Positions 1 to 64,000 of a DNA stretch of 64,000 bases are shown piece after piece. The position numbers and the translations under genes were made by a program. Source of the DNA: an uncultured virus (IMG/VR IMGVR_UViG_3300032219_000626) (lineage: Duplodnaviria > Heunggongvirae > Uroviricota > Caudoviricetes); the IMG/VR virus record IMGVR_UViG_3300032219_000626; one strand, 5' to 3'. Numbering within the stretch: the stretch's first letter is position 1; each line of letters begins with the position of its first letter. The notes beneath the pieces are model-generated. The model ran no database searches and was not told where the DNA came from. It saw only the letters and a program-made list of their open reading frames with translations.

Positions 1-763
1 GTAGTGCTTCATTCATTGGCAAACACAATCCACCATATCTGCGAGGAAGAATCATAAAGTCAAAGCCTGTATATAGTTCTGCTCTATCATCTGGATTACT
101 GTTATCTATAGTTAATCTAGGGTCGTCACATTCTGGCTTAAAGTCGCCCTGCACGGTAACAACAAGTTCATAGTCAGCCTTGGAATGTTTAAGCATTTCA
201 ATAACAGTGTTGGTTCCATTTCTATCTTTAGCTGCCCTCTTGCCAGCAACATGAAGTATACGCTTGTGAGTCTTAGCAATATTTACCTCTTTAGCAGCAT
301 TAAAAATTGCTGGGGTAGTTGGTGGTGGAAGATGCATAACACTAGACTTATAAGTAAAATACTTTTGCATAATATCTATATTCCATGTAGTGGGACCAAG
401 AAGAATGTTGGGTTGCCTCATTCCATCAATAACAAAGTATTCAAAAAACTCGTAGTTGTATTGCAAGATTGTTTTGATTCCACGTCTATGGGCTAATGCA
501 GCAAGCCTTTTATTATAAAATATTTCACAACTAATTATTACATCCACACTATTTAAAAAAGTGTTTACCTCTATGGTAGATGCAAAACCATTTTTAGTTG
601 TCAAAACATCGTATTTATTGTACCATTCTGGAAACTGCTTGTTGCCATTAAAGTGTGATGAATCAATCAACAAAATTTTATGTGGATTCAGCATCTCAAC
701 AAGTTCTTTAGTCTGGTAACCAAGACCAGTCTTGTCTGCCCTAGCAATAATTCCTAGCCTCAT
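1..763 (-). CDS. GT-B (GT4-like) glycosyltransferase, runs off the left edge
   Basis: Hand-translated, not in the ORF track: MRLGIIARADKTGLGYQT...FDFMILPRRYGGLCLPMNEAL resembles the GT4 PSxxEGFGLPxxEA motif; ATGA overlap with upstream gene. Confidence 0.75.
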   Translation of the reverse strand, partial: MRLGIIARADKTGLGYQTKELVEMLNPHKILLIDSSHFNGNKQFPEWYNKYDVLTTKNGFASTIEVNTFLNSVDVIISCEIFYNKRLAALAHRRGIKTILQYNYEFFEYFVIDGMRQPNILLGPTTWNIDIMQKYFTYKSSVMHLPPPTTPAIFNAAKEVNIAKTHKRILHVAGKRAAKDRNGTNTVIEMLKHSKADYELVVTVQGDFKPECDDPRLTIDNSNPDDRAELYTGFDFMILPRRYGGLCLPMNEAL

Positions 764-1533
764 GTCTCAGTCAATCCCCAAGAAATATCGTCACCAGTAA
801 ACTTCTTGAGTCCTTGGCGACCATCTGTGTGGTAAGAACGTTTGTTATTTGTCTTGTTTGGATAATAAATCCAAAGCTTGTGCTTTTCCCAACCCTCTTT
901 AGACTTGTTGTTTCTCCAAGGAATAATATATTCTTCATAGGCAACGCTATGCATATAGTCTTCAATAAATGTTTTTTCTGGCATATCTGCTAAAACTATT
1001 TCTTTGTAATAGGAAACTTTAGATAGGTGAGGTCTTTGACTCCATTGAACTGTTTCTAAAAACTTTTCAGACCAGTCTAACATCAGCCAATCGTGAACAT
1101 CTGGCACTAGTGCCTCGTGATAAAAACGAATAGTGTTTGCTTTGCCAGACTCAATGTGATTGATACAAGCATCCCAGTCAATTAGTTCATCAATTACGAG
1201 TGGGGTGTCTCCTTCAATATAAACCATTAGAGGAGTCTTAATTAAATCAATTGTTTTTTTCATCATAGTGCTCTGGTGTGAATGTTCTTCAAAAATGATT
1301 GGTAAAATATTTTCATATTCATGCAAGCATTTCCAAAGCATTCTTGTTTTATACTCGTCATACTGTCTTTTGCGGTGACTCTGCTCTTCTCTAAGCCCAT
1401 CAATCTGAAGAATGATTTCGCTATCTGGTAAGTGATGTCTAATGCTTTTAATTGTTTCTTCAACAATATATGTTTCTGGGTGGCTAGGAATTACCGAGGT
1501 AACCAAAACAACTGTGATATCTTTTTTATTCAT
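760..1533 (-). CDS. putative GT-A fold glycosyltransferase
   Basis: N-terminal ITVVLVTS, YIEGD acidic motif, inside a coupled GT operon. Confidence 0.55.
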   Translation of the reverse strand: MNKKDITVVLVTSVIPSHPETYIVEETIKSIRHHLPDSEIILQIDGLREEQSHRKRQYDEYKTRMLWKCLHEYENILPIIFEEHSHQSTMMKKTIDLIKTPLMVYIEGDTPLVIDELIDWDACINHIESGKANTIRFYHEALVPDVHDWLMLDWSEKFLETVQWSQRPHLSKVSYYKEIVLADMPEKTFIEDYMHSVAYEEYIIPWRNNKSKEGWEKHKLWIYYPNKTNNKRSYHTDGRQGLKKFTGDDISWGLTET

Positions 1534-2386
1534 TTATTTGCTCCATAATCTTATATGCAAAATCTCTCTTATACTTTATCCACCAGCTAACTGCCCTGTG
1601 CATATTTGCAGGATAGTCTAGCAATTCGTTTTCCACAATATAAAAAAGTTTTTTCCATCTTGTAGTTTTTGGAATAAAGGGTGTTTTTTGTTCAAACATA
1701 AAATCCCAAAAATTTTGTGTTTCATTCAGTGAGTTTTTTAAATCTCCAACAGGTATAGACAAGAGTTCCAGTGCTTCATAAAACCTAAAAGAGTCTATGG
1801 TGGATGTTCCTGCTGGAGCTGGAACAACTATAGATTCGGTTATATGTTTGTAATATTCTTTTGGTTTGTAGCCTTGGGTAAATCCATTAGTAGGGTTAAA
1901 CAAACTTCTCGGAATAGTTGGCATAAATTCAGCAAGCTCTTGTCTTCTACAGTGGGAAATCTGTCCAGAAAAGAACACAGCATTCTTTTTTTTAGAGTAT
2001 TCTGGCAAATTATCTTTCATATGCGATGGACATCCAATAGGCATCTTGTTAAACTGATTATGCCTATCTGGATAAGGAGACTGAATCCATATTTCTATAT
2101 TGTTATGAGATATTTTGTCTGCTCTAAATACACCACGCTCGTCGCCAGTTATAAAAAGAACAACTCTTTTAACTTTATTTAGCTCAGAAGAAACTTCGTT
2201 TATTAGTTGCTTGTTTTCAAAGCCACAAATAACTACAAAAGCTCTGTCGCATTCTGGCAATGAGGTAACTTCAGAATACTCAATCTTGTTTTTATCAAAA
2301 GCTTCTTTGACAAAACCAAAGTCCCACTTGTGGTCTGCAAAACTTTTTCCATCTACGCCCAGTAGATATGCTTTAATATCACTCAT
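1526..2386 (-). CDS. exostosin/GT47-like glycosyltransferase
   Basis: VFFSGQ...RRQEL...VPAPAG..IDSFRFYEALELLSIPV matches the exostosin-like C-terminal pattern; start moved to MSDIKAY. Confidence 0.6.
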   Translation of the reverse strand: MSDIKAYLLGVDGKSFADHKWDFGFVKEAFDKNKIEYSEVTSLPECDRAFVVICGFENKQLINEVSSELNKVKRVVLFITGDERGVFRADKISHNNIEIWIQSPYPDRHNQFNKMPIGCPSHMKDNLPEYSKKKNAVFFSGQISHCRRQELAEFMPTIPRSLFNPTNGFTQGYKPKEYYKHITESIVVPAPAGTSTIDSFRFYEALELLSIPVGDLKNSLNETQNFWDFMFEQKTPFIPKTTRWKKLFYIVENELLDYPANMHRAVSWWIKYKRDFAYKIMEQINE

Positions 2387-3089
2387 AGTAAAGGTGTGCC
2401 TCGTGCTGATAGTCAATTAGTGTTTCTTCATATCCAAATTCATCTCTAAGCCAGTGACGAAGTTCTGCAAGATATTTGCCATACTGGTGGAACATAAATT
2501 CTGGGTGACCAGATAGCCAAATCTTTGGCTTATAATTTTTAAGAACGTGATATGCTCCACCAAGAACCTTCCACTCGCTGCCCTCAACGTCAATTGTGAT
2601 GGCGGTAGGTGCTTTAATCCCGTAGTCATAAACACAAGAATCAATAGTAATCTGACCGTAGTTGTCTCCTTCAAGGTAAAGTTCTTTAAATCCATGAGCT
2701 GCCTCAATTATTTGTTTTGATTCTGGTGGAAACTCATTCTTGTATACCCTAGCAAGTTTGTTAATCTGGTCTGAAGCAAAAGCAGGTATACACGCTAATG
2801 GCAATTCCAGGTTATTGGCTTCCCAAACTGCTGGCATATGAGACCACACCTTTGGGTTAGGCTCAAACAAAACTACTTCGGCTCCCCACATTTGACACAG
2901 TGCTGGCATCTCTCCCTCTTCAGCCCCAACGTAATAGATTACGTCTCCTTTGCCAAGACCATTATGCATAGACTTTAGCCTAGGTTTTTCCCAACCTTTT
3001 TCCGTATACCACTCTGGTCGTTCTGCTCTATGTTTAGGTAGTACCATTTCCCATTCTCCATTGAGAATAGCTTTTACCATTTCAGTCAT
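2379..3089 (-). CDS. FkbM-family SAM-dependent methyltransferase
   Basis: YYVGAEEG, VLFEPNP and IDVEGSEWKVLGGA motifs. Confidence 0.8.
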   Translation of the reverse strand: MTEMVKAILNGEWEMVLPKHRAERPEWYTEKGWEKPRLKSMHNGLGKGDVIYYVGAEEGEMPALCQMWGAEVVLFEPNPKVWSHMPAVWEANNLELPLACIPAFASDQINKLARVYKNEFPPESKQIIEAAHGFKELYLEGDNYGQITIDSCVYDYGIKAPTAITIDVEGSEWKVLGGAYHVLKNYKPKIWLSGHPEFMFHQYGKYLAELRHWLRDEFGYEETLIDYQHEAHLYYE

Positions 3090-3748
3090 TCTAAATACCT
3101 GCCTTTTGTTATTTTGCTAACATGATTTTCATCATCCTCTTTTGGAAAGTATTTCATATCAGCGTCTTTTTTATTAAATGGTGTCGGATAGTATTCTTCT
3201 ATCTGATTTCCACCACCAGGATAATGTCCCCATTTATTGTAAAAATATTGATGAAGAATGTTATCATTAGACCTTACCCCACCAATATTAATGCTGTGTC
3301 CCATAATTGTATCAGACACATCAAAAGTTATTTTTTCCCACTTAACATTAGGAATTGCTTTCTTAATTCTAATTGCGTAATCTAAATCATCGTATCCATA
3401 TGGAGTAAAGTTTTCATCCCATTCTCCAACGGCATCGATAACGTCTCTTCTAAAAGCCATCAAGTGCCAACCAAACAATGGCTTTCCCTCAACAACCTGG
3501 GCATCAGTTTTTGATAAATGTTCTATGATATCTAAGCCACCACTATCTCCAAACCTAATTGCCGCACTTGCAATAATAAGCCAGTCTGCATCATCTTCAT
3601 AAAGTTTTTTAACTCCAAGATTGTGACTAGCCATTACACCAAGATTGTTCTCAGTGTTATCTATTTCAAGAATATCTAGTTTACAGTTTTTCATAAACTT
3701 GTCACGAAACTCTTTTACACGAAATGGCAAACACACTACATATTTCAT
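3086..3748 (-). CDS. GT2-like glycosyltransferase
   Basis: AFRRDVIDAVGEWDENFTPYGYDDLDYAIR is a typical GT2 C-terminal motif. Confidence 0.75.
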   Translation of the reverse strand: MKYVVCLPFRVKEFRDKFMKNCKLDILEIDNTENNLGVMASHNLGVKKLYEDDADWLIIASAAIRFGDSGGLDIIEHLSKTDAQVVEGKPLFGWHLMAFRRDVIDAVGEWDENFTPYGYDDLDYAIRIKKAIPNVKWEKITFDVSDTIMGHSINIGGVRSNDNILHQYFYNKWGHYPGGGNQIEEYYPTPFNKKDADMKYFPKEDDENHVSKITKGRYLE

Positions 3749-4710
3749 TAGATTCCCAACTCACTTAAAATAGTTTGCCATCTATGTTTGTATGTATGCT
3801 CAAGCTTAGTACGCTCATGCCCAGCAGTCCTGATTACCTCTCGCTCATCATCATTGACAAGATAGTAATCAATCTTTTGTTTTAGGTCTTGCAGGTTGCC
3901 GTGCTCATAAAATACAATTTCCTTGCCATCCTCAAAGTATTCTTCTAGTCCTACGATGCGAGGGTAGATAGTAAACCCACCACGACCAGTAGACTCAAAT
4001 AGTCTATCGCTGGTATAGTATGGATAGGTAAAGTTAATGTTGAGAGTATCTCCAATTGCTACCTTGCTTCTGGCATAGATTCGGTTTAGCTCATAGCCAC
4101 GCACAGTCCCTGTGTCACCATCTCCACCAACGTGCAAGAAACGTTCTCCATAGGTCTGTCTTAGGAAGTCAATTAGTTCTGGGCGGTATGGATACTCGTG
4201 GTGATATCTTTTGCTACCAACAAAAATTACATCGTAATCAAAGTTATCTTTGTTGTATGCTTTGTCAATATAACATTCTTCGCCAAATACACCAGCGGTA
4301 AGAAAGTGTCCCTTTACATTAGTATTATCATTAAACCAATCAGCCATTAGTTTATCTACTGTAAAGAAATGTCCAATAGTTTTATAGAAGTTGTCCTGCT
4401 CCAGGTCTTTTTGTCGGTCTAATCCAAACCAGAGGTCAAGGTGATAGGTCATTGTCTGAATGCCCTGCTCGTGAAATCTTTCCAAAATATCGGTCATTGC
4501 ATACATTCCAGGGGTTTCCCAGCCGTGAGTGTGTACCCAAATAAAAAGGTCAGCGTTGAATGCTTTAGTTCTTCTGTAAATTTTATCAGATGGCATGATG
4601 CGTTCTTGCATCTTCATTACATTGTGTCCCAATGCTTCCAAGCTCTTTACGTGATGATTTTCACTGCTGTAGGGTACTTCAAAGTTACCCAAAAATACTA
4701 TGTTTGCCAA
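3748..4710 (-). CDS. CgeB-like GT-B glycosyltransferase
   Basis: YDVIFVGS, SDRLFESTGRGGF, FEDGKEIVFY, HTYKHRW. Confidence 0.8.
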   Translation of the reverse strand: MANIVFLGNFEVPYSSENHHVKSLEALGHNVMKMQERIMPSDKIYRRTKAFNADLFIWVHTHGWETPGMYAMTDILERFHEQGIQTMTYHLDLWFGLDRQKDLEQDNFYKTIGHFFTVDKLMADWFNDNTNVKGHFLTAGVFGEECYIDKAYNKDNFDYDVIFVGSKRYHHEYPYRPELIDFLRQTYGERFLHVGGDGDTGTVRGYELNRIYARSKVAIGDTLNINFTYPYYTSDRLFESTGRGGFTIYPRIVGLEEYFEDGKEIVFYEHGNLQDLKQKIDYYLVNDDEREVIRTAGHERTKLEHTYKHRWQTILSELGI

Positions 4711-4810
4711 TGTTATTCCTTAATACTAGACACATTAATTATATCATGTTATAATTAGTACGTACCTGCCAAACGGAGGTATGCAACTCGCTTAATAGGA
4801 GATGATATAT

Positions 4811-5197
4811 ATGGTTATTACAACCAACCCATTTGAAGCACTTGGTCTAGATATTGACAAGTTCTTCCAAACAACAAATGCCCCAGCATTCCCACCATAC
4901 AACGTTGTCAAGGTTAATGACGACAAGCTAGTTATGGAATTTGCGGTAGCTGGCTTCAAGAAAAGTGATATCTCTATCACTACTGAAAAGAATGTTCTAA
5001 CAGTAAAAGCAGACAAGGGAACTGACGAAAAGGTTTATGCCTATAAGGGCATTGCTGCTCGTAAGTTTACTCGTGCTTTCACTTTGCCAGAATATTTTGA
5101 GGTAAACGATGCGTGGTTTGAAGACGGAATTCTTTTCATTGACTTGGTTCGTAATGTTCCAGAAGAAAAGAAGCCAAAACAAATTACAATTAAATAG
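4811..5197 (+). CDS. small heat shock protein (Hsp20/alpha-crystallin)
   Basis: FPPYNVVK, AVAGF, YKGIAARKFTRAFTL, DGILFIDL; SD AGGAG upstream. Confidence 0.92.
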   Translation: MVITTNPFEALGLDIDKFFQTTNAPAFPPYNVVKVNDDKLVMEFAVAGFKKSDISITTEKNVLTVKADKGTDEKVYAYKGIAARKFTRAFTLPEYFEVNDAWFEDGILFIDLVRNVPEEKKPKQITIK

Positions 5198-5202
5198 TCA
5201 AA

Positions 5203-5231
5203 AACTCCTGGGTATGAGTTGAAACTGCCCA
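5203..5231 (+). ncRNA. 3'-UTR H-type pseudoknot, copy 1
   Basis: AACTC-CT-GGGT-AT-GAGTT-G-AAACT-GCCC; three more copies with compensatory changes. Confidence 0.7.
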
Positions 5232-5253
5232 TTTTGTATGCTATAATATGTGT

Positions 5254-6354
5254 ATGCCTTATAAAGTTGGAGCCAGAGGTAGCTACGGTTGTAGCGGATA
5301 CCCTGCAGTTAAAGATGATGGAACCGTAATGGGTTGCCACAAGACCAGAGCAGAAGCTGCTGGACAGATTTATGCTATTAATCTTAGCGAAGGAAACATT
5401 GGTAAAGCAGCCACAGACATTATGGAAGGTGACTACGTAATGGGTAACACCAAGGACGGTATGGTTCATGGTCGTGTAGAGCACATTATGACTGAGGGCG
5501 GTACTCTTGGTGCTCCTGGTGATACCTATTCGCTAGAGTCTATGCCACCAAACAACCCAGCAATGTCTGTTAGAGTTTATGAAGAAATGGAAGATGGAAT
5601 GTGGGAGGCAACAGCCTATAGCATTGGCATGATGTATGTGGATGCAATAAGGCTTGAGTCCCTAGAAGGACACCACATGGAAGACGACATGGACGATATG
5701 GAAATGTCTATGGATGAAGAAGAGCGTTATGGTAGAAGACGCAACGAAATGTACAAGGCAGATTCATATACTCCAACTGCTGGAATGAAAGCTGCTGCTG
5801 CACGTGCCATTCGTTGGAAAGAAGAGGGCAAGGCTACTGGAGCAGGTACTCCTGTCGGCTGGGGTAGAGCAAGAGACATCGTAGCAGGTCGCTCAATGTC
5901 ATTAAGCGTTGTAAAACGTATGTACTCATTCTTTTCTCGCCACGAGGTAGACAAAAAGGGCAAGGACTTTAACAACACTGCCAACCCTAGCAATGGTCGC
6001 ATTATGTGGGACGCTTGGGGCGGAGACGCTGGCTTCTCTTGGTCTCGTGGCATAGCTCAAAGAGAAATGGACAAAGCTTTGTTTGCTAACTTTGGTAAAG
6101 ATTACACAAAGTCAGAACGCATGACAGTAAAAGCTATGGGCGTTGGCTCAATGGTTTCTTGGAACTCCTCTGGCGGTACAGCAACAGGCAAGATTATTAG
6201 AATTATTAGAAACGGAACATACAATGTTCCTAACTCAGACTTTACAATTACAGGAACACCAGACAACCCTGCAGTTGCGATTAGACTTTACCGAGATGGT
6301 AAGCCAACCGACACAATTGTTGGTCACAGAATGAACACTCTTAGAAGTGCATAA
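5254..6354 (+). CDS. multidomain phage protein with C-terminal Tudor/SH3-like (DUF2945-like) repeat
   Basis: Leaderless start TATAAT-N6-ATG; VKRMYSFFSRHE...WDAWGGDAG block; VGSMVSWNSSGGTATGKI. Confidence 0.5.
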   Translation: MPYKVGARGSYGCSGYPAVKDDGTVMGCHKTRAEAAGQIYAINLSEGNIGKAATDIMEGDYVMGNTKDGMVHGRVEHIMTEGGTLGAPGDTYSLESMPPNNPAMSVRVYEEMEDGMWEATAYSIGMMYVDAIRLESLEGHHMEDDMDDMEMSMDEEERYGRRRNEMYKADSYTPTAGMKAAAARAIRWKEEGKATGAGTPVGWGRARDIVAGRSMSLSVVKRMYSFFSRHEVDKKGKDFNNTANPSNGRIMWDAWGGDAGFSWSRGIAQREMDKALFANFGKDYTKSERMTVKAMGVGSMVSWNSSGGTATGKIIRIIRNGTYNVPNSDFTITGTPDNPAVAIRLYRDGKPTDTIVGHRMNTLRSA

Positions 6355-6396
6355 ATTTATCTCTAAATCATAAAGAACATATGCTATAATAATCAT

Positions 6397-6675
6397 ATGA
6401 CTCAACACAGAATTGTTTCCCTAAACTCAAGTACTGCCACCAGACTTACCCCAGCAGGTGGACACGGAGGAATGACCCTAACCATCCAAAACTCAACTGC
6501 TTCAGACGTTGTTTATATTGGTGGAACATCAGAAGTTACTTCATCTAGTTATGGATTCAAGTTAGCAGCAGGTGCTGCTATTGCTATTGACTTACCAAGC
6601 TCATACCAACTTTGGGCTATTGGCTCAACAACAGTAAACGTATCAGTCTTGCAAATTGGTTTGGAAGGAAGATAA
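6397..6675 (+). CDS. small beta-rich putative virion protein
   Basis: Leaderless start; Ser/Thr/Gly-rich. Confidence 0.5.
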   Translation: MTQHRIVSLNSSTATRLTPAGGHGGMTLTIQNSTASDVVYIGGTSEVTSSSYGFKLAAGAAIAIDLPSSYQLWAIGSTTVNVSVLQIGLEGR

Positions 6676-6677
6676 CT

Positions 6678-7433
6678 ATGGGTAGTACATTTTATCCAGC
6701 ATCTAGTGTTGAACTATCAATTCTGATGGGCTATACCTCAACTGCTACAGCAGCAGGTACAACTACTCTTACACGCACAAGCTCTTACTACCAACAGTTT
6801 ACTGGTTCAACAACTCAAACAGTGGTTCTTCCAGTTGCAAGCACACTAGCTACAGGTTGGACATTCCACATTGTAAATAACAGTACTGGAAACCTAACGG
6901 TTAACTCTTCTGGAGGCAATTTAGTAATCACTGTTGTTCCTGGAACTACTGCAATGGTTACCTGTATTAACATAGGCGTTACTGATGCAACTGGTTGGGA
7001 ATTTGGTCTAACAGACTTTAGTGCATATACTGGAACTGGTTCGGTAGTTCTTGGAACTTCACCAACAATTACCCCTGCAGCAGCAGTTGCAGCAACGGCA
7101 GCAAGCACTGCTGGCTACATCGGTATGCCACAAAACTCTAAGTCAGCATCCTACACTCTTGTAGCATCAGATGCTGGTAAACACATCTATGTAACTGTTA
7201 CTGGACAAACAATAACTATCCCAGCAAACTCTTCGGTAGCATTTGAAATTGGAACAGCAATCACTGTTATTAATGCTGCTTCTGTATCTACTTCTATTGC
7301 AATCACAACCGATACCCTGCTTTTGGCGAATGCTGGAACAACTGGAACAAGAACTCTTGCTGCTCACGGTGTTGCAACACTTATAAAGATTACCTCTACT
7401 TCTTGGATTGCCAGTGGAAACGGACTAACCTAA
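6678..7433 (+). CDS. Thr/Ala/Ser-rich putative tail fibre or virion decoration protein
   Basis: YTLVASDAGK..TITIPAN..F.IGT and W..SG C-terminus typical of fibre modules. Confidence 0.55.
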   Translation: MGSTFYPASSVELSILMGYTSTATAAGTTTLTRTSSYYQQFTGSTTQTVVLPVASTLATGWTFHIVNNSTGNLTVNSSGGNLVITVVPGTTAMVTCINIGVTDATGWEFGLTDFSAYTGTGSVVLGTSPTITPAAAVAATAASTAGYIGMPQNSKSASYTLVASDAGKHIYVTVTGQTITIPANSSVAFEIGTAITVINAASVSTSIAITTDTLLLANAGTTGTRTLAAHGVATLIKITSTSWIASGNGLT

Positions 7434-7906
7434 TGTCTGGTGTATTTGCTGGTTTGGTTGCTAGTGTTAAGGCTGCTGCTGTTGTGCCTACCAATCTTGT
7501 TCTAAATCCTTCTGCTACGACAACTAGCACAACCAACTGGTATAATGGTTCTAGATATACAAGCATTTTCAAAACGACACCAGCGTCTTGGTTAAGTACT
7601 TATTATGACTCAAGCGAAACGCAGGTTGTTGAATATTTCGATGCAAACATGCTAACTGTTGGAACTGCCTATTCTTTATCTTTTTGGGCAAGAAGGGAAT
7701 TTACAGCAAACAATGTAACGGTGCGTTTTTACTCTGGTGGCAACACCGAAGTGGAAGTTATCGCACCGTCTACAAGCACTTTTCAATATTTCAAAATAGA
7801 AAACATTTTATGCACTAGTACACCTTCTGGTGGTTTTTTTATAGATTCGCCAAGTGGTTTCTTCATTGACGATGTTGCCATTGTTGCTGGTGCAACCGCT
7901 CTATAA
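7433..7906 (+). CDS. carbohydrate-binding-module-like protein
   Basis: NLVLNPS start, YSLSFWAR, FFIDDVAI (CBM4/9-like pattern). Confidence 0.5.
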   Translation: MSGVFAGLVASVKAAAVVPTNLVLNPSATTTSTTNWYNGSRYTSIFKTTPASWLSTYYDSSETQVVEYFDANMLTVGTAYSLSFWARREFTANNVTVRFYSGGNTEVEVIAPSTSTFQYFKIENILCTSTPSGGFFIDSPSGFFIDDVAIVAGATAL

Positions 7907-7935
7907 AAAATTAACCAATAAAGAAAAGAGAAATA

Positions 7936-8199
7936 ATGAAAACACTAATTCATTTCACCGCTGACTGGTGTCAGCCATGCAAAAAGATGCAGCCCATTCT
8001 TGATGAGGTAGTTGCAGATGGTGGCGGAGCATACATCAGAATTGATATTGAAAAAGATGCAGAGCTATTTGACAAGTACACTTCTTATTTTGGTAGTGTT
8101 ATGAGCGTTCCTACGTTCTGGAGTATTGCCGATGAAGAGCTAGCAGATAGCCACATTGGTCTAGCCACTAAAGAAAAAATCGAATCACTATATAAATAG
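7936..8199 (+). CDS. thioredoxin
   Basis: FTADWCQPCKKM, SVPT. Confidence 0.9.
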   Translation: MKTLIHFTADWCQPCKKMQPILDEVVADGGGAYIRIDIEKDAELFDKYTSYFGSVMSVPTFWSIADEELADSHIGLATKEKIESLYK

Positions 8200-8204
8200 T
8201 TAAC

Positions 8205-8276
8205 GGTCCCATCGTCTAGTGGTAAAGACTCCAGATTTTCAATCTGGCAACAGGGGTTCAATTCCCCTTGGGACTG
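8205..8276 (+). tRNA. tRNA-Glu(TTC), no encoded CCA
   Basis: Acceptor GGTCCCA/TGGGACT; anticodon arm CCAGA-TTTTCAA-TCTGG; T arm AGGGG-TTCAATT-CCCCT. Confidence 0.92.
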
Positions 8277-8279
8277 CTA

Positions 8280-8308
8280 TTGACAAACAACCAAGTAGAA
8301 AGTATAAT
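8280..8308 (+). promoter_or_regulatory. consensus sigmaA promoter for a leaderless mRNA
   Basis: TTGACA-N17-TATAAT then N6-ATG at 8315. Confidence 0.85.
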
Positions 8309-8314
8309 ATAAGT

Positions 8315-8551
8315 ATGACAAAACCAGACTGGGCAGAGAGACTGCAGAAAACATTCAAGCGTAAGTATGACTTAGGCTATCACGAAGGGCAAAAATTTGG
8401 ATACGACGAAGGCTTTATGGTTGGCTCTAAGAAAGCCGTAGCAGAAGCTCGCAAGGTATTTACAAAGCTTATTCAAGAAGAAATTAAGCTAAACCCACAA
8501 CAAGCAGATGGTCTCAACCGAGCCATTGAACTAATTAAAAAAGGAAAGTAA
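8315..8551 (+). CDS. hypothetical protein (GYxxG repeats)
   Basis: Start corrected: the track start lies inside tRNA-Glu. Confidence 0.7.
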   Translation: MTKPDWAERLQKTFKRKYDLGYHEGQKFGYDEGFMVGSKKAVAEARKVFTKLIQEEIKLNPQQADGLNRAIELIKKGK

Positions 8552-8730
8552 TGCATACTGAACATCTATTAGAAGTATTATTTGGACTTGAGCACATGAT
8601 TGCTGAGTTCTTTTGGAACATAGTTTTTGCACTTGCAGTCTTTGGATTGTCCAAGGCAAAGTTGTTTAGTTCGGTACACAAGTACATTGACACTAAGCAC
8701 AAAGTTACACACAAACCAGGAGAGTATTAA
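8551..8730 (+). CDS. 59-aa putative membrane protein
   Basis: Hand-translated MHTEHLLEVLFGLEHMIAEFFWNIVFALAVFGLSK...; TAATG coupling on both sides. Confidence 0.65.
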   Translation: MHTEHLLEVLFGLEHMIAEFFWNIVFALAVFGLSKAKLFSSVHKYIDTKHKVTHKPGEY

Positions 8731-9020
8731 TGTTAAAACCAATTGAAGATAGGGTTGTTGTAAAGCCTATCGTAGAAGATATTTCAACTACCGCTTCTGG
8801 CTTTTTAATCAGCAAGGCTGACGAGAAGCCACAGGAAGCTATCGTAATAGCAGTAGGTCCAGGTATTACCCTGCCTAGCGGAACACACGTCAACCTAGAT
8901 GTAAGGGTTGGAGACAAGGTTGTATTTGCTAAGTACAGTGGCACAGAAGTAAACCACGATAACGAGAACTATCTAGTACTACCTTATCGTGACATCTTGG
9001 CGGTATTGGAGGAAGACTAA
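8730..9020 (+). CDS. groES: co-chaperonin GroES
   Basis: LKPIEDRVVVK, EKPQEA.VIAVGPG, VGDKVVFAKYSGTEV, RDILAV. Confidence 0.93.
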   Translation: MLKPIEDRVVVKPIVEDISTTASGFLISKADEKPQEAIVIAVGPGITLPSGTHVNLDVRVGDKVVFAKYSGTEVNHDNENYLVLPYRDILAVLEED

Positions 9021-9265
9021 TGTTTATGGATGAAGACAAGTTTAATAAACTATTTACACAAAGCATTCCAACAATCCACACAACACCAGGCATGGAGAAC
9101 TATCTAACCATGTCTAAGGAATTACTAGAAGACTACAAGCGTCAGGCTAGAACTGAAGAGCGAGAGCAAATTGTAGATTTTCTAAAACTACTAGCCCTTG
9201 ACCCAAGTGGAATTAACTTGCAGGGTGCTATTGCACAACTAGAATCAAACAAGGAGAAGAGATGA
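9020..9265 (+). CDS. hypothetical protein
   Basis: Translationally coupled to groES. Confidence 0.65.
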   Translation: MFMDEDKFNKLFTQSIPTIHTTPGMENYLTMSKELLEDYKRQARTEEREQIVDFLKLLALDPSGINLQGAIAQLESNKEKR

Positions 9266-9543
9266 GTGAACCAACAGTAGTCAACAATTACTCAGTTGAC
9301 ATTAGAAGTATTATCAATGATTACGTTCTTCGTGAGCGTGATGCAGTTATTGGAAGCCTAGTGCAAGCAGGTATTCTTCGTAACGCAGATGATGGCAATG
9401 GCTTTGTTGGCGTTGTTTATGTAAACTGGCAAGAGCGTGGGGCAGAAGAACATGAGCCACAGCTATCTCTAATTACAGTAGGAGCACAGCCAGTAGAACA
9501 GCCACAAGATGAACAAGATTCAGGCATTCCCAGAAACCTTTAA
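9262..9543 (+). CDS. hypothetical protein
   Basis: SD AAGGAG, ATGA overlap. Confidence 0.65.
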   Translation: MSEPTVVNNYSVDIRSIINDYVLRERDAVIGSLVQAGILRNADDGNGFVGVVYVNWQERGAEEHEPQLSLITVGAQPVEQPQDEQDSGIPRNL

Positions 9544-9562
9544 AGCGTTACACTAAAGGCTT

Positions 9563-9635
9563 ACCCCTATAGCTCAGTGGATAGAGCAAGAGCCTTCTAA
9601 TCTCTTGGTCGTAGGTTCGATTCCTACTAGGGGTG
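9563..9635 (+). tRNA. tRNA-Arg(TCT), no encoded CCA
   Basis: Acceptor ACCCCTA/TAGGGGT; D arm GCTC/GAGC; anticodon loop CTTCTAA; T arm GTAGG-TTCGATT-CCTAC. Confidence 0.88.
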
Positions 9636-10298
9636 CTTTTCATATTTACTAGGATTTGGAAAAGCATCTTTGAGATAACTGTCTAACACTCCCTGAAACG
9701 TTTCGTCATTTGTTGATATAAAGGGCAATGGGCTGTTTATAATTTTATCTAAAGTAACATGATTATGAATTTTTACATCGTCGTGCCACTCGCCCCCTAC
9801 ATTATAAACATTTCCATAATTTGAACGCCATAGACCAAGCATCCTTACAACTTTTGCAAGTCCAGTCTTATGCATTATCATGGGCACATGAAGCTCATAG
9901 CTTAACGGATTATCATACCCAATATAATTAAGAGCGTTGTTAGTTTCTTCAAGAAGAGTTCTGTAACCTATGCTAACTTTTATCATATCGATGTGGCTTT
10001 GTAGTGTCCCACGATGATAGATACCCATTTCTTCCATTGGTTTAATTATAAAGAAATCATCATTCATTAAAATAAAGTTTTCAGAAACATCATAGTTTCT
10101 AGCAACAGCAGCCAAGTTTGACCTGGCATTATTGTATTTGTCAGAGTTTTGTTTTAGTGTGACATGGTTACCAATGTACCAATCTGGCTTGCCACCAAAT
10201 ACCCAGATGTTGTCGTGCGGTAGATTTTCTACAGCAGACCTGATAGAGTATCTTAACTCTTCGTTGTCTCCATCTTTACAGATGTAAACTAAATCCAT
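9627..10298 (-). CDS. Stealth-family-like sugar-phosphate transferase
   Basis: DLVY, EELRYSIRS and ENFILMNDDFFI resemble Stealth conserved regions 1/2. Confidence 0.65.
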   Translation of the reverse strand: MDLVYICKDGDNEELRYSIRSAVENLPHDNIWVFGGKPDWYIGNHVTLKQNSDKYNNARSNLAAVARNYDVSENFILMNDDFFIIKPMEEMGIYHRGTLQSHIDMIKVSIGYRTLLEETNNALNYIGYDNPLSYELHVPMIMHKTGLAKVVRMLGLWRSNYGNVYNVGGEWHDDVKIHNHVTLDKIINSPLPFISTNDETFQGVLDSYLKDAFPNPSKYEKHP

Positions 10299-10435
10299 TA
10301 TTCAGCCAATCGTTCGTATGCCCAGCCAAGGACAGCAGCAGCTACCTCGTCGTTCTCCAGGTCTTTTTCCATTATGAGTTCTCTAAGCTTCGCAAAGAAA
10401 ACATATCTTGGGTCGGATTCATTAATCTCGTCCAT
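10298..10435 (-). CDS. small hypothetical protein (leaderless)
   Basis: TG-G-TATACT-N6-ATG; MDEINESDPRYVFF... Confidence 0.55.
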   Translation of the reverse strand: MDEINESDPRYVFFAKLRELIMEKDLENDEVAAAVLGWAYERLAE

Positions 10436-10489
10436 CATATAAGTATACCAAATGTTTGCATTCTCTGCTGTATCTGGTATAATAGATAC

Positions 10490-10627
10490 ATGGAAGAAAT
10501 CAAAGCACTCTTGGCAGAGTGGGAAGAAGAAGGTACAGCGTCTGCTGCTGGTGTTGAAAAAACATACCACATCCTAAATCTCCTAATCGCCAAGATAGAA
10601 CAGTTGGATGCCCAACTTAACGGATAA
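10490..10627 (+). CDS. 45-aa hypothetical protein (leaderless, divergent promoter)
   Basis: TG-G-TATAAT-N6-ATG; MEEIKALLAEWEEEG... Confidence 0.55.
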   Translation: MEEIKALLAEWEEEGTASAAGVEKTYHILNLLIAKIEQLDAQLNG

Positions 10628-10728
10628 GTATCGTTATCAAGTTTTCCCAGAAAGAGTTTATCTTATTAGGGATAACATTGGCAATGTTGTTGAAGTTACT
10701 GGACAACAAATAATAGAAAGTTTAGGCA

Positions 10729-10914
10729 ATGGACAGAAAATTAAAGAGACAGAACGAGAGACTTCTGAACTCAATCAAGCGTAAGGCTAAGAAGGATATG
10801 GAGAACTGGATGTTGGCTCTCCCAGAACTGCCAAGTGAAGGCGAAGTAAAGGCTTTCCAGGCTGGATACATCGCAGGTGTTAGTAGAGGTTCGATTGAAA
10901 ATGAGAGACTTTAA
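10729..10914 (+). CDS. hypothetical protein
   Basis: ORF in operon context. Confidence 0.55.
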   Translation: MDRKLKRQNERLLNSIKRKAKKDMENWMLALPELPSEGEVKAFQAGYIAGVSRGSIENERL

Positions 10915-11148
10915 AGACCCACATTACAGTGGCAACGCCTGTGTCTGTTGCAAGGCTCCAGAAGGGGTCGTAGAGTACCGTGAGAGGCTGCTAGAGGCTC
11001 TTAAACAGGAGCAAGAGCGTTCTAGACTAGGCTTTATTCAATATAAGACTTTAGAAAGGATTCTAGATGAAAATCGTTGAGGGACTTCTGGCAATTGGAG
11101 CAATCGCAATATTGATTGTTATAACATGGTTTGTAGATAAGTACAAAG

Positions 11149-11604
11149 ATGATTACTGGGAAGATGAAGAAACTGAGTAGGATTGTTTTAGTTACAGGCG
11201 GCTTTGACCCTGTACACTCTGGACATATTGCATACATTAGAAGTGCCAAAGAGCTGGGTGATAAGTTGTTTATTGGTCTTAATTCTGATGATTGGCTGAC
11301 TCGTAAAAAGGGTAAGCCTTTTATGCCATTTTATGAGCGTGAGACTGTGCTAGACAGCATCAAGGGGGTAGACGGAGTGTTTGGATTTGATGACTCAGAT
11401 GGCTCTGCCAAAGATGCAATTAACATTTTACTAAACCACTACAAGAACGACCATATTATCTTTGCTAATGGTGGAGACAGAACAAGTATAAACATTCCAG
11501 AGATGGACATAGAGTCTGACAGACTATCATTTGAGTTTGGTGTTGGTGGATTCTATAAGGCTAACAGTTCTAGTTGGCTACTGAATGATTGGAAGACTAA
11601 TTAA
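11149..11604 (+). CDS. cytidylyltransferase-like nucleotidyltransferase
   Basis: VTGGFDPVHSGH (HxGH), GLNSD, FANGGDR. Confidence 0.88.
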   Translation: MITGKMKKLSRIVLVTGGFDPVHSGHIAYIRSAKELGDKLFIGLNSDDWLTRKKGKPFMPFYERETVLDSIKGVDGVFGFDDSDGSAKDAINILLNHYKNDHIIFANGGDRTSINIPEMDIESDRLSFEFGVGGFYKANSSSWLLNDWKTN

Positions 11605-12319
11605 ATTAATTGCATTTGACTTAGATGGTACGCTCACAGAATCCAAGCAACCAATAGACAATAAGACTGCTAGGTTTCTAGCCAGTCTTGCCAATGATTA
11701 TGAGATAGCCATTGTTACTGGCGGTACAATGGAACAGATTAAGACACAGGTATTGGATAGACTACCAAACTGGGTACAAGACAAGATGCATCTAATGCCC
11801 TGCTCAGGTGCTGAATACTTTAGGTTTGGAGATACGCTCTATCGTAACTTTATCTCAAAGCAAGAGAGAGCAGTCATGGTTCCTATGGTGACTGGGCTGC
11901 TAAAACAAATGGGGTATTGGATTGAGAACCCTGCAGGAGACATCATAGAAGACAGAGGCTCACAGATAACAATATCAGCCTTGGGTCAAAAGGCAAAACC
12001 AAAGGATAAAGAAGAGTGGGACCCATACGGAAATAAGCGTAGAGAGATTAGGGATGCCATTAAAGCCATGTTCCCTGAGTATAGTGTTAGAGTTGGTGGA
12101 CTAACTAGCGTAGACATCTCAATGTCTGGGATTGATAAAGAGTTTGCAATCAAAGAGATTCTTGAGTGGAATCAGTTTGAGCCATCGGATGTTCTTTATG
12201 TTGGGGATAAGTTTAGACCAGGTGAGAATGACTATCCTGCTCTACTGGCTGGAGTCACCTGTCTAAGAGTAACAAGTTATACAGACACACCTAGAATAGT
12301 TGGTAAGTATCTTGGCTAA
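11585..12319 (+). CDS. HAD-IIB hydrolase, phosphomannomutase-like
   Basis: AFDLDGTLT, IVTGG, IEDRGSQIT, GGLTSVDI, YVGDK..PGEND. Confidence 0.85.
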   Translation: MIGRLIKLIAFDLDGTLTESKQPIDNKTARFLASLANDYEIAIVTGGTMEQIKTQVLDRLPNWVQDKMHLMPCSGAEYFRFGDTLYRNFISKQERAVMVPMVTGLLKQMGYWIENPAGDIIEDRGSQITISALGQKAKPKDKEEWDPYGNKRREIRDAIKAMFPEYSVRVGGLTSVDISMSGIDKEFAIKEILEWNQFEPSDVLYVGDKFRPGENDYPALLAGVTCLRVTSYTDTPRIVGKYLG

Positions 12320-12431
12320 GTTTGGTTGGTGTATTGATGGTAATCATACTAGATGTGTTGTTGAGATATCCTGGAATGGAACTATGCTGTGCTCTTGCAA
12401 ATGCCATAAATCTGTGGTAGAATAGATACCT

Positions 12432-12471
12432 AACCACGCTGGTTGATTAAGTTCCTAGCGTGGTTTCTTTT
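12432..12471 (+). terminator. hairpin with U-tract just downstream of an extended -10 promoter
   Basis: AACCACGCTGG...CTAGCGTGGTT-TCTTTT after TG-G-TAGAAT near 12415-12423. Confidence 0.55.
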
Positions 12472-12482
12472 TGGAGGGTAAT

Positions 12483-12692
12483 ATGAAGTGTAACAAATGT
12501 AATACAGAAATGACCCCATTTGTATATGGATTTCCATCTAGGGAACTATTTGACTTAGCAGATGCTGGCAAGATAATTCTTGGTGGCTGTGGTGTCAATG
12601 AGTATCAGCCTACCCATTACTGCAATGTATGCCAAGAGCAATACCCATCTAATGAACAAGAGTTTGTTGGATACGACGAACTAGGTATTTAG
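12483..12692 (+). CDS. small Zn-ribbon protein
   Basis: CxxC...YG.P...LGGC...CxxC; SD GGAGG. Confidence 0.65.
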   Translation: MKCNKCNTEMTPFVYGFPSRELFDLADAGKIILGGCGVNEYQPTHYCNVCQEQYPSNEQEFVGYDELGI

Positions 12693-12739
12693 ATGTCCTA
12701 GGGTATCGCTATAATAGAGATACAAACAAAGGAGACACA

Positions 12740-13036
12740 ATGATTAAATTTGAAAATGGAATGCTCGTGCTAGATAGCACAGCCACAAAAGAAGATGTAG
12801 ATGCAGTCAATGAATTTGCAAATCATCACAGAGACATGGCTATTGATTTAGTTAAACAGCGATTGCTCAATGCTTGGGCTGCCTATGGTAAGCAAGATGG
12901 GGCAGAGTATATGTGGTCAATGAATGAGATTGTTGACATAGTTACTGGTAGGTTAGACGGAAGACACCCTGTATTCTACGACTCAGAATACAATGGTGAA
13001 ATTCCAGAAGGTGCAATCCTTCTAGAGACTAACTAG
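12740..13036 (+). CDS. hypothetical protein, paralog of 13964-14176
   Basis: Shared N-terminus MIKFENGMLVL; ATGTC-N12-TATAAT promoter at 12693-12715. Confidence 0.7.
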   Translation: MIKFENGMLVLDSTATKEDVDAVNEFANHHRDMAIDLVKQRLLNAWAAYGKQDGAEYMWSMNEIVDIVTGRLDGRHPVFYDSEYNGEIPEGAILLETN

Positions 13037-13244
13037 CCTACGCTTCTGAGGGTCAAACATCTTAGGGCGTTTCTTAGATGCTTTACCATTGTTGCGGTTA
13101 CTGTTGCGGATAGATGCTTTTTTGGCTGCCATAGTAAAATTATAGCACAAAAGCTCGGCGGTAAAATAGAGGAACAAATGCTTGACAAGCAAGCAAGTAA
13201 CCCTTATAATAGATATACAAGGTCCATTAAACGAGAGAGAACGA

Positions 13245-13742
13245 ATGCAAACCTTTTTACCTTATAAAGACTTCGACAAGTCTGCACAAGCCCTAGACAG
13301 TAAGCGACTTAACAAACAGATTCTAGAGTGCTACCAAATTCTTAATGTATTGTCTAACAAAGACCCACGTGCTGGATGGCGTAACCACCCTGCTGTAAAG
13401 ATGTGGCGTGGACACGAGAACTTCCTGTGGGACTACACTATGGCTATGGTTCGTGAGGCAGATGTTCGTGGTATTAAGACTGACAAGAACATGAGCAATC
13501 TTATTGACCTTATTAACACTTACGGTATTGACTGGGGATTTGACATTCCTGCCTGGTATGAGAATGACATTACCATGAAGCGTCTTACCACCACACACAA
13601 AGCAAACCTATATAAGAAAGACCCAGTATATTACTTTGACTTCTTTAGTTCGGTAGCAGACAGCAATCCTTGTTGCCCTAACCGCAAAGAGCCATGCAAG
13701 TATTACTGGGTAACACACGAGGAGAACAATGAAGCTGCCTAA
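13245..13742 (+). CDS. MSMEG_6728-family / pyrimidine dimer DNA glycosylase (DenV)-like protein
   Basis: MQTFLPY..F..SA..LD.KRL.KQ..E..QIL and GWRNHPAVKMWRGHE; promoter TTGACA-N17-TATAAT at 13182-13210. Confidence 0.8.
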   Translation: MQTFLPYKDFDKSAQALDSKRLNKQILECYQILNVLSNKDPRAGWRNHPAVKMWRGHENFLWDYTMAMVREADVRGIKTDKNMSNLIDLINTYGIDWGFDIPAWYENDITMKRLTTTHKANLYKKDPVYYFDFFSSVADSNPCCPNRKEPCKYYWVTHEENNEAA

Positions 13743-13971
13743 TATATTTAAATGGCGTGTACGGATAGTACAGCAAGGCTATGACCTGGGATGGAAGCAT
13801 GGCTACGAAGCAGGTATGGATGAACAACACAAACAGATTATAGATAAACTTAATCAGCTTATCCATGATGTTGATTGGCTCAAGGAAGACCCATATACTC
13901 GTAAAGAATTGATTGAAGTAATCAAGCAACACAAGACAGATAGAGAACCAGTTGGGTGGACAAATGATTAA
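13729..13971 (+). CDS. hypothetical protein
   Basis: SD GAGGAG; GYxxG pattern. Confidence 0.6.
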   Translation: MKLPNIFKWRVRIVQQGYDLGWKHGYEAGMDEQHKQIIDKLNQLIHDVDWLKEDPYTRKELIEVIKQHKTDREPVGWTND

Positions 13972-14176
13972 ATTTGAGAACGGTATGTTGGTATTGAATA
14001 GCGTATTCTCTAAGGAAGATGTAACGCAGATTAATGAGTTTGCTGACCATGTTCGTAATCAAGAACGTAAACGCATTATTAAGTTACTAGCTGAAGATGG
14101 CAAGAGAAACTATATCTCTGAGGACACATACACATATGTAGTGTCTGTTATCTTGGGTATAGATGAAGAGCTATAA
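13964..14176 (+). CDS. hypothetical protein, paralog of 12740-13036
   Basis: MIKFENGMLVLNS..KEDV..INEFA.H. Confidence 0.65.
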   Translation: MIKFENGMLVLNSVFSKEDVTQINEFADHVRNQERKRIIKLLAEDGKRNYISEDTYTYVVSVILGIDEEL

Positions 14177-14315
14177 ACTTTCGGGGCATCAAAAATGAGC
14201 TTCGTAATCCCTAGTATAAGATATCAGTAGAAGGAATAACACATGGTTTTGTTTGGAATTATATGTCTGATAACATCTGGTTTTATATGGTTTATGTTGT
14301 ATAAAAAGTAGCCAC

Positions 14316-14358
14316 TTATACACACTTATCCACACATTTATCCACAGAATTATACACA
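14316..14358 (+). promoter_or_regulatory. four tandem DnaA boxes
   Basis: TTATACACA 14316, TTATCCACA 14326 and 14338, TTATACACA 14350, in an AT-rich non-coding stretch. Confidence 0.75.
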
Positions 14359-14918
14359 TAAATCTTACTGATATTATTATTGATTGATAGTAAGAGGATA
14401 TGGGGAATAGGATATGGATAACTGAGCCCATATATAGTAGCATCGTAATCCCAAACCACTATATCTAGTAGCCCCCAAACCCCATATATGCATATACCAC
14501 GGACATTTTATACCCCCAAAAACATAGCAAAAATATCCCAAAACATTAAATAAATAAACAAATATATACAAAAGTATATACATTTTGGGGAAAAATATCT
14601 ATATATCGTAATGTTTTTATATAGGGTATTTATACTAGGGGAAATCAAGCATACTTCGTAATACCCTGGCATAGCCAGCCACTACGTGGGGGTAGTTAAA
14701 CTATACCTGATACGTATATATACTATACTAGGGATAAACACAATAAACTTTCAGCGATTTTTTGAAATGGGTTCTTAATCTTTTTTTATCCTTAATAAAA
14801 CTTTCAGGGATTTGGGGAAATTATCGTAATATCGTAATCAATTTGTTATATTTATATACTTGACAAATGGGATAGGGTGTGGTACCCCCAAGCCTACCCC
14901 GAAGGATAGGTCTGTAGG

Positions 14919-15191
14919 CTAGTCCTCTTCTAGGTCTAGGTCTTCCAGCATCTCTTTTAGGTCTTCGAAACCTGTATCTTCTAAGGCTACCAAGCCTAGC
15001 AACATTTCCCAAGTATCACTAATAAAGTTATCTGCCTCTGGCGTTGTCTTTACAATGCCTTTGCTGATAACATAGGCTAGTGGGAAACCGATGTCTGCAT
15101 ACTGAAAGAACTCTGCGAAGTAACCTTCGTCACGATAGTCCATCCATAGTTGGGATAGTATCTCTGCTTGTGTTTCTATTGGTGTGTTCAT
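14919..15191 (-). CDS. acidic hypothetical protein (leaderless)
   Basis: Box promoter 15198-15222, then N6-ATG. Confidence 0.7.
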   Translation of the reverse strand: MNTPIETQAEILSQLWMDYRDEGYFAEFFQYADIGFPLAYVISKGIVKTTPEADNFISDTWEMLLGLVALEDTGFEDLKEMLEDLDLEED

Positions 15192-15391
15192 ACTTCTATT
15201 ATACCCTGACCCTTCGACATTTTTTCTTGTTCTGCTGTTTCTGTGATTTCTTGTAGTCTGCGATAGACCACATTGGGATTGTCTCTAGCGATTGAAACGC
15301 CAACCATTTCTAGGTCAATCGTTACATCACTAACTAAATGTGCTATCTTAGTCGCTACTTTCTGTTCTGGTGTGATTATCTTTCTACGCAT
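15188..15391 (-). CDS. hypothetical protein
   Basis: SD AGGAG; box promoter 15418-15442. Confidence 0.65.
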   Translation of the reverse strand: MRRKIITPEQKVATKIAHLVSDVTIDLEMVGVSIARDNPNVVYRRLQEITETAEQEKMSKGQGIIEV

Positions 15392-15456
15392 ACTGCTCCT
15401 ATTTAGTTATCTATTCGATTATACCTCATACCCCAGACATTATGGGGAAGTTGTTT

Positions 15457-15532
15457 GGGGGACTAGGACAAGAAAGGAAAAGAATCCCAGTCCCCCTGTA
15501 GAGCCATGTCCAACCCCTTAGACACTCTCTAC
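15457..15532 (-). ncRNA. two-hairpin candidate sRNA with anti-SD loop
   Basis: GGGGGACUGGGA/UCCUAGUCCCCC stem with loop UUCUUUUCCUUUCUUG; G-U pairs only on the minus strand. Confidence 0.5.
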
Positions 15533-15563
15533 TATGGTAAGGAGTAAACTCAGCCTACCAATT

Positions 15564-15893
15564 CTAGTACATCACTACCAAATCTAATACATCCTTTGGC
15601 TCTACCGTTTCGGCTGAGGGTAGTGATAGCAATGCTTGCCTAAGACGTGGTGGAGCCTTCTCTAGGAAACCTTCCAGGGTATCCGTCCAGTCCATACCGT
15701 AGTCGTTCTCTGGATACTGGCTACGAAGATAGCGTGTCTCTGCAAAGTTTGTATCGATAAACCAGTTGCTATAGGTAACGTCGCTAAGACCATTGTCCAT
15801 GGTCCATAGCACAGGGTTGATACGCAATGTATCTGAGTATACATTGTCATCTTCCTCTACGAAGTAGATGTTTAGGTCCCAGTCTTTAATCAT
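15564..15893 (-). CDS. hypothetical protein
   Basis: Likely start MIKDWDL. Confidence 0.6.
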   Translation of the reverse strand: MIKDWDLNIYFVEEDDNVYSDTLRINPVLWTMDNGLSDVTYSNWFIDTNFAETRYLRSQYPENDYGMDWTDTLEGFLEKAPPRLRQALLSLPSAETVEPKDVLDLVVMY

Positions 15894-16077
15894 CGTAGAA
15901 GCCTTCCTGAACATCCAAAGCAGTTCGCTGTAGAAGTTCATCAAGATAGTTAGCCACTGAACCTTCTACGTCACTGATGATAGTTTTCCATACTTCATCA
16001 GACAGTGGTAGGTCTACTAAGTCTGCGTCAAGAAAACTCTCAAAGTTCTCCTTGTCAATCTGCCATTCTTCAAACAT
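15886..16077 (-). CDS. acidic hypothetical protein
   Basis: Likely start MFEEWQ. Confidence 0.55.
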   Translation of the reverse strand: MFEEWQIDKENFESFLDADLVDLPLSDEVWKTIISDVEGSVANYLDELLQRTALDVQEGFYDD

Positions 16078-16471
16078 TCTCGGTTCCATAAATTTCTTCC
16101 ATTTCTTCTCGTGTGTCAATCCAAATAGTGATGTAGCCATTGCCACGGCATTCATCACAATCAATGTTAGCATCACCCTCAGACATACAATCACATTCCT
16201 TGTCAATACTAACAGGGACTTCAATAAAGTCATCCCAAGGCTTCTTGGTAACGTAGTACTGAATACGGTTGACTAGGTGATAGCCAGATACGATATAGGT
16301 TCCTTCGTCGCCATCCATCTCAGTCCAGATAGTGTTGTCTGGTTGTGCTAGTACAAATGCCAGTTCATCACCATAGGTTTCAAAAGAACAACTGGTATCA
16401 CAATCACCAGTTATATGATTAGGGATAGGCTTGAACGTGTCATACCATTCGTCAGTGGTAAGTCTAAGCAA
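16070..16471 (-). CDS. acidic hypothetical protein with C-terminal Cys cluster
   Basis: FETYGDEL..V...IWT..DGD..YIVSGYH.VNR..Y; CxC...CxxCxG. Confidence 0.7.
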   Translation of the reverse strand: MLRLTTDEWYDTFKPIPNHITGDCDTSCSFETYGDELAFVLAQPDNTIWTEMDGDEGTYIVSGYHLVNRIQYYVTKKPWDDFIEVPVSIDKECDCMSEGDANIDCDECRGNGYITIWIDTREEMEEIYGTENV

Positions 16472-16763
16472 TGCGTTGCCTCAATTCTTCTAGGGTTGCT
16501 TGGTCATACTCATTATACATCTCACCTATGACATCTAATACCATCGCAATGCCAGCCTCCCATGAATCGCAGGTAGCACAGTATTCACAGTTACCCTCAC
16601 AGATTTTGCAGAAGGGTGTGCAATCAAATGAACCTTGATGTGCAGGACAAACTAACTTAGTATGATTACACATAAGGTCATCCATAACTACTTGACAAAT
16701 AGAACAAACAGTCTCATTATCATTGAGCATATCAACTGTCCAGTTATGTTCGTGATTACTCAT
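16464..16763 (-). CDS. Cys-rich hypothetical protein
   Basis: Multiple CxxC motifs. Confidence 0.6.
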   Translation of the reverse strand: MSNHEHNWTVDMLNDNETVCSICQVVMDDLMCNHTKLVCPAHQGSFDCTPFCKICEGNCEYCATCDSWEAGIAMVLDVIGEMYNEYDQATLEELRQRIA

Positions 16764-16965
16764 CTTCTTCCTCCAACTCGTCGTCGGTGTGAACATTCTC
16801 AATGTCTACCGAATACCAATCGTAGGTAACACCCTCTTCGCTAGAGTAGGGCTTCCACTCTTCTGCTAGTTCTAGTGCTTTTTGCTCTGCTTCTTCATAA
16901 CTATCTGCTTCTACAGTATAGTCTGTATCAAAGTGAAATGATACTGCAACATTGAAGTTTGCCAT
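16756..16965 (-). CDS. acidic small protein with VEADSxEEA motif
   Basis: TTGACT-N17-TAAAAT promoter upstream (about 16991-17019). Confidence 0.7.
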   Translation of the reverse strand: MANFNVAVSFHFDTDYTVEADSYEEAEQKALELAEEWKPYSSEEGVTYDWYSVDIENVHTDDELEEEDE

Positions 16966-17002
16966 TATGGTTCTCTTTCTCTAGGTTACTATTTTATCAG
17001 GT

Positions 17003-17533
17003 TTAGAAGTGAAAGTCAACAGGCACAAGGTAAATGTTTTCACCTTCGTTGTTGTCTATTTTACTAAGAATGTGGGTAGCGTTACTGCTGTCGGTAATGA
17101 AATCATAGAACCAACTGTCGTGAGACCACGAACCCATTTGAAATCTTAGTAGAGCGTTCAATGCGTAGAAATGGTAGTCATAGGACATAACCCCACCATA
17201 GTTATCTAGTTTGTCAATGACTTTGGTTTCCTTTACTTCCGCAAGGTATTCGTTGTAGTCAGTAACACGCTGTTGAATACACTCGTCAATCTTTGCTCGG
17301 AAAGCATTAGGGTCTTCCTTGTATGAGATAACCATGTTGCTCTTGGTCTTGTAGCCTTCCATAAGGTCGTCACCCTCAGCGGTATTCCAACGACCACCAC
17401 CAACTATGAACCAGTCATACCAAGAGATATAGTTCTCTCCGTCACCCATTGCCGCCTCTAAGTGCGAGGTAGCGTTGAATACCGCTTCATCTTTATCATT
17501 TGCTTCTACAGCAATCCAATGTAATGTATGCAT
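17003..17533 (-). CDS. hypothetical protein
   Basis: WYDWFIVGGGRW and VPVDFHF motifs; SD AAGGAG. Confidence 0.75.
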   Translation of the reverse strand: MHTLHWIAVEANDKDEAVFNATSHLEAAMGDGENYISWYDWFIVGGGRWNTAEGDDLMEGYKTKSNMVISYKEDPNAFRAKIDECIQQRVTDYNEYLAEVKETKVIDKLDNYGGVMSYDYHFYALNALLRFQMGSWSHDSWFYDFITDSSNATHILSKIDNNEGENIYLVPVDFHF

Positions 17534-17854
17534 ATTTCTCCTTCTTGTTGTAGTTACAGTATACGATACCCCTCAGACATTTATTCAGGGGATTTTGGGG
17601 AAACATCGTAATGAATCGTAATAGAGAAATAATATATATAAAGATATATAGAGATGGGGTGCCCAGCTCCCTACTGCTCAACCAAATAAATAAATGTCAA
17701 CACAACCATGACAGCAACTAAATAGTCAGCAATCACTTCTTAGGACAAACTTTATGACCTATACGCTTGTAGTAGGACTTCCATACTTGACCACATTCCT
17801 TACACTGGTAGTAGTCGTAGTAGTCGTCACCTTTGATTTTCCACATTGGTTTCA

Positions 17855-18031
17855 TTAGTTCTCCCCATCATCTTCTTCTACCTCAAAATCCCAAACAGCA
17901 TCAGTCTGATAGTCCTTGAAGTCTGAAGCAATCCAATCGTTGAGGGTAGCCAAAGCCTGTCCTTCATCGTCAGCAATAACAGGAACCTGATACTCAAAGG
18001 TTGAGACAGCAGTAATCAAAAATCTAGGCAT
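17855..18031 (-). CDS. 58-aa acidic protein
   Basis: Hand-translated MPRFLITAVSTFEYQVPVIADDEGQA... Confidence 0.6.
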   Translation of the reverse strand: MPRFLITAVSTFEYQVPVIADDEGQALATLNDWIASDFKDYQTDAVWDFEVEEDDGEN

Positions 18032-18318
18032 CTAGTTCTCTTTCTTTGCTGGGGTTATTAGATAGGCTCCGCATTCGCAGAAGTCACAAATCCAAGTGTG
18101 TTCGTGTTCAGTCATTGTCTTGTCCTATTCCAAAGATGTGGTCTAAGTCGTGAGTGTGATAAGAGTTGCCTACTCGCTCTGGTCTACCGCAAGTTTTGCA
18201 GATGTTATCGTTACTCATTATTCTCCAAACTCTGCGGTGGTGTCTTCAACTGCCTCGATAACTTCAGCCCAAGTCTCATCGTCCCAAGTATCTAGACGGT
18301 AAATAGTATAAGTATCCA

Positions 18319-18510
18319 TTAGTCTTCCTCGTCTTCCTCATCTTCTTCTTCTAGGGCTTCTACTTCGATAGAGTAAACTCCGTCATAGACAATAGGGCTG
18401 TCGTAGGTTTCACCCCAACTAGTCCAAGCAAGTTGCTCTGCGTGTTCCTCGCTGTCTGCTTCAATCTCACCAGAAAACTCAATCATCATTTCTACTTGGT
18501 ATCTAGGCAT
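18319..18510 (-). CDS. very acidic small protein with IEADSEEHA motif
   Basis: Box promoter and SD AAAGGAAGG. Confidence 0.75.
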   Translation of the reverse strand: MPRYQVEMMIEFSGEIEADSEEHAEQLAWTSWGETYDSPIVYDGVYSIEVEALEEEDEEDEED

Positions 18511-18662
18511 TTGCCTTCCTTTCTTGTTGTTACTATTTTACATCTACCCCCAGACATTTATTTGGGGAAATCGTAAGGCTATCGTAAATTGATTATGGCT
18601 ACCTGGGGGCACCGCCCAGCTCCCCCACCCACTAGGGGTAGGAGAGCCAGAAGAAGAATGGC

Positions 18663-19682
18663 TTACGCCATTACAACCTGCTGGACAATCTTCATTAGGC
18701 GGTTCTTCTCTGCGTTGATTACAGGGTCAAAGCCAGAAGCCGAAGCATAGATGTTTTCGTTGTCTCCGCCTCGTGCTGAACGATACCAATCCAAACGCTC
18801 GGTCAATGCGTTGTATGCTCCCCAAGCAGTTCCAGCAATCGTGTCGTTGAACTGACCACGATAGATTGACTGAAGTAGGTCTACCTTGCCATTGTATTTC
18901 TTGAATGAACCCTTAGCGTCTTTTTCTGGCTCAGGGTAGGCAAGAGCAATGATTTCCATAAACTGATTGTCGGTAACAGTCTTGCTAATCATCTCGTTAG
19001 CCATTTTGCTAAACTCGTCAATGTAAGAGTTAGCCAAGCCAAGAGCCTCACGAGCAACCGCAATCTTACCCTCGGCAGTTGAGGTGTGACGGATTTTGAA
19101 TGACTGCTTGGCTGCTTTCTTGCCCTTGAATGACGAGAGAGCGAGGTTGAGAGTGTTAGCACAAACTACACGAACAGGGGTAATGCTTGCCTGAATAGCA
19201 ATGCTTCCGTCGTGGCTAGTGTTGATTAGCAGATAGTTATCAATCTTGTCTGCAATCCCCTTTGGGTCAAGAGTGATTGAGTTAGACAGAGCGATAGAGC
19301 CAAACACCTGACGACCACCCTTGATTGAACCTGCGGTTTCCCAACGACCACCGCCGTCTAGTAGGTTATCACCAAACGAAAATAGGTCTTCGTTCTGCAA
19401 TGGAACATAACGCTCACCAACAACGCCTAGAATGTCGTTCTGGTCTTTGTCGAATGGGTTTGTGCGAGTAACAAAAGAGTAAGACTTGTCGCTTGCAAAA
19501 CCCTCTGGGACTGCTACATCTTCTAGACGAACATTCCATTTGTCTAGGTGAGCCAACTCTAGCATTTGCTGAGTGTTTACTTCTTCTTGGAAGACTGTTC
19601 CAAGATTGTGCCACGCTGGTTGGCGTAGGCTGGCGAATGTTGCTTCGCCTGTTACTTCATCTATTTCTAGTTCGTGAGCCAT
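18663..19682 (-). CDS. DUF932 / TIGR03299-family phage protein
   Basis: MAHEL..AWHNLG, LGVVGERY.PLQN, WETAGSIKGGRQVF, TSHDGS, TPVRVVCANTL, IRHT, GTAWGAYNA.TE. Confidence 0.88.
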   Translation of the reverse strand: MAHELEIDEVTGEATFASLRQPAWHNLGTVFQEEVNTQQMLELAHLDKWNVRLEDVAVPEGFASDKSYSFVTRTNPFDKDQNDILGVVGERYVPLQNEDLFSFGDNLLDGGGRWETAGSIKGGRQVFGSIALSNSITLDPKGIADKIDNYLLINTSHDGSIAIQASITPVRVVCANTLNLALSSFKGKKAAKQSFKIRHTSTAEGKIAVAREALGLANSYIDEFSKMANEMISKTVTDNQFMEIIALAYPEPEKDAKGSFKKYNGKVDLLQSIYRGQFNDTIAGTAWGAYNALTERLDWYRSARGGDNENIYASASGFDPVINAEKNRLMKIVQQVVMA

Positions 19683-19828
19683 AGGGGTCACCTTTCATTA
19701 GTGGTTGATTGCTGATAGTTCTATTATACAGACACCCACAGACATTGTAAATAGTTTGGGCAAAAATTCTGGAGGTTTTTTAATGGTATCGTAAACAAGC
19801 CTGGCAGGAGGGGGGCACCCCCAAAGGG

Positions 19829-19853
19829 GAGCCTTTTTTGTCATGCTCAGGAC
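19829..19853 (-). ncRNA. 3'-UTR pseudoknot, copy 2
   Basis: GTC-CT-GAGC-AT-GAC-AAAAAAG-GCTC. Confidence 0.6.
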
Positions 19854-19865
19854 GTTCATAGCCCC

Positions 19866-20342
19866 CTATGAAACTACATTCCAATCTGTAACATCAAAGT
19901 CACACTCTAGAACTTCGCTGTCTTCTTCGTAGGTATCAAAGCGAACGCTGTCGCAATAGGTATTGTCTGCTACTTCGTCAGGGTCTTTACCGAATGGAAC
20001 TTCCAACTCAACAGAAACAACAATGTCGTAACGAATGTTTACACGCTTGGTCAGGATTACATTGTCGAAGATGTCTGCAATACGCTGGGCGTTCTCAATG
20101 CTGATTTCTTCATCAGTAATCAACTCTTTGAGTAGGTCAGTAAGAGCGTATTCTGCCTTACGATACTTGTCGCTCCACTTGGTTAGTTGAGCAGAAACAA
20201 ACTCATTGTTTTGTTTTAGTTTGTCTTTCTCTGCGGTAGCAATAGATAGGTCAGCCTCTAATCTAGCAACCTTCTCATTTAGAGCAGCAAGAACAGGGTG
20301 AGTGTTAGGGGTAAAGGTTGGTTCGTTGTTGATTTCTTCCAT
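19866..20342 (-). CDS. coiled-coil hypothetical protein
   Basis: Start corrected to MEEINNE; the track ATG is part of the promoter box. Confidence 0.7.
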   Translation of the reverse strand: MEEINNEPTFTPNTHPVLAALNEKVARLEADLSIATAEKDKLKQNNEFVSAQLTKWSDKYRKAEYALTDLLKELITDEEISIENAQRIADIFDNVILTKRVNIRYDIVVSVELEVPFGKDPDEVADNTYCDSVRFDTYEEDSEVLECDFDVTDWNVVS

Positions 20343-20393
20343 TGGGGCTTCTTTCTCTTGGTGTGGTTCTATTATAGGGGTAGGGTCAGACAT

Positions 20394-20594
20394 TTATCTG
20401 TCTTCCCATTCGGATAGGTCTTCGTTGTTTAGGACAGCGTGGATGTAATCAAACTTGCTTCCGTCACCTAGGCTGTCTACTAACTCCCATTGCTCTTCGT
20501 CTAGAGCGTCTTCGTCAAACATAAGAACTTCGCTAACTCCATACGAACCGTCAGTTTCTACCCACGCTCCGTAGCGTGACACGTATTCTGCCAT
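20394..20594 (-). CDS. acidic small protein
   Basis: Stop TAA abuts the next promoter box. Confidence 0.7.
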   Translation of the reverse strand: MAEYVSRYGAWVETDGSYGVSEVLMFDEDALDEEQWELVDSLGDGSKFDYIHAVLNNEDLSEWEDR

Positions 20595-20836
20595 TTCTTT
20601 CCTTTCCTTGTTACTACTATTATAAATAGAACCACGGACATTTATTTGGGGGAACTTAATGTAGTATCGTAAATGATATAGGTAAGCTTGGGGGCACCGC
20701 CACCCCAGATAGCAAAAATCCCCCTGCTATTACTAACAAGGGGATTGCTCTGGTAGCCATACTTTCACACGCCACACCAGCCCGTGTCTTCTAGTTCATT
20801 GTATCAACTAGCAACTTCACTATCTATCTAGATAGA

Positions 20837-20863
20837 GAGCAGTTTAGACACTTGCTCAGGTGT
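20837..20863 (-). ncRNA. 3'-UTR pseudoknot, copy 3
   Basis: ACAC-CT-GAGC-AA-GTGT-CT-AAACT-GCTC. Confidence 0.7.
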
Positions 20864-20882
20864 TTAGGCGTAAGCCTGTGGA

Positions 20883-21320
20883 CTAGATTAGGTCTAGAAC
20901 GCTGTTGTAAGTGCTAGCGTTCACAGACTCTTGGTCAGTCAGTTTGAGTAGTTTGAGAGTCTTCTCCAACTGCTCTTTGTGCTGGTTTGCTTGCCAACCG
21001 CCAACTTCCTGTGGCTTGGTTGGCTTTTCGCCTATTTTAGCAAGCAGACCTCTGCCAAAAATGACCTGAACTGTGTTGCGGTAGTCACTCGTCACAGAAA
21101 AGTTGTCGCTCTCAAAGTTGAACTCATCATAAGAAACAAACTTGTTAGCGTTCTTGCCAATGAACTCAGCGACAGCCTTGCCATAAGCCTTGATGTCTTT
21201 GCTGTATGCGTTTAGCAAAGTTGGATAGTCTTTCTCTGCCTTAGCGATTTCTGCCAACTTAGCCTCAAGCATTTCGATAACTGTTGCGGTTGGGATTTTT
21301 ACTGATACGGCTCTTGCCAT
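20883..21320 (-). CDS. hypothetical protein
   Basis: Start corrected to MARAVSVKI; SD AAGGAG. Confidence 0.75.
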   Translation of the reverse strand: MARAVSVKIPTATVIEMLEAKLAEIAKAEKDYPTLLNAYSKDIKAYGKAVAEFIGKNANKFVSYDEFNFESDNFSVTSDYRNTVQVIFGRGLLAKIGEKPTKPQEVGGWQANQHKEQLEKTLKLLKLTDQESVNASTYNSVLDLI

Positions 21321-21446
21321 TTTATTTCTCCTTGTTTGGGGTTGTAACTCTATTATAGGGGTAGGGTGGGACATTTATTAGGGGAAAGCGTTCATCTCGG
21401 TTATCTCTACTATGGGCTTTCATTATGGATAACAAACCTAATAAGG

Positions 21447-21474
21447 TGGGCAGTTTTACTTGATACCCAGCAAG
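21447..21474 (-). ncRNA. 3'-UTR pseudoknot, copy 4
   Basis: CTTG-CT-GGGT-AT-CAAG-TA-AAACT-GCCC. Confidence 0.7.
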
Positions 21475-21491
21475 AAGCCTAGGGGCTTACC

Positions 21492-21647
21492 TTACTTGAT
21501 GGTAGACCAGCGGTCTTGACCAGCAACTTCCAAACGAACACGGAAAGTGCCGTTCTTGTTAGCCACAACTTCCTGAACAATGCCAGAAACTCCTGACTTT
21601 AGAGTGGTGAACTGTGAGCCAACAGCAGGAATGGTGATGTTCGACAT
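21492..21647 (-). CDS. 51-aa SH3/KOW-like small protein
   Basis: Hand-translated MSNITIPAVGSQFTTLKSGVSGIVQEVVANKNGTFRVRLEVAGQDRWSTIK. Confidence 0.7.
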   Translation of the reverse strand: MSNITIPAVGSQFTTLKSGVSGIVQEVVANKNGTFRVRLEVAGQDRWSTIK

Positions 21648-21918
21648 AATGTCTTTCTACCTATTTCTAGGATTTGCTTCGTTATTTGATACCAACGGAT
21701 TTGTTGATACCTCTATTATAGCAAGGGGGTCAGACATTTATCAACTCTGCTTGTAACAGAATGTAACATCTTTAGTTTTTAGTGGGGAGTGAGTTTTGTC
21801 TTTCCCTTGCTACAAGTTCTATTATACGGATACCCTCGGACATTTATTTTGGGAAATGGGAAATGATTCACGTAATCGTAAATCGGCATACCCAGGGGGG
21901 TGCCCCTTTCGGGGTAGC

Positions 21919-22485
21919 CTACTGCCTATACAAAAAGTTCTTAGCAGATAGCCAAGCCCTATAAAGTATTTCGTCTTCTCTGCCAGAGATGTCCCACTCC
22001 AATAGTCTGCCTATTGTGTGTGAGTTGCGATTTTCCAAGTCTGCTAAGACTAAGGCGTATGCCTGTTCTAGTTCTTCGTTCATTAGTCTGTTAGTCCTTC
22101 CATTATAGATACTGCCATTACTAGTCCTTCGTAGTAGCCATTAGAGTATTCGTCTTCCACTACTGCCTCTGCTAGTCGCATTTCGTCAATAAGAATAAGT
22201 AGTCTGTCTTGCATTAGTATCCTGCTTTCTCTAGAATGGATAGTAGTTGGTCTACTTGCTCTGGGCTTAGTTCTTCGATTGCCTGTTCGTTGATTACATT
22301 ATCAAACATCATAGGAACTCGAAAGGGTCTAGGTCGCCAAAGTAGTCTTCGAACTCGGCAAGGTTACCAGTAGCAAGAACTTCCAGTATGTCGTTATAGA
22401 CAGAGCCAGACTCACCACGATTGGTTGCGTCAAGGCGGTCATAGATGTCGGTTGCAATGTATTCGTTTTCGTTTTCGTTGTTCAT
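21919..22485 (-). CDS. four translationally coupled micro-ORFs (approx. 22309-22485, 22214-22309, 22083-22214, 21919-22083)
   Basis: Leaderless first gene; TAATG/TGATG overlaps; acidic products. Confidence 0.6.
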
Positions 22486-22692
22486 AGGTTTATTATACAT
22501 TGGGGGTAGGACATTTATTATCGTAAACGTAATCGAAGTAGGAGCTTTGAGGGTGCCCCCCTTTCGGGGTGGGTTATAGACCTAACACACTTTCTAAGTC
22601 TTCTAAGGCTTCTTCGGCGGTGATAAAGTTCAAGTGATAGCCAGCAAAAATTTCTTCGATTAGGTCTGTTTGGTCATTAGTTAGACTAGCCA

Positions 22693-23175
22693 TTACTCTC
22701 CCTCGTGGTCAAAATATTTGTTTGAGCATTCTACACACATACCAAGTTCTTCTTGGTGAACAATAGCAACTACAGGCTCTCCACACTTTTCGCAAGGCTT
22801 GTAGTGGCTAAAGTGAAATAGCCCTGTTCCTGTTGGTTCATCGTGACTCCAGCGTCTAGCGGTTAGAATGTTGTTCTCAAGATACCATTCAATACGGAAG
22901 TCAGCGTCTAATGCTAATGCTCCGTGTAGTTTATCCATAGTTGTCCACTTGAAACCTGCCTGACGCATCCAGCCCATTCCTGAGCCGTCAATAAGGATGT
23001 GGTCGTCTTCGTCAATGTTGTTAGACTTTTGCCATTCGCCTAGTAGTGTGAACACATCTTCTTTCTGCCATTCGTAGCATTCGCCATAGCAGTTGTCTTC
23101 CATTGGCGTTCCGTCTTCGTTTGTGCATTGGCAGTCAGTAGTTACGCTTGCGGTTAGTTTTTCGATAGTAGTCAT
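22693..23175 (-). CDS. hypothetical protein with C-terminal Zn finger
   Basis: GMGW, SHDEPTG, CxxC...CxxC. Confidence 0.7.
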   Translation of the reverse strand: MTTIEKLTASVTTDCQCTNEDGTPMEDNCYGECYEWQKEDVFTLLGEWQKSNNIDEDDHILIDGSGMGWMRQAGFKWTTMDKLHGALALDADFRIEWYLENNILTARRWSHDEPTGTGLFHFSHYKPCEKCGEPVVAIVHQEELGMCVECSNKYFDHEGE

Positions 23176-23219
23176 TCTTCTCTTTCTTGTTGATTACAGT
23201 TTATCAGTAGCCACAGACA

Positions 23220-23357
23220 TTATTCGGCGGTAAGGTCAGCAAGAGAAACATCCACTGGACCATTCTCTGTATAGATAACATACCATTCGTTGCTTAGGTT
23301 ATTGAACATAGACTTACGCAATACGCCTAACTCTAGTAGTTTTTCGATACTTACCAT
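23220..23357 (-). CDS. 45-aa protein flanked by near-identical promoter repeats
   Basis: Hand-translated MVSIEKLLELGVLRKSMFNNLSNEWY... Confidence 0.6.
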   Translation of the reverse strand: MVSIEKLLELGVLRKSMFNNLSNEWYVIYTENGPVDVSLADLTAE

Positions 23358-23401
23358 TATTCTCCCTCTTGTTGATTATAGTTTATCAGTAGCCACAGAC
23401 A

Positions 23402-23524
23402 TTATAGGTTGCAGTCACTGGCTAGGATATCGTCACAGTCAAAACACTTTTGCATATTGCAGTATTCGTTACCGCATTCACAAGGAACCCAGTCCATATT
23501 AAACACATTGCATTCACTACTCAT
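23402..23524 (-). CDS. 40-aa Cys-rich protein
   Basis: MSSECNVFNMDWVPCECGNEYCNMQKCFDCDDILASDCNL. Confidence 0.55.
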   Translation of the reverse strand: MSSECNVFNMDWVPCECGNEYCNMQKCFDCDDILASDCNL

Positions 23525-23694
23525 TAGTAACTCTCCTTGATAGCCTTTAGTTTGTTTGCTTGACGGCTACCCTTGCGGTTTTCAGGGGTAACGATTAGGT
23601 GCTTGTTTAGCATTAGTGACTCAAACAACGCCTTAGAGTGAGCCTTGCGTGTTGCTTCATTGACCTTGTTTAGTGGCTTCTTGTTCTTCTTCAT
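23524..23694 (-). CDS. basic small protein (leaderless)
   Basis: TATACT-N7-ATG; MKKNKKPLNK...RKGSRQANK. Confidence 0.65.
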   Translation of the reverse strand: MKKNKKPLNKVNEATRKAHSKALFESLMLNKHLIVTPENRKGSRQANKLKAIKESY

Positions 23695-23795
23695 ACTGAT
23701 AAGTATAGCAAAACCCACAGACATTTATTTGGGAGATTTTTAATGTGTTACGTAAAGGGGGTGGGGCTAGGGGGGCACCCCCGAAGGGGTAGGAA

Positions 23796-24317
23796 TTACT
23801 CCCCACTCCCTCTAACTACAATCCAAATTAGGGCTTGCATTGCTCTAGGGGTCATGCCGTGTTTGGTAGCCACAGCAGTTACAGCGTCTGCCATTTCTTT
23901 ATACTGCGACTGCGTAGGTGTCTTTTTCTCAATGCCTAACGCTCGCAACATCCAAACATCAATCACGACTGCATTTTCGTTACCAGCGATAGCCTTAGCA
24001 AAGTTGTTAGTCTTGAGACCTTTAAGAGCGTCGAATCCTAGCGTGAGTGCTTTCTCTGCCATGCGGATGTTATTGCCTAGCACTCCCTTTAGTTCGTGAC
24101 CGAGTGAAAACTTTACTGCATTAGTAACATTACGAGACCAACGCTCACGAGGGCTAAAAGCAGATACAACAGTTGCTCCAATCTCAAGGGTAGTGTTTAG
24201 GTTAGTTGCAACTTCACGAGCAACGGTCTCAGCGTCAAGATACCATTTAGTGGCTTGCTCAACCTGACCAAAGGTTGCTTTTTTGGCAATGTCTGAATAG
24301 ATTTTGGTGTATGACAT
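23796..24317 (-). CDS. hypothetical protein, possibly HhH DNA-glycosylase-like
   Basis: WY, SAFSPR..W..N, GLKTNNF...VVIDVWM.RA, QA.IW. Confidence 0.5.
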   Translation of the reverse strand: MSYTKIYSDIAKKATFGQVEQATKWYLDAETVAREVATNLNTTLEIGATVVSAFSPRERWSRNVTNAVKFSLGHELKGVLGNNIRMAEKALTLGFDALKGLKTNNFAKAIAGNENAVVIDVWMLRALGIEKKTPTQSQYKEMADAVTAVATKHGMTPRAMQALIWIVVRGSGE

Positions 24318-24559
24318 GGGGCTGTCTCCTTCTTGTTGATAGTCTTATTATACATTTAGGGTGGGACATTTATTTATCGTAACGTAAAGGAGCTTTGCCA
24401 GGAGGGCGGTGCCCCCAGCACACCCTAGAAGGGTGGCTGAAGTTCCTCGTTCTCTCTCCAAAGTTTATTGACTAGCCTAAGCAGCACGAGGTTTATTGCT
24501 GTAAGAACCACAACACCAAAACCAACAATCCAAAAGAGAAAAGCAATCCAATCATTCAT

Positions 24560-24730
24560 TTATTCTCCCCAACAAGCGTCTACAAACTTTTCGGTAATAA
24601 AGCGGTCGTTGTCCTCACGAAACATAACCGCAAAACTTTCCACTAGGCTGTCGAAAGTTGTGTCGTCAATGTCCTGTAGGTGTCCTTTTAGGATTTCTGC
24701 GGTAGTCACATAGTCTTTGCGTGTCATCAT
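24560..24730 (-). CDS. small hypothetical protein
   Basis: MTRKDYV..A.IL...F..DN.RF..EKF..AC. Confidence 0.6.
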   Translation of the reverse strand: MMTRKDYVTTAEILKGHLQDIDDTTFDSLVESFAVMFREDNDRFITEKFVDACWGE

Positions 24731-24948
24731 TAGTTTTACTCTCTTTCCGATACTTCGATTAGTTTTAGTCGTTCTTTGTCTGATAGCATAGCCCAAGCCC
24801 AACCAAAAGCATAGGCGTAGGCTTCCGAGTTGCTAAAGTCTTTGTTAGCCATTAGGTTTTTGATTACTTCGCTGTTTCTGAACATTAGTTGTTCTTCCAT
24901 TAGTTTTACCTTTCGTTGTGATTACAGTTTACCAATACCCACAGACAT

Positions 24949-25122
24949 TTATTCTGTAGGCTCAAGCCACTCAACGCCATTTACCCAAAAGCGAGCAATA
25001 CGACCTTTGTAGTATGCGTCAATAAGCCAATCTAGTTGAACCTCGTTTTCTAGTGGAGCCTCAATCTCAAGGGTAGAACCGTTGTCCATTTCGACTACAT
25101 AAATGTTCATTGTGTTTCGCAT
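24949..25122 (-). CDS. 57-aa hypothetical protein
   Basis: Hand-translated; bounded by two box promoters; stop abuts ATGTC. Confidence 0.6.
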   Translation of the reverse strand: MRNTMNIYVVEMDNGSTLEIEAPLENEVQLDWLIDAYYKGRIARFWVNGVEWLEPTE

Positions 25123-25241
25123 AGTTTTCCTTTCGTTGTAGTTACAGTTTACCGCATACCACAGACATTTATTCGGGTGCTTTTTAATACACTACGTAAA
25201 GTGTTATCAAACCGTTATTCGGGTGCCCCCAGCTCCCTGCC

Positions 25242-25400
25242 TCAGTCGAAGCAGAAGGGAGCGTCTAGGAACTCCGCATAAGCCTCTTGCAAGGCTTGCT
25301 GGCGTTCAGCCCTGTCTTGGGCTGCCAACTCCTCGGGAGAATACTCGTCCTCCTCAAAGTAGTTCTCAGCGATGTCGTCCCAGCCAAAATCTTCGTCCAT
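25242..25400 (-). CDS. 52-aa highly acidic protein
   Basis: MDEDFGWDDIAENYFEEDEYSPEELAAQ... Confidence 0.6.
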   Translation of the reverse strand: MDEDFGWDDIAENYFEEDEYSPEELAAQDRAERQQALQEAYAEFLDAPFCFD

Positions 25401-25669
25401 TAGTTATCCTTTCGTTACCACCATTGTAACAACCACCTCGGACATTTTGGGGGATAATCTTAAAACTATTTAATAACGTTTAGGTAACGAATCGGGGTGC
25501 CCCCCTGGCGTGTCGCTACCTGCTAGGCAGGGCGAACGCAGAGGTTGCAGACAAACATACTCTTAGCAATCTGCCTAACTAGGTAGGCATCTGCAGGGCG
25601 GTTGCAAAGTTCGCAAAGGTTCTCCTTGCGTTCCTGTGGGGTTAGTTTGATGCTGGGCATAGGCTCTCC

Positions 25670-25915
25670 TTAGTTAGCGTTTGGGTAGTTTGGTGATAGG
25701 TCAAGGGTGTTGTAGGTTGCTTCATTCTTGTTCAGCAGGGTCAGGCGATAGACAATGCCAGAGTTAGAGAAACGGCGAGCAACCTCAAAGTGTTCGCATA
25801 GTCCAAAGTTTTTGATGTTCTTGCCAGCAGCGTAGGCGTTAGCAAAGGTGTCATAGGTCTGGATGGTCTGGCTCACGAAGAGCAGGTTTGGGCTAAGGGT
25901 CAAGGGGAACTCCAA
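25670..25915 (-). CDS. hypothetical protein (start uncertain)
   Basis: Downstream of box promoter 25935-25959. Confidence 0.55.
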   Translation of the reverse strand: MEFPLTLSPNLLFVSQTIQTYDTFANAYAAGKNIKNFGLCEHFEVARRFSNSGIVYRLTLLNKNEATYNTLDLSPNYPNAN

Positions 25916-26039
25916 TCAATCAACTTACGAAGTAAGTCTAACAGCCACCTCAGACATTTATTATTATTTTGAGAGACATTTCGGGACATTTTTAATCGGT
26001 AACGTAAACTGTTACCAAATCGTTATCGGGGTGCCCCCC

Positions 26040-26069
26040 TGTGGATAACTTTTAGCTACCTGTGGATAA
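26040..26069 (-). promoter_or_regulatory. two DnaA boxes
   Basis: TGTGGATAA at 26040 and 26061. Confidence 0.7.
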
Positions 26070-26591
26070 CTATTTCTTTTGTGTAAGCGGAAGCAATTAG
26101 GGCAATAGCCTCGTCATACTCTTCCCAAGTGTCAAACTTTAGAATAATCATTAGTTAGCCTTTCTTTTAGCGTCAGGGTATTCCTTGAGGAATGAAGTCA
26201 CATCTCGCCAGTGGATAGCCGAAACAACTAGGCTTCCATTTAGGGAGTATTCAAATAGAGTGTATCCGTTTGGCATTAGTTGCCCTTTCTTGTTTGTAGT
26301 TACAGGTTACCATTAGGGGCAGACATTTATTTGCTAGGCTCACCATTACGGATTATTTGCTAGGCTCTTGCTACCCCTAAAACTTATTTGCCCATTGCTC
26401 TGGCAACCAACTGCTTACCCTCATCGCTAACCACAGCGAACAACGAACCAGCGACATAGACATAGGCGGTATTAGCGTCATAGCCATAGCGTTCCATTGC
26501 GTATTCAACAAGGTCAGTTAGAGTTGGAGTTTCAGTCATTTCATTTCTCATTTCTTTTGGTTGATTACAGTTTAGGGGATACCACGGACAT

Positions 26592-26735
26592 TTATTTATT
26601 TAGTTTGTCAAACTGAAACTGAAGCCAGTGAACCTCGTCATAGTCTTCAGGCGTGTCAATGCCTAGGGCGATTAGTTTGCCTAGGTTTTCAATGGCTAGG
26701 TCTAGGGCTAGTTTTGCGTCAAGTGCTTTCTTCAT
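26592..26735 (-). CDS. 47-aa protein, paralog of 27683-27820
   Basis: AKLALDLAIENLGKLIALGIDTPEDYDEVHWL. Confidence 0.7.
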   Translation of the reverse strand: MKKALDAKLALDLAIENLGKLIALGIDTPEDYDEVHWLQFQFDKLNK

Positions 26736-27075
26736 TTATTCCTTCTTTCTATCTACCTATAAGGTATCACGAACCACGGACATTTATTTACCAAAACAGG
26801 GGGTTTTTTGGCTTGTTACTTAAACCGTTACCAAAACGTTATTTTGGGGTGCCCCACGCAGTCGGGCGTGTCGCCAGGGTAGAGCTAGAACGGTGGCTTA
26901 TTCCGTTCCAACTCTTCCTCTAGCGATTTGATTACCATATTTTTGTACCAAGCATAGCAAGCCCAAGCAAGAGATAGGATAACAATCCATGATAGCGTTG
27001 GAGACATTTTTTCCTTTACTGATTGAATAGAACGATAAGAGCGATTAGGATTAGACTACCAAACACCACAGACAT

Positions 27076-27234
27076 TTAGACGCTACCGCCTAGTTTCTGG
27101 ATGTGACGAACAAGGGCTAGCATGAAGTCTAGTTCTGCGTGTGATAAGTAGTCAAGGTTCTCGGCTTCACGAACGAGTGAGTTGAGTTTTAGTTTTGCTT
27201 GTTTTAGGGTCAAGTCTGCTAGTGCTGTTTCCAT
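27076..27234 (-). CDS. 52-aa hypothetical protein
   Basis: METALADLTLKQAKLKL...; stop abuts promoter box. Confidence 0.55.
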   Translation of the reverse strand: METALADLTLKQAKLKLNSLVREAENLDYLSHAELDFMLALVRHIQKLGGSV

Positions 27235-27266
27235 TTTACTGCCTTTCGATTAGTTTGAGTTTAGCA

Positions 27267-27524
27267 TTAGGGGCGGACATTGTTTTTAGGGCAGTAGTCA
27301 ATCTGTCTTGACTTTTTGTAGCCAACAAAACCATTAGGGCTAACCTTTTGTTCTAAGATTAGTTCGTGTTCCCAACCTTTACCGAACAACGAGTTTGTTA
27401 CACGCTCTCCACAGTTGGCACACTCACCAAACCATAGTTGGTTGTTCTGGCGGTAGCCATCGGCTGGGTTTAGAACCTTGAAGCCGTTGCCGATACCTTG
27501 AGTTCTTGTTTCTTGAATAGTCAT
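27267..27524 (-). CDS. hypothetical Zn-ribbon protein
   Basis: CANCGE...W.H...YCP. Confidence 0.65.
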   Translation of the reverse strand: MTIQETRTQGIGNGFKVLNPADGYRQNNQLWFGECANCGERVTNSLFGKGWEHELILEQKVSPNGFVGYKKSRQIDYCPKNNVRP

Positions 27525-27682
27525 TTATTTCTCATTTCTTTTAGTTACTTACAGTTTAGTGTATGCCACAGACATTTATTATTCAAAACAGGGGCTTTTT
27601 TTCGTTCTTACGTAAAACGTTACCAAATCGTTATTTTTGGGTGCCCCCACGCTGTCGGGCGTGTCGCCCTGGTGGGGTATTG

Positions 27683-27820
27683 CTAAGAACGCTTTAGTTC
27701 TTGCTCTAGCCAATACACTTCGTCATAGTCTGCATCAGTGTCTAGCCCTAGAGCGATTAGTTTCTCTAGGTTTTCTTTTGCTAGGTCGAAAGCGATTTTT
27801 GCGTTTAGTTCTTTGTTCAT
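27683..27820 (-). CDS. 45-aa protein, paralog of 26592-26735
   Basis: AKIAFDLAKENLEKLIALGLDTDADYDEVYWL. Confidence 0.7.
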   Translation of the reverse strand: MNKELNAKIAFDLAKENLEKLIALGLDTDADYDEVYWLEQELKRS

Positions 27821-28003
27821 TTCATTTTCCATTTCTTTTTGTTACTTTGCTTATTCGCTAGGCTCACCGATTACTCGTTTATTTGCTAGGCTTACAAATC
27901 TTTTCTGTTTTTCTTTATACCTATAGTATAAACACCCCCACGGACATTTATTATCTCAAACACACCTTTTTTCGGGGGTTTTTGTAACAGAATTGTAACG
28001 AAG

Positions 28004-28024
28004 TTATCCACAGAGTTATCCACA
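28004..28024 (+). promoter_or_regulatory. two DnaA boxes
   Basis: TTATCCACA-GAG-TTATCCACA. Confidence 0.75.
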
Positions 28025-28250
28025 GGCGGTGCCCCCACGCTGTCGGGCGTGTCGCAGGGTAGCGACTAGACTACTAAGTAGTCAAGCCAGTCATACTCCG
28101 CAACCGCATCCTTTACAGTCATGATACCCTTGTACTCGTTACAAGTAGGGCAAGAGTGTGGAGCGAGGTTGAAGGTTCTCTCACAAAATACACAAACAAA
28201 CATTAGTTATCCTTTCTTGATACTTTTAGTGTAGCAGTTGCTACAGACAT

Positions 28251-28490
28251 TTATTCTACGTGAGCAGAGCAGACATAGGCTACATCCTGCTCCTCAACGA
28301 TACGCTTGCTTGACTTGGAGTAGCGAGGTCTAGCATAGGTCTCAATGACGGTGACAGTCTCGCCACAGTTGCAGCAAGGGCAACCGTCATCGGCTACGCT
28401 AACTTGGCATCCTGCAAAGTATTGTGCTTCATCGGCGGTAGCAGGGCGAGTAGCAATCAGGGTCCAACTGTAGTCAAACATTTCGTTCAT
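28251..28490 (-). CDS. Cys-rich hypothetical protein
   Basis: Start corrected downstream of the promoter. Confidence 0.6.
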   Translation of the reverse strand: MNEMFDYSWTLIATRPATADEAQYFAGCQVSVADDGCPCCNCGETVTVIETYARPRYSKSSKRIVEEQDVAYVCSAHVE

Positions 28491-28893
28491 TTCGTTCTCC
28501 GTTCTTGTTGTTATCAGTCTATACCCTAGCACAGACATTTATTACCAAACACGCCAAATAAATGTAACGATTTGGGGGAAAATTGTTATCGAACTTAACG
28601 GCGTGTCGATTTGACAAAAGCCCAGATTTTGGGGCACCGCCACGCTGTCGGGCGTGTCGCCCTGGTAGCCCTAGGGGATAAGCCCTACGACATACAGCAT
28701 TAGGCTTAGGCTACCTAGTATCAGTAGACCAGCGAGGGTAGCCATTATGACAATGGTCAAGTCATCCATTAGGTTACGCATTAGTTACACCATAGGCAAT
28801 CGATGTCGTCACAAGGGTTTTCTGCTGAGTAGTCTTCGTTTTCGTTCATTTCTATCTCCTTCTTGATTACAGTTTACTTGATAGGTCAGACAT

Positions 28894-29118
28894 TTAGTTT
28901 GAGTGGTGAGGGCAGTCTGACCATTTTAGGCATTGCTCGCCCTTTTTGGTGATACCTTTACACTGGTTTGCTAGGCGGTATGCAACTGAACGCTTGTTAG
29001 CGATACGCTTGCTAACTGACTCAAGTGCTAGAGAGATAGGTAGAGCGATTGCATACAGTAGAGCGAAGCCTACGAATACTACTGAGTAACTTGCGATTAG
29101 AATTTCGATGCTGGTCAT
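28894..29118 (-). CDS. membrane-anchored protein with CKGITKKG..C motif
   Basis: First gene of the island; SD AAGGAG. Confidence 0.65.
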   Translation of the reverse strand: MTSIEILIASYSVVFVGFALLYAIALPISLALESVSKRIANKRSVAYRLANQCKGITKKGEQCLKWSDCPHHSN

Positions 29119-29521
29119 TTGTTGCTCCTTCTTTGTTATCTAAAGTCTATACCATAGGGCAGACATTTTGGCTCATTTAGACAAACATTTTTGCAATGTT
29201 ACCAATTTGTTATAAAGGTACGTAGGGGTAGTGTGCTCACTAAAAATAGGTGTACGTATGGGTGTAGGTCCGTATCATTCATCTTTACAAAATATTCAGA
29301 TTTTTGCCAATTTGAAAATTTTTTCAGATTTCGCTGGTATCAAAATTTTTTGGGGGTATTACAGAACTACGTCTGCTCCAAGCCATATAGCAATAGCTGC
29401 ATATAGACAAATAAAACCTATTCCTGATACGATAAGAGCAAATACACCAGCCCAGTCTGTTTTCTTTTTCATATGTTTCCTAAAATGTTTGGGGGTACAC
29501 AACAGGCAAAGCCTGTCTTGA

Positions 29522-29728
29522 TTACCAATGTCCTTCAGGACACTTAGCTTGAACAAGGGTAGTCTTCAATCTCATAAAACAACCACATTTGCGACATCTT
29601 TTTAAATTTTTGGCAAACCATGGACACGTATTACAAATTGCTAGACGAGATTCTACTAGTTCTTTGTCTGCTTTTTGCTGGTTAGGGTCAAATAGGTCTA
29701 AAAATTCGACATCGCCGTTATCTTTCAT
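29522..29728 (-). CDS. small Cys-rich Zn-binding protein
   Basis: RL.IC..CP...C.KCGCFM.LK....A.CP.G.W; leaderless. Confidence 0.7.
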   Translation of the reverse strand: MKDNGDVEFLDLFDPNQQKADKELVESRLAICNTCPWFAKNLKRCRKCGCFMRLKTTLVQAKCPEGHW

Positions 29729-29868
29729 ACTTAATATTATAACACATATGGGGCTGTTAAGCCTATTTGGTGTTTGGTTACTCTATTTTCACGCCGAAAA
29801 ACTTACGCCGAGCTTTTTACCGCCGTTTTTATATTCAGAAAATTAAATAATCATATATAATTGAGAGT

Positions 29869-30141
29869 ATGACAATGATAGAATCAATCCTGGCTTTAAC
29901 CATAAGTATTTCAACAATCATAACAACTCTAGGACTAGGAGTTAAATGGTTAGTCAAACACTACTTCGATGAAATCAAGAAAGAAATGAGACCTAATAGT
30001 GGTTCTTCTATGAAAGACCAAGTAACTAGATTAGAATCAAGAACTGAAGCTGTAGAAGAAAAGTTAGATAAACTATATGATTTGTTAATTACGCAAGGTG
30101 TAAGAACAATTTCATCAAGAACTAAAAAATCCGACGATTGA
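29869..30141 (+). CDS. membrane protein (TM plus coiled coil, PNSGSSMKD), possibly lysis-related
   Basis: Leaderless start; N-terminal hydrophobic helix. Confidence 0.55.
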   Translation: MTMIESILALTISISTIITTLGLGVKWLVKHYFDEIKKEMRPNSGSSMKDQVTRLESRTEAVEEKLDKLYDLLITQGVRTISSRTKKSDD

Positions 30142-30218
30142 TTATTATTATTTATAATATATTATTTATATCTTATAGCTTAATATTATATATATCATCT
30201 ATCTATCTATTACTATAT

Positions 30219-30246
30219 ATAGTACCACACGCCGAGCTTTTGTCAA
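30219..30246 (-). promoter_or_regulatory. leftward promoter firing into an AT-rich tract
   Basis: TTGACA-N16-TACTAT with TG extension. Confidence 0.5.
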
Positions 30247-30288
30247 GCCCTTTTTGCCATATTTTATGATAACTTTTAGATAACGATT

Positions 30289-30309
30289 TTATACACAGAG
30301 TTATCCACA
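30289..30309 (+). promoter_or_regulatory. two DnaA boxes
   Basis: TTATACACA-GAG-TTATCCACA. Confidence 0.7.
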
Positions 30310-30328
30310 GGTTGTGATATAATATATT

Positions 30329-30380
30329 TGCTAGTATCTTTGGTGTCTCTCTCACATACCCACCGCCGAAGATACTAGCA
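30329..30380 (+). ncRNA. candidate stand-alone hairpin sRNA
   Basis: 17-bp stem with an 18-nt C/U-rich loop, starting 6 nt after TG-A-TATAAT. Confidence 0.5.
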
Positions 30381-30412
30381 CTTTTGTTTGATTTGTGGTG
30401 TATAATACTACT

Positions 30413-30799
30413 ATGACCTCATGTTGTCCTGAAGACACCACTTTCGGTGCTGACCCACTTAATGCCAAATGGACTATTGTTCGTGGCGACACAGCTTCAT
30501 TCCGTGTTCAATTCCTTGAAGACGATGAAGTAACAGCTTATGATACTACTGGGTGGACTTACTTATCATACACGTATAATTTTAAAGGTGAAAACCTTGA
30601 CCAACTAACTGTTTACGTTGGTCCTGATTATGTAGATATTATTGCATCAAACAATATTACAAAAACATGGGGTACTGGCTATACGAAAGTAGTTGCAGAA
30701 CTAGCTTTCGACCTTCAAGTGACTAAAGCTGATGGAACAGTTTGGACTCCAATCATTGGAACCATTACAGTCCTTGGAGAAACTAAAGGAGGATTATAA
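30413..30799 (+). CDS. putative virion/baseplate-associated protein
   Basis: IVRGDT..F.V, FDLQVT; leaderless. Confidence 0.55.
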   Translation: MTSCCPEDTTFGADPLNAKWTIVRGDTASFRVQFLEDDEVTAYDTTGWTYLSYTYNFKGENLDQLTVYVGPDYVDIIASNNITKTWGTGYTKVVAELAFDLQVTKADGTVWTPIIGTITVLGETKGGL

Positions 30800-30800
30800 T

Positions 30801-31250
30801 ATGACAAACCCAATCGTTAAGATTGTACCCATGCCAGGAACACCTAGCGTTTCTGGAACCTGGAACCCAAATTTTAGGGATTCCACTGGAACACTTGCTG
30901 GAATCACTACTACTGGAAATTATACTCGCATTGGAAAAATGATTTTCTTTTGTGTATATGTAGACTTTAATGGATATTCAAACCTAGGAACTGGACAGTA
31001 TGAATTTACCTTGCCTTTTCCTGCAAAACAAACATTTACATCTCGTGGCGGAACTTTACACAACGTGAGCACCGATTCTAGATATCACATTGCTGCAATT
31101 ATTGATATTGTTACAGATGGAGCAAATGCAAAAGCAAAACTGTATTACTCAGGAAGCACAACTGACTTAGCTTGGAAATATAATACTCCAGTTTCATGGG
31201 CAAACAATACCACCCACTTTGATATCAGTGGTTTCTATGAAATGGCATAA
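30801..31250 (+). CDS. tail-fibre head-like protein
   Basis: GTWNP, GNYTRIGKMIF, FTLPF, ISGFYE. Confidence 0.6.
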   Translation: MTNPIVKIVPMPGTPSVSGTWNPNFRDSTGTLAGITTTGNYTRIGKMIFFCVYVDFNGYSNLGTGQYEFTLPFPAKQTFTSRGGTLHNVSTDSRYHIAAIIDIVTDGANAKAKLYYSGSTTDLAWKYNTPVSWANNTTHFDISGFYEMA

Positions 31251-31282
31251 ATAGATAACTCTATTTGTGATATAATTTACAC

Positions 31283-32305
31283 ATGACTACTGATATCGGA
31301 ACAGACCTGGTTGCAACCATTCCAGCACTTGGAGACTCTGCAAATATTGTTACGGCATTTACCAACTATCATACAGATATTGAAGCAGGTGTTGCGGTAC
31401 TTTCTAGAGCTAATACTTTTGGTGGAGCACTTGGTAAGACACAAACAATTAAGACTGCATCTGGTGGTTCTTTAGAAATTTCTACAGTTAATGCATCTAA
31501 GAACGGTATGTCAATTATTGCTACAGATGCTACTGGATTTCCAATTAGGTTTAGACCAATTCTTGCTGGAACAGCAATGTCTAGCTCAGAATTTTACTAT
31601 GACGGAACAAATGATAGGTGGGTTTCTGAGGTTTCCCTGCTCTCTGAACTTAGACCAAGAACTGGAACAGCAACCCTCGCTCCAATAACTTTTACATCTG
31701 GAACAGTTCTAACCACTCCAGCAGCAGGTGTAATGGAATATAACGGTCAATTCTTTTTAACAAATAATACAACAACAAAAAGAGGTGTTGTATCACCGAA
31801 GCACATATATTCTCTAACCTCTACAAGAAGTCTTTCCACATCAGCTGGCTCACAATCATTATTTGGCGTTGGACTATCTCTAGAAGCCAATGCTGTATAT
31901 GAGTTTGACATTTGGTTTGCCTTAACATCACAGACATCTGTGTCAGGTTCAAGCACCACAATTCAATTATCTTTAGCACTACCAACAAGTTCAACTGGTA
32001 GTTACGAAGCAGAATATTCAGCAAGCACATCATCTACATCGGCTTCAAGAACATTTGCAAGCATTACTGCAACCCCTCTAACATCTGGAACGGTAACGTA
32101 TTCTGGAACATCGTCAACAGCAACTGGTCAGTATCACATGAAGGGTATTGTTAGAACATCTTCAAGTGGCACTTTTACTCCTAATCTTGTTGTAGTGAAT
32201 GGCACGAATGCACTGTCTTCATTAACTCTTTCTGCAGGTTCTTATGCAACAGTAAACAAAGTTGGTGCTGCAAATGCAAACATTATTACTGGCGACTGGG
32301 TATAA
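31283..32305 (+). CDS. Ser/Thr-rich tail fibre-like protein
   Basis: Composition and context. Confidence 0.6.
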   Translation: MTTDIGTDLVATIPALGDSANIVTAFTNYHTDIEAGVAVLSRANTFGGALGKTQTIKTASGGSLEISTVNASKNGMSIIATDATGFPIRFRPILAGTAMSSSEFYYDGTNDRWVSEVSLLSELRPRTGTATLAPITFTSGTVLTTPAAGVMEYNGQFFLTNNTTTKRGVVSPKHIYSLTSTRSLSTSAGSQSLFGVGLSLEANAVYEFDIWFALTSQTSVSGSSTTIQLSLALPTSSTGSYEAEYSASTSSTSASRTFASITATPLTSGTVTYSGTSSTATGQYHMKGIVRTSSSGTFTPNLVVVNGTNALSSLTLSAGSYATVNKVGAANANIITGDWV

Positions 32306-32337
32306 AAATACCCTGACCTTTTGAGCCAGGGTATCTT

Positions 32338-32895
32338 CTAGTTAGTTTCTATAAACCTCGTATAAGTAACTTTAGTATTCCAATTCATCTTAGCCCACTT
32401 CTTTACAGAAACAACTGCAGTCCTTTGTCCAGGAGCAGGAGCATGAATCATTTTTCCATTACCAATATAGATTCCAACGTGTTGAGCTCCAGAATAGTTT
32501 TTCCATCCGAAAGCAACTACGTCACCAATTTTTGGGGTTTTATATTTTTTACCAGAATTTTTCTGGGCACTTGCACTATGCTTTAGCTCAATTCCGAGCT
32601 GTTCATAGGTCCACATTGTGAGACCTGAGCAGTCCCATCCACTGGGAGTGTTACCTGAGAATACGTACCAGGTTTTTCCTACATATTGCTTTAGTTTAGC
32701 AATTGCATTTTTTACTATTTGGGTATTGCGGTCAATAACCATCTGTTCTTGAAAACTAAGTGCAGTCTCAATAGCAAAGTTATTTGTTTGTATTACATTT
32801 GAATCAATTGGTTTTAGCTCAACTGCTGAAACAGAAGTCGAACACGTTGTAAGCGATAAAACCATCACGCCTACTGCAGCAAATTTTTTAATCAT
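32338..32895 (-). CDS. secreted NlpC/P60 cell-wall peptidase
   Basis: Signal peptide; YVFSG..PSGWDCSGL, GDVVAF, HVGIYIGNGKMIHAP. Confidence 0.92.
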   Translation of the reverse strand: MIKKFAAVGVMVLSLTTCSTSVSAVELKPIDSNVIQTNNFAIETALSFQEQMVIDRNTQIVKNAIAKLKQYVGKTWYVFSGNTPSGWDCSGLTMWTYEQLGIELKHSASAQKNSGKKYKTPKIGDVVAFGWKNYSGAQHVGIYIGNGKMIHAPAPGQRTAVVSVKKWAKMNWNTKVTYTRFIETN

Positions 32896-33111
32896 TTTGC
32901 TACCTCCTTATTTTTTATGTTGTTACTCTACCGCCATATTGCACGGTATTCTGGCAGACACTATTCTTTATGAAGTAGAATCCGATAAAGCAAAAACTTC
33001 CTTTTAAGGGGAAGCTCTAGTAAATTATACCACGATTTAGACCTAAAATACAAAATCTTAAGATTTTTAACAATAAGTTCACAGCCTTATCATGATATAA
33101 TATTTATTACC

Positions 33112-35571
33112 ATGACCATAATTCAGCACAAAAGAGGCATATCTACTAACTGGACATCATCAAACCCAACTCTAGCAGTTGGAGAAATTGGCTACGAGAC
33201 AAACACAGGTAAGTTTAAAATTGGGGATGGAGCTTCTGCTTGGTCAGCTTTGCCATACTTTTCAACTTCAGCTGGTGGCTCTGGAACTGTAACTTCTGTA
33301 GACCTTTCTGTTCCAACAGGACTTAGTGTATCTGGAAACCCAGTAACTACATCTGGAACTCTTGCAATTAGTCTTTCAGCAGGATACGCAATTCCAACAA
33401 CAGCAAAGCAGACTGAGTGGGATACTGCTTATACAGACAGACTTAAGTGGGATGGTGGAAGCTCTGGGCTAACAGCATCAACTGGTAGAACATCTCTTGG
33501 TGCTACAACTGTTGGGTCAAACCTTTTTACCCTTACAAATCCATCTGCAACAACATTCTTAAAAGTAAATCCAGATAATAGTATTACAACAGAAAATGCT
33601 TCTACGCATTTAGCATCACTAGGAGCTACAACTGTTGGAGAAAATCTTTTAGAGCTAACGAATCCATCTGCAATTAGATTTATAAGAATTAATGCAGACA
33701 ACACGGTGTCTGCACTATCAGATACAAACTTTAGAACTGCTATTGGAGCAGGTACTGGTAGTGGAACTGTAACTACTGCATCTGTGGTATCTGCTAATGG
33801 TTTTGCTGGAACGGTAGCAAATGCAACAACAACCCCAGCAATTACTCTTACCACCACAATCACAGGACTTCTTTCTGGAAATGGAACAGCAATATCTGCA
33901 GCTTCTGCTGGATATGGAGATACAACAAGTCCATATGGAACTAAATCTCAATACTATGTTCTTGCTGGACCAGTAACTCCAACACCAGCTGCCCCAACTT
34001 TTAGGCTATTGACTGCTAACGATATTCCAGATTTGTCTGCAACATATCTTGGCACTGGAGATACTGCTGCATCAACTACAGAAATAACCATTTCTACTAT
34101 AAACGGAAATACATCAGATACAACCTTGTATCCTGTATTTGTTGGTGGAAATACAGCTATTTCTCAAGCCCCACACACAGATGTTGCTGGTATTGTTTAT
34201 AACGCATCTACAGATTCGCTGTCTCTAACAGGAGACCTAACTGTTACTGGTGGAGATGTTCTTCTTGGTAGTACAGGTACAGCAACAACAATCAAAACTC
34301 TTGCTACAACTGGTACATCTTCTGGAAGCCTAACCATTTCAACAGGAGATACAACAACTTCTGGAAATTCTGGAAACATTACTATTGATGTGGGAAGTGG
34401 AGCATCGTCAGATGGAACAATTTCTATTGGTGATACTTATGCATCTGCTATTACAATTGGTAAAGTAGGTACTACAACTACTATTGCTGGAACACTTTCT
34501 GCTACCGTATCTAATGCAACATCTGCAGACACAGCAAAAACAGTTTCCACCGCAACCAATGCATCATTCTACCCAGTATTTGTTGACGCAAATAATGGAA
34601 CAGCAACAGCAGAAGCACTATACACAGACGCTGGTTTAGTCTATAATCCATCAACCAACAAGCTTTCTACTGGTGGTGACGTTAGCGTAAATGGTGGTGA
34701 CCTGGAGACCACATCAACAGGAACAGCAACATTGTTTAATACAAATGCTACCACGCTAAATATTGGTGGAGCAGCAACAACAATGGCTATTGGAGCAGCA
34801 TCAAGCACTGCTACATTCGGTGGCACAGTATCTGCTGACCAAGTATTTTCAACTAACAATGGTAGTGGAACTAACTTTAAGGTCGGTGACGATACTTGGA
34901 TTGGTGACATTAACACTGCAAATACAATGAGCATTAGGGGTCAGCAAGATGCTGCAAATGCCTATGTTGTTTTTGGTAATGGGGACTCAAAGGCATTGGG
35001 TAGGGCTGGAACTGCTGCACTTACATACGATTCAGCACCAGTAATGGTTGGATATTATTATGTCACATCTGCTGTGCAGGGTCCAGACGACACAGAAACT
35101 TCAGCATCAATGCTTGACGGTGCTACATTAGGTATTACAGTTCCAGCAGGAAATACTTATCAAATTGAAGTAGTTTCGCCTATACAGCATACATATGTTG
35201 GTTCAGCATCGGCAACTACTTCATTTGGATTTACATCAACTACTGTTACTGGTTCTCCAGTAGCAAGCTTTGCTTATCAAATTAGATACGGAAGCAACCT
35301 TACAGGATTTACATCTGCCTCAGCAGAAAACGTTGCTTGGAGAACTACAGGGTCTCAGCTAGTTGGTGCTGCAATTGCATCTGGTTCTAGATACATTCAA
35401 TGCCACGTGGTTGGAATAGTTCGTGTTACTGGCACAGGAACGGTAAAAATTTATCCAACAATTACACAATCTGTAACTGGAAATACTGCCTATGCTCAAG
35501 CTGGCTCTTACTTTAGGATAAATCCTATTGGAAATGGAACAGTAAACTCTGCAGGTTCTGGTTGGGGATAA
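33112..35571 (+). CDS. long tail fibre with Mtd-N-like N-terminal domain
   Basis: IQHKRG..TNW.S.NPTLA.GEIGYETNTGKFKIGDG..AWSALPY; Thr/Gly/Ser-rich shaft. Confidence 0.8.
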   Translation: MTIIQHKRGISTNWTSSNPTLAVGEIGYETNTGKFKIGDGASAWSALPYFSTSAGGSGTVTSVDLSVPTGLSVSGNPVTTSGTLAISLSAGYAIPTTAKQTEWDTAYTDRLKWDGGSSGLTASTGRTSLGATTVGSNLFTLTNPSATTFLKVNPDNSITTENASTHLASLGATTVGENLLELTNPSAIRFIRINADNTVSALSDTNFRTAIGAGTGSGTVTTASVVSANGFAGTVANATTTPAITLTTTITGLLSGNGTAISAASAGYGDTTSPYGTKSQYYVLAGPVTPTPAAPTFRLLTANDIPDLSATYLGTGDTAASTTEITISTINGNTSDTTLYPVFVGGNTAISQAPHTDVAGIVYNASTDSLSLTGDLTVTGGDVLLGSTGTATTIKTLATTGTSSGSLTISTGDTTTSGNSGNITIDVGSGASSDGTISIGDTYASAITIGKVGTTTTIAGTLSATVSNATSADTAKTVSTATNASFYPVFVDANNGTATAEALYTDAGLVYNPSTNKLSTGGDVSVNGGDLETTSTGTATLFNTNATTLNIGGAATTMAIGAASSTATFGGTVSADQVFSTNNGSGTNFKVGDDTWIGDINTANTMSIRGQQDAANAYVVFGNGDSKALGRAGTAALTYDSAPVMVGYYYVTSAVQGPDDTETSASMLDGATLGITVPAGNTYQIEVVSPIQHTYVGSASATTSFGFTSTTVTGSPVASFAYQIRYGSNLTGFTSASAENVAWRTTGSQLVGAAIASGSRYIQCHVVGIVRVTGTGTVKIYPTITQSVTGNTAYAQAGSYFRINPIGNGTVNSAGSGWG

Positions 35572-35643
35572 CAAATAGTGTTTTACTTTTTCTAAAACTG
35601 TGGTATACTAAATACATTACAGTTATGGAAAGGTGGAAACACT

Positions 35644-37662
35644 ATGTCGGAATTTTTCTCATTTACCCTACCCAATGATTTTGTCGAAAAGTACAAAACA
35701 GCGGAATCACCCTTTGGATTCGTGGATGCAGGAGGTAACTCGCTAGGTGAAATCACCTTTGTTAGAACCTACTCACGAGTCAAAGAAGACGGAACTAAAG
35801 AACGCTGGTACGAAGTAGTACGCAGAGTTATCGAAGGTATGTATTCTGTCCAGAAAAACCATGCAAAGGAGAACCGTCTCCCATGGAATGACTACAAGGC
35901 ACAGAAGTCAGCACAGGAAGCATTCGACAGAATGTTTACCCTAAAATGGACACCACCAGGTCGTGGTATGTGGACATTTGGAACACCTCTCACAATGGAA
36001 AAGCGTAACTCAGCTGCTCTCCAGAACTGTGCAATGGTGTCAACTAAAGACCTAGACAAGAATGACCCAGGAGCATTGTTTGCTTGGGTGATGGATGCTT
36101 TGATGCTAGGTATTGGTGTAGGCTTTGACACCCTTGGTGCAGAAAAGAACTTCCCAATCTACGCACCAGTAGAGCCAGAAGTAACTTATGAAATCCCAGA
36201 TACTCGTGAAGGATGGGTAGAGTCAATCAGACTACTCCTAAACTCTTTGCTAAGACCAAACCAGAACATCCAGAAGTTTGACTACTCACTAGTTAGACCA
36301 GAAGGTGCTCCAATTAAAGGCTTTGGTGGAACAGCGTCTGGACCAGCTCCACTTATCAAACTACACGAACAGCTTCGTGAAGTTATTGGTGGACGTGCAG
36401 GAGAGAAGCTAGATTCTCGTGCAATCGTAGACATCATTAACCTTATTGGTACCTGTGTTGTTGCAGGTAACGTTCGTCGTTCTGCTACCCTTGCTTTGGG
36501 TGGTGCAGAAGACGAAGAGTTTATTAACCTAAAGAATTATGACAAGTTCCCAGAACGTGCTCCTTGGGCATGGATGTCGAATAACTCTATTTCTGCAAAG
36601 GTTGGAATGGACTACACTCAGTATGTTGACCGCATTGCAGATAACGGAGAGCCAGGCTTTATCTGGCTAGACGTTGCTCGCAACTATGGTCGACTAGCAG
36701 ACCCTGCAGATGGCAAGGACTACCGTGTTATGGGATTCAACCCATGTGCAGAACAGCCACTAGAGTCATATGAGCTATGTACTCTAGTTGAGGTACACCT
36801 AAACCGTCACGAAACCAAGGAAGACTTCCTACGCACTCTAAAGTTTGCCTACCTCTATGGAAAAACCGTAACTCTTCTTCCAACTCACTGGCAGCAGACC
36901 AACGGTATCATGCAGCGTAACCGTCGTATCGGAACATCGCTAACTGGTATTGCATCATTCGCTGATGCACATGGTCTACCTGCAACTCGTGAGTGGATGG
37001 ACGAAGGTTATAACAAGATTCGCTTCTACGACAGAAAATACTCAGAGTGGCTATGTGTTCGTGAATCAATTCGTGTAACCACAGTCAAGCCATCTGGCTC
37101 AGTATCAATCTTGTCTGGAGCAACTCCAGGTGTCCACTGGATGCCAGGAGGCAAGTTCTACCTACGTTCTATCCGTTTCGGAAACACGGACCCAATGCTT
37201 CACCTTTTCAAGGCAGCAGGGTACAAGGTAGAGCCAGCACTATACTCAGATAGCACTTCAGTAGTATACTTCCCAATTTCTTCAGGCATTAAGCGTTCAG
37301 AAAAGGATGTAACTATCTTTGAGAAGATGGCACTTGCTGCTACTGCCCAGAAGTATTGGTCAGATAATGGTGTGTCAGTAACTCTGTCGTTTGACAAGGA
37401 AACTGAAAAGCAGCACGTTGCCTCAGTACTTAATATGTACGAGGGTCAGCTAAAGGCTGTATCATTCCTTCCAATGGGAAATGACGTTTATGAGCAACAG
37501 CCATATTCAGAAATCACAGAAGAAGAATACGACTACTACATTGGTAGAGTTGCTAAGATTGACTTCTCTGCAATTTATGACGGTGTGGATAATCTTGAGG
37601 CACAGGGTGAGGCATATTGCACCACCGACTACTGTGAGATTAAGATTCCAGACAAGAACTAG
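35644..37662 (+). CDS. nrdJ: class II (adenosylcobalamin) ribonucleotide reductase
   Basis: PPGRG.W, LQNC, GNVRRSA, NPCAEQ.LESYELC, TTVKPSGS, C-terminal CTTDYC. Confidence 0.93.
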   Translation: MSEFFSFTLPNDFVEKYKTAESPFGFVDAGGNSLGEITFVRTYSRVKEDGTKERWYEVVRRVIEGMYSVQKNHAKENRLPWNDYKAQKSAQEAFDRMFTLKWTPPGRGMWTFGTPLTMEKRNSAALQNCAMVSTKDLDKNDPGALFAWVMDALMLGIGVGFDTLGAEKNFPIYAPVEPEVTYEIPDTREGWVESIRLLLNSLLRPNQNIQKFDYSLVRPEGAPIKGFGGTASGPAPLIKLHEQLREVIGGRAGEKLDSRAIVDIINLIGTCVVAGNVRRSATLALGGAEDEEFINLKNYDKFPERAPWAWMSNNSISAKVGMDYTQYVDRIADNGEPGFIWLDVARNYGRLADPADGKDYRVMGFNPCAEQPLESYELCTLVEVHLNRHETKEDFLRTLKFAYLYGKTVTLLPTHWQQTNGIMQRNRRIGTSLTGIASFADAHGLPATREWMDEGYNKIRFYDRKYSEWLCVRESIRVTTVKPSGSVSILSGATPGVHWMPGGKFYLRSIRFGNTDPMLHLFKAAGYKVEPALYSDSTSVVYFPISSGIKRSEKDVTIFEKMALAATAQKYWSDNGVSVTLSFDKETEKQHVASVLNMYEGQLKAVSFLPMGNDVYEQQPYSEITEEEYDYYIGRVAKIDFSAIYDGVDNLEAQGEAYCTTDYCEIKIPDKN

Positions 37663-37675
37663 TCAAAATAGAGTT

Positions 37676-37709
37676 ATGCCCTGTCGTTAATTCGGCAGGG
37701 CATTTCTTT
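37676..37709 (+). terminator. intrinsic terminator
   Basis: ATGCCCTGTCG..CGGCAGGGCAT-TTCTTT. Confidence 0.75.
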
Positions 37710-37728
37710 ATGTGGTAGAATTAATATC

Positions 37729-40700
37729 ATGGCTAATTCTTCTAATCTTTATGCTGAAAAAATATTTGCAGAGCATCCAATTGCTCTATGGACACTAGAC
37801 AATGACCTAAAGTATTTGTCGCTAATTTCAGATGCCAACAGAAGTTTGTCTGCCTGGACATTTACAAGCAGTGCAACAGGAACGGCATTTGATGAAGAAA
37901 CACCACCATACTATAGACTAGGAACAACTGTAACAACAGTGTCAAAAGCATCTGTTACAACAAGTGGTAGTTTTACCGCAACAAGCAATTTTACATTTTC
38001 TTCAAGTGACGACACTTTTACAATTGGATTTTATTATTTTAAAACAACACCATATCTATCATCTTTTAGAATAGGGTACAAGATAGGTGCTGGAGCAACA
38101 CAATGGTCTTCATCAATAACAACATCGGACTTTTATTCTTGGCAGTTTGCCTCAGCAACTTTTAACGCCCAACCATCTGGAGCAAACATTGTTATTGAGT
38201 TTAACTATTCACAACCAACAGTGTCAGATTCAGTTTCTGTTCTAATCAATGGTCTATCTGTCGGAAAGTGGTCTGAAGATGCAAACATGGAAAACCTTGG
38301 TTCAGTTTCTTCTACTATTCCAGCAACAATTCCACTAACAGGAACAAACCTAACAGTTGTTGAAGCTCCAGCATATTCGTCTACATCTAATAATGGATAT
38401 TACATTATTAGTGATGGAGTAACTGGAGCAAGAAATTCTTCATTTCCACTTGTCTATGGTTCTTCAAACTCAACAGTTCTTTCTTATAACGATGGACTAC
38501 CATCTCTAATAGTTCCAGGTAACGGATTTTTAAATGAGTCACAAAAAACAAAAACTAGAACATTTGAAACATGGCTAAGGATAAAAGCTGGTACGTCAGA
38601 AGCAAAGAAAATCATTGGACCAATTGTTGGCAATGATGGAATCTATGTTGACGGACCACATCTAATTTTAAATATTGCTGGAAATACATTGTCGCACTAT
38701 GTTGGAGAGTGGGATAGACCAATGTTGCTACAGGTGGTTACTTCAATATCTGGAGCACAAATGTTTATTAACGGAGATTTTATTGGAGCAATAAACTACG
38801 ACATTGAAGACGTTGCCTTAGAAGAATACTTTGACGGAAGTAGCGATATTCAAGACTGGATAGGTTTTTACTGTTACACAGATGTTCCAAGAATAGAGGT
38901 TAGCTGTGTTGCAATTTATGCCTATGCTATCGATAAGGTTTTGGCACAAAAAAGATTTGTTTATGGTCAGGGAACAAAACATTTTCAAGATGAACTCGTA
39001 TCTGGATATGACGGTGATTCTATTTTTCCAGACTATTCTTTTGCAAACTATGGAAGCAACAGGGCGTATGGAAATAATCAAAAATACCAATGGACTGAAG
39101 GCATCTTAAGCAACTGTATTTCAGAAACAAATATTTTAAAGTCACCTAAATATACTGTGCCAGCAATTGTTGTTAATCCATCAGCAGCCTTTACTGACGA
39201 AGAGTTGTTATTGGCTCAAAACTCACCATACGACCACATTGACCTACAACCAACAGCAGGATGGAGTTCAGTAGAGAGTCACATTCTTTTTAACAACATA
39301 AATCCAATAATCAATAAAACTCAGGGTATTTATATTGTTGCTACACGTTCAGAAAATAACACAACTAAACAGATTTTGTTTAAAATATTTAATAAAATTA
39401 ATGGAGACTACCTAGAAGCATATACAATAAGGGAATCTAGTACAGATAAAATTATTTATAAGTTTAGTCATAACGGTACAGTTAGCTCTGCTCTATATAC
39501 TGCTACTGGAAACGTAATTGGAACAAAGTTTGCAGCAGGTGTTATTTTTCAAGATTTAATCGACAATGTAGACTCAGATTTTTATCAATTTTTTAGCGAC
39601 TCTAAAAATCTAGTTGTTTATGTTGGTGGCGACGAAGCATTTACAACAGACACAACTTTTACTGGAAAGATTTACAAGTTTAGTTTTATGGATGAAAGAA
39701 ATCTATCCAAAGTTTCAACGCAATTTAACTCAAATGGTTTTTTTACTGGAACAGCGTCAACCCTAGATTCCCATACAGCAAGCTATACTTTGTTTTTGAA
39801 CAAGTTTGACTCTAAAATATTTTTAGATATTTCTTCTAATATGTACTGGCAGGAATCGGTTCCACTATCTTTCTTTGCAAAATACGTACAGGCTCCAACT
39901 GGAACTAGATACGCTTTAGATTATTTACAGTTTAATGTAGACTATCCAAAACCAATATCATTTTCTTCAAATGAATATAGCACAGACTCATCTCTAGCGA
40001 GAACATACCTTACTTTTCAAACACTTGCATCTGGTGCAGAAGCAGATGTGTTAAGCTATAGCACATCTTCAAGGGTAACAAGCTCAAATGTAATTTCGTC
40101 TTCTTCTGGATATGCAAATACTAAGTACGAGATGGTTGATGGAACTATTATTTATATTCCTACTACAGCCGACCTAGAAACGCTAGCTGTAGTTGCACAC
40201 ATGGAAATTAATGCAGACAGTCTAGTTATGAAGCCAATTGGTATTAGGCATTTGCAAATTACTGGACAGGGGCTAAATACAGACTCTTCTAATCCAACAA
40301 AATTTGGAACCTCTACTGGAACAAATCTAATTCCTTATGGAAGTGTGTCTGCAGCAGTATTGCCTAAATTTACCTTGCCATATTATTATCTATCGTCAAA
40401 CTCTGGTATGCAAATAACAGGAACACCGTCAGCCTCAAACGGATACTATATTAATATAAATACTGAACTCTCGGACACCTTTGAAATAGGTTTTTTGCAG
40501 ATGGTTGCAAAGTTTAATATTGAACAATTTTCCACAAGCGACGTTCTTATTTTTGAAACAGTAAACATAACAGATAATCCAGATACAAAAATAAGATTCT
40601 ATGTAGACTCAGCAAATACAGCAAATACAAGAGCAAGAATATTTGCCAAGAATGAAAGCGGTACTGATTACACTGACGTTGAGTATTATATCAATGGAAT

Positions 40701-41148
40701 AAAGACAGAGTATCCAGTAGTATCTTTAGACGAATGGTTTACTCTTGGAATAAAGTTTAAAACAGTTTACGCCTTTACAAGTAAAGCTGGGACAATAAAT
40801 ATTTCTGGACCAATGCTCATGAACAACTTTGTTTATGCACAGCTAAAGTCTGGAGACGAACATGGTCTTGTGTTGGTAGAAAATATTTGGATTAATGTTC
40901 TTTATGACACAAACTCGCTTCAAACATGGAACGACTATACAACAGGTGTTTGGTCAGATATCATATCCCAATCATCTGGCACAGAAATTCGTGGACTATC
41001 ATCAGAAGAAATATACAAGACATTTACTGGAACATCAAGAAATTCAGCTGGTGGCTACTCTTCTGAGCAGTATGTTGGTACACAAAACTTTAGTTATACA
41101 ATATACACAGACATAAAGTCGTCACAAATAACCATTGAACCTGCATAA
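37729..41148 (+). CDS. large virion structural protein (lectin-like beta domains)
   Basis: 1139 aa, beta-rich; EHPIALW.LD and TFETWL motifs. Confidence 0.55.
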   Translation: MANSSNLYAEKIFAEHPIALWTLDNDLKYLSLISDANRSLSAWTFTSSATGTAFDEETPPYYRLGTTVTTVSKASVTTSGSFTATSNFTFSSSDDTFTIGFYYFKTTPYLSSFRIGYKIGAGATQWSSSITTSDFYSWQFASATFNAQPSGANIVIEFNYSQPTVSDSVSVLINGLSVGKWSEDANMENLGSVSSTIPATIPLTGTNLTVVEAPAYSSTSNNGYYIISDGVTGARNSSFPLVYGSSNSTVLSYNDGLPSLIVPGNGFLNESQKTKTRTFETWLRIKAGTSEAKKIIGPIVGNDGIYVDGPHLILNIAGNTLSHYVGEWDRPMLLQVVTSISGAQMFINGDFIGAINYDIEDVALEEYFDGSSDIQDWIGFYCYTDVPRIEVSCVAIYAYAIDKVLAQKRFVYGQGTKHFQDELVSGYDGDSIFPDYSFANYGSNRAYGNNQKYQWTEGILSNCISETNILKSPKYTVPAIVVNPSAAFTDEELLLAQNSPYDHIDLQPTAGWSSVESHILFNNINPIINKTQGIYIVATRSENNTTKQILFKIFNKINGDYLEAYTIRESSTDKIIYKFSHNGTVSSALYTATGNVIGTKFAAGVIFQDLIDNVDSDFYQFFSDSKNLVVYVGGDEAFTTDTTFTGKIYKFSFMDERNLSKVSTQFNSNGFFTGTASTLDSHTASYTLFLNKFDSKIFLDISSNMYWQESVPLSFFAKYVQAPTGTRYALDYLQFNVDYPKPISFSSNEYSTDSSLARTYLTFQTLASGAEADVLSYSTSSRVTSSNVISSSSGYANTKYEMVDGTIIYIPTTADLETLAVVAHMEINADSLVMKPIGIRHLQITGQGLNTDSSNPTKFGTSTGTNLIPYGSVSAAVLPKFTLPYYYLSSNSGMQITGTPSASNGYYININTELSDTFEIGFLQMVAKFNIEQFSTSDVLIFETVNITDNPDTKIRFYVDSANTANTRARIFAKNESGTDYTDVEYYINGIKTEYPVVSLDEWFTLGIKFKTVYAFTSKAGTINISGPMLMNNFVYAQLKSGDEHGLVLVENIWINVLYDTNSLQTWNDYTTGVWSDIISQSSGTEIRGLSSEEIYKTFTGTSRNSAGGYSSEQYVGTQNFSYTIYTDIKSSQITIEPA

Positions 41149-41166
41149 TGTGGTATACTAGTGGTT

Positions 41167-41547
41167 ATGAAACAAGAAAAACTAGACCCAGTTGAGCAAG
41201 CCCTGAGCAAAGCTCGTATCCAAGTAATTGAAAAACACTATGATTGGGGGCTTTATGTTTGGATTCGTGAGAATGGAAAACCGTTTACTGACGAAGATGG
41301 GAACATCCTAAACATCCCATCAAAGAAAAATGACGAATCTCAGATTGCAAAACTTAAAGATGCTGCAACATATTACGGAGAGCCTAACGGTCACCCAATT
41401 TTTTACCCTGGTCTTGGAAGAATTACAGACGAGGAATACAGCGAACAAATTGACAGAATGAAGCAGGGTCTTATTCCAAACCTTAATGACCTAGGTGCTG
41501 TTCAGGCTGCCAAAGACACAATCGCACTTTATGGAGATGAAGAATAA
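41167..41547 (+). CDS. hypothetical protein upstream of portal
   Basis: Leaderless start; coupled to portal. Confidence 0.7.
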   Translation: MKQEKLDPVEQALSKARIQVIEKHYDWGLYVWIRENGKPFTDEDGNILNIPSKKNDESQIAKLKDAATYYGEPNGHPIFYPGLGRITDEEYSEQIDRMKQGLIPNLNDLGAVQAAKDTIALYGDEE

Positions 41548-43145
41548 TGGAAGAATACATTATCGGTGCTTCACTGCCAGAATTTGACGCAGAAGAAGAC
41601 CTGTTTAAAAAGCAAGACCCATTTGTAAAATCGTGGGACGACCTAAAGGGGCTAAACGGTCTTGACCTAAACTTTAAGAGACGCTCAACACGTCAGCTAT
41701 CTAAAGCAGACGTAAACAGCGATGCCTATCTTGACAGTGCTATGGCTGTTAGTGCAGGTATTGGTGGGGCAAAGTCAAAAGAGCTAAACCCTGGCAAGGT
41801 ATTTAAAAACGGATATGGGCTATTTGACGTAATCACACCACCATGGAATCTTTATGAGCTTGCTAACTATTACGACACCTCATTTGCTAACCACGCTGCT
41901 ATCGATGCTAAGGTAGAAAACATTGTAGGTCTTGGCTATGATTTCCATGTAACAGATAGAACTGCCATGCGTCTAGAAGGCATGGAAGACCAAACAGCAA
42001 TTAAGCGAGCACGTAATAGAATTGAACGTGCCAAGGTAGAGCTAAAAGACTGGCTAGAAACCATGAATGATGAAGACTCGTTTACTCATACCATGATGAA
42101 AATTTACACAGACCTTCAGGCAACTGGTAACGGATACATGGAAATTGGTAGAACTGTTACTGGAGAAATTGGTTATATTGGTCACATTCCTACAACCACA
42201 ATGCGTGTGCGTAGACTTAAGGATGGATACGTTCAGATTATTGGAGAGAAGGTTGTTTATTTCCGTAACTTTGGTGCAAAGAATCCAAACCCAATCACAT
42301 CTGACCAGAGACCAAATGAGATTATTCACTTCAAAGAATACTCACCGCTAAATACTTACTACGGTGTTCCAGACATTATCTCAGCAATCACAGCATTGCA
42401 AGGAGACCAGCTTGCATCACAATACAACATTGATTACTTTGGTAACAAGGCTGTACCAAGATACGTTGTGACTCTAAAAGGTGCAAAACTATCGTCAGAT
42501 GCAGAAGACAAGATGTTTAGATTCTTGCAGACTAGCCTTAAGGGTCAGTCCCACCGCACACTTTATATTCCGCTTCCAGGAGACTCAGACACAAACAAGG
42601 TTGAGTTCAAAATGGAACCAATTGAAAACGGCGTACAGGAGGCATCATTTAATGACTATAGAGTTCGTAATCGTGACGACATCTTGGTTGCTCACCAAGT
42701 TCCACTCTCCAAGATTGGTGGCGGTGATGCAGCATCTATTGCAGCTGCCCTAGCCCAGGACCGCACGTTTAAGGAGCAGGTAGCAAGACCAGCCCAGCGT
42801 ACAATTGAAAAACTTATTAATAGAATTGTAAAAGAAAAAACAGACATTCTTGAACTTAAGTTTAATGAACTTACTCTTACAGACGAGATTGCACAGTCTC
42901 AGATTCTTGAGCGTTATGTAAAGACTCAGATTATGGTTCCTAACGAAGCTCGTGAAATTCTTGGTCTACCACAAAGACCAGACGCAGACGAACCGTTTCA
43001 AATGACACCTAGACAGGCAACGGATGCTCGTGCCAACCTCGCTGGCAACCGCCAGCGTGACGCAGAGCGAACAAACAATGCTTCAGATAGTACTGCCACA
43101 ATCACTGGAAGAAACGCTCAGGGCGAGGGTAGAGCAGTACAATAA
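41547..43145 (+). CDS. portal protein
   Basis: TGNGYMEI.R, NEIIHFK.YSP...YYGVP, YF.N.AVP, ILVAHQVP, PNEARE.LGLP. Confidence 0.92.
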   Translation: MEEYIIGASLPEFDAEEDLFKKQDPFVKSWDDLKGLNGLDLNFKRRSTRQLSKADVNSDAYLDSAMAVSAGIGGAKSKELNPGKVFKNGYGLFDVITPPWNLYELANYYDTSFANHAAIDAKVENIVGLGYDFHVTDRTAMRLEGMEDQTAIKRARNRIERAKVELKDWLETMNDEDSFTHTMMKIYTDLQATGNGYMEIGRTVTGEIGYIGHIPTTTMRVRRLKDGYVQIIGEKVVYFRNFGAKNPNPITSDQRPNEIIHFKEYSPLNTYYGVPDIISAITALQGDQLASQYNIDYFGNKAVPRYVVTLKGAKLSSDAEDKMFRFLQTSLKGQSHRTLYIPLPGDSDTNKVEFKMEPIENGVQEASFNDYRVRNRDDILVAHQVPLSKIGGGDAASIAAALAQDRTFKEQVARPAQRTIEKLINRIVKEKTDILELKFNELTLTDEIAQSQILERYVKTQIMVPNEAREILGLPQRPDADEPFQMTPRQATDARANLAGNRQRDAERTNNASDSTATITGRNAQGEGRAVQ

Positions 43146-43204
43146 AAAAGGTATGTTACAATATAGTAACAATACTTATAAAAAGGGTATATAATTAAGG
43201 TAAT

Positions 43205-44467
43205 ATGACTATTCAAAAGGCTCATTGGAATACCGATGGCGACAACGTTCGTCTGTCGATGCCATTCTCTAAAGTAGATAAGGAACGAAGAACCGTTTCT
43301 GGATTTGCTACACTTGATAACCTGGACAAGCAGAATGACATCGTTACTCCAGAAGCGTCACTAAACGCATTTAAAAAGTTCCGTGGAAACATCCGTGAAA
43401 TGCACCAGCCAATTGCTGTAGGCAAGATGGTTTCCTTTAAAGAAGACAAGTACTTCGACCCAGAGACAAAGAAGATGTACTCTGGCATTTATGTTTCAAC
43501 CTATATCTCAAAGGGTGCTCAAGACACTTGGGAAAAGGTTTTGGATGGAACCCTATCGGGTTTCTCAATTGGTGGCAAGATGAATAAATGGGATGACGGC
43601 TATGATGAGAGCATGGAATCAAAGGTTCGTATTATCAAAGATTACGACCTAGTTGAGCTTTCTCTTGTGGACACCCCAGCCAACCAATTTGCAAATATTA
43701 TTTCTGTTGAAAAAGTAGACGGTGTTGAAGTTGTTAAAGGCGTAGACACAGTTATTGAAAATGTATTCTGGGACTCTGAATCAGGACTAGTTCTTCTTTC
43801 AGATAACGAAACAGAGGTCAGCCCTACAAGTGGTCTACCTATGCAGAATATTGGTTTCGTTGAAAAATCAGATAGCGAAAAAACAGAAATGCTAAAGTTC
43901 TTAGTTGATAGTGCTAAAGGCATTAAAACATCTAAGATAACAAAGGAGGAAAGTCCTATGACTGACGCAACAAATGAAGTGGTTGAAGAAACCACAGTTG
44001 AGACAGAAGAGGTTGCTCCAGAGGCAGATGCCGTAGTTGAAGAAGCAGTGGCAGAAGAGGTTACAGAAGAGGCTCCAGTAGTCGAAGAAGTAGCAGAAGA
44101 AGTTCCTGCAGAAGAAGCTGAAGAGGTATCTCCAGCAGACGATGAAACTGAAAAAACACTAGTTGTTAACGCAGTTACAGAAATCAAGGATACTCTAACA
44201 TCAGCCTTTAGCGACCTTGCATCAATCGTAAAGAGCCTACAGGCTCAGGTTGATGAACTTAACAAATCAATTGATTCCGTAAAAACTGAGGTAAAGGAAT
44301 CAAAGGATGTATTTAACGAATTTGGAAAGAGAGTGGACGCTGTTGAAGCCGACACCGCTTTCCGCAAGTCTGGCGACATCGGTGATGTCGTTCAGTTTGA
44401 ACCAGAACAGGTTCAGAAATCCCTATGGGACGGTCGTTTCCTCAAAACAACCGATTTATTCAAATAA
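43205..44467 (+). CDS. prohead protease with C-terminal acidic scaffold (internal start 43958)
   Basis: REMHQ, GFSIGG, ELSLVDTPAN; Glu-rich/coiled-coil tail. Confidence 0.85.
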   Translation: MTIQKAHWNTDGDNVRLSMPFSKVDKERRTVSGFATLDNLDKQNDIVTPEASLNAFKKFRGNIREMHQPIAVGKMVSFKEDKYFDPETKKMYSGIYVSTYISKGAQDTWEKVLDGTLSGFSIGGKMNKWDDGYDESMESKVRIIKDYDLVELSLVDTPANQFANIISVEKVDGVEVVKGVDTVIENVFWDSESGLVLLSDNETEVSPTSGLPMQNIGFVEKSDSEKTEMLKFLVDSAKGIKTSKITKEESPMTDATNEVVEETTVETEEVAPEADAVVEEAVAEEVTEEAPVVEEVAEEVPAEEAEEVSPADDETEKTLVVNAVTEIKDTLTSAFSDLASIVKSLQAQVDELNKSIDSVKTEVKESKDVFNEFGKRVDAVEADTAFRKSGDIGDVVQFEPEQVQKSLWDGRFLKTTDLFK

Positions 44468-44489
44468 AAATCACTAGGAGGTGACAATT

Positions 44490-45584
44490 ATGTCGGAAGA
44501 AATTATTAAAAACTATCCAGGTGCTGGCTCTGCTGAAGTAAACGCAGAAGGTGCATTCGCATCTGGTGGCATTGGTGGCGTTACTAGCCCAGGAGCTTCA
44601 ACTCTCGGAAACGTCCCAACTGCTGAATTTGGTGTACTAACTGGTCCTAACGCTGTAACCCCTAGTGGTTCTGCAGCAAGCGGTATTCTACGTCCTGAAC
44701 AGGCTCGTAGATTTATCGACTATGTTTGGGACGGTACAGTCCTAGCCAAGGATGGTCGCCGTGTAACCATGCGAGCTAACACAATGGAACTTGAAAAAGT
44801 TAACGTTGGTGAGCGTGTTATCCGTGCAGCCAACCAGGGCAGTGCAACATACACTAACGCTGGTGCAACATTCTCTAAGGTCGAACTTACTACAAAAAAG
44901 ATTCGTCTTGACTGGGAAGTTTCAGCAGAAGCTCTAGAAGACAACGTTGAGGGTGCAGCTCTTGAAGACCACCTAGTCCGTCTAATGACAAACGCATTTG
45001 CGAATGACATTGAGGACTTGGCAATCAACGGAACTGGAACAGGGGCGAACAACTTCCTTAACATTCTGGAAGGTTTCGTAAGCCGTACCAAGACCGATGG
45101 ATATGCTCACGAATACGTTGCTACTGTAGCAAATAACGCATTCACACCAGAGGTTCTACAGCAAGTTGTAGACCGTCTACCACGTAAGTACCGTGCTCTA
45201 AAGAATGGTCTTAAGTTCTACGCAGGAACTTCAGCATTCCAGGGCATCGTAAGAAACCACGGAACCGCATCGGGCAACATTTGGACCGAGCAGTACCGTA
45301 ACGCTTACCTAGCAGGTACTGACCAGGTAATTGGTGAGGCTCGTGCAACTCGTGTACTAGGTATTCCAGTAATGGAAGTTCCTTACTACCCAGAGGGCTT
45401 CGTTGACCTAACCTTCCCAAGCAACCGCATTTGGGGTTTCCAGAGAGACATCACTGTAAACCGTGAATACGTAGCTAAGAAGGACACCATCGAATACACC
45501 GTCTTTGTACGTTTTGGTATTCAATGGGAAGAGCAAGACGCTATCGCATACGTTGACAGCGACTCAATCGACTCAAGCCTATAA
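44490..45584 (+). CDS. major capsid protein (HK97 fold)
   Basis: GILRPEQARRFID, EALEDNVEG, DIEDLAING; SD GGAGG; strong terminator downstream. Confidence 0.9.
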   Translation: MSEEIIKNYPGAGSAEVNAEGAFASGGIGGVTSPGASTLGNVPTAEFGVLTGPNAVTPSGSAASGILRPEQARRFIDYVWDGTVLAKDGRRVTMRANTMELEKVNVGERVIRAANQGSATYTNAGATFSKVELTTKKIRLDWEVSAEALEDNVEGAALEDHLVRLMTNAFANDIEDLAINGTGTGANNFLNILEGFVSRTKTDGYAHEYVATVANNAFTPEVLQQVVDRLPRKYRALKNGLKFYAGTSAFQGIVRNHGTASGNIWTEQYRNAYLAGTDQVIGEARATRVLGIPVMEVPYYPEGFVDLTFPSNRIWGFQRDITVNREYVAKKDTIEYTVFVRFGIQWEEQDAIAYVDSDSIDSSL

Positions 45585-45603
45585 TCTTGAGTTAACCCAC
45601 TTA

Positions 45604-45645
45604 GAGGGGGCAGGGGCTTCGGCTTCTGCCCCTTTCTACTTTTTA
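45604..45645 (+). terminator. intrinsic terminator
   Basis: GGGGCAGGGGC-TTCG-GCTTCTGCCCC-TTTCTACTTTT. Confidence 0.8.
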
Positions 45646-45673
45646 TCTGCTATAATGTAAATTGGAGGAAATC

Positions 45674-46087
45674 ATGTCAAACGAACTATCAAATGATACA
45701 ACCGTGGACATCGCAACAGACGATGTTCAAGTTAACCTAGAAGTAACATCAGCCACAACTAAAGCTGGTATTCAAACAGACGCAAATGGCGTTATTGCAT
45801 CACCAACCAAAAAGGCTGGAAAGCCAGCACCATCAATTGCAGTAGTTAATGGAGCAATTGGTTCACCTGGGGCAAGTAGAAAAGACCCTGTTAAGGCAAT
45901 CTCAGAACCAAAAACAAAGAAAGAAACAGTTGCACTGTATTCAACTAAAAATGTTTTTTGGGAAGGTGTTGGAGAAGTTAAGCGTGGCTATAACTTTGTA
46001 ACACCAGAACAGGCTAAGTTTTGGGAAAAAAGAATTCACATTAGATTGGCTACGCCAGAAGAAATTAAAGAGGCGTTTGATAATTAG
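45674..46087 (+). CDS. hypothetical head-associated protein
   Basis: SD GGAGG; position after capsid gene. Confidence 0.6.
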   Translation: MSNELSNDTTVDIATDDVQVNLEVTSATTKAGIQTDANGVIASPTKKAGKPAPSIAVVNGAIGSPGASRKDPVKAISEPKTKKETVALYSTKNVFWEGVGEVKRGYNFVTPEQAKFWEKRIHIRLATPEEIKEAFDN

Positions 46088-47010
46088 TGGAACTTCTTAG
46101 GGTAGATACAACAACAACACCATTTCAACTTGGAACCCAAAAATTTCAGTTTCCAATCGTTGTTGATGGATATGCTAGTACAGTAGTAAGAGTAAACGTT
46201 ACAGACCTTTCAGACTTTACTCTTGTTATGGATGCTGTTCAAGCTACCACTACTTCTGCATCAAAGCTAACCATTTCAGTACCACTCAAGTACGACGCTG
46301 ATTACAAAATTCAAGTCTATAATACTAGTGCAACACCTGCAGCAGCCAACCTAATTTACGAAGACTTTTACGAAATCCGTAGACCTTATGTAGACCCAAA
46401 CACTAAGGCTACCACTGCTACAGACATTGCAACTTACGCAGCTAACGAACAACTAGCCAGAGCAATTATTGATTCAATTGTCACAGATGGTTTTTACTAC
46501 AAGAAGAAGGCTATTCTTGCAATTGGCAATGGTAGCGACTTTATTCCAGTATGGGATAATGTAAAGAGTATTGTTTCTGTTTACGAGAATAACGTTCTTG
46601 TTACCGCTAAAACATTTGAACTTACTGTAGATGGTTCTGCAATTACGCAAACCTATACAGGAGAACTAAACCGAAGTGAGTCAGCACCAGTATTGCTGCC
46701 AGCATCTAACTCTGACTATACAGAGCTAATCTATGGATATACTGGTTTTCCAAGAGAGTATGACTACAAGATTATTGCTGAAGTGGGATACCTAAATATT
46801 CCAGCAGACATAAAGAAGGCAACCGAGTTGCTTATTGAAGACATTAGCTGTGGAAGACTAGATTACTATAAGCGATATATCGGTTCATACAACACAGACC
46901 AATTTAGAATCCAGTTTGATAAAGCAGTGTTTGAAGGAACTGGTAATATTCTAGTAGACAAGATTCTAGAAAAATATAAGAAGCCAGTGACACGCCCAGG
47001 AGTGCTGTAG
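46087..47010 (+). CDS. head-tail adaptor-like protein
   Basis: GY..IPADIKKA..L motif; synteny. Confidence 0.6.
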   Translation: MELLRVDTTTTPFQLGTQKFQFPIVVDGYASTVVRVNVTDLSDFTLVMDAVQATTTSASKLTISVPLKYDADYKIQVYNTSATPAAANLIYEDFYEIRRPYVDPNTKATTATDIATYAANEQLARAIIDSIVTDGFYYKKKAILAIGNGSDFIPVWDNVKSIVSVYENNVLVTAKTFELTVDGSAITQTYTGELNRSESAPVLLPASNSDYTELIYGYTGFPREYDYKIIAEVGYLNIPADIKKATELLIEDISCGRLDYYKRYIGSYNTDQFRIQFDKAVFEGTGNILVDKILEKYKKPVTRPGVL

Positions 47011-47011
47011 C

Positions 47012-47461
47012 GTGACAATATGCGAAACCACAGACTTCATGTTTCCAATGCTTGCAGATATCTATTATCCAATTGTTGAGCAAGGTGCTTATGGAGATGT
47101 TAAGAAAAACTGGGTACTAGACAAAACAATTGCTTGTCAGTTTAACACAGCAGGTACAGCAAACAAAGAAGAGCTTAGACCAGAAGTAAAGCTACTGCAG
47201 GATTCGGCACTTATTGGAAGAGTTAAAAGTGATATTCGTTTTTCTAGTGAAGACCAAAGAAACGGTCTGACAAATATTCTTGTTACAAACATTACAGACA
47301 AGAATGGTAATCTTGTTTATCTAGAAACATCTGGAACTCGTGCAGGACAGTCAACACTTTTTGAAGTAGCTACATTTGACCCATTTCTAGGTCCATTTGG
47401 AAATGTAGAGTTTTACAAGATTATTCTAAGACGCTCAGAAAATCAGGCGGTAGACCTGTGA
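47012..47461 (+). CDS. head closure-like protein
   Basis: Synteny and size. Confidence 0.5.
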   Translation: MTICETTDFMFPMLADIYYPIVEQGAYGDVKKNWVLDKTIACQFNTAGTANKEELRPEVKLLQDSALIGRVKSDIRFSSEDQRNGLTNILVTNITDKNGNLVYLETSGTRAGQSTLFEVATFDPFLGPFGNVEFYKIILRRSENQAVDL

Positions 47462-48120
47462 TATCTGTAAAGTTTGACGATAAAGAGTTGTTTAATGACA
47501 TTATGAATATTGTAAAATATTCAGAAGGCTTTGTTGATGGTGCTAATAGAGGTAAGTCAAAATTTTTACAAGAGCTTGGAGTGATTACTGTTGAAATGGC
47601 AAAAGAGTTTATTGATACAAATGCTAGACTTGACCCACAAAGACTTCATCACATTTATGAATGGTATCTAACAGGTAGTCCAGATGCAAGACTTTATGAT
47701 ATTGACTATACCGTATCTAACAGTAGGGTTGCATTCAAACATTCGTTCAAACAGTCTCAGTCTGTCAGCAGAGGCTCTACAACACCATTCTACAATAAAG
47801 CAGAAGTTATGGAAAGTGGCATTGCAGTTACCATTAAGCCAAAGTCTGCAAATGTTTTAGTGTTTGACGATAATGGAGAAACATACTTTAGACCAGGACC
47901 AATCAAAGTGGATAATCCTGGTGGACAAGTGCAAGGACAGTTTGAAAAGGTGCTAAATATATTCTTTAATCAGTATTTTACACAATCTTTCCTAAGAGCA
48001 TCTGGAATTGCCTTTAATCTAGAAAATCCAGCAGAATTCCACAGAAATCTAAGAAAGCGTAGTGGTCGTGCAGAAGGAATTAAAGCAGGGTATAATTGGA
48101 TAGTAGGAGCAGTTAAATGA
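47458..48120 (+). CDS. neck/tail completion protein
   Basis: Synteny; basic. Confidence 0.45.
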   Translation: MISVKFDDKELFNDIMNIVKYSEGFVDGANRGKSKFLQELGVITVEMAKEFIDTNARLDPQRLHHIYEWYLTGSPDARLYDIDYTVSNSRVAFKHSFKQSQSVSRGSTTPFYNKAEVMESGIAVTIKPKSANVLVFDDNGETYFRPGPIKVDNPGGQVQGQFEKVLNIFFNQYFTQSFLRASGIAFNLENPAEFHRNLRKRSGRAEGIKAGYNWIVGAVK

Positions 48121-48647
48121 CAACAACATCAATCTTAAATACACCAATGCTATGGGTTAATCATTACCTAAAAGAAAAGCTAGAAACGCTAGGCTTTGAC
48201 ACAGTGCCATTTTTTCCAAGCATACCATCAACTATTGACAACCTAACATCAAGTTTTCCAGAGGGTGGGGTTATGTGTACATACGATAGACTTATCCGTA
48301 TGCGTAGAAGACCATTTCCACACATTAAGTGTGAACAAGCAGTTTATTACTTTTATGCTACAGCAGAAAACTCAGTTGTAAATATGGTCAAGATTACTGA
48401 AAAGATTCTCAGACTTATGGACCGTGAAGATGAAACAGCAGAAGAAATAAATAAATGGCAAAAAGCAAAAGGCTCAATTAACGTAGAGGGTATCACCATT
48501 GAGCCAAATTTCTACTTCCACAATTTCAAGGTATATCAGCTTGAAGAAGTGCGAGACATCATTGACTTTGGTACTGCTAGAACCTATGGCGGTAACAAGA
48601 TTATTATTGAGTATGACTACCACATGGTTGACCAAGAGTCAATTTAA
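48117..48647 (+). CDS. tail terminator-like protein
   Basis: Immediately upstream of the tail tube gene. Confidence 0.45.
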   Translation: MTTTSILNTPMLWVNHYLKEKLETLGFDTVPFFPSIPSTIDNLTSSFPEGGVMCTYDRLIRMRRRPFPHIKCEQAVYYFYATAENSVVNMVKITEKILRLMDREDETAEEINKWQKAKGSINVEGITIEPNFYFHNFKVYQLEEVRDIIDFGTARTYGGNKIIIEYDYHMVDQESI

Positions 48648-48720
48648 TCATAAAAGGTATGTATACTTATATTGAGGAAACACCCCCCATAATTCCATAA
48701 GAATAAGAGGTGAAAAAATT

Positions 48721-49443
48721 ATGGCATATACACGTGGTACAAGTGCTAACATTATTGTTGGTGCAGCAGCCCTCTTCGCATTCGAAGATGGCGAAATGGC
48801 TTATTCAGACCTTCCAAAGGCTGTAACAAACGTATCGTACAAGGAAACACTGTCTTCAGACGTAGACTTTAGAAATGTTGGTTACACCAGCAATGGTCTA
48901 GAGCTAACCTTCGCTCCAGATTTTGGTGAGGTATCTGTTGACCAGGTTCTTGACGTAGCAAAACTCTACAAGCAGGGTATGACAGTTAATCTAAATACTA
49001 GCTTTGCAGAAGCTACCCTAGAAAACTTGCTTCTTGCTTTGGCTCGCCCAAGCACAGACGCATTCGTTTCTGGTGGTAAGGTTACAGGAGTTAGCTCGGC
49101 AACAAGAGAAGCTGGAAATGGTCTTGCAAACGAAGACACTCTAAACCTCTCTGCTGGAGAGCTTGGAGAATGTCCAATTGAACGTGGTCTAGTTGCAGTA
49201 GGTCCTGGTACAGGAGACTGTGAAGTAGGCTCGGCAATTGAGCGTATCTATGTTGCATACCGTGCTGTTTCAATCGAATCAGTTACAGTTGCAGCAAAAC
49301 GTGACGAAGCAACAATGTTTGACGTTTCGTTCCGTTTGCTTCCAACTAACTCAGCAACATACGGAAGAATTGTTGACAGAACTCTGGCAACAGGCTTCAA
49401 GGGCGGATTCCCTAGCGATTCAACCGTTAGCAACTCTCTCTAA
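48721..49443 (+). CDS. major tail (tube) protein
   Basis: VGYTSNGLEL.F.PD..EV.VDQ, T.FAEATLENL. Confidence 0.8.
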   Translation: MAYTRGTSANIIVGAAALFAFEDGEMAYSDLPKAVTNVSYKETLSSDVDFRNVGYTSNGLELTFAPDFGEVSVDQVLDVAKLYKQGMTVNLNTSFAEATLENLLLALARPSTDAFVSGGKVTGVSSATREAGNGLANEDTLNLSAGELGECPIERGLVAVGPGTGDCEVGSAIERIYVAYRAVSIESVTVAAKRDEATMFDVSFRLLPTNSATYGRIVDRTLATGFKGGFPSDSTVSNSL

Positions 49444-49461
49444 ACACAATTTAATAGTTGA

Positions 49462-49496
49462 GGCTCCCCTTACTTCGGTAGGGGGAGTTTCTTTTT
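49462..49496 (+). terminator. intrinsic terminator
   Basis: CTCCCCTTAC-TTCG-GTAGGGGGAG-TTTCTTTTT. Confidence 0.8.
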
Positions 49497-49510
49497 GGTA
49501 TACTATATAG

Positions 49511-50203
49511 ATGGCTACTAAAATATATGAATCTGGGTATATAGAACTCACAGACGGAACAAGACTACACATAACACCATTAAAAATACTTTATCTTAGA
49601 GATTTAATGGATGTGTTCAGCGACTTTAAAGATGCTGTATCAGAAGACGATACAGTAAATATGCTACTTGAATGTGGAGCAATTGCTATGAAGCAATACT
49701 ATCCGTTAATTACAAGTGCAGAAGAGCTAGCAGATAGCTTAGATATGGATACCCTGTACGAACTTCTTGACCTGTCTGCAGGAATTAAGCTAAAAAATAA
49801 AGAACAAACAGAAGACACTCCACAAAAACAAGTTTCGGACAATCCACCTGGCTGGGAATCTATGGACCTTGCAACATTAGAGTCAGAAGCATTCCTGCTC
49901 GGTATCTGGAAAGATTATGAAGAGCTAGAACGCTGCTTATCCTTACCAGAACTAATGAGTACACTAAATGCAAAAAGAGATGCAGACTATAATGAAAAAA
50001 AGTTTTTCGCTGCAATTCAAGGGGTAGACCTTGATGCCCAGTCTGGTAAAAAAGAACAAGACCCATGGCAAGCAATGAAGGCTAGAGTATTTAGCGGTGG
50101 AGCAACTAGCGACCCAGATGATATTTTAGCACTGCAAGGACAAAATGCACAAAAGGCTGGATTTGGTATTGGTATGGGGATTGGCTATGAAAAATGGGAT
50201 TAA
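49511..50203 (+). CDS. tail assembly chaperone, long (GT-like) form
   Basis: N-terminal half aligns with 50252-50569; leaderless. Confidence 0.6.
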   Translation: MATKIYESGYIELTDGTRLHITPLKILYLRDLMDVFSDFKDAVSEDDTVNMLLECGAIAMKQYYPLITSAEELADSLDMDTLYELLDLSAGIKLKNKEQTEDTPQKQVSDNPPGWESMDLATLESEAFLLGIWKDYEELERCLSLPELMSTLNAKRDADYNEKKFFAAIQGVDLDAQSGKKEQDPWQAMKARVFSGGATSDPDDILALQGQNAQKAGFGIGMGIGYEKWD

Positions 50204-50251
50204 TAAACCTCTTTTGTGTTATAATTTATTTATCAACCTATAGGAGGAACA

Positions 50252-50569
50252 ATGGCAACAACCATTAACGAACCAAATGAAATCACTCTGCCAGACGGAA
50301 CCGTTCTTGCAGTACGACCACTAAAAATCTCAATTCTTCGTGAGTTTATGAAGACCTTTGCAAGCATCGAAGAAGTTGCAGAAGACAACGATAAATCAAT
50401 GGACCTTCTAATCGAATGTGTTAGAATCGCCATGCGTCAGTACAAGCCAGAGCTTGCAGAAGACGCAGCAAAGCTAGAAGACCTTCTAGACTTGCCAACC
50501 GTATACCGCATTATTGAAGAGGCATCTGGAACTGCCATGGGCAACCAGTTTCTTGGCGGTAGAGGCTAA
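50252..50569 (+). CDS. tail assembly chaperone, short (G-like) form
   Basis: Between tail tube and tape measure; SD AGGAGG. Confidence 0.65.
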   Translation: MATTINEPNEITLPDGTVLAVRPLKISILREFMKTFASIEEVAEDNDKSMDLLIECVRIAMRQYKPELAEDAAKLEDLLDLPTVYRIIEEASGTAMGNQFLGGRG

Positions 50570-50593
50570 TAACTAAAAAAGAGGTAATGATGA

Positions 50594-53500
50594 ATGTCTG
50601 ATTTCGAGTCTAAAATTGATATCAATATTGATGCTGGTCAAGCACTAGCAGCAATTAAGACACTTCAAAGACAGATTTCAGACTTTCATACCTCCTTGGC
50701 TAAGGGTAGTGCAACAGCCAATATAAAATCACTACAAATGCAGCAATCGCTAATTGACACAATTAATGCAACTGGTCAATATTCAGCATCAATGAAAACT
50801 GTTGCATCATCAACACAAACTTTTACTACAGCACTTGAAAAGAATAAACTGTCAATGGGACAGTACTTCAAATATGCTGGTGGAGCATCTAAGAGCTTTG
50901 GAAAATTCTTTAGAACAGAAATGGACACTATCCAGAAGGTAGCCATTGAAAGAGTTAAAGACCTACAAACACAGTACGTCAAAATGGGGCGTGATGCTAA
51001 TGGAGCAATCAAAACTATTGCTATACGACCACTGGCACTTGACATGGAAAACCTGTCAACAAAAACACAAATTGCTGCACAAAAACAGCAGCTTCTAAAC
51101 CAACTTCTAAAGCAGGGTTCTACAAACCTTCTAAACTTTGGTAAGAATACCCAGTGGGCTGGTCGTCAGCTTATGGTTGGTTTTACCATTCCTCTTGGTA
51201 TTCTTGGAACTACTGCTGCTAGAACATTTATGAACATGGAAAAGCAAGCAATTGCTTTTAAGCGTGTTTATGGAGATACCTTTACAGCAAGCAAAGAAAC
51301 AGATGCAATGCTCAAGCAGGTCCAGCAACTTGCTTCTGAATTTACTAAATATGGTGTAGCAGTTGAAAAGACAATGGAACAAGCAGCTAAGGCTGCTGCC
51401 ACAGGTAAAATGGGGGCAGACCTACTAGCCCAGGTATCAGAAGCAACAAGACTTTCTGTGTTGGGTAACGTAGAGCAAGCACAAGCACTTGAAACAACAA
51501 TCTCTCTTACCAATGCCTTTGGAACTGCTGCAGATGAGCTACGTGGCAAAATTAACTTTCTAAACGCAGTTGAAAACCAAACTGTAACGTCTATTGAAGA
51601 CCTTACAATTGCTATTCCAAAAGCAGCACCAGTAATTAAACAATTGGGCGGTAATGTAGAGGACCTTACGTTCTTCCTTACTGCTATGCGTGAAGGTGGC
51701 ATTAATGCTTCTGAAAGTGCTAACGCACTAAAGTCTGGTTTGGCATCGCTTATTAATCCAACCAAAAAAGCTTCTGACTTTCTTCAAAGTTTTGGTATTA
51801 ACATTAATAAAATTGTTGAAGGAAATAAAGGTGACGTACAGGGTCTGGTTGTAGACTTTGCTAAAGCACTTGACACCCTTGACCCACTAAATCGTGCTCG
51901 TGCTATTGAACAACTATTTGGTAAGTTCCAGTTCTCACGTCTATCTACATTGTTCCAGAACGTAATTAAAGACGGTAGCCAAGCAGCAAGAGTTCTAGAA
52001 CTAACTAGACAATCATCTGCAGAGCTAGGTATTCTTGCTCAACGAGAGCTTAATAGAATTGCTTCGTCACCAATGTATAAGTTTGAAAAAGCGGTAGCAG
52101 ACTTTAAGAAAGAACTTGCACCAGTTGGTGAAGAATTCCTAAAGGCAGTAACACCTATTATTAATTTTGCAACAGATGTACTAAAAGCTTTTAATAATCT
52201 TGATGGTGGTGTAAAGCAGTTTATTGTAAACTCTACTGGTCTAATTGCTGGTATTGGTCCAGTCTTCCTAATGACATTTGGTTTGCTTGCTAACGGTGTT
52301 GCAAATATTATTAAAGGTTTTACTTTTGTAAAAAATGTGTTTAATAAGGCTGCTTCAGCATCTACCGTTCTTGGTGAGACAACCGACTACATGACTCAGC
52401 AGCAGCTAGAGGCAGCATCAGTAGCAGCATCTCTTGAGCAAGTACACAATAAGCTAACCCAAGCATTTACAGTAGAGGCTACCGCTGTTGGAAAGCTTGC
52501 TTCTGCTTATCAAAAAGCCATTGCTGCACAAGTGGCTTTTACTGGTCCAGCACCAGCAGGAAAAGGTAGAGCACCAAAGAAATATGCAGCTGGTGTCTTT
52601 AGCGTTCCAGGTCCAAAGGGTGCTGGAGACATTGTTCCAGCAATGCTTTCTCCAGGTGAAGCAGTTATTCCTGCAGGACCAGCACAAAAATATCGTGGTT
52701 TTATAAAAGGCATGATTTCTGGAAAGATTCCAGGATTTAACGATGGCACAGAAGAAGTAAAGCCTAAAAACCCTAAAAAGGTGGTAACACTTGGAGCTGC
52801 AATTAGCAAGATGAGTTCAGACCAACCAACACATCTTACAAATCAAACTGCAGCTCTGATGCATGCAGACTTTCCTAACGAGCAAGAAATTGTTAGACAA
52901 GCTTTTGCAGCACAAGGATTTGACATTGTAGGAAATGACGATGACCGAAAAAGCTATGGCGGACTAATGCAGCCTCATGCAGCACACATTGGTGGAGAAG
53001 GCTCACGCCGTGCAGTAGCGATAAATACCAAAGGCGGATGGTTTGCAAGATGGATTAAAAACTGGGCAGCTAAATTTATTACTCCACAAATAGGCGTTAT
53101 GAACAAGTATATGCAAGACATCTCTGACCCAGATATGGAAACAAAAGCAGCCGACCCTAAGCAAAAAGGAAAAAAGGTTGCTCTCTATAGAGACTTTTTG
53201 CGAGAAGACAATATAAAAAGAGTTGCAAAAGCCCTAAAAATTCCAGTTGCAGAAGTAATAAAACACGCAAAACATTTGTTTGCTGGAAATGAAGCACTAA
53301 CTCCACAAGAAACTGCAGTTCTTGGAAAAATTGCAGAAACACACAGAGACAGTATAAGAGTTACAGACAGAATGGGTAAATCTGCACGTAGAAAAGCAAA
53401 CGCTGAAATTGCAAGAACTAGTTCTATTGTAAGTCTTGCTGCACGTAGAGTATCTATGGCTAACGACCCAGGAGGATATTTTCTTGGCAGGGGAAAATAT

Positions 53501-56500
53501 AAAGATGACAAGAAAAAGAACGAAACCTTCGATAGAACCCAAGAAAGAAAACTAGAGGCTGCTACAAAAAGAGCCACAGTAGCAGAAATTAAAGCACGTA
53601 ATGACCAGGAAGCACTAGCTGCAGCACAGTCTAAAGAAGCAGTCACTGAAACTAAAGGTGCCAAACGCAGAACAAGAAAAGCGGCAACAAACGCAAAGCC
53701 TAAAACAAAGCCTAAAACAAAGCCTAAAGAGCCTCAGTCAAAAGTAACCCCAGTGCCAAAGGTAACTACAAGTGAAGACCTTGGTGAAGGACTCAGAAGA
53801 GTCGTTTCAACTGATGCAAATGGAAAACAAAAAGAAACTTATTACCAGCAAGGTCGTAGAGGTGCTCTATCAGCTACCGCAGCTCAAGCAATGCTTGCTG
53901 CTCGTTCTGGTGCTACTGCTAGTCCTGGAGGAAGAGTAAAGAGATTCCTAACAGGAGCTACTGGCAAGGTTGCTGGTGGAAGCATGATTGGTTCTATGAT
54001 TGCTCGTTCAGTAGGTGGCGAAGGTGGAGATGGGCTTGCAAACATCCTTGACATAGTAAGCACTGCTGCATTTGCTAAGGGAATGTTTCCAGAAAAACCT
54101 CTTGGTCCAGATGGCAAAAAGGTTCCTAGCCGTATTGGAACGGCAATTAGAGGCAGCACGATTGCTAAAAAAATAACACCATACCTAGATGACCTTGCAA
54201 GAGCTCTTAAAGTTGCTGCTCCAGGAATCCTAAGAGTTCTTGGACCAGTTGGTCTTGTTGTAACTGGAGGAACTATTGCATTCGATATCCTTACAGAAAA
54301 AGCAAGAAAACAGTCTGAAATCGCTGGTGCACTACTTGATACAGTTCTCGTTACAAAAGACAAGCTAGAAGCTGTAAACAACTTCTTTGGAACTGAAGCA
54401 AAGCTATCAAGTATTAGAGAAGCAGGTCCAGTTGGAATTGGAGAAACTCAAGGCGGTGCTTCTCTTGCAGAACAGTTTAGAACCAGCGAAGAATTCCAAA
54501 AAACCTATAAACCATTTGTTGAAAAAATTATTGAGGGCAGTGGCTCAGACATAACTCTAGCACTAAACTCACTAGCCGTTGAGCTAATGGCAAGCGGTCT
54601 AGACAAAGAAGTTGTTCAAATTATTATTGATGCTATCAAGCAAGAGGCAAAAAGAACAGACCTAGTAATTGACGTAAACAGCCTATCTCTTGATACAAAA
54701 GGAGGTCTAGAACAGCTAAGAAAGGGTATTGCTTCAGCAATTAGTGACTACAAGAGCAAGGTAAGCGAATTTGACCCATTTGGCTTTAATGCTAATTCTC
54801 TAAAACTATCGCTACAAGAAGTTACAAACTTCCTAAATGGTTTGGGTACAGCATATCAATCAACAGCAGTTAGCTCAAAAGACTTCAACAGACAGTATGA
54901 CCTATTTATTCAAAAAGTAAATACTCTTTCATCAAAAGAAGATAAGCTAAAGTTCCTTAACGATTCGCTAAAGCTTCTTTCTCCAGAAATTGCTGCACTA
55001 ACTCAAGGACTATATAATTTAGACAGTGCAGCACTTCTTGTAAAACTTACTCTTGCTGGAATTGGCATAAGTAAAGAAGCTGCAAATATTCTAAGAGTTA
55101 ATGACCCTAAAGACGTGAAGGCTTTTTATGAGGCTGCTGACAAGGCATTTAAAGCAAAAGATAAGCAGCTCGCTTCCTTAACTGCAAAACAAAAACAGCT
55201 TACGGATGCACAAGAACAGCTAGAGAAAAAAGAAAGTGACATTAATGATAAGTACGACGAAAGAATTACAGCACTTGAAAGAATTAATGACCTACAAAAA
55301 CAAATTGCAGAAAAACAAAAGTCACAGCTTGACCTAGCAGATGCACTTTCAAGAGGAGATGTTTTTGCTGCTGCAAAAGCAGTTCAAGATATTAGAGCCA
55401 AGGATGCTCAGTATGCAATAGAGCAGCAAAAGCAAGCTTTAGAAGATGCTAGAGCAAAAGAGACAGGTGCTGTACAGGATAAAATTGGTGGAATTCAGAA
55501 ACAGATTCAAAACATTGATTCTCAAATTTTGCAAATTCAGAATGCAAATATTACTATTGATACATACCTATCTAAAGAAGATTATGAAGCTGGCTACGAA
55601 CTTCCTCCAATTAAACCAGAACTAAGACCAGGTATTCCAAAGGGGCAAGGTATCCGTGTATTTAAAGACGACAAGGGAAAGCAGTATACCACAGTAGAAC
55701 AGCTAAACCAATTCTTAAATGCTGGATGGAAGAGTACCACTAGGGTTGGTACAACCTTTCCAGATAAAGATGGCAAAACATGGAAGGTTACTCAGGCAGT
55801 AGATACCGATGGAAACAATGAGCCAAATTTTGTATACGTTACTCCAGCCGAAGTTAAAAAGGCAGCTGGTGGATATATTTCTGGTCCAGGTAGCGGTACA
55901 AGCGATTCAATCCCAGCAAGACTTTCAGACGGTGAATATGTTATTAGAGCAAAGGCAGTACAAGCCCTAGGAACAAATGTTCTTGACAAAATGAACTACG
56001 CAGATAAATTTGCTAAGGGTGGAATTGTAAATAAGCCAAAAACTGGAAGCACAGCAAGCATTTACTCTGATGATAAATCAGTGGACATGAGTGATGGTAA
56101 TGTTATTGGTCACGGTCTAAACTTTGTAATGAACAGCATTTACGAAATGTTGTTTGGTAAGTGGGCTGTAAAGACAAAACAGGGAACTCCTACTGCACCA
56201 GACCTTGAAGACATGGGAACAATGGCAATGAACATTGTTCCAATCCCAGGAATGAAAGGATTTAAGTCAGCCCAACTAGCAGCAAAGGGCTTTATGCAGA
56301 CTGGAACAGTTGCTGGAGCAAAAGCTGCTCAGTCTGGAGCAAAGCTAAAAGCCCTAGATAGCTTTAGTCTTTCTAGCCCACTAACAAGGCAGGGTGTAGA
56401 AATTGGCGAAATGGCTAAATACACTCCAACACAATCAGACTACTACCTAAAAGCATACAAGAGCGATACAGCAGTTCAAATGCCATATAAGGGAATTAAT

Positions 56501-58909
56501 GAGCCACTTGCCTACTGGCTTTCACAACGACTTGGGTCTGACGTAGTTCCCTATGAATTCCTAAAATTTGGTAAGGGTGCTGGAGAAACTATTGGTCCAT
56601 TTGGAATGGTAAAAGATAGTGCAACACTAGTTGCATCAAAAATAAATAAAAACCTAATAACTGGAATGCTAGGAAATAATGCCTTGATGAATTCCCCACA
56701 AATGGAAAAAATATTTTTGAATGCATATAAGCAAGGTGGTCCAGAAGCACTGAAAAAAGCAATTCAGGAATACTTAGCATCAATTCAAAAATATGCAGAT
56801 AACACATCTCTATTGAATACACTGTTTAGTAATGCCGATATTCATGGCAAGAATGTAATGTATGATACTGCTTCAAAAGCAATTACGCAATTGGACTTTG
56901 GTCACGCTGGACTTTTTACAGACCTTCTTAGTGGTAGTTACTCTAAGCTACCTACAAAATTTTCATACCTTAATGATTTTTATACTAAAAATCCTTTAGA
57001 AAGTTTAAGCCCAGGTGATTTGGGATACGACGTAATAAAGCTAGAGCAAGGCTTACAAAGTTTCTTGTTAGACGCTAGCAGAACAATACCAGAACTGCCA
57101 GAAATAATGTCTAGCATTAATGCTGGCAAAACAATAATGAATCCAGACAATTTCTTAAAAGGATTGTCAAATTTGTATAAGTCTGGAGACCCACTAGAAG
57201 CTTTTGTTAAAGATGCTTCTATGGGCGACCGAGGTCTAGAAAAATGGCTAACAAGTATGTTGCTAAAAGACGTTCAAGGAATTTCTGGCAAAACAAATAT
57301 ATCAAAATCATTTGCAGATGTTGTAGATGATATGATTAAGTTTGTTCCAAGTCTTTTGAAAAAACTTCCAAAAGTAGAAAACTGGTTTAATGTTCCAGGT
57401 ATGACACCTAAAAAACCACTTGGCAAGAGTGGCGTAGTAGACATACAGGCACCAAATGTTGGTAACGAGTTTAAACCATGGCACACTGGACCACAAGCTA
57501 AAAATGGTGGACTTGTTAAGTTTGCTAAGGGTGGACTTGTTAAGCGAGACGTAACCTCATCAGACCCAGGTCTTGACTGGTTTAATAGCTTTATTCAAAA
57601 CCTTCTAGGTGGTGGTAACCCATCTGCTGCTATGCAAAATGATGCCACTAAGTCATTGCTTGCTCAATCATACACCCAGGGTGCCAAGAACATGGGGGTA
57701 GACCCAACAGACCCAATGTTCTATGCATCAATGTTTGCACCATCTATGGGTATCAAAGCTCTTGGTATGGCTGGTAAGGGTGTCTCAAAACTAAAGGGAC
57801 TTTCTGCATCAAAGAATACTGGACCACGTGTAACGCTTGCTAACTATATAGATACCCCAAGAGTTTCTCAAGCATATCTAAACTTTATGAGAACTAATCC
57901 AGCAATTTCTGTAAGAATGAGAAGCGAGCAGCTTATCGACAAACTTGCTAAAAAAGATTTTGCTTATAGGAATGCATTTGAAGAAGGCATGGTTGTTGAC
58001 GACTTAGACCCTAGACTAGAAGTTGAGAATATGCTTTTTGGTTTGGGCAAGGATGCTCCAGCATCTTCTAGACCAATCTATGGAGCAGGAGTTAGCCCAT
58101 ATACTCCATGGAGCATTAGAGGAAAGGCATCAAGAAATGACAATGCTTTTGAACGTTGGGCTTTAAGAAGTAAGTCTTCAAACATTAATTCAGAATATTT
58201 TGACCGATACGGAGATATTTCGCTACTGCTAAAGAATAGAGTAAAGAAGCGTTCTACCTTTACTCTTGGAGATAGTTTTGTTGCAAGAAAAACAGACTCT
58301 CTTGTTCCAGGTGGAACAAAGAAAACAGTTGCAGCACCATTTGGAACAATGAGTCAATCAAAAATCCTTGGTGCATCAACAGCAATGAATAGACCAGAGT
58401 TGCAATTTGTTGAAGCACAAATTTTTGGTGGACTTCCATTCTCTGACATTAAAAAGATTATTGTCAAAAATCCAGAAATGATTCCGTTGCTACAGCAAAA
58501 ACTTGCAGAAGCTGGACTAAAAATTCCTGTAGGGCAAACAAAGCTCAGTCCTCTAGGCAAGCTAAATGAAATGTTCTATAAGAATAAAGTTCACGGACCT
58601 ACTGGATTACCCATGTTTATTCCTCAATATAAATCTGGTGGAATGTTCCGCACACCATATGCAAATGGTGGTCTTGCTATGCTTCACGATAAAGAGTTTG
58701 TAATGAACCCTGGGGCAGTTAAAGAATACGGTGTTGACAAGCTTAAAGCCATGAATAACGGTACATATAATGGTGGTTCAGTGTATAATAGTTATGGAGT
58801 AAATATTAGCGTTGATGGTTCTAATACTAGTGCAAATGATATTGCAAGAACAGTAATTAAAGAAATCAAACGACTAGACTCACAAAATCTTAGGAGCACA
58901 GCGGTTTAA
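50594..58909 (+). CDS. tape measure protein with inserted enzyme-like domains
   Basis: 2771 aa; TP901-type core, coiled coils, GPGSGTSDSIPARLSDGEYV motif. Confidence 0.9.
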   Translation: MSDFESKIDINIDAGQALAAIKTLQRQISDFHTSLAKGSATANIKSLQMQQSLIDTINATGQYSASMKTVASSTQTFTTALEKNKLSMGQYFKYAGGASKSFGKFFRTEMDTIQKVAIERVKDLQTQYVKMGRDANGAIKTIAIRPLALDMENLSTKTQIAAQKQQLLNQLLKQGSTNLLNFGKNTQWAGRQLMVGFTIPLGILGTTAARTFMNMEKQAIAFKRVYGDTFTASKETDAMLKQVQQLASEFTKYGVAVEKTMEQAAKAAATGKMGADLLAQVSEATRLSVLGNVEQAQALETTISLTNAFGTAADELRGKINFLNAVENQTVTSIEDLTIAIPKAAPVIKQLGGNVEDLTFFLTAMREGGINASESANALKSGLASLINPTKKASDFLQSFGININKIVEGNKGDVQGLVVDFAKALDTLDPLNRARAIEQLFGKFQFSRLSTLFQNVIKDGSQAARVLELTRQSSAELGILAQRELNRIASSPMYKFEKAVADFKKELAPVGEEFLKAVTPIINFATDVLKAFNNLDGGVKQFIVNSTGLIAGIGPVFLMTFGLLANGVANIIKGFTFVKNVFNKAASASTVLGETTDYMTQQQLEAASVAASLEQVHNKLTQAFTVEATAVGKLASAYQKAIAAQVAFTGPAPAGKGRAPKKYAAGVFSVPGPKGAGDIVPAMLSPGEAVIPAGPAQKYRGFIKGMISGKIPGFNDGTEEVKPKNPKKVVTLGAAISKMSSDQPTHLTNQTAALMHADFPNEQEIVRQAFAAQGFDIVGNDDDRKSYGGLMQPHAAHIGGEGSRRAVAINTKGGWFARWIKNWAAKFITPQIGVMNKYMQDISDPDMETKAADPKQKGKKVALYRDFLREDNIKRVAKALKIPVAEVIKHAKHLFAGNEALTPQETAVLGKIAETHRDSIRVTDRMGKSARRKANAEIARTSSIVSLAARRVSMANDPGGYFLGRGKYKDDKKKNETFDRTQERKLEAATKRATVAEIKARNDQEALAAAQSKEAVTETKGAKRRTRKAATNAKPKTKPKTKPKEPQSKVTPVPKVTTSEDLGEGLRRVVSTDANGKQKETYYQQGRRGALSATAAQAMLAARSGATASPGGRVKRFLTGATGKVAGGSMIGSMIARSVGGEGGDGLANILDIVSTAAFAKGMFPEKPLGPDGKKVPSRIGTAIRGSTIAKKITPYLDDLARALKVAAPGILRVLGPVGLVVTGGTIAFDILTEKARKQSEIAGALLDTVLVTKDKLEAVNNFFGTEAKLSSIREAGPVGIGETQGGASLAEQFRTSEEFQKTYKPFVEKIIEGSGSDITLALNSLAVELMASGLDKEVVQIIIDAIKQEAKRTDLVIDVNSLSLDTKGGLEQLRKGIASAISDYKSKVSEFDPFGFNANSLKLSLQEVTNFLNGLGTAYQSTAVSSKDFNRQYDLFIQKVNTLSSKEDKLKFLNDSLKLLSPEIAALTQGLYNLDSAALLVKLTLAGIGISKEAANILRVNDPKDVKAFYEAADKAFKAKDKQLASLTAKQKQLTDAQEQLEKKESDINDKYDERITALERINDLQKQIAEKQKSQLDLADALSRGDVFAAAKAVQDIRAKDAQYAIEQQKQALEDARAKETGAVQDKIGGIQKQIQNIDSQILQIQNANITIDTYLSKEDYEAGYELPPIKPELRPGIPKGQGIRVFKDDKGKQYTTVEQLNQFLNAGWKSTTRVGTTFPDKDGKTWKVTQAVDTDGNNEPNFVYVTPAEVKKAAGGYISGPGSGTSDSIPARLSDGEYVIRAKAVQALGTNVLDKMNYADKFAKGGIVNKPKTGSTASIYSDDKSVDMSDGNVIGHGLNFVMNSIYEMLFGKWAVKTKQGTPTAPDLEDMGTMAMNIVPIPGMKGFKSAQLAAKGFMQTGTVAGAKAAQSGAKLKALDSFSLSSPLTRQGVEIGEMAKYTPTQSDYYLKAYKSDTAVQMPYKGINEPLAYWLSQRLGSDVVPYEFLKFGKGAGETIGPFGMVKDSATLVASKINKNLITGMLGNNALMNSPQMEKIFLNAYKQGGPEALKKAIQEYLASIQKYADNTSLLNTLFSNADIHGKNVMYDTASKAITQLDFGHAGLFTDLLSGSYSKLPTKFSYLNDFYTKNPLESLSPGDLGYDVIKLEQGLQSFLLDASRTIPELPEIMSSINAGKTIMNPDNFLKGLSNLYKSGDPLEAFVKDASMGDRGLEKWLTSMLLKDVQGISGKTNISKSFADVVDDMIKFVPSLLKKLPKVENWFNVPGMTPKKPLGKSGVVDIQAPNVGNEFKPWHTGPQAKNGGLVKFAKGGLVKRDVTSSDPGLDWFNSFIQNLLGGGNPSAAMQNDATKSLLAQSYTQGAKNMGVDPTDPMFYASMFAPSMGIKALGMAGKGVSKLKGLSASKNTGPRVTLANYIDTPRVSQAYLNFMRTNPAISVRMRSEQLIDKLAKKDFAYRNAFEEGMVVDDLDPRLEVENMLFGLGKDAPASSRPIYGAGVSPYTPWSIRGKASRNDNAFERWALRSKSSNINSEYFDRYGDISLLLKNRVKKRSTFTLGDSFVARKTDSLVPGGTKKTVAAPFGTMSQSKILGASTAMNRPELQFVEAQIFGGLPFSDIKKIIVKNPEMIPLLQQKLAEAGLKIPVGQTKLSPLGKLNEMFYKNKVHGPTGLPMFIPQYKSGGMFRTPYANGGLAMLHDKEFVMNPGAVKEYGVDKLKAMNNGTYNGGSVYNSYGVNISVDGSNTSANDIARTVIKEIKRLDSQNLRSTAV

Positions 58910-59580
58910 TGCCAAATAACGCAGATTATATAGTAGGTAGAAAAAAGTATTCTCGTCCACAGGCTATGCTTTGGGCAGACAATAAGGGTACGCTAGCTGC
59001 CTACAATGGGCAAAACTATTATGTTCCAACTGGCAACGAAGTAAATGCTGCAACTGGCACTGGCGATTTTCTAATCCTATCTGACGACAACAGAAGCCCC
59101 ATAGATTTTGCTCAACAAAGAATTGAAAATAGAAGAAGGACCGTTAACGGTCGTATGCGTTCATATCACATTGCAGACAAGCTACAGATATCTCTTTCTT
59201 GGGATATGCTTCCGTCACGCTCTTTTTCTAATGACCCAAACTTTAATACTACAACTGGAAAACCAACAACTACTGGATATTCTGGTGTAGAAAAAACTAG
59301 TCTACCAGGAAACTACCTTTATCAATATACAACCGATGGCGGTGCTGGCGGTGCAGAAATTTTAGATTGGTATGAGAACAACAAGGGTTCTTTTTGGGTA
59401 TATCTTTCTTACGATAAGTATCCAAATTTTGAAGGAGTGGCACAAGGCAAGTACGCAAACTTAGGAAAATATAGCCAAGTTGTAGAGATGTTTATTTCTG
59501 ACTTTAGTTATTCTGTTGTAAAACGTGGAGGCACTAATTTTGACTTTTGGAACATTAGTGTTACCTTGGAAGAGGCATAA
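58909..59580 (+). CDS. distal tail (Dit)-like protein
   Basis: Follows tape measure; RR..NG.MR, W.IS.TLEE. Confidence 0.6.
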   Translation: MPNNADYIVGRKKYSRPQAMLWADNKGTLAAYNGQNYYVPTGNEVNAATGTGDFLILSDDNRSPIDFAQQRIENRRRTVNGRMRSYHIADKLQISLSWDMLPSRSFSNDPNFNTTTGKPTTTGYSGVEKTSLPGNYLYQYTTDGGAGGAEILDWYENNKGSFWVYLSYDKYPNFEGVAQGKYANLGKYSQVVEMFISDFSYSVVKRGGTNFDFWNISVTLEEA

Positions 59581-62500
59581 TGTTTACAACAGCAACAGAG
59601 TCTGCAACAATTACTGGTCTATCGGCTAACGGAACAAACATTGTTTACACTGCTGCTAACACTTTTGCTGTAGGAGACATTGTTCATATTTCTGGAATTA
59701 GTCCATCAAACTTTAACATTCCAGATGCAGTAGTCACTGCAAGAACTTCAACAAATTTTACTATTGCTAATACAGAAACTGGAACGTATGTTTCTGGCGG
59801 TATAGCAGTCTATGACGAACTAAAAAATCATACAGCAACATCTTCTGTCATTAGAACAAATACGGCAGTAATTGCAGAATGGAATCTAAACTCAGCAGAT
59901 AACATTGCAAAAATTGGTAACTATAGATATAGACCAGATGATTCTGGAAGTGCTTATTACACAATAGCATCAACCTATGACCCATCTGACACAAACAATA
60001 ATTATACTAATGCTACATTTGCAGACGTGCTAATTGATGGCGGACTAGAAGACGATGGGACACCATACTTTACAACATCAGAAAACCAAAAGCAAAGACT
60101 GCTATTCTCTCTTGAAGACTGTTTTGGAAAGAATAGACCACGCTCTGGAATTAACAAACTAGTTAATTTTCCTGGAAGAAAACTAAACTTTTCTAATGAA
60201 AACATGGCACTTAGACCAAGGTATTACGTAGCAAGCAGAGACGATAAATTTAAGTATTGGTGTTCATATAGAAAAGAAATTGTTTCTAATGTTTCACAAG
60301 ACAGAGGTATTTCTAAAAACGTTGGGGCAGACAACTATATTGACGACGCTGCACCATTTGTAGTTTACGAAACAGAGGTTCCAGCAAACAGAGTAGTAAT
60401 TAAAATGCAAACTCATGTTGGAACGTATCAAGCATATGCCACAGACCCATTTTATGGAGACTCAAACAAGCTTACACCAAGTGATTGGAAAATTCAAAGA
60501 TTAAACCTGTCCAATACTTGGGAAACTCTTAAGAATAGTGCTGGCTCGGACATAACCCTGTCCGACAGCGACATTCTAGAAGACGGCTATGTTGAGCTAG
60601 AGTATGGACTAAATACAGATTCTTTTACAGGATACGAACAAACGTTTTTTTATGCAGGTGAGTACTCAACATCAGCTGACCTGCCAGTTTTATCCCCAGC
60701 CACTGGATATGCATATCTTGTTGGTGCAGATACATCTAACGCTGGAACATATTATATTTATAATGGTGGCACTAGCACCACAAATACAGACAACTATGAC
60801 GACTTTCCAGCGGTATATGGTTGGAAAATACACAATGAGTCTATAGATAGATTTACACCATTTGTAACAGACCTAACTAGCCCAAGCTACTACACATCAT
60901 CTTCAATAAAAGTTTTTAGAGAGTTGCAATTTGTTAAAGGATTGAGAATAGTTGTTTCAAAAATGACAAATCCAAACGCAACACTAGACTTAATTGAGCT
61001 GTCTCCAAGACTAGCAGTTGACCTATCAGAAAAGACTGAAAACTTTTCAATTAAAAAACATGGTTCTGACCTTGGTTCTAGCGGTATGCCAGTAGGAAAA
61101 TTGCTAGCTGGCAGTGGAGCCTTAAACCTATTTGACTATGACCAAGCATTTAATCCAAATAATGTTTGGAGTTATGCGTCAAATACTGGTAGCATTATTA
61201 GCAGTTTTATTTCTAAAAATCTTCAAGTAAAAATGTATGAAATTATTCGTGGAGTAAACAATAGCGATTACTACATTCCGATTAAAACTATGAACTGCAT
61301 GGGCTTTCCACAATACGACGCTGCCTCAAGAAGTGTATCAATAGAGCTTAGAGACCAATACATTATGCTTGAGTCAATGATGGCACCACAACTATTTGTT
61401 CCAAATGCGTCATTAAGCTATGCAGTATCGGTTATTCTTGACTCAGTTGGATTCTCTAACTATGTCTTTAAAAGAATTAATGGCATAGCAGAGCCAGTAA
61501 TTCCATTTTTCTTTGTAGGTCCAAACACAAGTGTTGCCGAAATCTTGCAAGAAATTGCTGTATCAACACAAAGCATGATGTTCTTTGATGAATTTAATAA
61601 CTTTGTTGTTATGTCAAAAGAATACGCAATGCCCACAGAAAGTCAAAGAAGTACTGACTATGTTCTTTATGGCTCACAAGACTATACAGAATCATCTGTT
61701 GCTGGAGAGCTTGGGGTAAAAACCAATAGCAAAAAGCTTTCAAACATAATTCAAATAGCATCAAAAGTACATGACGTTTACAATGATGGAAGGATAAACT
61801 ATAGTGCTAGATATATTCAAAAGTCTCCGTCAGAAATAAGGCAAGCCTATGCGGTTGATGCAGATAAAACCTGGATATATAAACCAGTTTTGCTTTGGGA
61901 GGCAACTGGAGAAGACACCACAAAATCTACAAATGGTGCCAGCAATATGTCAGAAGGATATGCCCTGACTGCAATACCACTAAACTCTTCTCTATCAAGC
62001 TCTGTTCCGCAATATGTTGCTGGAACAACTGGGCTTATCGCAACACTATCTTCTGGTAGCACAACAGTAACCCTAACAACTGGGTCAACGTCAAATTTAG
62101 TTATTGGACAATTGCTTACAAAAACTAGTGGCACAGGTGCTTTTGCATCTGGAGCAAAGGTTGCAGAAATTGTTTCTGGAACAGTTTTTAAAACAACAAT
62201 CCCACACCAGACCAGTGGCTCCACCACATTTAGCACCAACGCAATTGTAAAAAATAACATAATTGATTTTGGAGATGCGGTATATTGGCTACCAAGATAT
62301 AACGGATACTTTTATGCTAATGGAGAAGTAATCAAATACGATGCAGTAGAGTATGTTGTTCAGGGCATTGGCAGTGTATGGATAACTAACAAACTAGAGT
62401 ATGAAAACTATTTCTCAAAGCTAGCTTTTGGAAAAAAGATTTTTCCTAGTGGCAAGGTAAGAATCTACTCAAAGTTAGACTCAGCACCAAGTGTAATTCG

Positions 62501-64000
62501 TCATGGTCGTGGTCAGTTTGGAACACAGATTGTTTCACATACTGCTGGCATTTCGTCACACTGGACAAATGCATCAAATAAAAAAGGTTTTGTTATGAAC
62601 TCAGAATACATTTTTGACGGAAAAACCTTGCCAACAAATCTAGTAAATGGAGCAGTTGGCAATCCAGCATCTGCAGCCTCAATTGCAAAAACATCAAAAG
62701 TGTCTGACTCATTAAAAAATAGCCTACTAATGTTTCCAGACGAAAGCGATTGGATTTCAAAAACCAAATCATCTCTTGGTGGTTCTGTACAGGCATCCGC
62801 AATGGTTTTAACTGGACCATCTAAAAAAGCTTTAGCAAACAATGGTATTGCTGGCAAGAACTTTGTTACCTATGTTCACAAACAGCTAGACAATAAGTTT
62901 GTTCACTTTGGAACTAGGTTACGAATTGTTGGTTCAATTAAAAATAACAATAAGTTTTACACTCAAGAAGTAGAGAATGCAACTACATACTATAATGCTG
63001 ACAAAATTGCTGGTGGTTCGGCAGGTATAGCCTTTATGCTAGACACTACCTCAAGTAAAAACAATGGATATTATTTTGAAATTGCAGCACTAGGTTTTAA
63101 AAACGTAAAAGATTTTGGTAAAGAAGATAATGTTTTCTTTTATAAAATACAAAAAGAGTCTGGTGATGCAGAAACAGATTCTGCAATTCCAGTAACTTTA
63201 TTTAAGAGTACAGCCCAGGTTGTTGTAGACTCTGGTTCTTTTGCTACACAAGGACGACTAACTACAGAAGAAATTCCAACAGTTTATGACCTTGCCGTGG
63301 AATATGAAAAAAAGTCAAGCAAGTGGTTAAGATTTTACCTGTATCTAAATGGAAATCTGCTGGCTGTTGTTGACGACAAAGATGCTTTGCCAGTAAAGAA
63401 AAATATTGCAATGTTTGTTCGTGCTAGCACAAAGGCAATTTTTGAAAATGTTTATGCAATGAGAAATAGCTATGAAGATGCAGGTAACGCATCAATTGAA
63501 GTTGCACCAGGGCAATCTAGAACAATATTTGACGACAACTCTATATCAGTTGCTGAAGCATTACACAAGTATGCTATTAGCGGTATTATTCAACAAACAT
63601 ATCTTACAAATATTGGAACAGATGGCTCTAGGTTTAAGATTTACTACGATGAATTTGGAACTATTATGAGAGAAGCAGCATACTTTGATATTAAATATGA
63701 TAAGGCTTATCCAGCACTTTCTGTAAAGCTGCTGCCAACATTTTCAAAAGAAAAAGGTTACGCTGTTTCTGGATTTAACTCAAATGCATATGGGGCAGAG
63801 TTTCTAGTGTTTAACTGTACAGATAATGTCCTTATGATTGACCAAAGTGTAGGAAATATGCTAAGGATTTCTGGAGTAACGCTGACAGATGAATCAAATA
63901 AAACATTAACGGTAGATGACTACTACAACAAAAAAGCAGACTTTTCAAATCCTACATTTTCTGGAAACAATCTTGTAACCCAAAATCTTTATGAAGAATA
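59580..64000 (+). CDS. large tail tip/baseplate protein, runs off the right edge
   Basis: TAATG coupling; MFTTATESATITGLSANG...; no competing long ORFs; absent from the track, presumably because no stop is in the window. Confidence 0.75.
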   Translation, partial: MFTTATESATITGLSANGTNIVYTAANTFAVGDIVHISGISPSNFNIPDAVVTARTSTNFTIANTETGTYVSGGIAVYDELKNHTATSSVIRTNTAVIAEWNLNSADNIAKIGNYRYRPDDSGSAYYTIASTYDPSDTNNNYTNATFADVLIDGGLEDDGTPYFTTSENQKQRLLFSLEDCFGKNRPRSGINKLVNFPGRKLNFSNENMALRPRYYVASRDDKFKYWCSYRKEIVSNVSQDRGISKNVGADNYIDDAAPFVVYETEVPANRVVIKMQTHVGTYQAYATDPFYGDSNKLTPSDWKIQRLNLSNTWETLKNSAGSDITLSDSDILEDGYVELEYGLNTDSFTGYEQTFFYAGEYSTSADLPVLSPATGYAYLVGADTSNAGTYYIYNGGTSTTNTDNYDDFPAVYGWKIHNESIDRFTPFVTDLTSPSYYTSSSIKVFRELQFVKGLRIVVSKMTNPNATLDLIELSPRLAVDLSEKTENFSIKKHGSDLGSSGMPVGKLLAGSGALNLFDYDQAFNPNNVWSYASNTGSIISSFISKNLQVKMYEIIRGVNNSDYYIPIKTMNCMGFPQYDAASRSVSIELRDQYIMLESMMAPQLFVPNASLSYAVSVILDSVGFSNYVFKRINGIAEPVIPFFFVGPNTSVAEILQEIAVSTQSMMFFDEFNNFVVMSKEYAMPTESQRSTDYVLYGSQDYTESSVAGELGVKTNSKKLSNIIQIASKVHDVYNDGRINYSARYIQKSPSEIRQAYAVDADKTWIYKPVLLWEATGEDTTKSTNGASNMSEGYALTAIPLNSSLSSSVPQYVAGTTGLIATLSSGSTTVTLTTGSTSNLVIGQLLTKTSGTGAFASGAKVAEIVSGTVFKTTIPHQTSGSTTFSTNAIVKNNIIDFGDAVYWLPRYNGYFYANGEVIKYDAVEYVVQGIGSVWITNKLEYENYFSKLAFGKKIFPSGKVRIYSKLDSAPSVIRHGRGQFGTQIVSHTAGISSHWTNASNKKGFVMNSEYIFDGKTLPTNLVNGAVGNPASAASIAKTSKVSDSLKNSLLMFPDESDWISKTKSSLGGSVQASAMVLTGPSKKALANNGIAGKNFVTYVHKQLDNKFVHFGTRLRIVGSIKNNNKFYTQEVENATTYYNADKIAGGSAGIAFMLDTTSSKNNGYYFEIAALGFKNVKDFGKEDNVFFYKIQKESGDAETDSAIPVTLFKSTAQVVVDSGSFATQGRLTTEEIPTVYDLAVEYEKKSSKWLRFYLYLNGNLLAVVDDKDALPVKKNIAMFVRASTKAIFENVYAMRNSYEDAGNASIEVAPGQSRTIFDDNSISVAEALHKYAISGIIQQTYLTNIGTDGSRFKIYYDEFGTIMREAAYFDIKYDKAYPALSVKLLPTFSKEKGYAVSGFNSNAYGAEFLVFNCTDNVLMIDQSVGNMLRISGVTLTDESNKTLTVDDYYNKKADFSNPTFSGNNLVTQNLYEE

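Follow-up and report, generated by a model that had tools for sequence, protein, structure and literature searches.

Phages that tie their gene expression to the DNA damage state of the host are coupled to it via LexA or RecA, by LexA repression or by cleavage of a phage repressor, mostly in prophage induction. In SPO1 and T5, the host-takeover islands have numerous strong early promoters, located within long terminal repeats or close to them, and these are ordinary -35/-10 promoters of sigma-A or sigma-70. In the available text of PMC8635444, the PafBC motif is given as tGTCgg(N10)tA(N3)T, with a -26 element that covers -23 to -28 and without a -35; the GTC triplet is read by R46 and R50 of PafB, and a parallel is drawn with sigma appropriation by MotA/AsiA in T4. 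According to the accessible part of PMC11804915, single-stranded DNA (ssDNA) activates PafBC.

The window, that is, the whole 64-kb stretch of phage DNA analysed here, contains 46 matches to TGTC-N12-TAnnnT, against 11.22 (sd 3.42, max 22) in 100 dinucleotide-preserving shuffles, none of which reached 46. The minus strand carries 33 copies within 15198-29165, and a further copy lies on the plus strand at 12694-12715; the preliminary description had counted 29 and one, at the same coordinates. When the spacing was varied on the minus strand between 14000 and 29300, N12 gave 33 sites and every other spacing from 8 to 17 gave 0-3, while the plus strand of this interval had no TGTC match at N12. 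The array is real. By chance, about 1-2 matches should turn up in the island, and the match at 18391 (18370-18391, TGTCTATGAC..TACTCT), which reads TGTCTA, has T at position -1 and lies within ORF 18319-18510, is probably of this kind. The array spans a minus-strand island of small genes (14189-29165), mostly of 40-180 aa and nearly all without a Pfam family, which is transcribed leftward from about 29.2 kb. From this gene layout we infer that the island genes are early.

The extended consensus of the array is aATAAA-TGTC-Y-G-(T/A)-(GG or CC)-...-TAnAnT, with A at position -1 in 32 of the 33 sites, T or C at position 5 in 31 and G at position 6 in 27. The remainder of the spacer varies between sites, which bears out the diversity of the 12-nt spacers claimed earlier. 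The -10 hexamer is TATAAT in 11/33 sites and TAAACT in 8/33, and the extended -10 TGn is present in 13/33. Between 12000 and 31000, TTGACA-N16-18-TATAAT was not enriched (49 matches vs 39.1 expected, sd 6.1). Since this generic scan recovers only two minus-strand sites out of 33, with first hexamers at 21744 and 19751, and the plus-strand one, the canonical -35 is absent from the array, as had been proposed. A spot check of ordinary promoters found one perfect TTGACA-N17-TATAAT at 13182-13210.

At 24 of the 33 sites, an ORF led by a Shine-Dalgarno sequence begins 22-67 nt past the hexamer. From right to left on the minus strand, the promoter-like site at 29144-29165 (TGTCTGCCCT..TAGACT) is followed after 25 nt by ORF 28894-29118, that at 28516-28537 (TGTCTGTGCT..TAGACT) by ORF 28251-28490, and that at 28228-28249 (TGTCTGTAGC..TACACT, with the TG of an extended -10) by ORF 28066-28203. 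The site at 27553-27574 (TGTCTGTGGC..TAAACT) lies 28 nt upstream of ORF 27267-27524, which has a weak Shine-Dalgarno sequence. The sites at 27258-27279 (TGTCCGCCCC..TAAACT), 27053-27074 (TGTCTGTGGT..TAGTCT), 26761-26782 (TGTCCGTGGT..TACCTT) and 26569-26590 (TGTCCGTGGT..TAAACT) precede ORFs 27076-27234, 26885-27007, 26592-26735 and 26384-26551, respectively. Likewise, ORFs 26151-26276, 25670-25903, 25242-25400, 24949-25122 and 24736-24900 lie downstream of the sites at 26304-26325 (TGTCTGCCCC..TAACCT), 25935-25956 (TGTCTGAGGT..TAGACT), 25423-25444 (TGTCCGAGGT..TACAAT), 25146-25167 (TGTCTGTGGT..TAAACT) and 24926-24947 (TGTCTGTGGG..TAAACT). The site at 24347-24368 (TGTCCCACCC..TATAAT), of the CC class like the host recA sites, precedes ORF 23796-24317 (DUF7178), and those at 23380-23401 and 23198-23219 (both TGTCTGTGGC..TAAACT) precede ORFs 23220-23357 and 22693-23175. 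Upstream of ORF 21492-21647, the site at 21715-21736 (TGTCTGACCC..TATAAT) has a rare -35-like TTGATA with an 18-nt spacer. Further sites at 21352-21373 (TGTCCCACCC..TATAAT; ORF 20883-21320), 20619-20640 (TGTCCGTGGT..TATAAT; ORF 20394-20594), 20371-20392 (TGTCTGACCC..TATAAT; ORF 19866-20342), 19723-19744 (TGTCTGTGGG..TATAAT; ORF 18663-19682, DUF932), 18535-18556 (TGTCTGGGGG..TAAAAT; ORF 18319-18510), 17558-17579 (TGTCTGAGGG..TATACT; ORF 17003-17533), 16512-16533 (TGTCATAGGT..TATAAT, atypical at positions 5-6; ORF 16070-16471) and 15418-15439 (TGTCTGGGGT..TATAAT; ORF 15188-15391) complete the list of sites with an ORF downstream.

Four of the 33 sites are candidates for leaderless transcription, with a start codon 5-7 nt past the hexamer and no Shine-Dalgarno sequence: 23702-23723 (TGTCTGTGGG..TATACT; ATG 23694, 7 nt past the -10), 22492-22513 (TGTCCTACCC..TATAAT; ATG 22485, 6 nt), 16164-16185 (TGTCTGAGGG..TAACAT; GTG 16158, 5 nt) and 15198-15219 (TGTCGAAGGG..TATAAT; ATG 15191, 6 nt, ORF 14919-15191). 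Neither a Shine-Dalgarno-led ORF nor a close start codon was found at 5/33 sites by the criteria used; no ORF of at least 25 aa was called downstream of 28871-28892 (TGTCTGACCT..TAAACT), none by these criteria at 27925-27946 (TGTCCGTGGG..TATACT), and none directly downstream of 21821-21842 (TGTCCGAGGG..TATAAT). The plus-strand copy (TGTCCTAGGG..TATAAT) is followed by AAGGAG and ATG 12740 of a 98-aa ORF (12740-13036), downstream of which lies a gene for a DenV-like pyrimidine-dimer glycosylase (13182-13742).

One-strand TGTC arrays are common to nine of the ten larger related phage records. On the dominant strand of each, ATGTC-N12-TAnnnT, scored against the reversed pattern on the same strand, gave 17 matches vs 2 in G002, 22 vs 3 in G003, 20 vs 2 in G005, 19 vs 3 in G006, 35 vs 4 in G211, 12 vs 1 in G212, 23 vs 4 in G213, 8 vs 2 in G214 and 11 vs 4 in G215; G004 had no such array. 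The sites of G005 and G006 read aaTGTCGGtGGgt and include the exact form TGTCGGTGG, and two relatives have ATGTCGGTGG-N8-TAnnnT, in agreement with the PafBC motif published for mycobacteria. The array of G006 extends into an 8.5-kb terminal repeat. The records of G211, G005 and G006 are rated 100% complete.

Since WhiB is present, as found by a Pfam scan, and the best matches of NrdE lie in freshwater Actinomycetota, the phage clade appears to be actinobacterial. The NrdE of G006 is 75-79% identical to its best matches, metagenome-assembled genomes of freshwater Actinomycetota that include records titled Rhodoluna sp. and Candidatus Nanopelagicus sp. Together with WhiB and base composition, this one gene of a relative points to streamlined freshwater Actinomycetota as candidate hosts. 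WYL ORFs occur in 5/5 NrdE-matched genomes, as adjacent pairs in all five, and in 101/101 genomes of the order of G009. In the tandem pair of G009, the first member matches PafB (7p5x_AY, 3.6e-29) with RMFERDK conserved, and the other matches PafC (7p5x_AX, 7e-21); the GTC-reading arginines are kept in the tandem pafB-pafC of the candidate hosts.

The host damage promoters show the same element. A composite of TGTC-N12-TAnnnT followed within 20 nt by the LexA box CGAAC-N4-GTTCG was found in 184/201 genomes of the order of G009 (reversed control, 0; N13 spacing, 6/201), upstream of recA, a dnaE2-like gene, DUF6504 and a chiZ-like LysM gene that diverges from lexA. Against a role of host PafBC, only 9/81 genomes in the family of G008 have this composite, and recA of G008 and G011 has no strict site within 400 nt. 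Host and phage sites agree in G at position 6 (0.91 vs 0.82), in G/C at position 8 (0.70/0.21 vs 0.70/0.27) and at position 9 (0.61/0.39 vs 0.67/0.30), and both include GG-type and CC-type sites; the host recA sites read TGTCCTAGCC/TGTCCCAGCC, with phage counterparts TGTCCCACCC and TGTCCTACCC. They differ at position 5, where 85% of 33 host sites have A or G, and in the strongly conserved AATAAA directly 5' of TGTC, which has no counterpart in host sites, where a TTGC-type -35-like element takes its place. At positions 5-10, the host matrix separates the array sites (+2.0 bits) from 13 other window matches (-5.1; Mann-Whitney p = 1.2e-5), whereas over all unconstrained columns the two are not separated (p = 0.16). 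No LexA box was found in the window, even with one mismatch allowed.

We consider that the 33 minus-strand sites and the plus-strand site are probably promoters of a freshwater Actinomycetota phage. They combine a -10 of sigma-A type, TAnnnT, which is often TATAAT or extended by TGn, with TGTC placed at about -28 to -25. This position coincides with that of the -26 element read by PafBC, with no -35, and the PafBC geometry claimed at first thus matches the motif in the available text of PMC8635444. Upon infection, host RNA polymerase with sigma-A would bind the island promoters, and host PafBC, activated by ssDNA, would wedge between region 4 of sigma and the DNA ('sigma adaptation'); PafB would read the GTC triplet, and small host-takeover genes would be switched on throughout the island. 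The phage seems to copy the activator half of the host damage promoters and to drop the adjoining LexA operator, and its promoters, since this operator is omitted, may be free of SOS repression. The sites with TATAAT or TGn may also have basal activity independent of PafBC. From these sequence comparisons, we estimate at about 0.6 the probability that host sigma-A RNA polymerase and host PafBC drive the island promoters. The roughly thirty small genes behind promoters of the host damage type suggest that the phage uses the host damage alarm to start infection. All checks made of the proposed wiring of the island to the host damage switch, by comparison of sequences, spoke for it; host pafB-pafC and the same element at host damage genes stand in favor, and Y rather than R at position 5 stands against. 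A further difficulty is that PafBC is inactive without ssDNA, so that a lytic phage relying on it for its first transcripts would need a source of ssDNA.

It is conceivable, though rather unlikely, that all the sites are sigma-A promoters independent of PafBC, with a consensus or extended -10, and that the conserved AATAAATGTCYG block serves a later phage-encoded regulator, such as a repressor that turns off the early genes of the island, or an activator, which could be the phage WhiB or a different small protein. The 11 sites with perfect TATAAT and the 13 with TGn might need no activator; in G005 and G006, about half of the sites have TTGACA or TTGATA at 17-19 nt, the -35 distance, and sigma-A alone could suffice there, which counts against PafBC. 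The A-rich block 5' of TGTC and the pyrimidine at position 5 are peculiar to the phage. The clade also has WhiB, which binds region 4 of sigma-A, besides many small proteins of unassigned function. However, such a regulator leaves unexplained why the core, the exact 12-nt spacing and positions 6-9 match host damage promoters and the published motif. WhiB is also the sole DNA-binding family detected in the scanned phage records, and the WhiB of G211, read by eye, has no AT-hook motif.

An activator box in place of the -35 would also suit a phage-encoded or virion-delivered mimic of PafB that reads TGTC and adapts sigma-A, as MotA/AsiA does in T4, with host PafBC uninvolved. Position 5 tends to be uniform per phage (Y in the window, G in G005, A in G003), which could mean co-evolution with such a protein, and most island proteins have no known family. 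Nevertheless, all four bases occur at this position inside one array in G213 and in G212, and no WYL, PafB/C-like, MotA or sigma gene was found in the window, G211, G005 or G006, which leaves the MotA-like option of the preliminary description unsupported and the mimic improbable. The Pfam scan (69 window ORFs, 117/140 G006 ORFs and 37 G211 ORFs) detected no sigma, WYL, MotA or RNA polymerase family, the WYL profile was above cut-off in 0/10 phage records, and host PafB/PafC queries against the phages (tblastn, phmmer) gave nothing better than E = 2.9; the search for WYL, pafB and pafC genes called for earlier thus yielded pairs in candidate host genomes and none in the phage records. Moreover, the first-transcribed genes cannot need a protein from themselves or from later genes, unless it is injected. 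As for the possibility that some 33 one-strand repeats in a 15-kb stretch are packaging, replication or recombination signals or recently duplicated DNA, conservation is limited to two short blocks and their spacing, with differing spacers; the second of them is a -10 hexamer, the blocks lie either 22-67 nt 5' of a Shine-Dalgarno sequence with its start codon or as little as 5-7 nt from a start codon downstream, and host genes are preceded by the same arrangement. We give this explanation hardly any credence.

Compared with the described systems, the array is like the PafBC-dependent promoters (RecA-NDp, '-26 element') known from mycobacteria and other Actinobacteria in having TGTC (GTC) exactly 12 nt before a sigma-A TAnnnT, in the lack of a canonical -35 in the window copies, in G at position 6 with a following tendency to (T)GG, and in the full TGTCGGTGG of relatives G005 and G006. 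PafBC promoters occur singly before repair genes, whereas here about 33 copies lie on one strand of a lytic-type phage; the classical position 5 is R but Y in the window, and the phage sites have upstream AATAAA, many consensus TATAAT hexamers and no adjoining LexA box. As in T4 middle promoters, where a MotA box at -30 is combined with a sigma-70 -10, a box at constant spacing from a normal -10 replaces the -35 in many copies within a phage gene island. In T4, however, both activator and co-activator come from the phage and serve middle genes, whereas here the box is the same as that of a regulator of the host and no phage factor was found. Phage expression would be tied to the host DNA damage state as in SOS-wired phages, but with no LexA box and with a proposed positive activator that would act on the genes transcribed first in a phage that appears to be lytic. 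With the SPO1 and T5 islands, the array shares a dense one-strand series of small genes that have individual promoters and no known function, and, in G006, entry into the terminal repeat; unlike those islands, it combines this layout with a -26 element in place of a -35.

The window contains 46 matches to TGTC-N12-TAnnnT, compared with 11.2 ± 3.4 (largest, 22) in 100 dinucleotide-preserving shuffles. Thirty-three of the 46 lie on the minus strand at 15198–29165, within the island of small minus-strand genes (14189–29165), and one further match is on the plus strand at 12694. TGTC is invariant in these 33 + 1 sites by construction of the search pattern. The spacer is fixed: on the minus strand of 14000–29300, N12 occurs at 33 sites and the other spacings from N8 to N17 at 0–3 sites each, and the plus strand of this interval has no site at N12. 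The preliminary description of a TGTC-N12-TAnnnT array with fixed spacing is thus confirmed. The aligned consensus is aATAAA-TGTC-Y-G-(T/A)-(GG or CC)...TAnAnT with conserved flanks, and the base preceding TGTC is A in 32 of the 33 array sites. The hexamer is TATAAT in 11 sites and TAAACT in 8, and TGn precedes it in 13/33. The TAAACT/TAGACT type prevails from 29165 to 24926 and TATAAT from 24368 to 15198, so that the promoter-distal third of the island forms one −10 block and the rest another. A hexamer gradient of a similar kind is seen in two related phage records, G005 and G006. The two blocks may represent promoters that differ in timing or in strength. The match at 18391 is probably due to chance.

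A scan for canonical −35/−10 promoters over 12000–31000 gave no enrichment (49 vs 39.1 ± 6.1) and caught just two of the 33 array sites, in agreement with the missing −35 noted previously. Terminator-like hairpins were not enriched in the same interval (16 vs 14.5 ± 3.9), and the LexA operator CGAAC-N4-GTTCG was absent from the whole window with up to one mismatch allowed. Judged by sequence, the sites form a genuine promoter family of PafBC-type anatomy, without the LexA operator of the host promoters. A CCCC(C) run followed by A-rich sequence (ttCCCCaaa) recurs 10–25 nt upstream of many window TGTC sites at a variable distance (for example, sites 17579, 18556, 20640, and 21842), and the upstream C-run is also present in G005 and G006 (CCCCCGAAA). 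At some sites, the run could pair with GGGG after TGTCYG. We rejected this hairpin as a general feature, since by eye it fits some sites only and is impossible in sites of the CC class.

In PMC8635444, the in vivo PafBC motif is tGTCgg(N10)tA(N3)T; its 5′ portion, termed the '−26 element', spans −23 to −28, and a −35 is absent. The same paper describes that Arg46 and Arg50 of PafB read the GTC triplet and that PafBC slots in between the DNA and sigma-A region 4. The window sites share with these promoters the TGTC/GTC core near −26, the 12-nt distance from TGTC to TAnnnT (tGTCgg-N10-tAnnnT), and a sigma-A −10 without a −35 consensus. With positions counted from the first T of TGTC, the PafBC consensus continues with a purine at position 5, G at position 6, and then tg. 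The array sites have G at position 6 (27/33) but a pyrimidine at position 5 (31/33). A pyrimidine at position 5 seems to be tolerated, since the dnaE2-like (T) and recA (C) sites of candidate hosts also carry one. The comparison supports the PafBC-type geometry proposed in the preliminary description.

The window has a G+C content of 40% and encodes a structural module of siphovirus type that includes a tape measure protein of 2771 aa. Among named phages, those of the Streptomyces BE type and a few infecting Rhodococcus are closest (~70% nucleotide identity for the protease and capsid genes), and hundreds of closer relatives are found in IMG/VR. One of them, G211 (92.9 kb, rated complete), is collinear with the window; the aligned blocks show ~73–93% nucleotide identity (most 80–92%), and its ends map to ~14,000 of the window. 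WhiB, a hallmark of phages of actinobacteria, is encoded by both G211 and G006, along with DnaB, primase, DnaE, and RecA. In these two relatives, both complete, a small Cys-rich DUF7455 protein is encoded near WhiB (G211, L336:19284-19502; G006, L084:6382-6615). Further genes of G006 specify a class Ib ribonucleotide reductase (NrdEFI), a carbamoyltransferase, and several 2OG-Fe(II) oxygenases. In the window, positions 1–12400 hold a glycosyltransferase cluster, a methyltransferase, a cytidylyltransferase, a phosphomannomutase-like HAD hydrolase, a Stealth-like protein, Hsp20, GroES, thioredoxin, and genes for tRNA-Glu and tRNA-Arg, forming a sugar-modification and chaperone module that is large for a phage.

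Strand-biased, clustered ATGTC-N12-TAnnnT sites were found in 9 of the 10 larger related records. Counted on the dominant strand against a reversed-pattern control on that same strand, the numbers are 17 vs 2 (G002), 22 vs 3 (G003), 20 vs 2 (G005), 19 vs 3 (G006), 35 vs 4 (G211), 12 vs 1 (G212), 23 vs 4 (G213), 8 vs 2 (G214), and 11 vs 4 (G215). By the same motif count, G004 has no such array, and the single match in G001, a 20-kb fragment, was taken as chance. Streptomyces phage Gilson showed no enrichment (9 forward/6 reverse vs 6/13 in the control), and the array is thus no trait of the whole BE-type group. Searching viral contigs for AAATGTCYGTGG-N7-TAnnnT gave mainly isolated matches attributable to chance and was of use only for finding G211 and G212. 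Among the relatives, the core and the spacing are constant and position 5 varies: G005 and G006 have G there (aaTGTCGGtGGgt), G003 has A (TGTCAGACCC), and the arrays of G212 and G213 are mixed. Roughly half of the sites in G005 and G006 have TTGACA or TTGATA 1–3 bases upstream of TGTC, and the G006 array extends into an 8.5-kb direct terminal repeat.

The NrdE of G006 shares 75–79% identity with genes from MAGs of freshwater Actinomycetota (1.0–1.2 Mb), including records titled Rhodoluna sp. (G008) and Candidatus Nanopelagicus sp. (G009), and we infer the hosts of the phage clade from among such bacteria. The best match in the genome contigs (85%) is L097, a 23-kb contig binned in a Beijerinckiaceae-titled MAG; since this identity exceeds that of any actinobacterial genome, L097 is probably a misbinned phage contig. 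With the phage GroES as query, the ESM Atlas yielded viral GroES clusters alone and no pointer to a host. The 39-kb Planktophila phages of PMC10202952 are unrelated to this clade. A search for pafB and pafC, proposed in the preliminary description, was positive in candidate host lineages: two adjacent WYL ORFs of ~310–350 aa are present in all five candidate host genomes tested, and WYL ORFs in 101/101 sampled genomes of the order of G009, presumably Nanopelagicales. In the G009 pair, one ORF matches the solved PafB structure 7p5x_AY (E = 3.6e-29), with an identical RMFERDK stretch holding Arg46 and Arg50, and the other matches PafC 7p5x_AX (E = 7e-21; residues 350–652 of the fused 6sj9 chain).

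In the candidate hosts, TGTC-N12-TAnnnT lies directly upstream of LexA boxes. This arrangement is found at the LysM (chiZ-like) gene divergent from lexA in G007, G008, and G011 (cTTGACAaaaTGTCGG(T/G)GG...), at a DUF6504 gene in G010 and G040, and at a dnaE2-like polymerase gene in G066 and G210 (TGTCTGTGG/TGTCTGAGG). At recA, G040 has a site and G009 and G010 have a near-match with AACCCT instead of TAnnnT; G008 and G011 have no strict site within 400 nt upstream. The composite with a LexA box, a three-part host damage promoter, is conserved in 184 of 201 genomes of G009's order, in which the reversed pattern gave 0 and a spacing of 13 only 6; it is much rarer in G008's family (9/81 genomes). 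Genome-wide, TGTCNG-N10-TAnnnT is not above the reversed control in five host genomes. The element is rare in these genomes, and only the composite with the SOS box is informative. Most host sites carry TTGC or TTGACA 3–5 nt upstream of TGTC (L338-L367, L199, L201-L207). Since the mycobacterial PafBC promoters described in PMC8635444 have no −35, the three-part promoter of the hosts deserves its own description.

Set side by side, the 33 phage sites and an equal number of distinct sites from the hosts reveal a common grammar. The share of G at position 6 is 0.91 in the host and 0.82 in the phage; the G/C shares are 0.70/0.21 and 0.70/0.27 at position 8, and 0.61/0.39 and 0.67/0.30 at position 9. 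These shares indicate a GG class and a CC class in both sets, and within the CC class the phage sites (TGTCCCACCC, TGTCCTACCC) look like those at host recA (TGTCCTAGCC, TGTCCCAGCC). The two sets are not identical: position 5 is a purine in 85% of host sites and a pyrimidine in 94% of phage sites, and a TTGC-type element lies upstream in the host where the phage has AATAAA. The matrix comparison with host sites, also proposed in the preliminary description, succeeded in part. At positions 5–10, the host matrix separates the array sites (+2.0 bits) from the 13 other window matches (−5.1; p = 1.2e-5), but over all unconstrained columns it does not (p = 0.16).

Downstream of the hexamer, 24 of the 33 sites have an ORF led by a Shine-Dalgarno sequence at 22–67 nt, and four have a start codon at 5–7 nt without a Shine-Dalgarno sequence, a layout as in leaderless mRNAs; the other five have neither by the criteria used. 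In a promoter of PafBC type, transcription would be expected to start 6–8 nt after the −10. The genes served are small, and DUF932 and DUF7178 are their only significant Pfam families; a few weak matches fell below threshold. The plus-strand copy at 12694 precedes a 98-aa ORF and then the gene of a pyrimidine-dimer glycosylase. A perfect TTGACA-N17-TATAAT (12/12) at 13182–13210 (+) coincides with the called start of this DenV-like ORF (13182–13742), in which the Pfam match starts only at residue 22, so that the true start is probably further downstream. The repair gene may thus have its own consensus promoter besides the TGTC-type site. Four freshwater metatranscriptome runs of one study contain 6–9% of the sampled words of the island, and contigs of 180–440 nt from these RNA libraries cover parts of 12000–31000, some identical to the window and some across promoters. 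We do not count these contigs as evidence of transcription or start sites, since they may derive from DNA and carry no start or strand information.

What reads the element? We consider that the island is fired by host sigma-A polymerase with host PafBC, with a probability of about 0.6. The first expressed genes cannot wait for a phage product, which makes the host pair the most economical reader. According to PMC11804915, PafBC is switched on by ssDNA binding to its WYL domains and joins only RNA polymerase already on such a promoter. Single-stranded DNA generated on infection would trigger host PafBC, which together with host sigma-A polymerase would fire the island, and the island genes would be early. 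Where the hexamer is TATAAT or is preceded by TGn, the promoter may also be active with no activator.

A phage-encoded reader is also conceivable. A regulator made by the phage and acting later, with the conserved block as its binding site, is possible but less probable than host PafBC. Pfam revealed no sigma, MotA, or AsiA family in the window, G211, G005, and G006, nor a sigma factor, RNA polymerase, or WYL protein in G211 or G006; small proteins without a known family are also present. Less likely still is a PafB mimic made or injected by the phage: WYL occurs in 0 of 10 phage records, and tblastn and phmmer found no PafB/C-like sequence in the window, G211, G005, and G006. The MotA-like mimic offered as an alternative in the preliminary description has no candidate by any of these searches.

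Host PafBC thus stays the preferred reader. Its broad form, that a widespread clade of 90–125-kb phages of streamlined freshwater Actinomycetota runs its whole host-takeover programme from 10–35 LexA-operator-free host PafBC promoters, with the ssDNA-sensing WYL alarm for foreign or broken DNA as the early transcription factor of the phage, has roughly even odds. The array might also titrate PafBC away from host repair genes. PafBC-type grammar is present in dozens of copies within the putative early island of abundant, uncultured freshwater phages, and the same grammar is conserved at the recA, dnaE2-like, and chiZ-like genes of the likely hosts, genome-streamlined lake Actinomycetota. If host PafBC is the reader, its regulon would reach some of the most abundant freshwater bacteria, and infection would be coupled to the sensing of ssDNA and to UV stress in surface water.

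To our knowledge, the only known role of PafBC and sigma adaptation is in the response of bacteria to DNA damage, with mycobacteria as the organisms studied. No phage promoter of PafBC type is described in the titles and abstract openings of the literature searched on PafBC and phages, and this would be the first virus to exploit sigma adaptation by a host WYL activator. Sigma appropriation by MotA/AsiA of T4 uses a phage-encoded activator and co-activator, neither of which was found in the window, G211, G005, or G006; here, in contrast, a lytic phage would launch infection via a host stress activator instead of its own factor or plain −35/−10 promoters. Compared with PafBC promoters, the sites of G005 and G006 share both geometry and sequence, whereas those of the window share the geometry.

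Follow-up and report, generated by a model that had tools for sequence, protein, structure and literature searches.

To our knowledge, regulatory RNAs of lytic phages that infect uncultured freshwater hosts are almost unknown. Among Gram-positive small RNAs that target Shine-Dalgarno (SD) sequences, the hairpins of RNAIII, RsaE/RoxS and the actinobacterial 6C RNA present pyrimidine-rich hairpin-loop seeds to G-rich ribosome-binding sites, and the phage RNA c4 is a regulator that is cut out of its transcript. As set out in one review (PMC12197685), the c4 antisense RNA of P1 and P7 comes from the transcription unit of its targets, and its complementary sequences, probably situated in loops, pair around the ribosome-binding site and block translation; the same review presents DicF as a dicB prophage operon product that is not translated and has a terminator-like structure. 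The PeSL cassettes of T4-type phages are reported (PMC2839356, PMC4122927) to combine a repeated intergenic stem-loop with an early promoter and flank small variable genes. Here we describe a phage locus that resembles each of these in part, and for which a literature search of limited coverage returned no description of such an element.

The window, by which we mean the whole stretch of 64,000 nt that was analysed, is a phage genome with a G+C content of about 40%. From about 33 kb its plus strand carries the structural genes, among them those for a portal protein, a capsid protease, a 2771-aa tape-measure protein and a major head protein. The window also encodes a ribonucleotide reductase and two tRNAs:

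8205-8277, plus strand: tRNA-Glu(UUC)
9563-9636, plus strand: tRNA-Arg(UCU)

The capsid protease is about 50% identical to those of large Streptomyces siphoviruses, and judged by its genes the phage is large and siphovirus-like. A 1139-aa ORF (37729-41148, plus strand), which lies 5' of the portal gene with a 128-aa ORF in between, stands approximately where the large terminase is expected and has no PHROGs match at 1e-5 and no Pfam match at 1e-3. A cluster of glycosyltransferase, methyltransferase, Stealth-like and heptose-phosphate kinase/adenylyltransferase-like genes (1-4710, minus strand, and 9627-12319) possibly modifies the host surface or the phage's own DNA or virion. Sequencing runs that contain window DNA are labelled freshwater or lake metagenomes. 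Nucleotide searches of the region against GenBank phages, in near and distant modes, gave 0 matches, and the nearest record (G001) does not cover the hairpin region; the motif of hairpin H2 (see below) was absent from the 185,579 species genomes scanned, and therefore no prophage or host was identified. The minus strand between about 29.2 and 14.2 kb, referred to as the early region, carries small genes, most of which have no family match.

A covarying structured RNA between a stop codon and a promoter

The locus occupies the 172-nt gap between the stop codon of the early gene at 15564-15944 and the start of the gene at 15188-15391. This gap holds four hairpins, three of which (H1-H3; 15457-15560, about 105 nt) lie side by side between the early-gene stop codon and the promoter of the next gene:

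15564-15944, minus strand: upstream early gene, with H1-H3 as its 3'UTR
15535-15560, minus strand: H1, UGGUAGG..GAG[UUUA]CUC CUUACCA, beginning 3 nt past the upstream stop codon (MFE fold)
15498-15532, minus strand: H2, GUAGAG.GUGUCUAA[GGGG]UUGGACAU..CUCUAC (MFE and consensus folds)
15457-15496, minus strand: H3, a 12-13 bp stem, third of the adjacent H1-H3
15469-15484, minus strand: H3 loop, UUCUUUUCCUUUCUUG, pyrimidine-rich and anti-SD-like
15431-15447, minus strand: H4, CCCCAUAAUGUCUGGGG, containing the promoter box AATGTCTG at 15434-15441
15418-15423, minus strand: -10 hexamer TATAAT, 10 nt past the box; promoter of the downstream 67-aa gene
15188-15391, minus strand: downstream gene of a 67-aa protein (P0002)

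On the minus strand H3 reads GGGGGACUGGGA[UUCUUUUCCUUUCUUG]UCCUAGUCCCCC (plus-strand coordinates 15457-15496). Its stem has 12 bp with one G-U pair (13 bp when the closing U-G pair is included), contains 8 G-C pairs and has a stability of -24 kcal/mol; the CU-rich loop has 14-16 nt in the window and, in relatives, 12-14 nt. A preliminary description of this DNA had placed a minus-strand hairpin with a 12-bp stem and its loop here, and both were confirmed from sequence and fold, the span that it gave (15457-15532) being H3 plus H2. When the 179-nt intergenic region was folded as RNA, the minus strand reached -62.5 kcal/mol (z -2.36, 7 of 200 shuffles as good) and the plus strand -46.3 kcal/mol (z -1.21, 26 of 200 shuffles as good), and the H3 loop seed was unpaired in the MFE and consensus folds alike. 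Between 14.0 and 30.5 kb the minus strand has 4 loci with a stem of 12 bp or more, against a mean of 0.35 and a maximum of 2 in 40 mononucleotide shuffles, and all four lie 3' of gene ends and 5' of promoters. The H3 loop, at 14-16 nt, is unusual among them, because the loops of the other three are only 4-9 nt; it is also one of only two pyrimidine tracts of at least 12 nt on the early-region minus strand.

An exact match to the H3 40-mer was found in one IMG/VR contig (L001), in which the flanks are 78-84% identical to the window and the 67-aa protein is only 50% identical, with the 40-nt hairpin identical. Searching with the 67-aa protein yielded 3 more viral loci and 22 metagenome loci, 20 of which include upstream sequence (L031 and L032 are without upstream DNA); the loop motif is present in 16 of the 22. 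Two scans of viral contigs with degenerate patterns recovered the four known relatives and otherwise only chance matches (L005-L007, L009, L012, L017). In L033, with 49% protein identity, H1, H2 and H3 are all present and the H3 loop is UUUCCUACUUUC, the complement of which is GAAAGUAGGAAA. In L038-L040, whose protein is about 54% identical over part of its length, an H1-like hairpin is present and the last hairpin is GC-rich, its loop being UUUGUGGUGGG, which is not CU-rich; an H1-like hairpin is retained even in these distant loci and in L033. Conservation starts with the stop codon of the upstream gene, also in loci with a different gene there (L002, L026, L028 and L033, which have other sequence in place of the gene at 15564-15944, itself without a family match), and therefore the conserved unit consists of the RNA element, the promoter and the 67-aa gene, which always adjoins the RNA element in the loci found. 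The 67-aa protein had no Pfam, PHROGs, Atlas or PDB fold match, and its model comprises three helices (pLDDT 72.7).

A covariance model built from 13 sequences gave 20 matches in 131,055 bases of 23 sources, with a single copy in the window and in each relative and no match in L038-L040. Across an alignment of 16 distinct rows, standard pairs were present in 570 of 570 cells, a figure biased towards structure because the alignment was fitted to the covariance model, and 19 of 37 pairs had changed on both sides: 3 of 10 in H1, where all cells were paired, 8 of 14 in H2 and 8 of 13 in H3. None of 500 shuffles reached any of the measures, and slid registers paired in 39-49% of cells. An independent RNAalifold run on 5 sequences recovered these helices, with compensatory changes from G-C to A-U in them. 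Five pairs have G-U columns, several of them being G-U in 9-16 rows, and the U-G columns of H2 fit the minus strand only. Taken with the better minus-strand fold, the G-U columns indicate an RNA-level structure on the transcribed minus strand, in line with the earlier observation that the G-U pairs work on that strand only. Rfam gave no match at gathering score in the window other than the 2 tRNAs, and a search of 15350-15620 with E up to 10 returned two snoRNA chance matches (E 0.76 and 3.7), far below gathering. Cumulatively, these findings show that H1-H3 is a covarying structured RNA on the transcribed strand, present in a single copy per genome in the gap between a stop codon and a promoter.

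Two metatranscriptome runs (X19 and X20) contained 14-19% of the sampled words and gave low-depth contigs only, with possible DNA carry-over. The bin means of their contigs over 15201-15767 were 2.45 and 1.24, and one contig (15195-15481) ends in the H3 loop, where relatives differ in U3/U4 length; assembled contigs are uninformative on RNA ends, strand or level.

Constraint on the H3 loop

Variable columns were counted over the close relatives that are distinct and of full length, 13 in all; L033 and two rows truncated at the 5' end were excluded:

Linkers and tails: 8 of 9 columns variable
H3 stem: 16 of 26 columns variable
H3 loop: 2 of 14 columns variable, both at the 5' edge
H3 loop core of 11 nt, UUUCCUUUCUU: 0 of 11 columns variable, invariant in 13 of 13
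H2 stem: 4 of 28 columns variable
H2 loop and bulges: 0 of 7 columns variable

Because no core column of the H3 loop varies against 16 of 26 columns of its stem, the loop is under selection, and these counts show strong purifying selection on the loop while the stem changes by compensation. Apart from U3/U4 and A/C differences at the 5' edge, 15 of the 16 distinct sequences have the same loop, carried on at least 6 versions of the stem, including rebuilt, longer stems of 16 bp in L021 and L028; in most relatives it reads UUCUUUCCUUUCUU, a perfect mirror repeat. The conservation of the loop that the preliminary description had called for is found in the 13 close relatives (0 of 11 core columns vary) and does not extend to L033 and L038-L040, which carry other loops.

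H2 is almost invariant as well (4 of 28 stem and 0 of 7 loop columns vary), and this would suit a compact non-coding RNA with some other role, for example a scaffold in which the G-rich H2 loop and the CU loop of H3 meet within or between molecules, the SD likeness being incidental. The two hairpins are of similar length (14 bp for H2, 13-16 bp for H3), the element is single-copy in each genome and, from the sequence, AAGGGG of H2 could pair with UUCCUU of H3. We nevertheless consider such a scaffold quite unlikely: a loop-loop contact has no independent covariation, the lone A/U swap in L033 being explained by H2's own stem, the GGGG loop leaves only 4 free bases, and there is no match to an Rfam family.

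H3 shares with intrinsic terminators a GC-rich stem at the end of a transcription unit (12-13 bp, between the stop codon at 15564 and the next promoter), and it departs from their short loop of about 3-8 nt, with 14-16 nt here and 12-14 nt in relatives. It was not called by a terminator consensus scan. The preliminary description had noted that there is no U-tract, and this follows from the tail, which reads AAACAACUUCCCC; a U-tract directly after the stem is absent in 15 of 16 distinct forms, and only L021 has AUUAUUUUU. The only long canonical terminator on the early-region minus strand lies at 20717-20746 and has a 13-bp stem, a GUAA loop and a U-rich tail. H1-H3 might nonetheless be only a terminator or insulator and a block to 3' exonucleases that shields the next promoter from read-through, with a loop that matters for the efficiency of folding or termination and has no partner. 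Its place between a stop codon and a promoter, shared with the other long early-region hairpins, and the stability of the stem (-24 kcal/mol) are consistent with this, as are the AUUAUUUUU that follows the L021 hairpin and the hairpins with other loops that distant relatives have at the same place. The U-runs of L021 and L038-L040 are, however, ambiguous because they overlap the spacer of the next extended -10 promoter, and 15 of 16 distinct forms lack a U-tract. Moreover, a loop of 14-16 nt destabilises a terminator, and nothing would keep it from shrinking or drifting, yet none of its 11 core columns varies; we regard an insulator without any partner for its loop as unlikely.

Six nt past an SD-like AAGGGG in the loop of H2 stands an AUG, from which a 14-codon ORF, MALQGDWDSFPFLS, runs through H3 (15457-15505, minus strand), and translation through H3 could in principle melt the hairpin. 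Peptide coding does not explain the constraint on the loop, because one-base loop indels shift the frame and change the length of this ORF among relatives. A plus-strand ORF (15273-15521) was rejected likewise, on account of one-base indels. The loop and the -10 hexamer are not equally far apart in the window and in L021; this argues against a DNA operator set at a constant distance from the promoter, and a promoter-positioned DNA site therefore does not explain the constraint either.

Three adjacent hairpins also resemble single-strand initiation signals, and an iteron-like repeat region lies about 250 nt downstream in L033, as would fit an element acting as single-stranded DNA, in priming or recombination near the end of the early region. 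A related possibility is that the element encodes a small peptide from the H2 AUG, given the 14-codon ORF MALQGDWDSFPFLS and its SD-like AAGGGG running through H3. The G-U columns and their agreement with the direction of transcription favour RNA over single-stranded DNA, and the peptide is not conserved (the ORF stops after 5 codons in L021 and has no AUG in L033), making both ideas highly improbable.

Loop complementarity to the early leaders

The octamer AATGTCTG, the promoter box of H4, has 28 copies in the window against 3.35 expected (0 of 100 shuffles had as many), and 19 of them lie on the minus strand between 15434 and 29167. The surrounding layout is (A)ATAAATGTCTG, exactly 10 nt and TAnAnT, with 19 copies of the short form AATAAATGTCTG-N10-TAnAnT; about 20-30 nt past TAnAnT comes a purine-rich leader, with a consensus of approximately ACAAGAAAGGAG, and then ATG. 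The relative G002 has 25 box copies in 20 kb, and the cassette is also present in L041 (1-15000). Box-N10-TAnAnT and leader together make up a repeated promoter-leader cassette. The box stands at the -35 location yet is unlike TTGACA, which suggests a phage-specific factor or an unusual sigma contact. Several cassette copies lie inside or behind hairpins, and the neighbouring genes are mostly without a family.

Some further features of this region may be recorded here. Between 40 and 60 nt 5' of many boxes there is a TTACG(A/T) motif, sometimes doubled, followed by an A-run and CCC (for example at 18560-18600, 17590-17630, 23730-23760 and 25175-25215), and in L033 a 900-nt non-coding stretch (1950-2850) is filled with TTACGA...AAAAAATCCC repeats and looks like a regulatory or origin region. 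Over 23756-28849, blocks of 0.5-1.5 kb are missing from or rearranged in contigs of DNA metagenomes, and several of these contigs break or rejoin at 26327, where a promoter box starts; this pattern fits cassette-mediated gene shuffling of the PeSL kind.

The 9-mer complementary to the loop, CAAGAAAGG, occurs 4 times in the window against 0.75 expected, and 2 of 100 shuffles reach 4. One site is the hairpin's own plus strand and the others are on the minus strand at 18518-18526, 26284-26292 and 28211-28219. The complements that the preliminary description had reported in early leaders, at about 18516-18526, 26284-26292 and 28210-28219, proved to be exact and to be ribosome-binding sites of early genes; they sit 5-10 nt before ATG and are the SD regions of three cassettes:

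18516-18526, minus strand: leader and SD of the gene at 18319-18510, CAAGAAAGGAA, complementary to the loop over 11 nt without a mismatch; predicted duplex -15.7 kcal/mol, better than at any other target in the window
26284-26292, minus strand: leader and SD with CAAGAAAGG, 9 nt before ATG; predicted duplex -12.8 kcal/mol
28210-28219, minus strand: leader and SD of the gene at 28066-28203, CAAGAAAGGA; predicted duplex -13.4 kcal/mol

Its near-matches at 17536, 20595, 23176, 24326 and 28857 gave predicted duplexes of -12.1, -14.9, -14.7, -10.9 and -13.1 kcal/mol, respectively. The shorter AGAAAGGA is not enriched (4 in the window against 3.02 expected; 33 of 100 shuffles had as many).

For the 19 cassette leaders of the window, the mean predicted duplex with the loop was -10.45 kcal/mol, compared with -8.63 +/- 0.75 for 500 permutations of the loop, 4 of which were as good, and 8 leaders reached -12 kcal/mol or better against 1.87 in the loop shuffles (fraction 0.002). 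These leaders are not independent targets because they are copies of one promoter-leader cassette. When both strands of the 64 kb were scanned, 9 of the 13 next-best sites after the loop's own complement were early minus-strand translation-start regions. In G002 the mean was -10.05 against -9.12 +/- 0.66 in loop shuffles (fraction 0.078), and 6 leaders reached -12 or better against 3.4 (fraction 0.166); a comparison of early with all other start regions of the window, for which start codons were set roughly, gave p = 0.078. Predicted pairing of the loop with phage leaders exceeds chance in the window (4 of 500), and to this extent the earlier claim is supported; the excess is weak in G002, and the contrast of early with other starts is no stronger (both 0.078). 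Pairing in cis with the SD of the downstream gene is weak (-6.3 kcal/mol), and it was rejected as a candidate. The H3 loop resembles the CCUCCUUUCU tail of 16S rRNA, and any anti-SD-like CU loop is complementary to extended SD leaders (AAGAAAGGAG). Keeping this in mind, we interpret the predicted complementarity between loop and leaders as real but only moderately specific.

An invariant loop on a stem that is free to change would also be expected if the loop were bound by a protein able to recognise pyrimidine tracts in single strands, one that controls the stability, termination or processing of the early transcript, and the match to SD sequences would then be a by-product of composition. 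Ribosomal protein S1 and cold-shock proteins prefer pyrimidine-rich single strands, and candidates would be S1, a protein with a cold-shock domain or one encoded by the phage, for instance the 67-aa product, whose gene is always adjacent. Such binding is consistent with the mirror-repeat loop UUCUUUCCUUUCUU of most relatives, with the constant company of the 67-aa gene even when the upstream gene differs and with the weak pairing excess in G002. Set against these are the 67-aa protein itself, which has no family or fold match, and the leader pairing in the window, which exceeds that of shuffled loops of equal composition, and we judge a protein partner possible, if rather unlikely.

Our tentatively preferred reading, which we regard as possible, is that H1-H3 is an operon-end (3'UTR) structured RNA whose loop base-pairs with the purine-rich leaders. 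The stable GC-rich stem would end or protect the upstream transcript, as an operon-end hairpin or insulator, and the exposed H3 loop would pair with the purine-rich SD leaders of promoter-proximal early mRNAs and possibly of host mRNAs, lowering translation of these mRNAs when transcription has gone through the distal end of the early region. The preliminary description had proposed a separately made small RNA, and this we did not find supported: there is no conserved promoter 5' of H1, which starts 3 nt after a stop codon, and because the element lacks such a promoter any H1-H3 RNA would be a 3'UTR or processed from one. The RNA would thus act within the mRNA 3'UTR or after processing and not as a separately promoted sRNA. 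Silencing in trans by the H3 loop is unproven, and we infer, with falling confidence, that the element marks or protects the upstream 3' end and insulates the promoter, that the loop has a sequence-specific partner, and that the leaders are this partner.

The phage mRNAs without a leader that the preliminary description had invoked find a counterpart in several plus-strand genes (31283, 37729, 43205, 45662, 49511) with a TATAAT-like hexamer 5-10 nt before the start codon. The plus-strand starts at 31283, 33112, 37729, 43205, 45662, 49511 and 5248 have a TATAAT, TATACT or TAGAAT hexamer 0-10 nt before them and no SD, and leaderless translation is possible because such a hexamer lies just before the start codon. 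Leaderless mRNAs are typical of actinobacterial hosts, and several plus-strand late genes could likewise be leaderless or nearly so and hence able to escape control by the loop. A bolder version, which we consider very unlikely, makes the loop a phage-made mimic of the 16S rRNA 3' tail, a decoy that soaks up host and early phage SD leaders and shifts translation to the apparently leaderless late mRNAs.

Significance and comparison with known systems

H1-H3 is a well-supported structured RNA without an Rfam family: it covaries, occurs once in each genome and keeps an invariant loop while the stem changes. The repeated early leaders of the phage offer a concrete candidate class of partners for the loop. 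Should the loop pair with ribosome-binding sites, the element would be a switch, carried in a 3'UTR, between early translation led by SD sequences and late translation without leaders; failing that, H1-H3 would still represent a terminator-like element that is new and has a sequence-specific loop, and would give access to a new family of phage promoters. Were the decoy reading true, translation would be taken over by an RNA decoy and not by a protein.

Like a Rho-independent terminator, H3 is a GC-rich stem that ends a transcription unit, whereas such a terminator has a loop of 3-8 nt and a U-tract and H3 has a loop of 14-16 nt and no U-tract. DicF resembles H1-H3 in being operon-derived and terminator-like; it differs in being known to be processed and to repress ftsZ, activities that are conjectural for H1-H3. 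The units found here, with 19 copies of box-N10-TAnAnT, are also repeated intergenic stem-loop and promoter units flanking variable small genes, as PeSL cassettes are. Unlike the carriers of PeSL, the present phage is not a T4-type myovirus, to judge by its 2771-aa tape-measure protein and Streptomyces-siphovirus-like capsid protease, and its motif differs from the early promoter motif of T4; moreover, cassettes do not explain the invariant 11-nt H3 loop. With RNAIII, RsaE/RoxS and 6C, H3 shares the display of a pyrimidine-rich loop. Those RNAs are, however, chromosomal genes with their own promoters and terminators and C-rich seeds (UCCC/CCCC), whereas the H3 loop is U-rich with a single CC, lies in a phage 3'UTR and has no Rfam match. 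The c4 RNA has no sequence or Rfam relation to H1-H3 and lies 5' of a single target (ant), whereas H1-H3 stands at an operon 3' end and faces many repeated candidate leaders, any processing or action of its own being putative. In the mode of action proposed here, c4 is nonetheless the closest of these systems, with the H3 loop likewise proposed to pair with ribosome-binding sites of the same phage.
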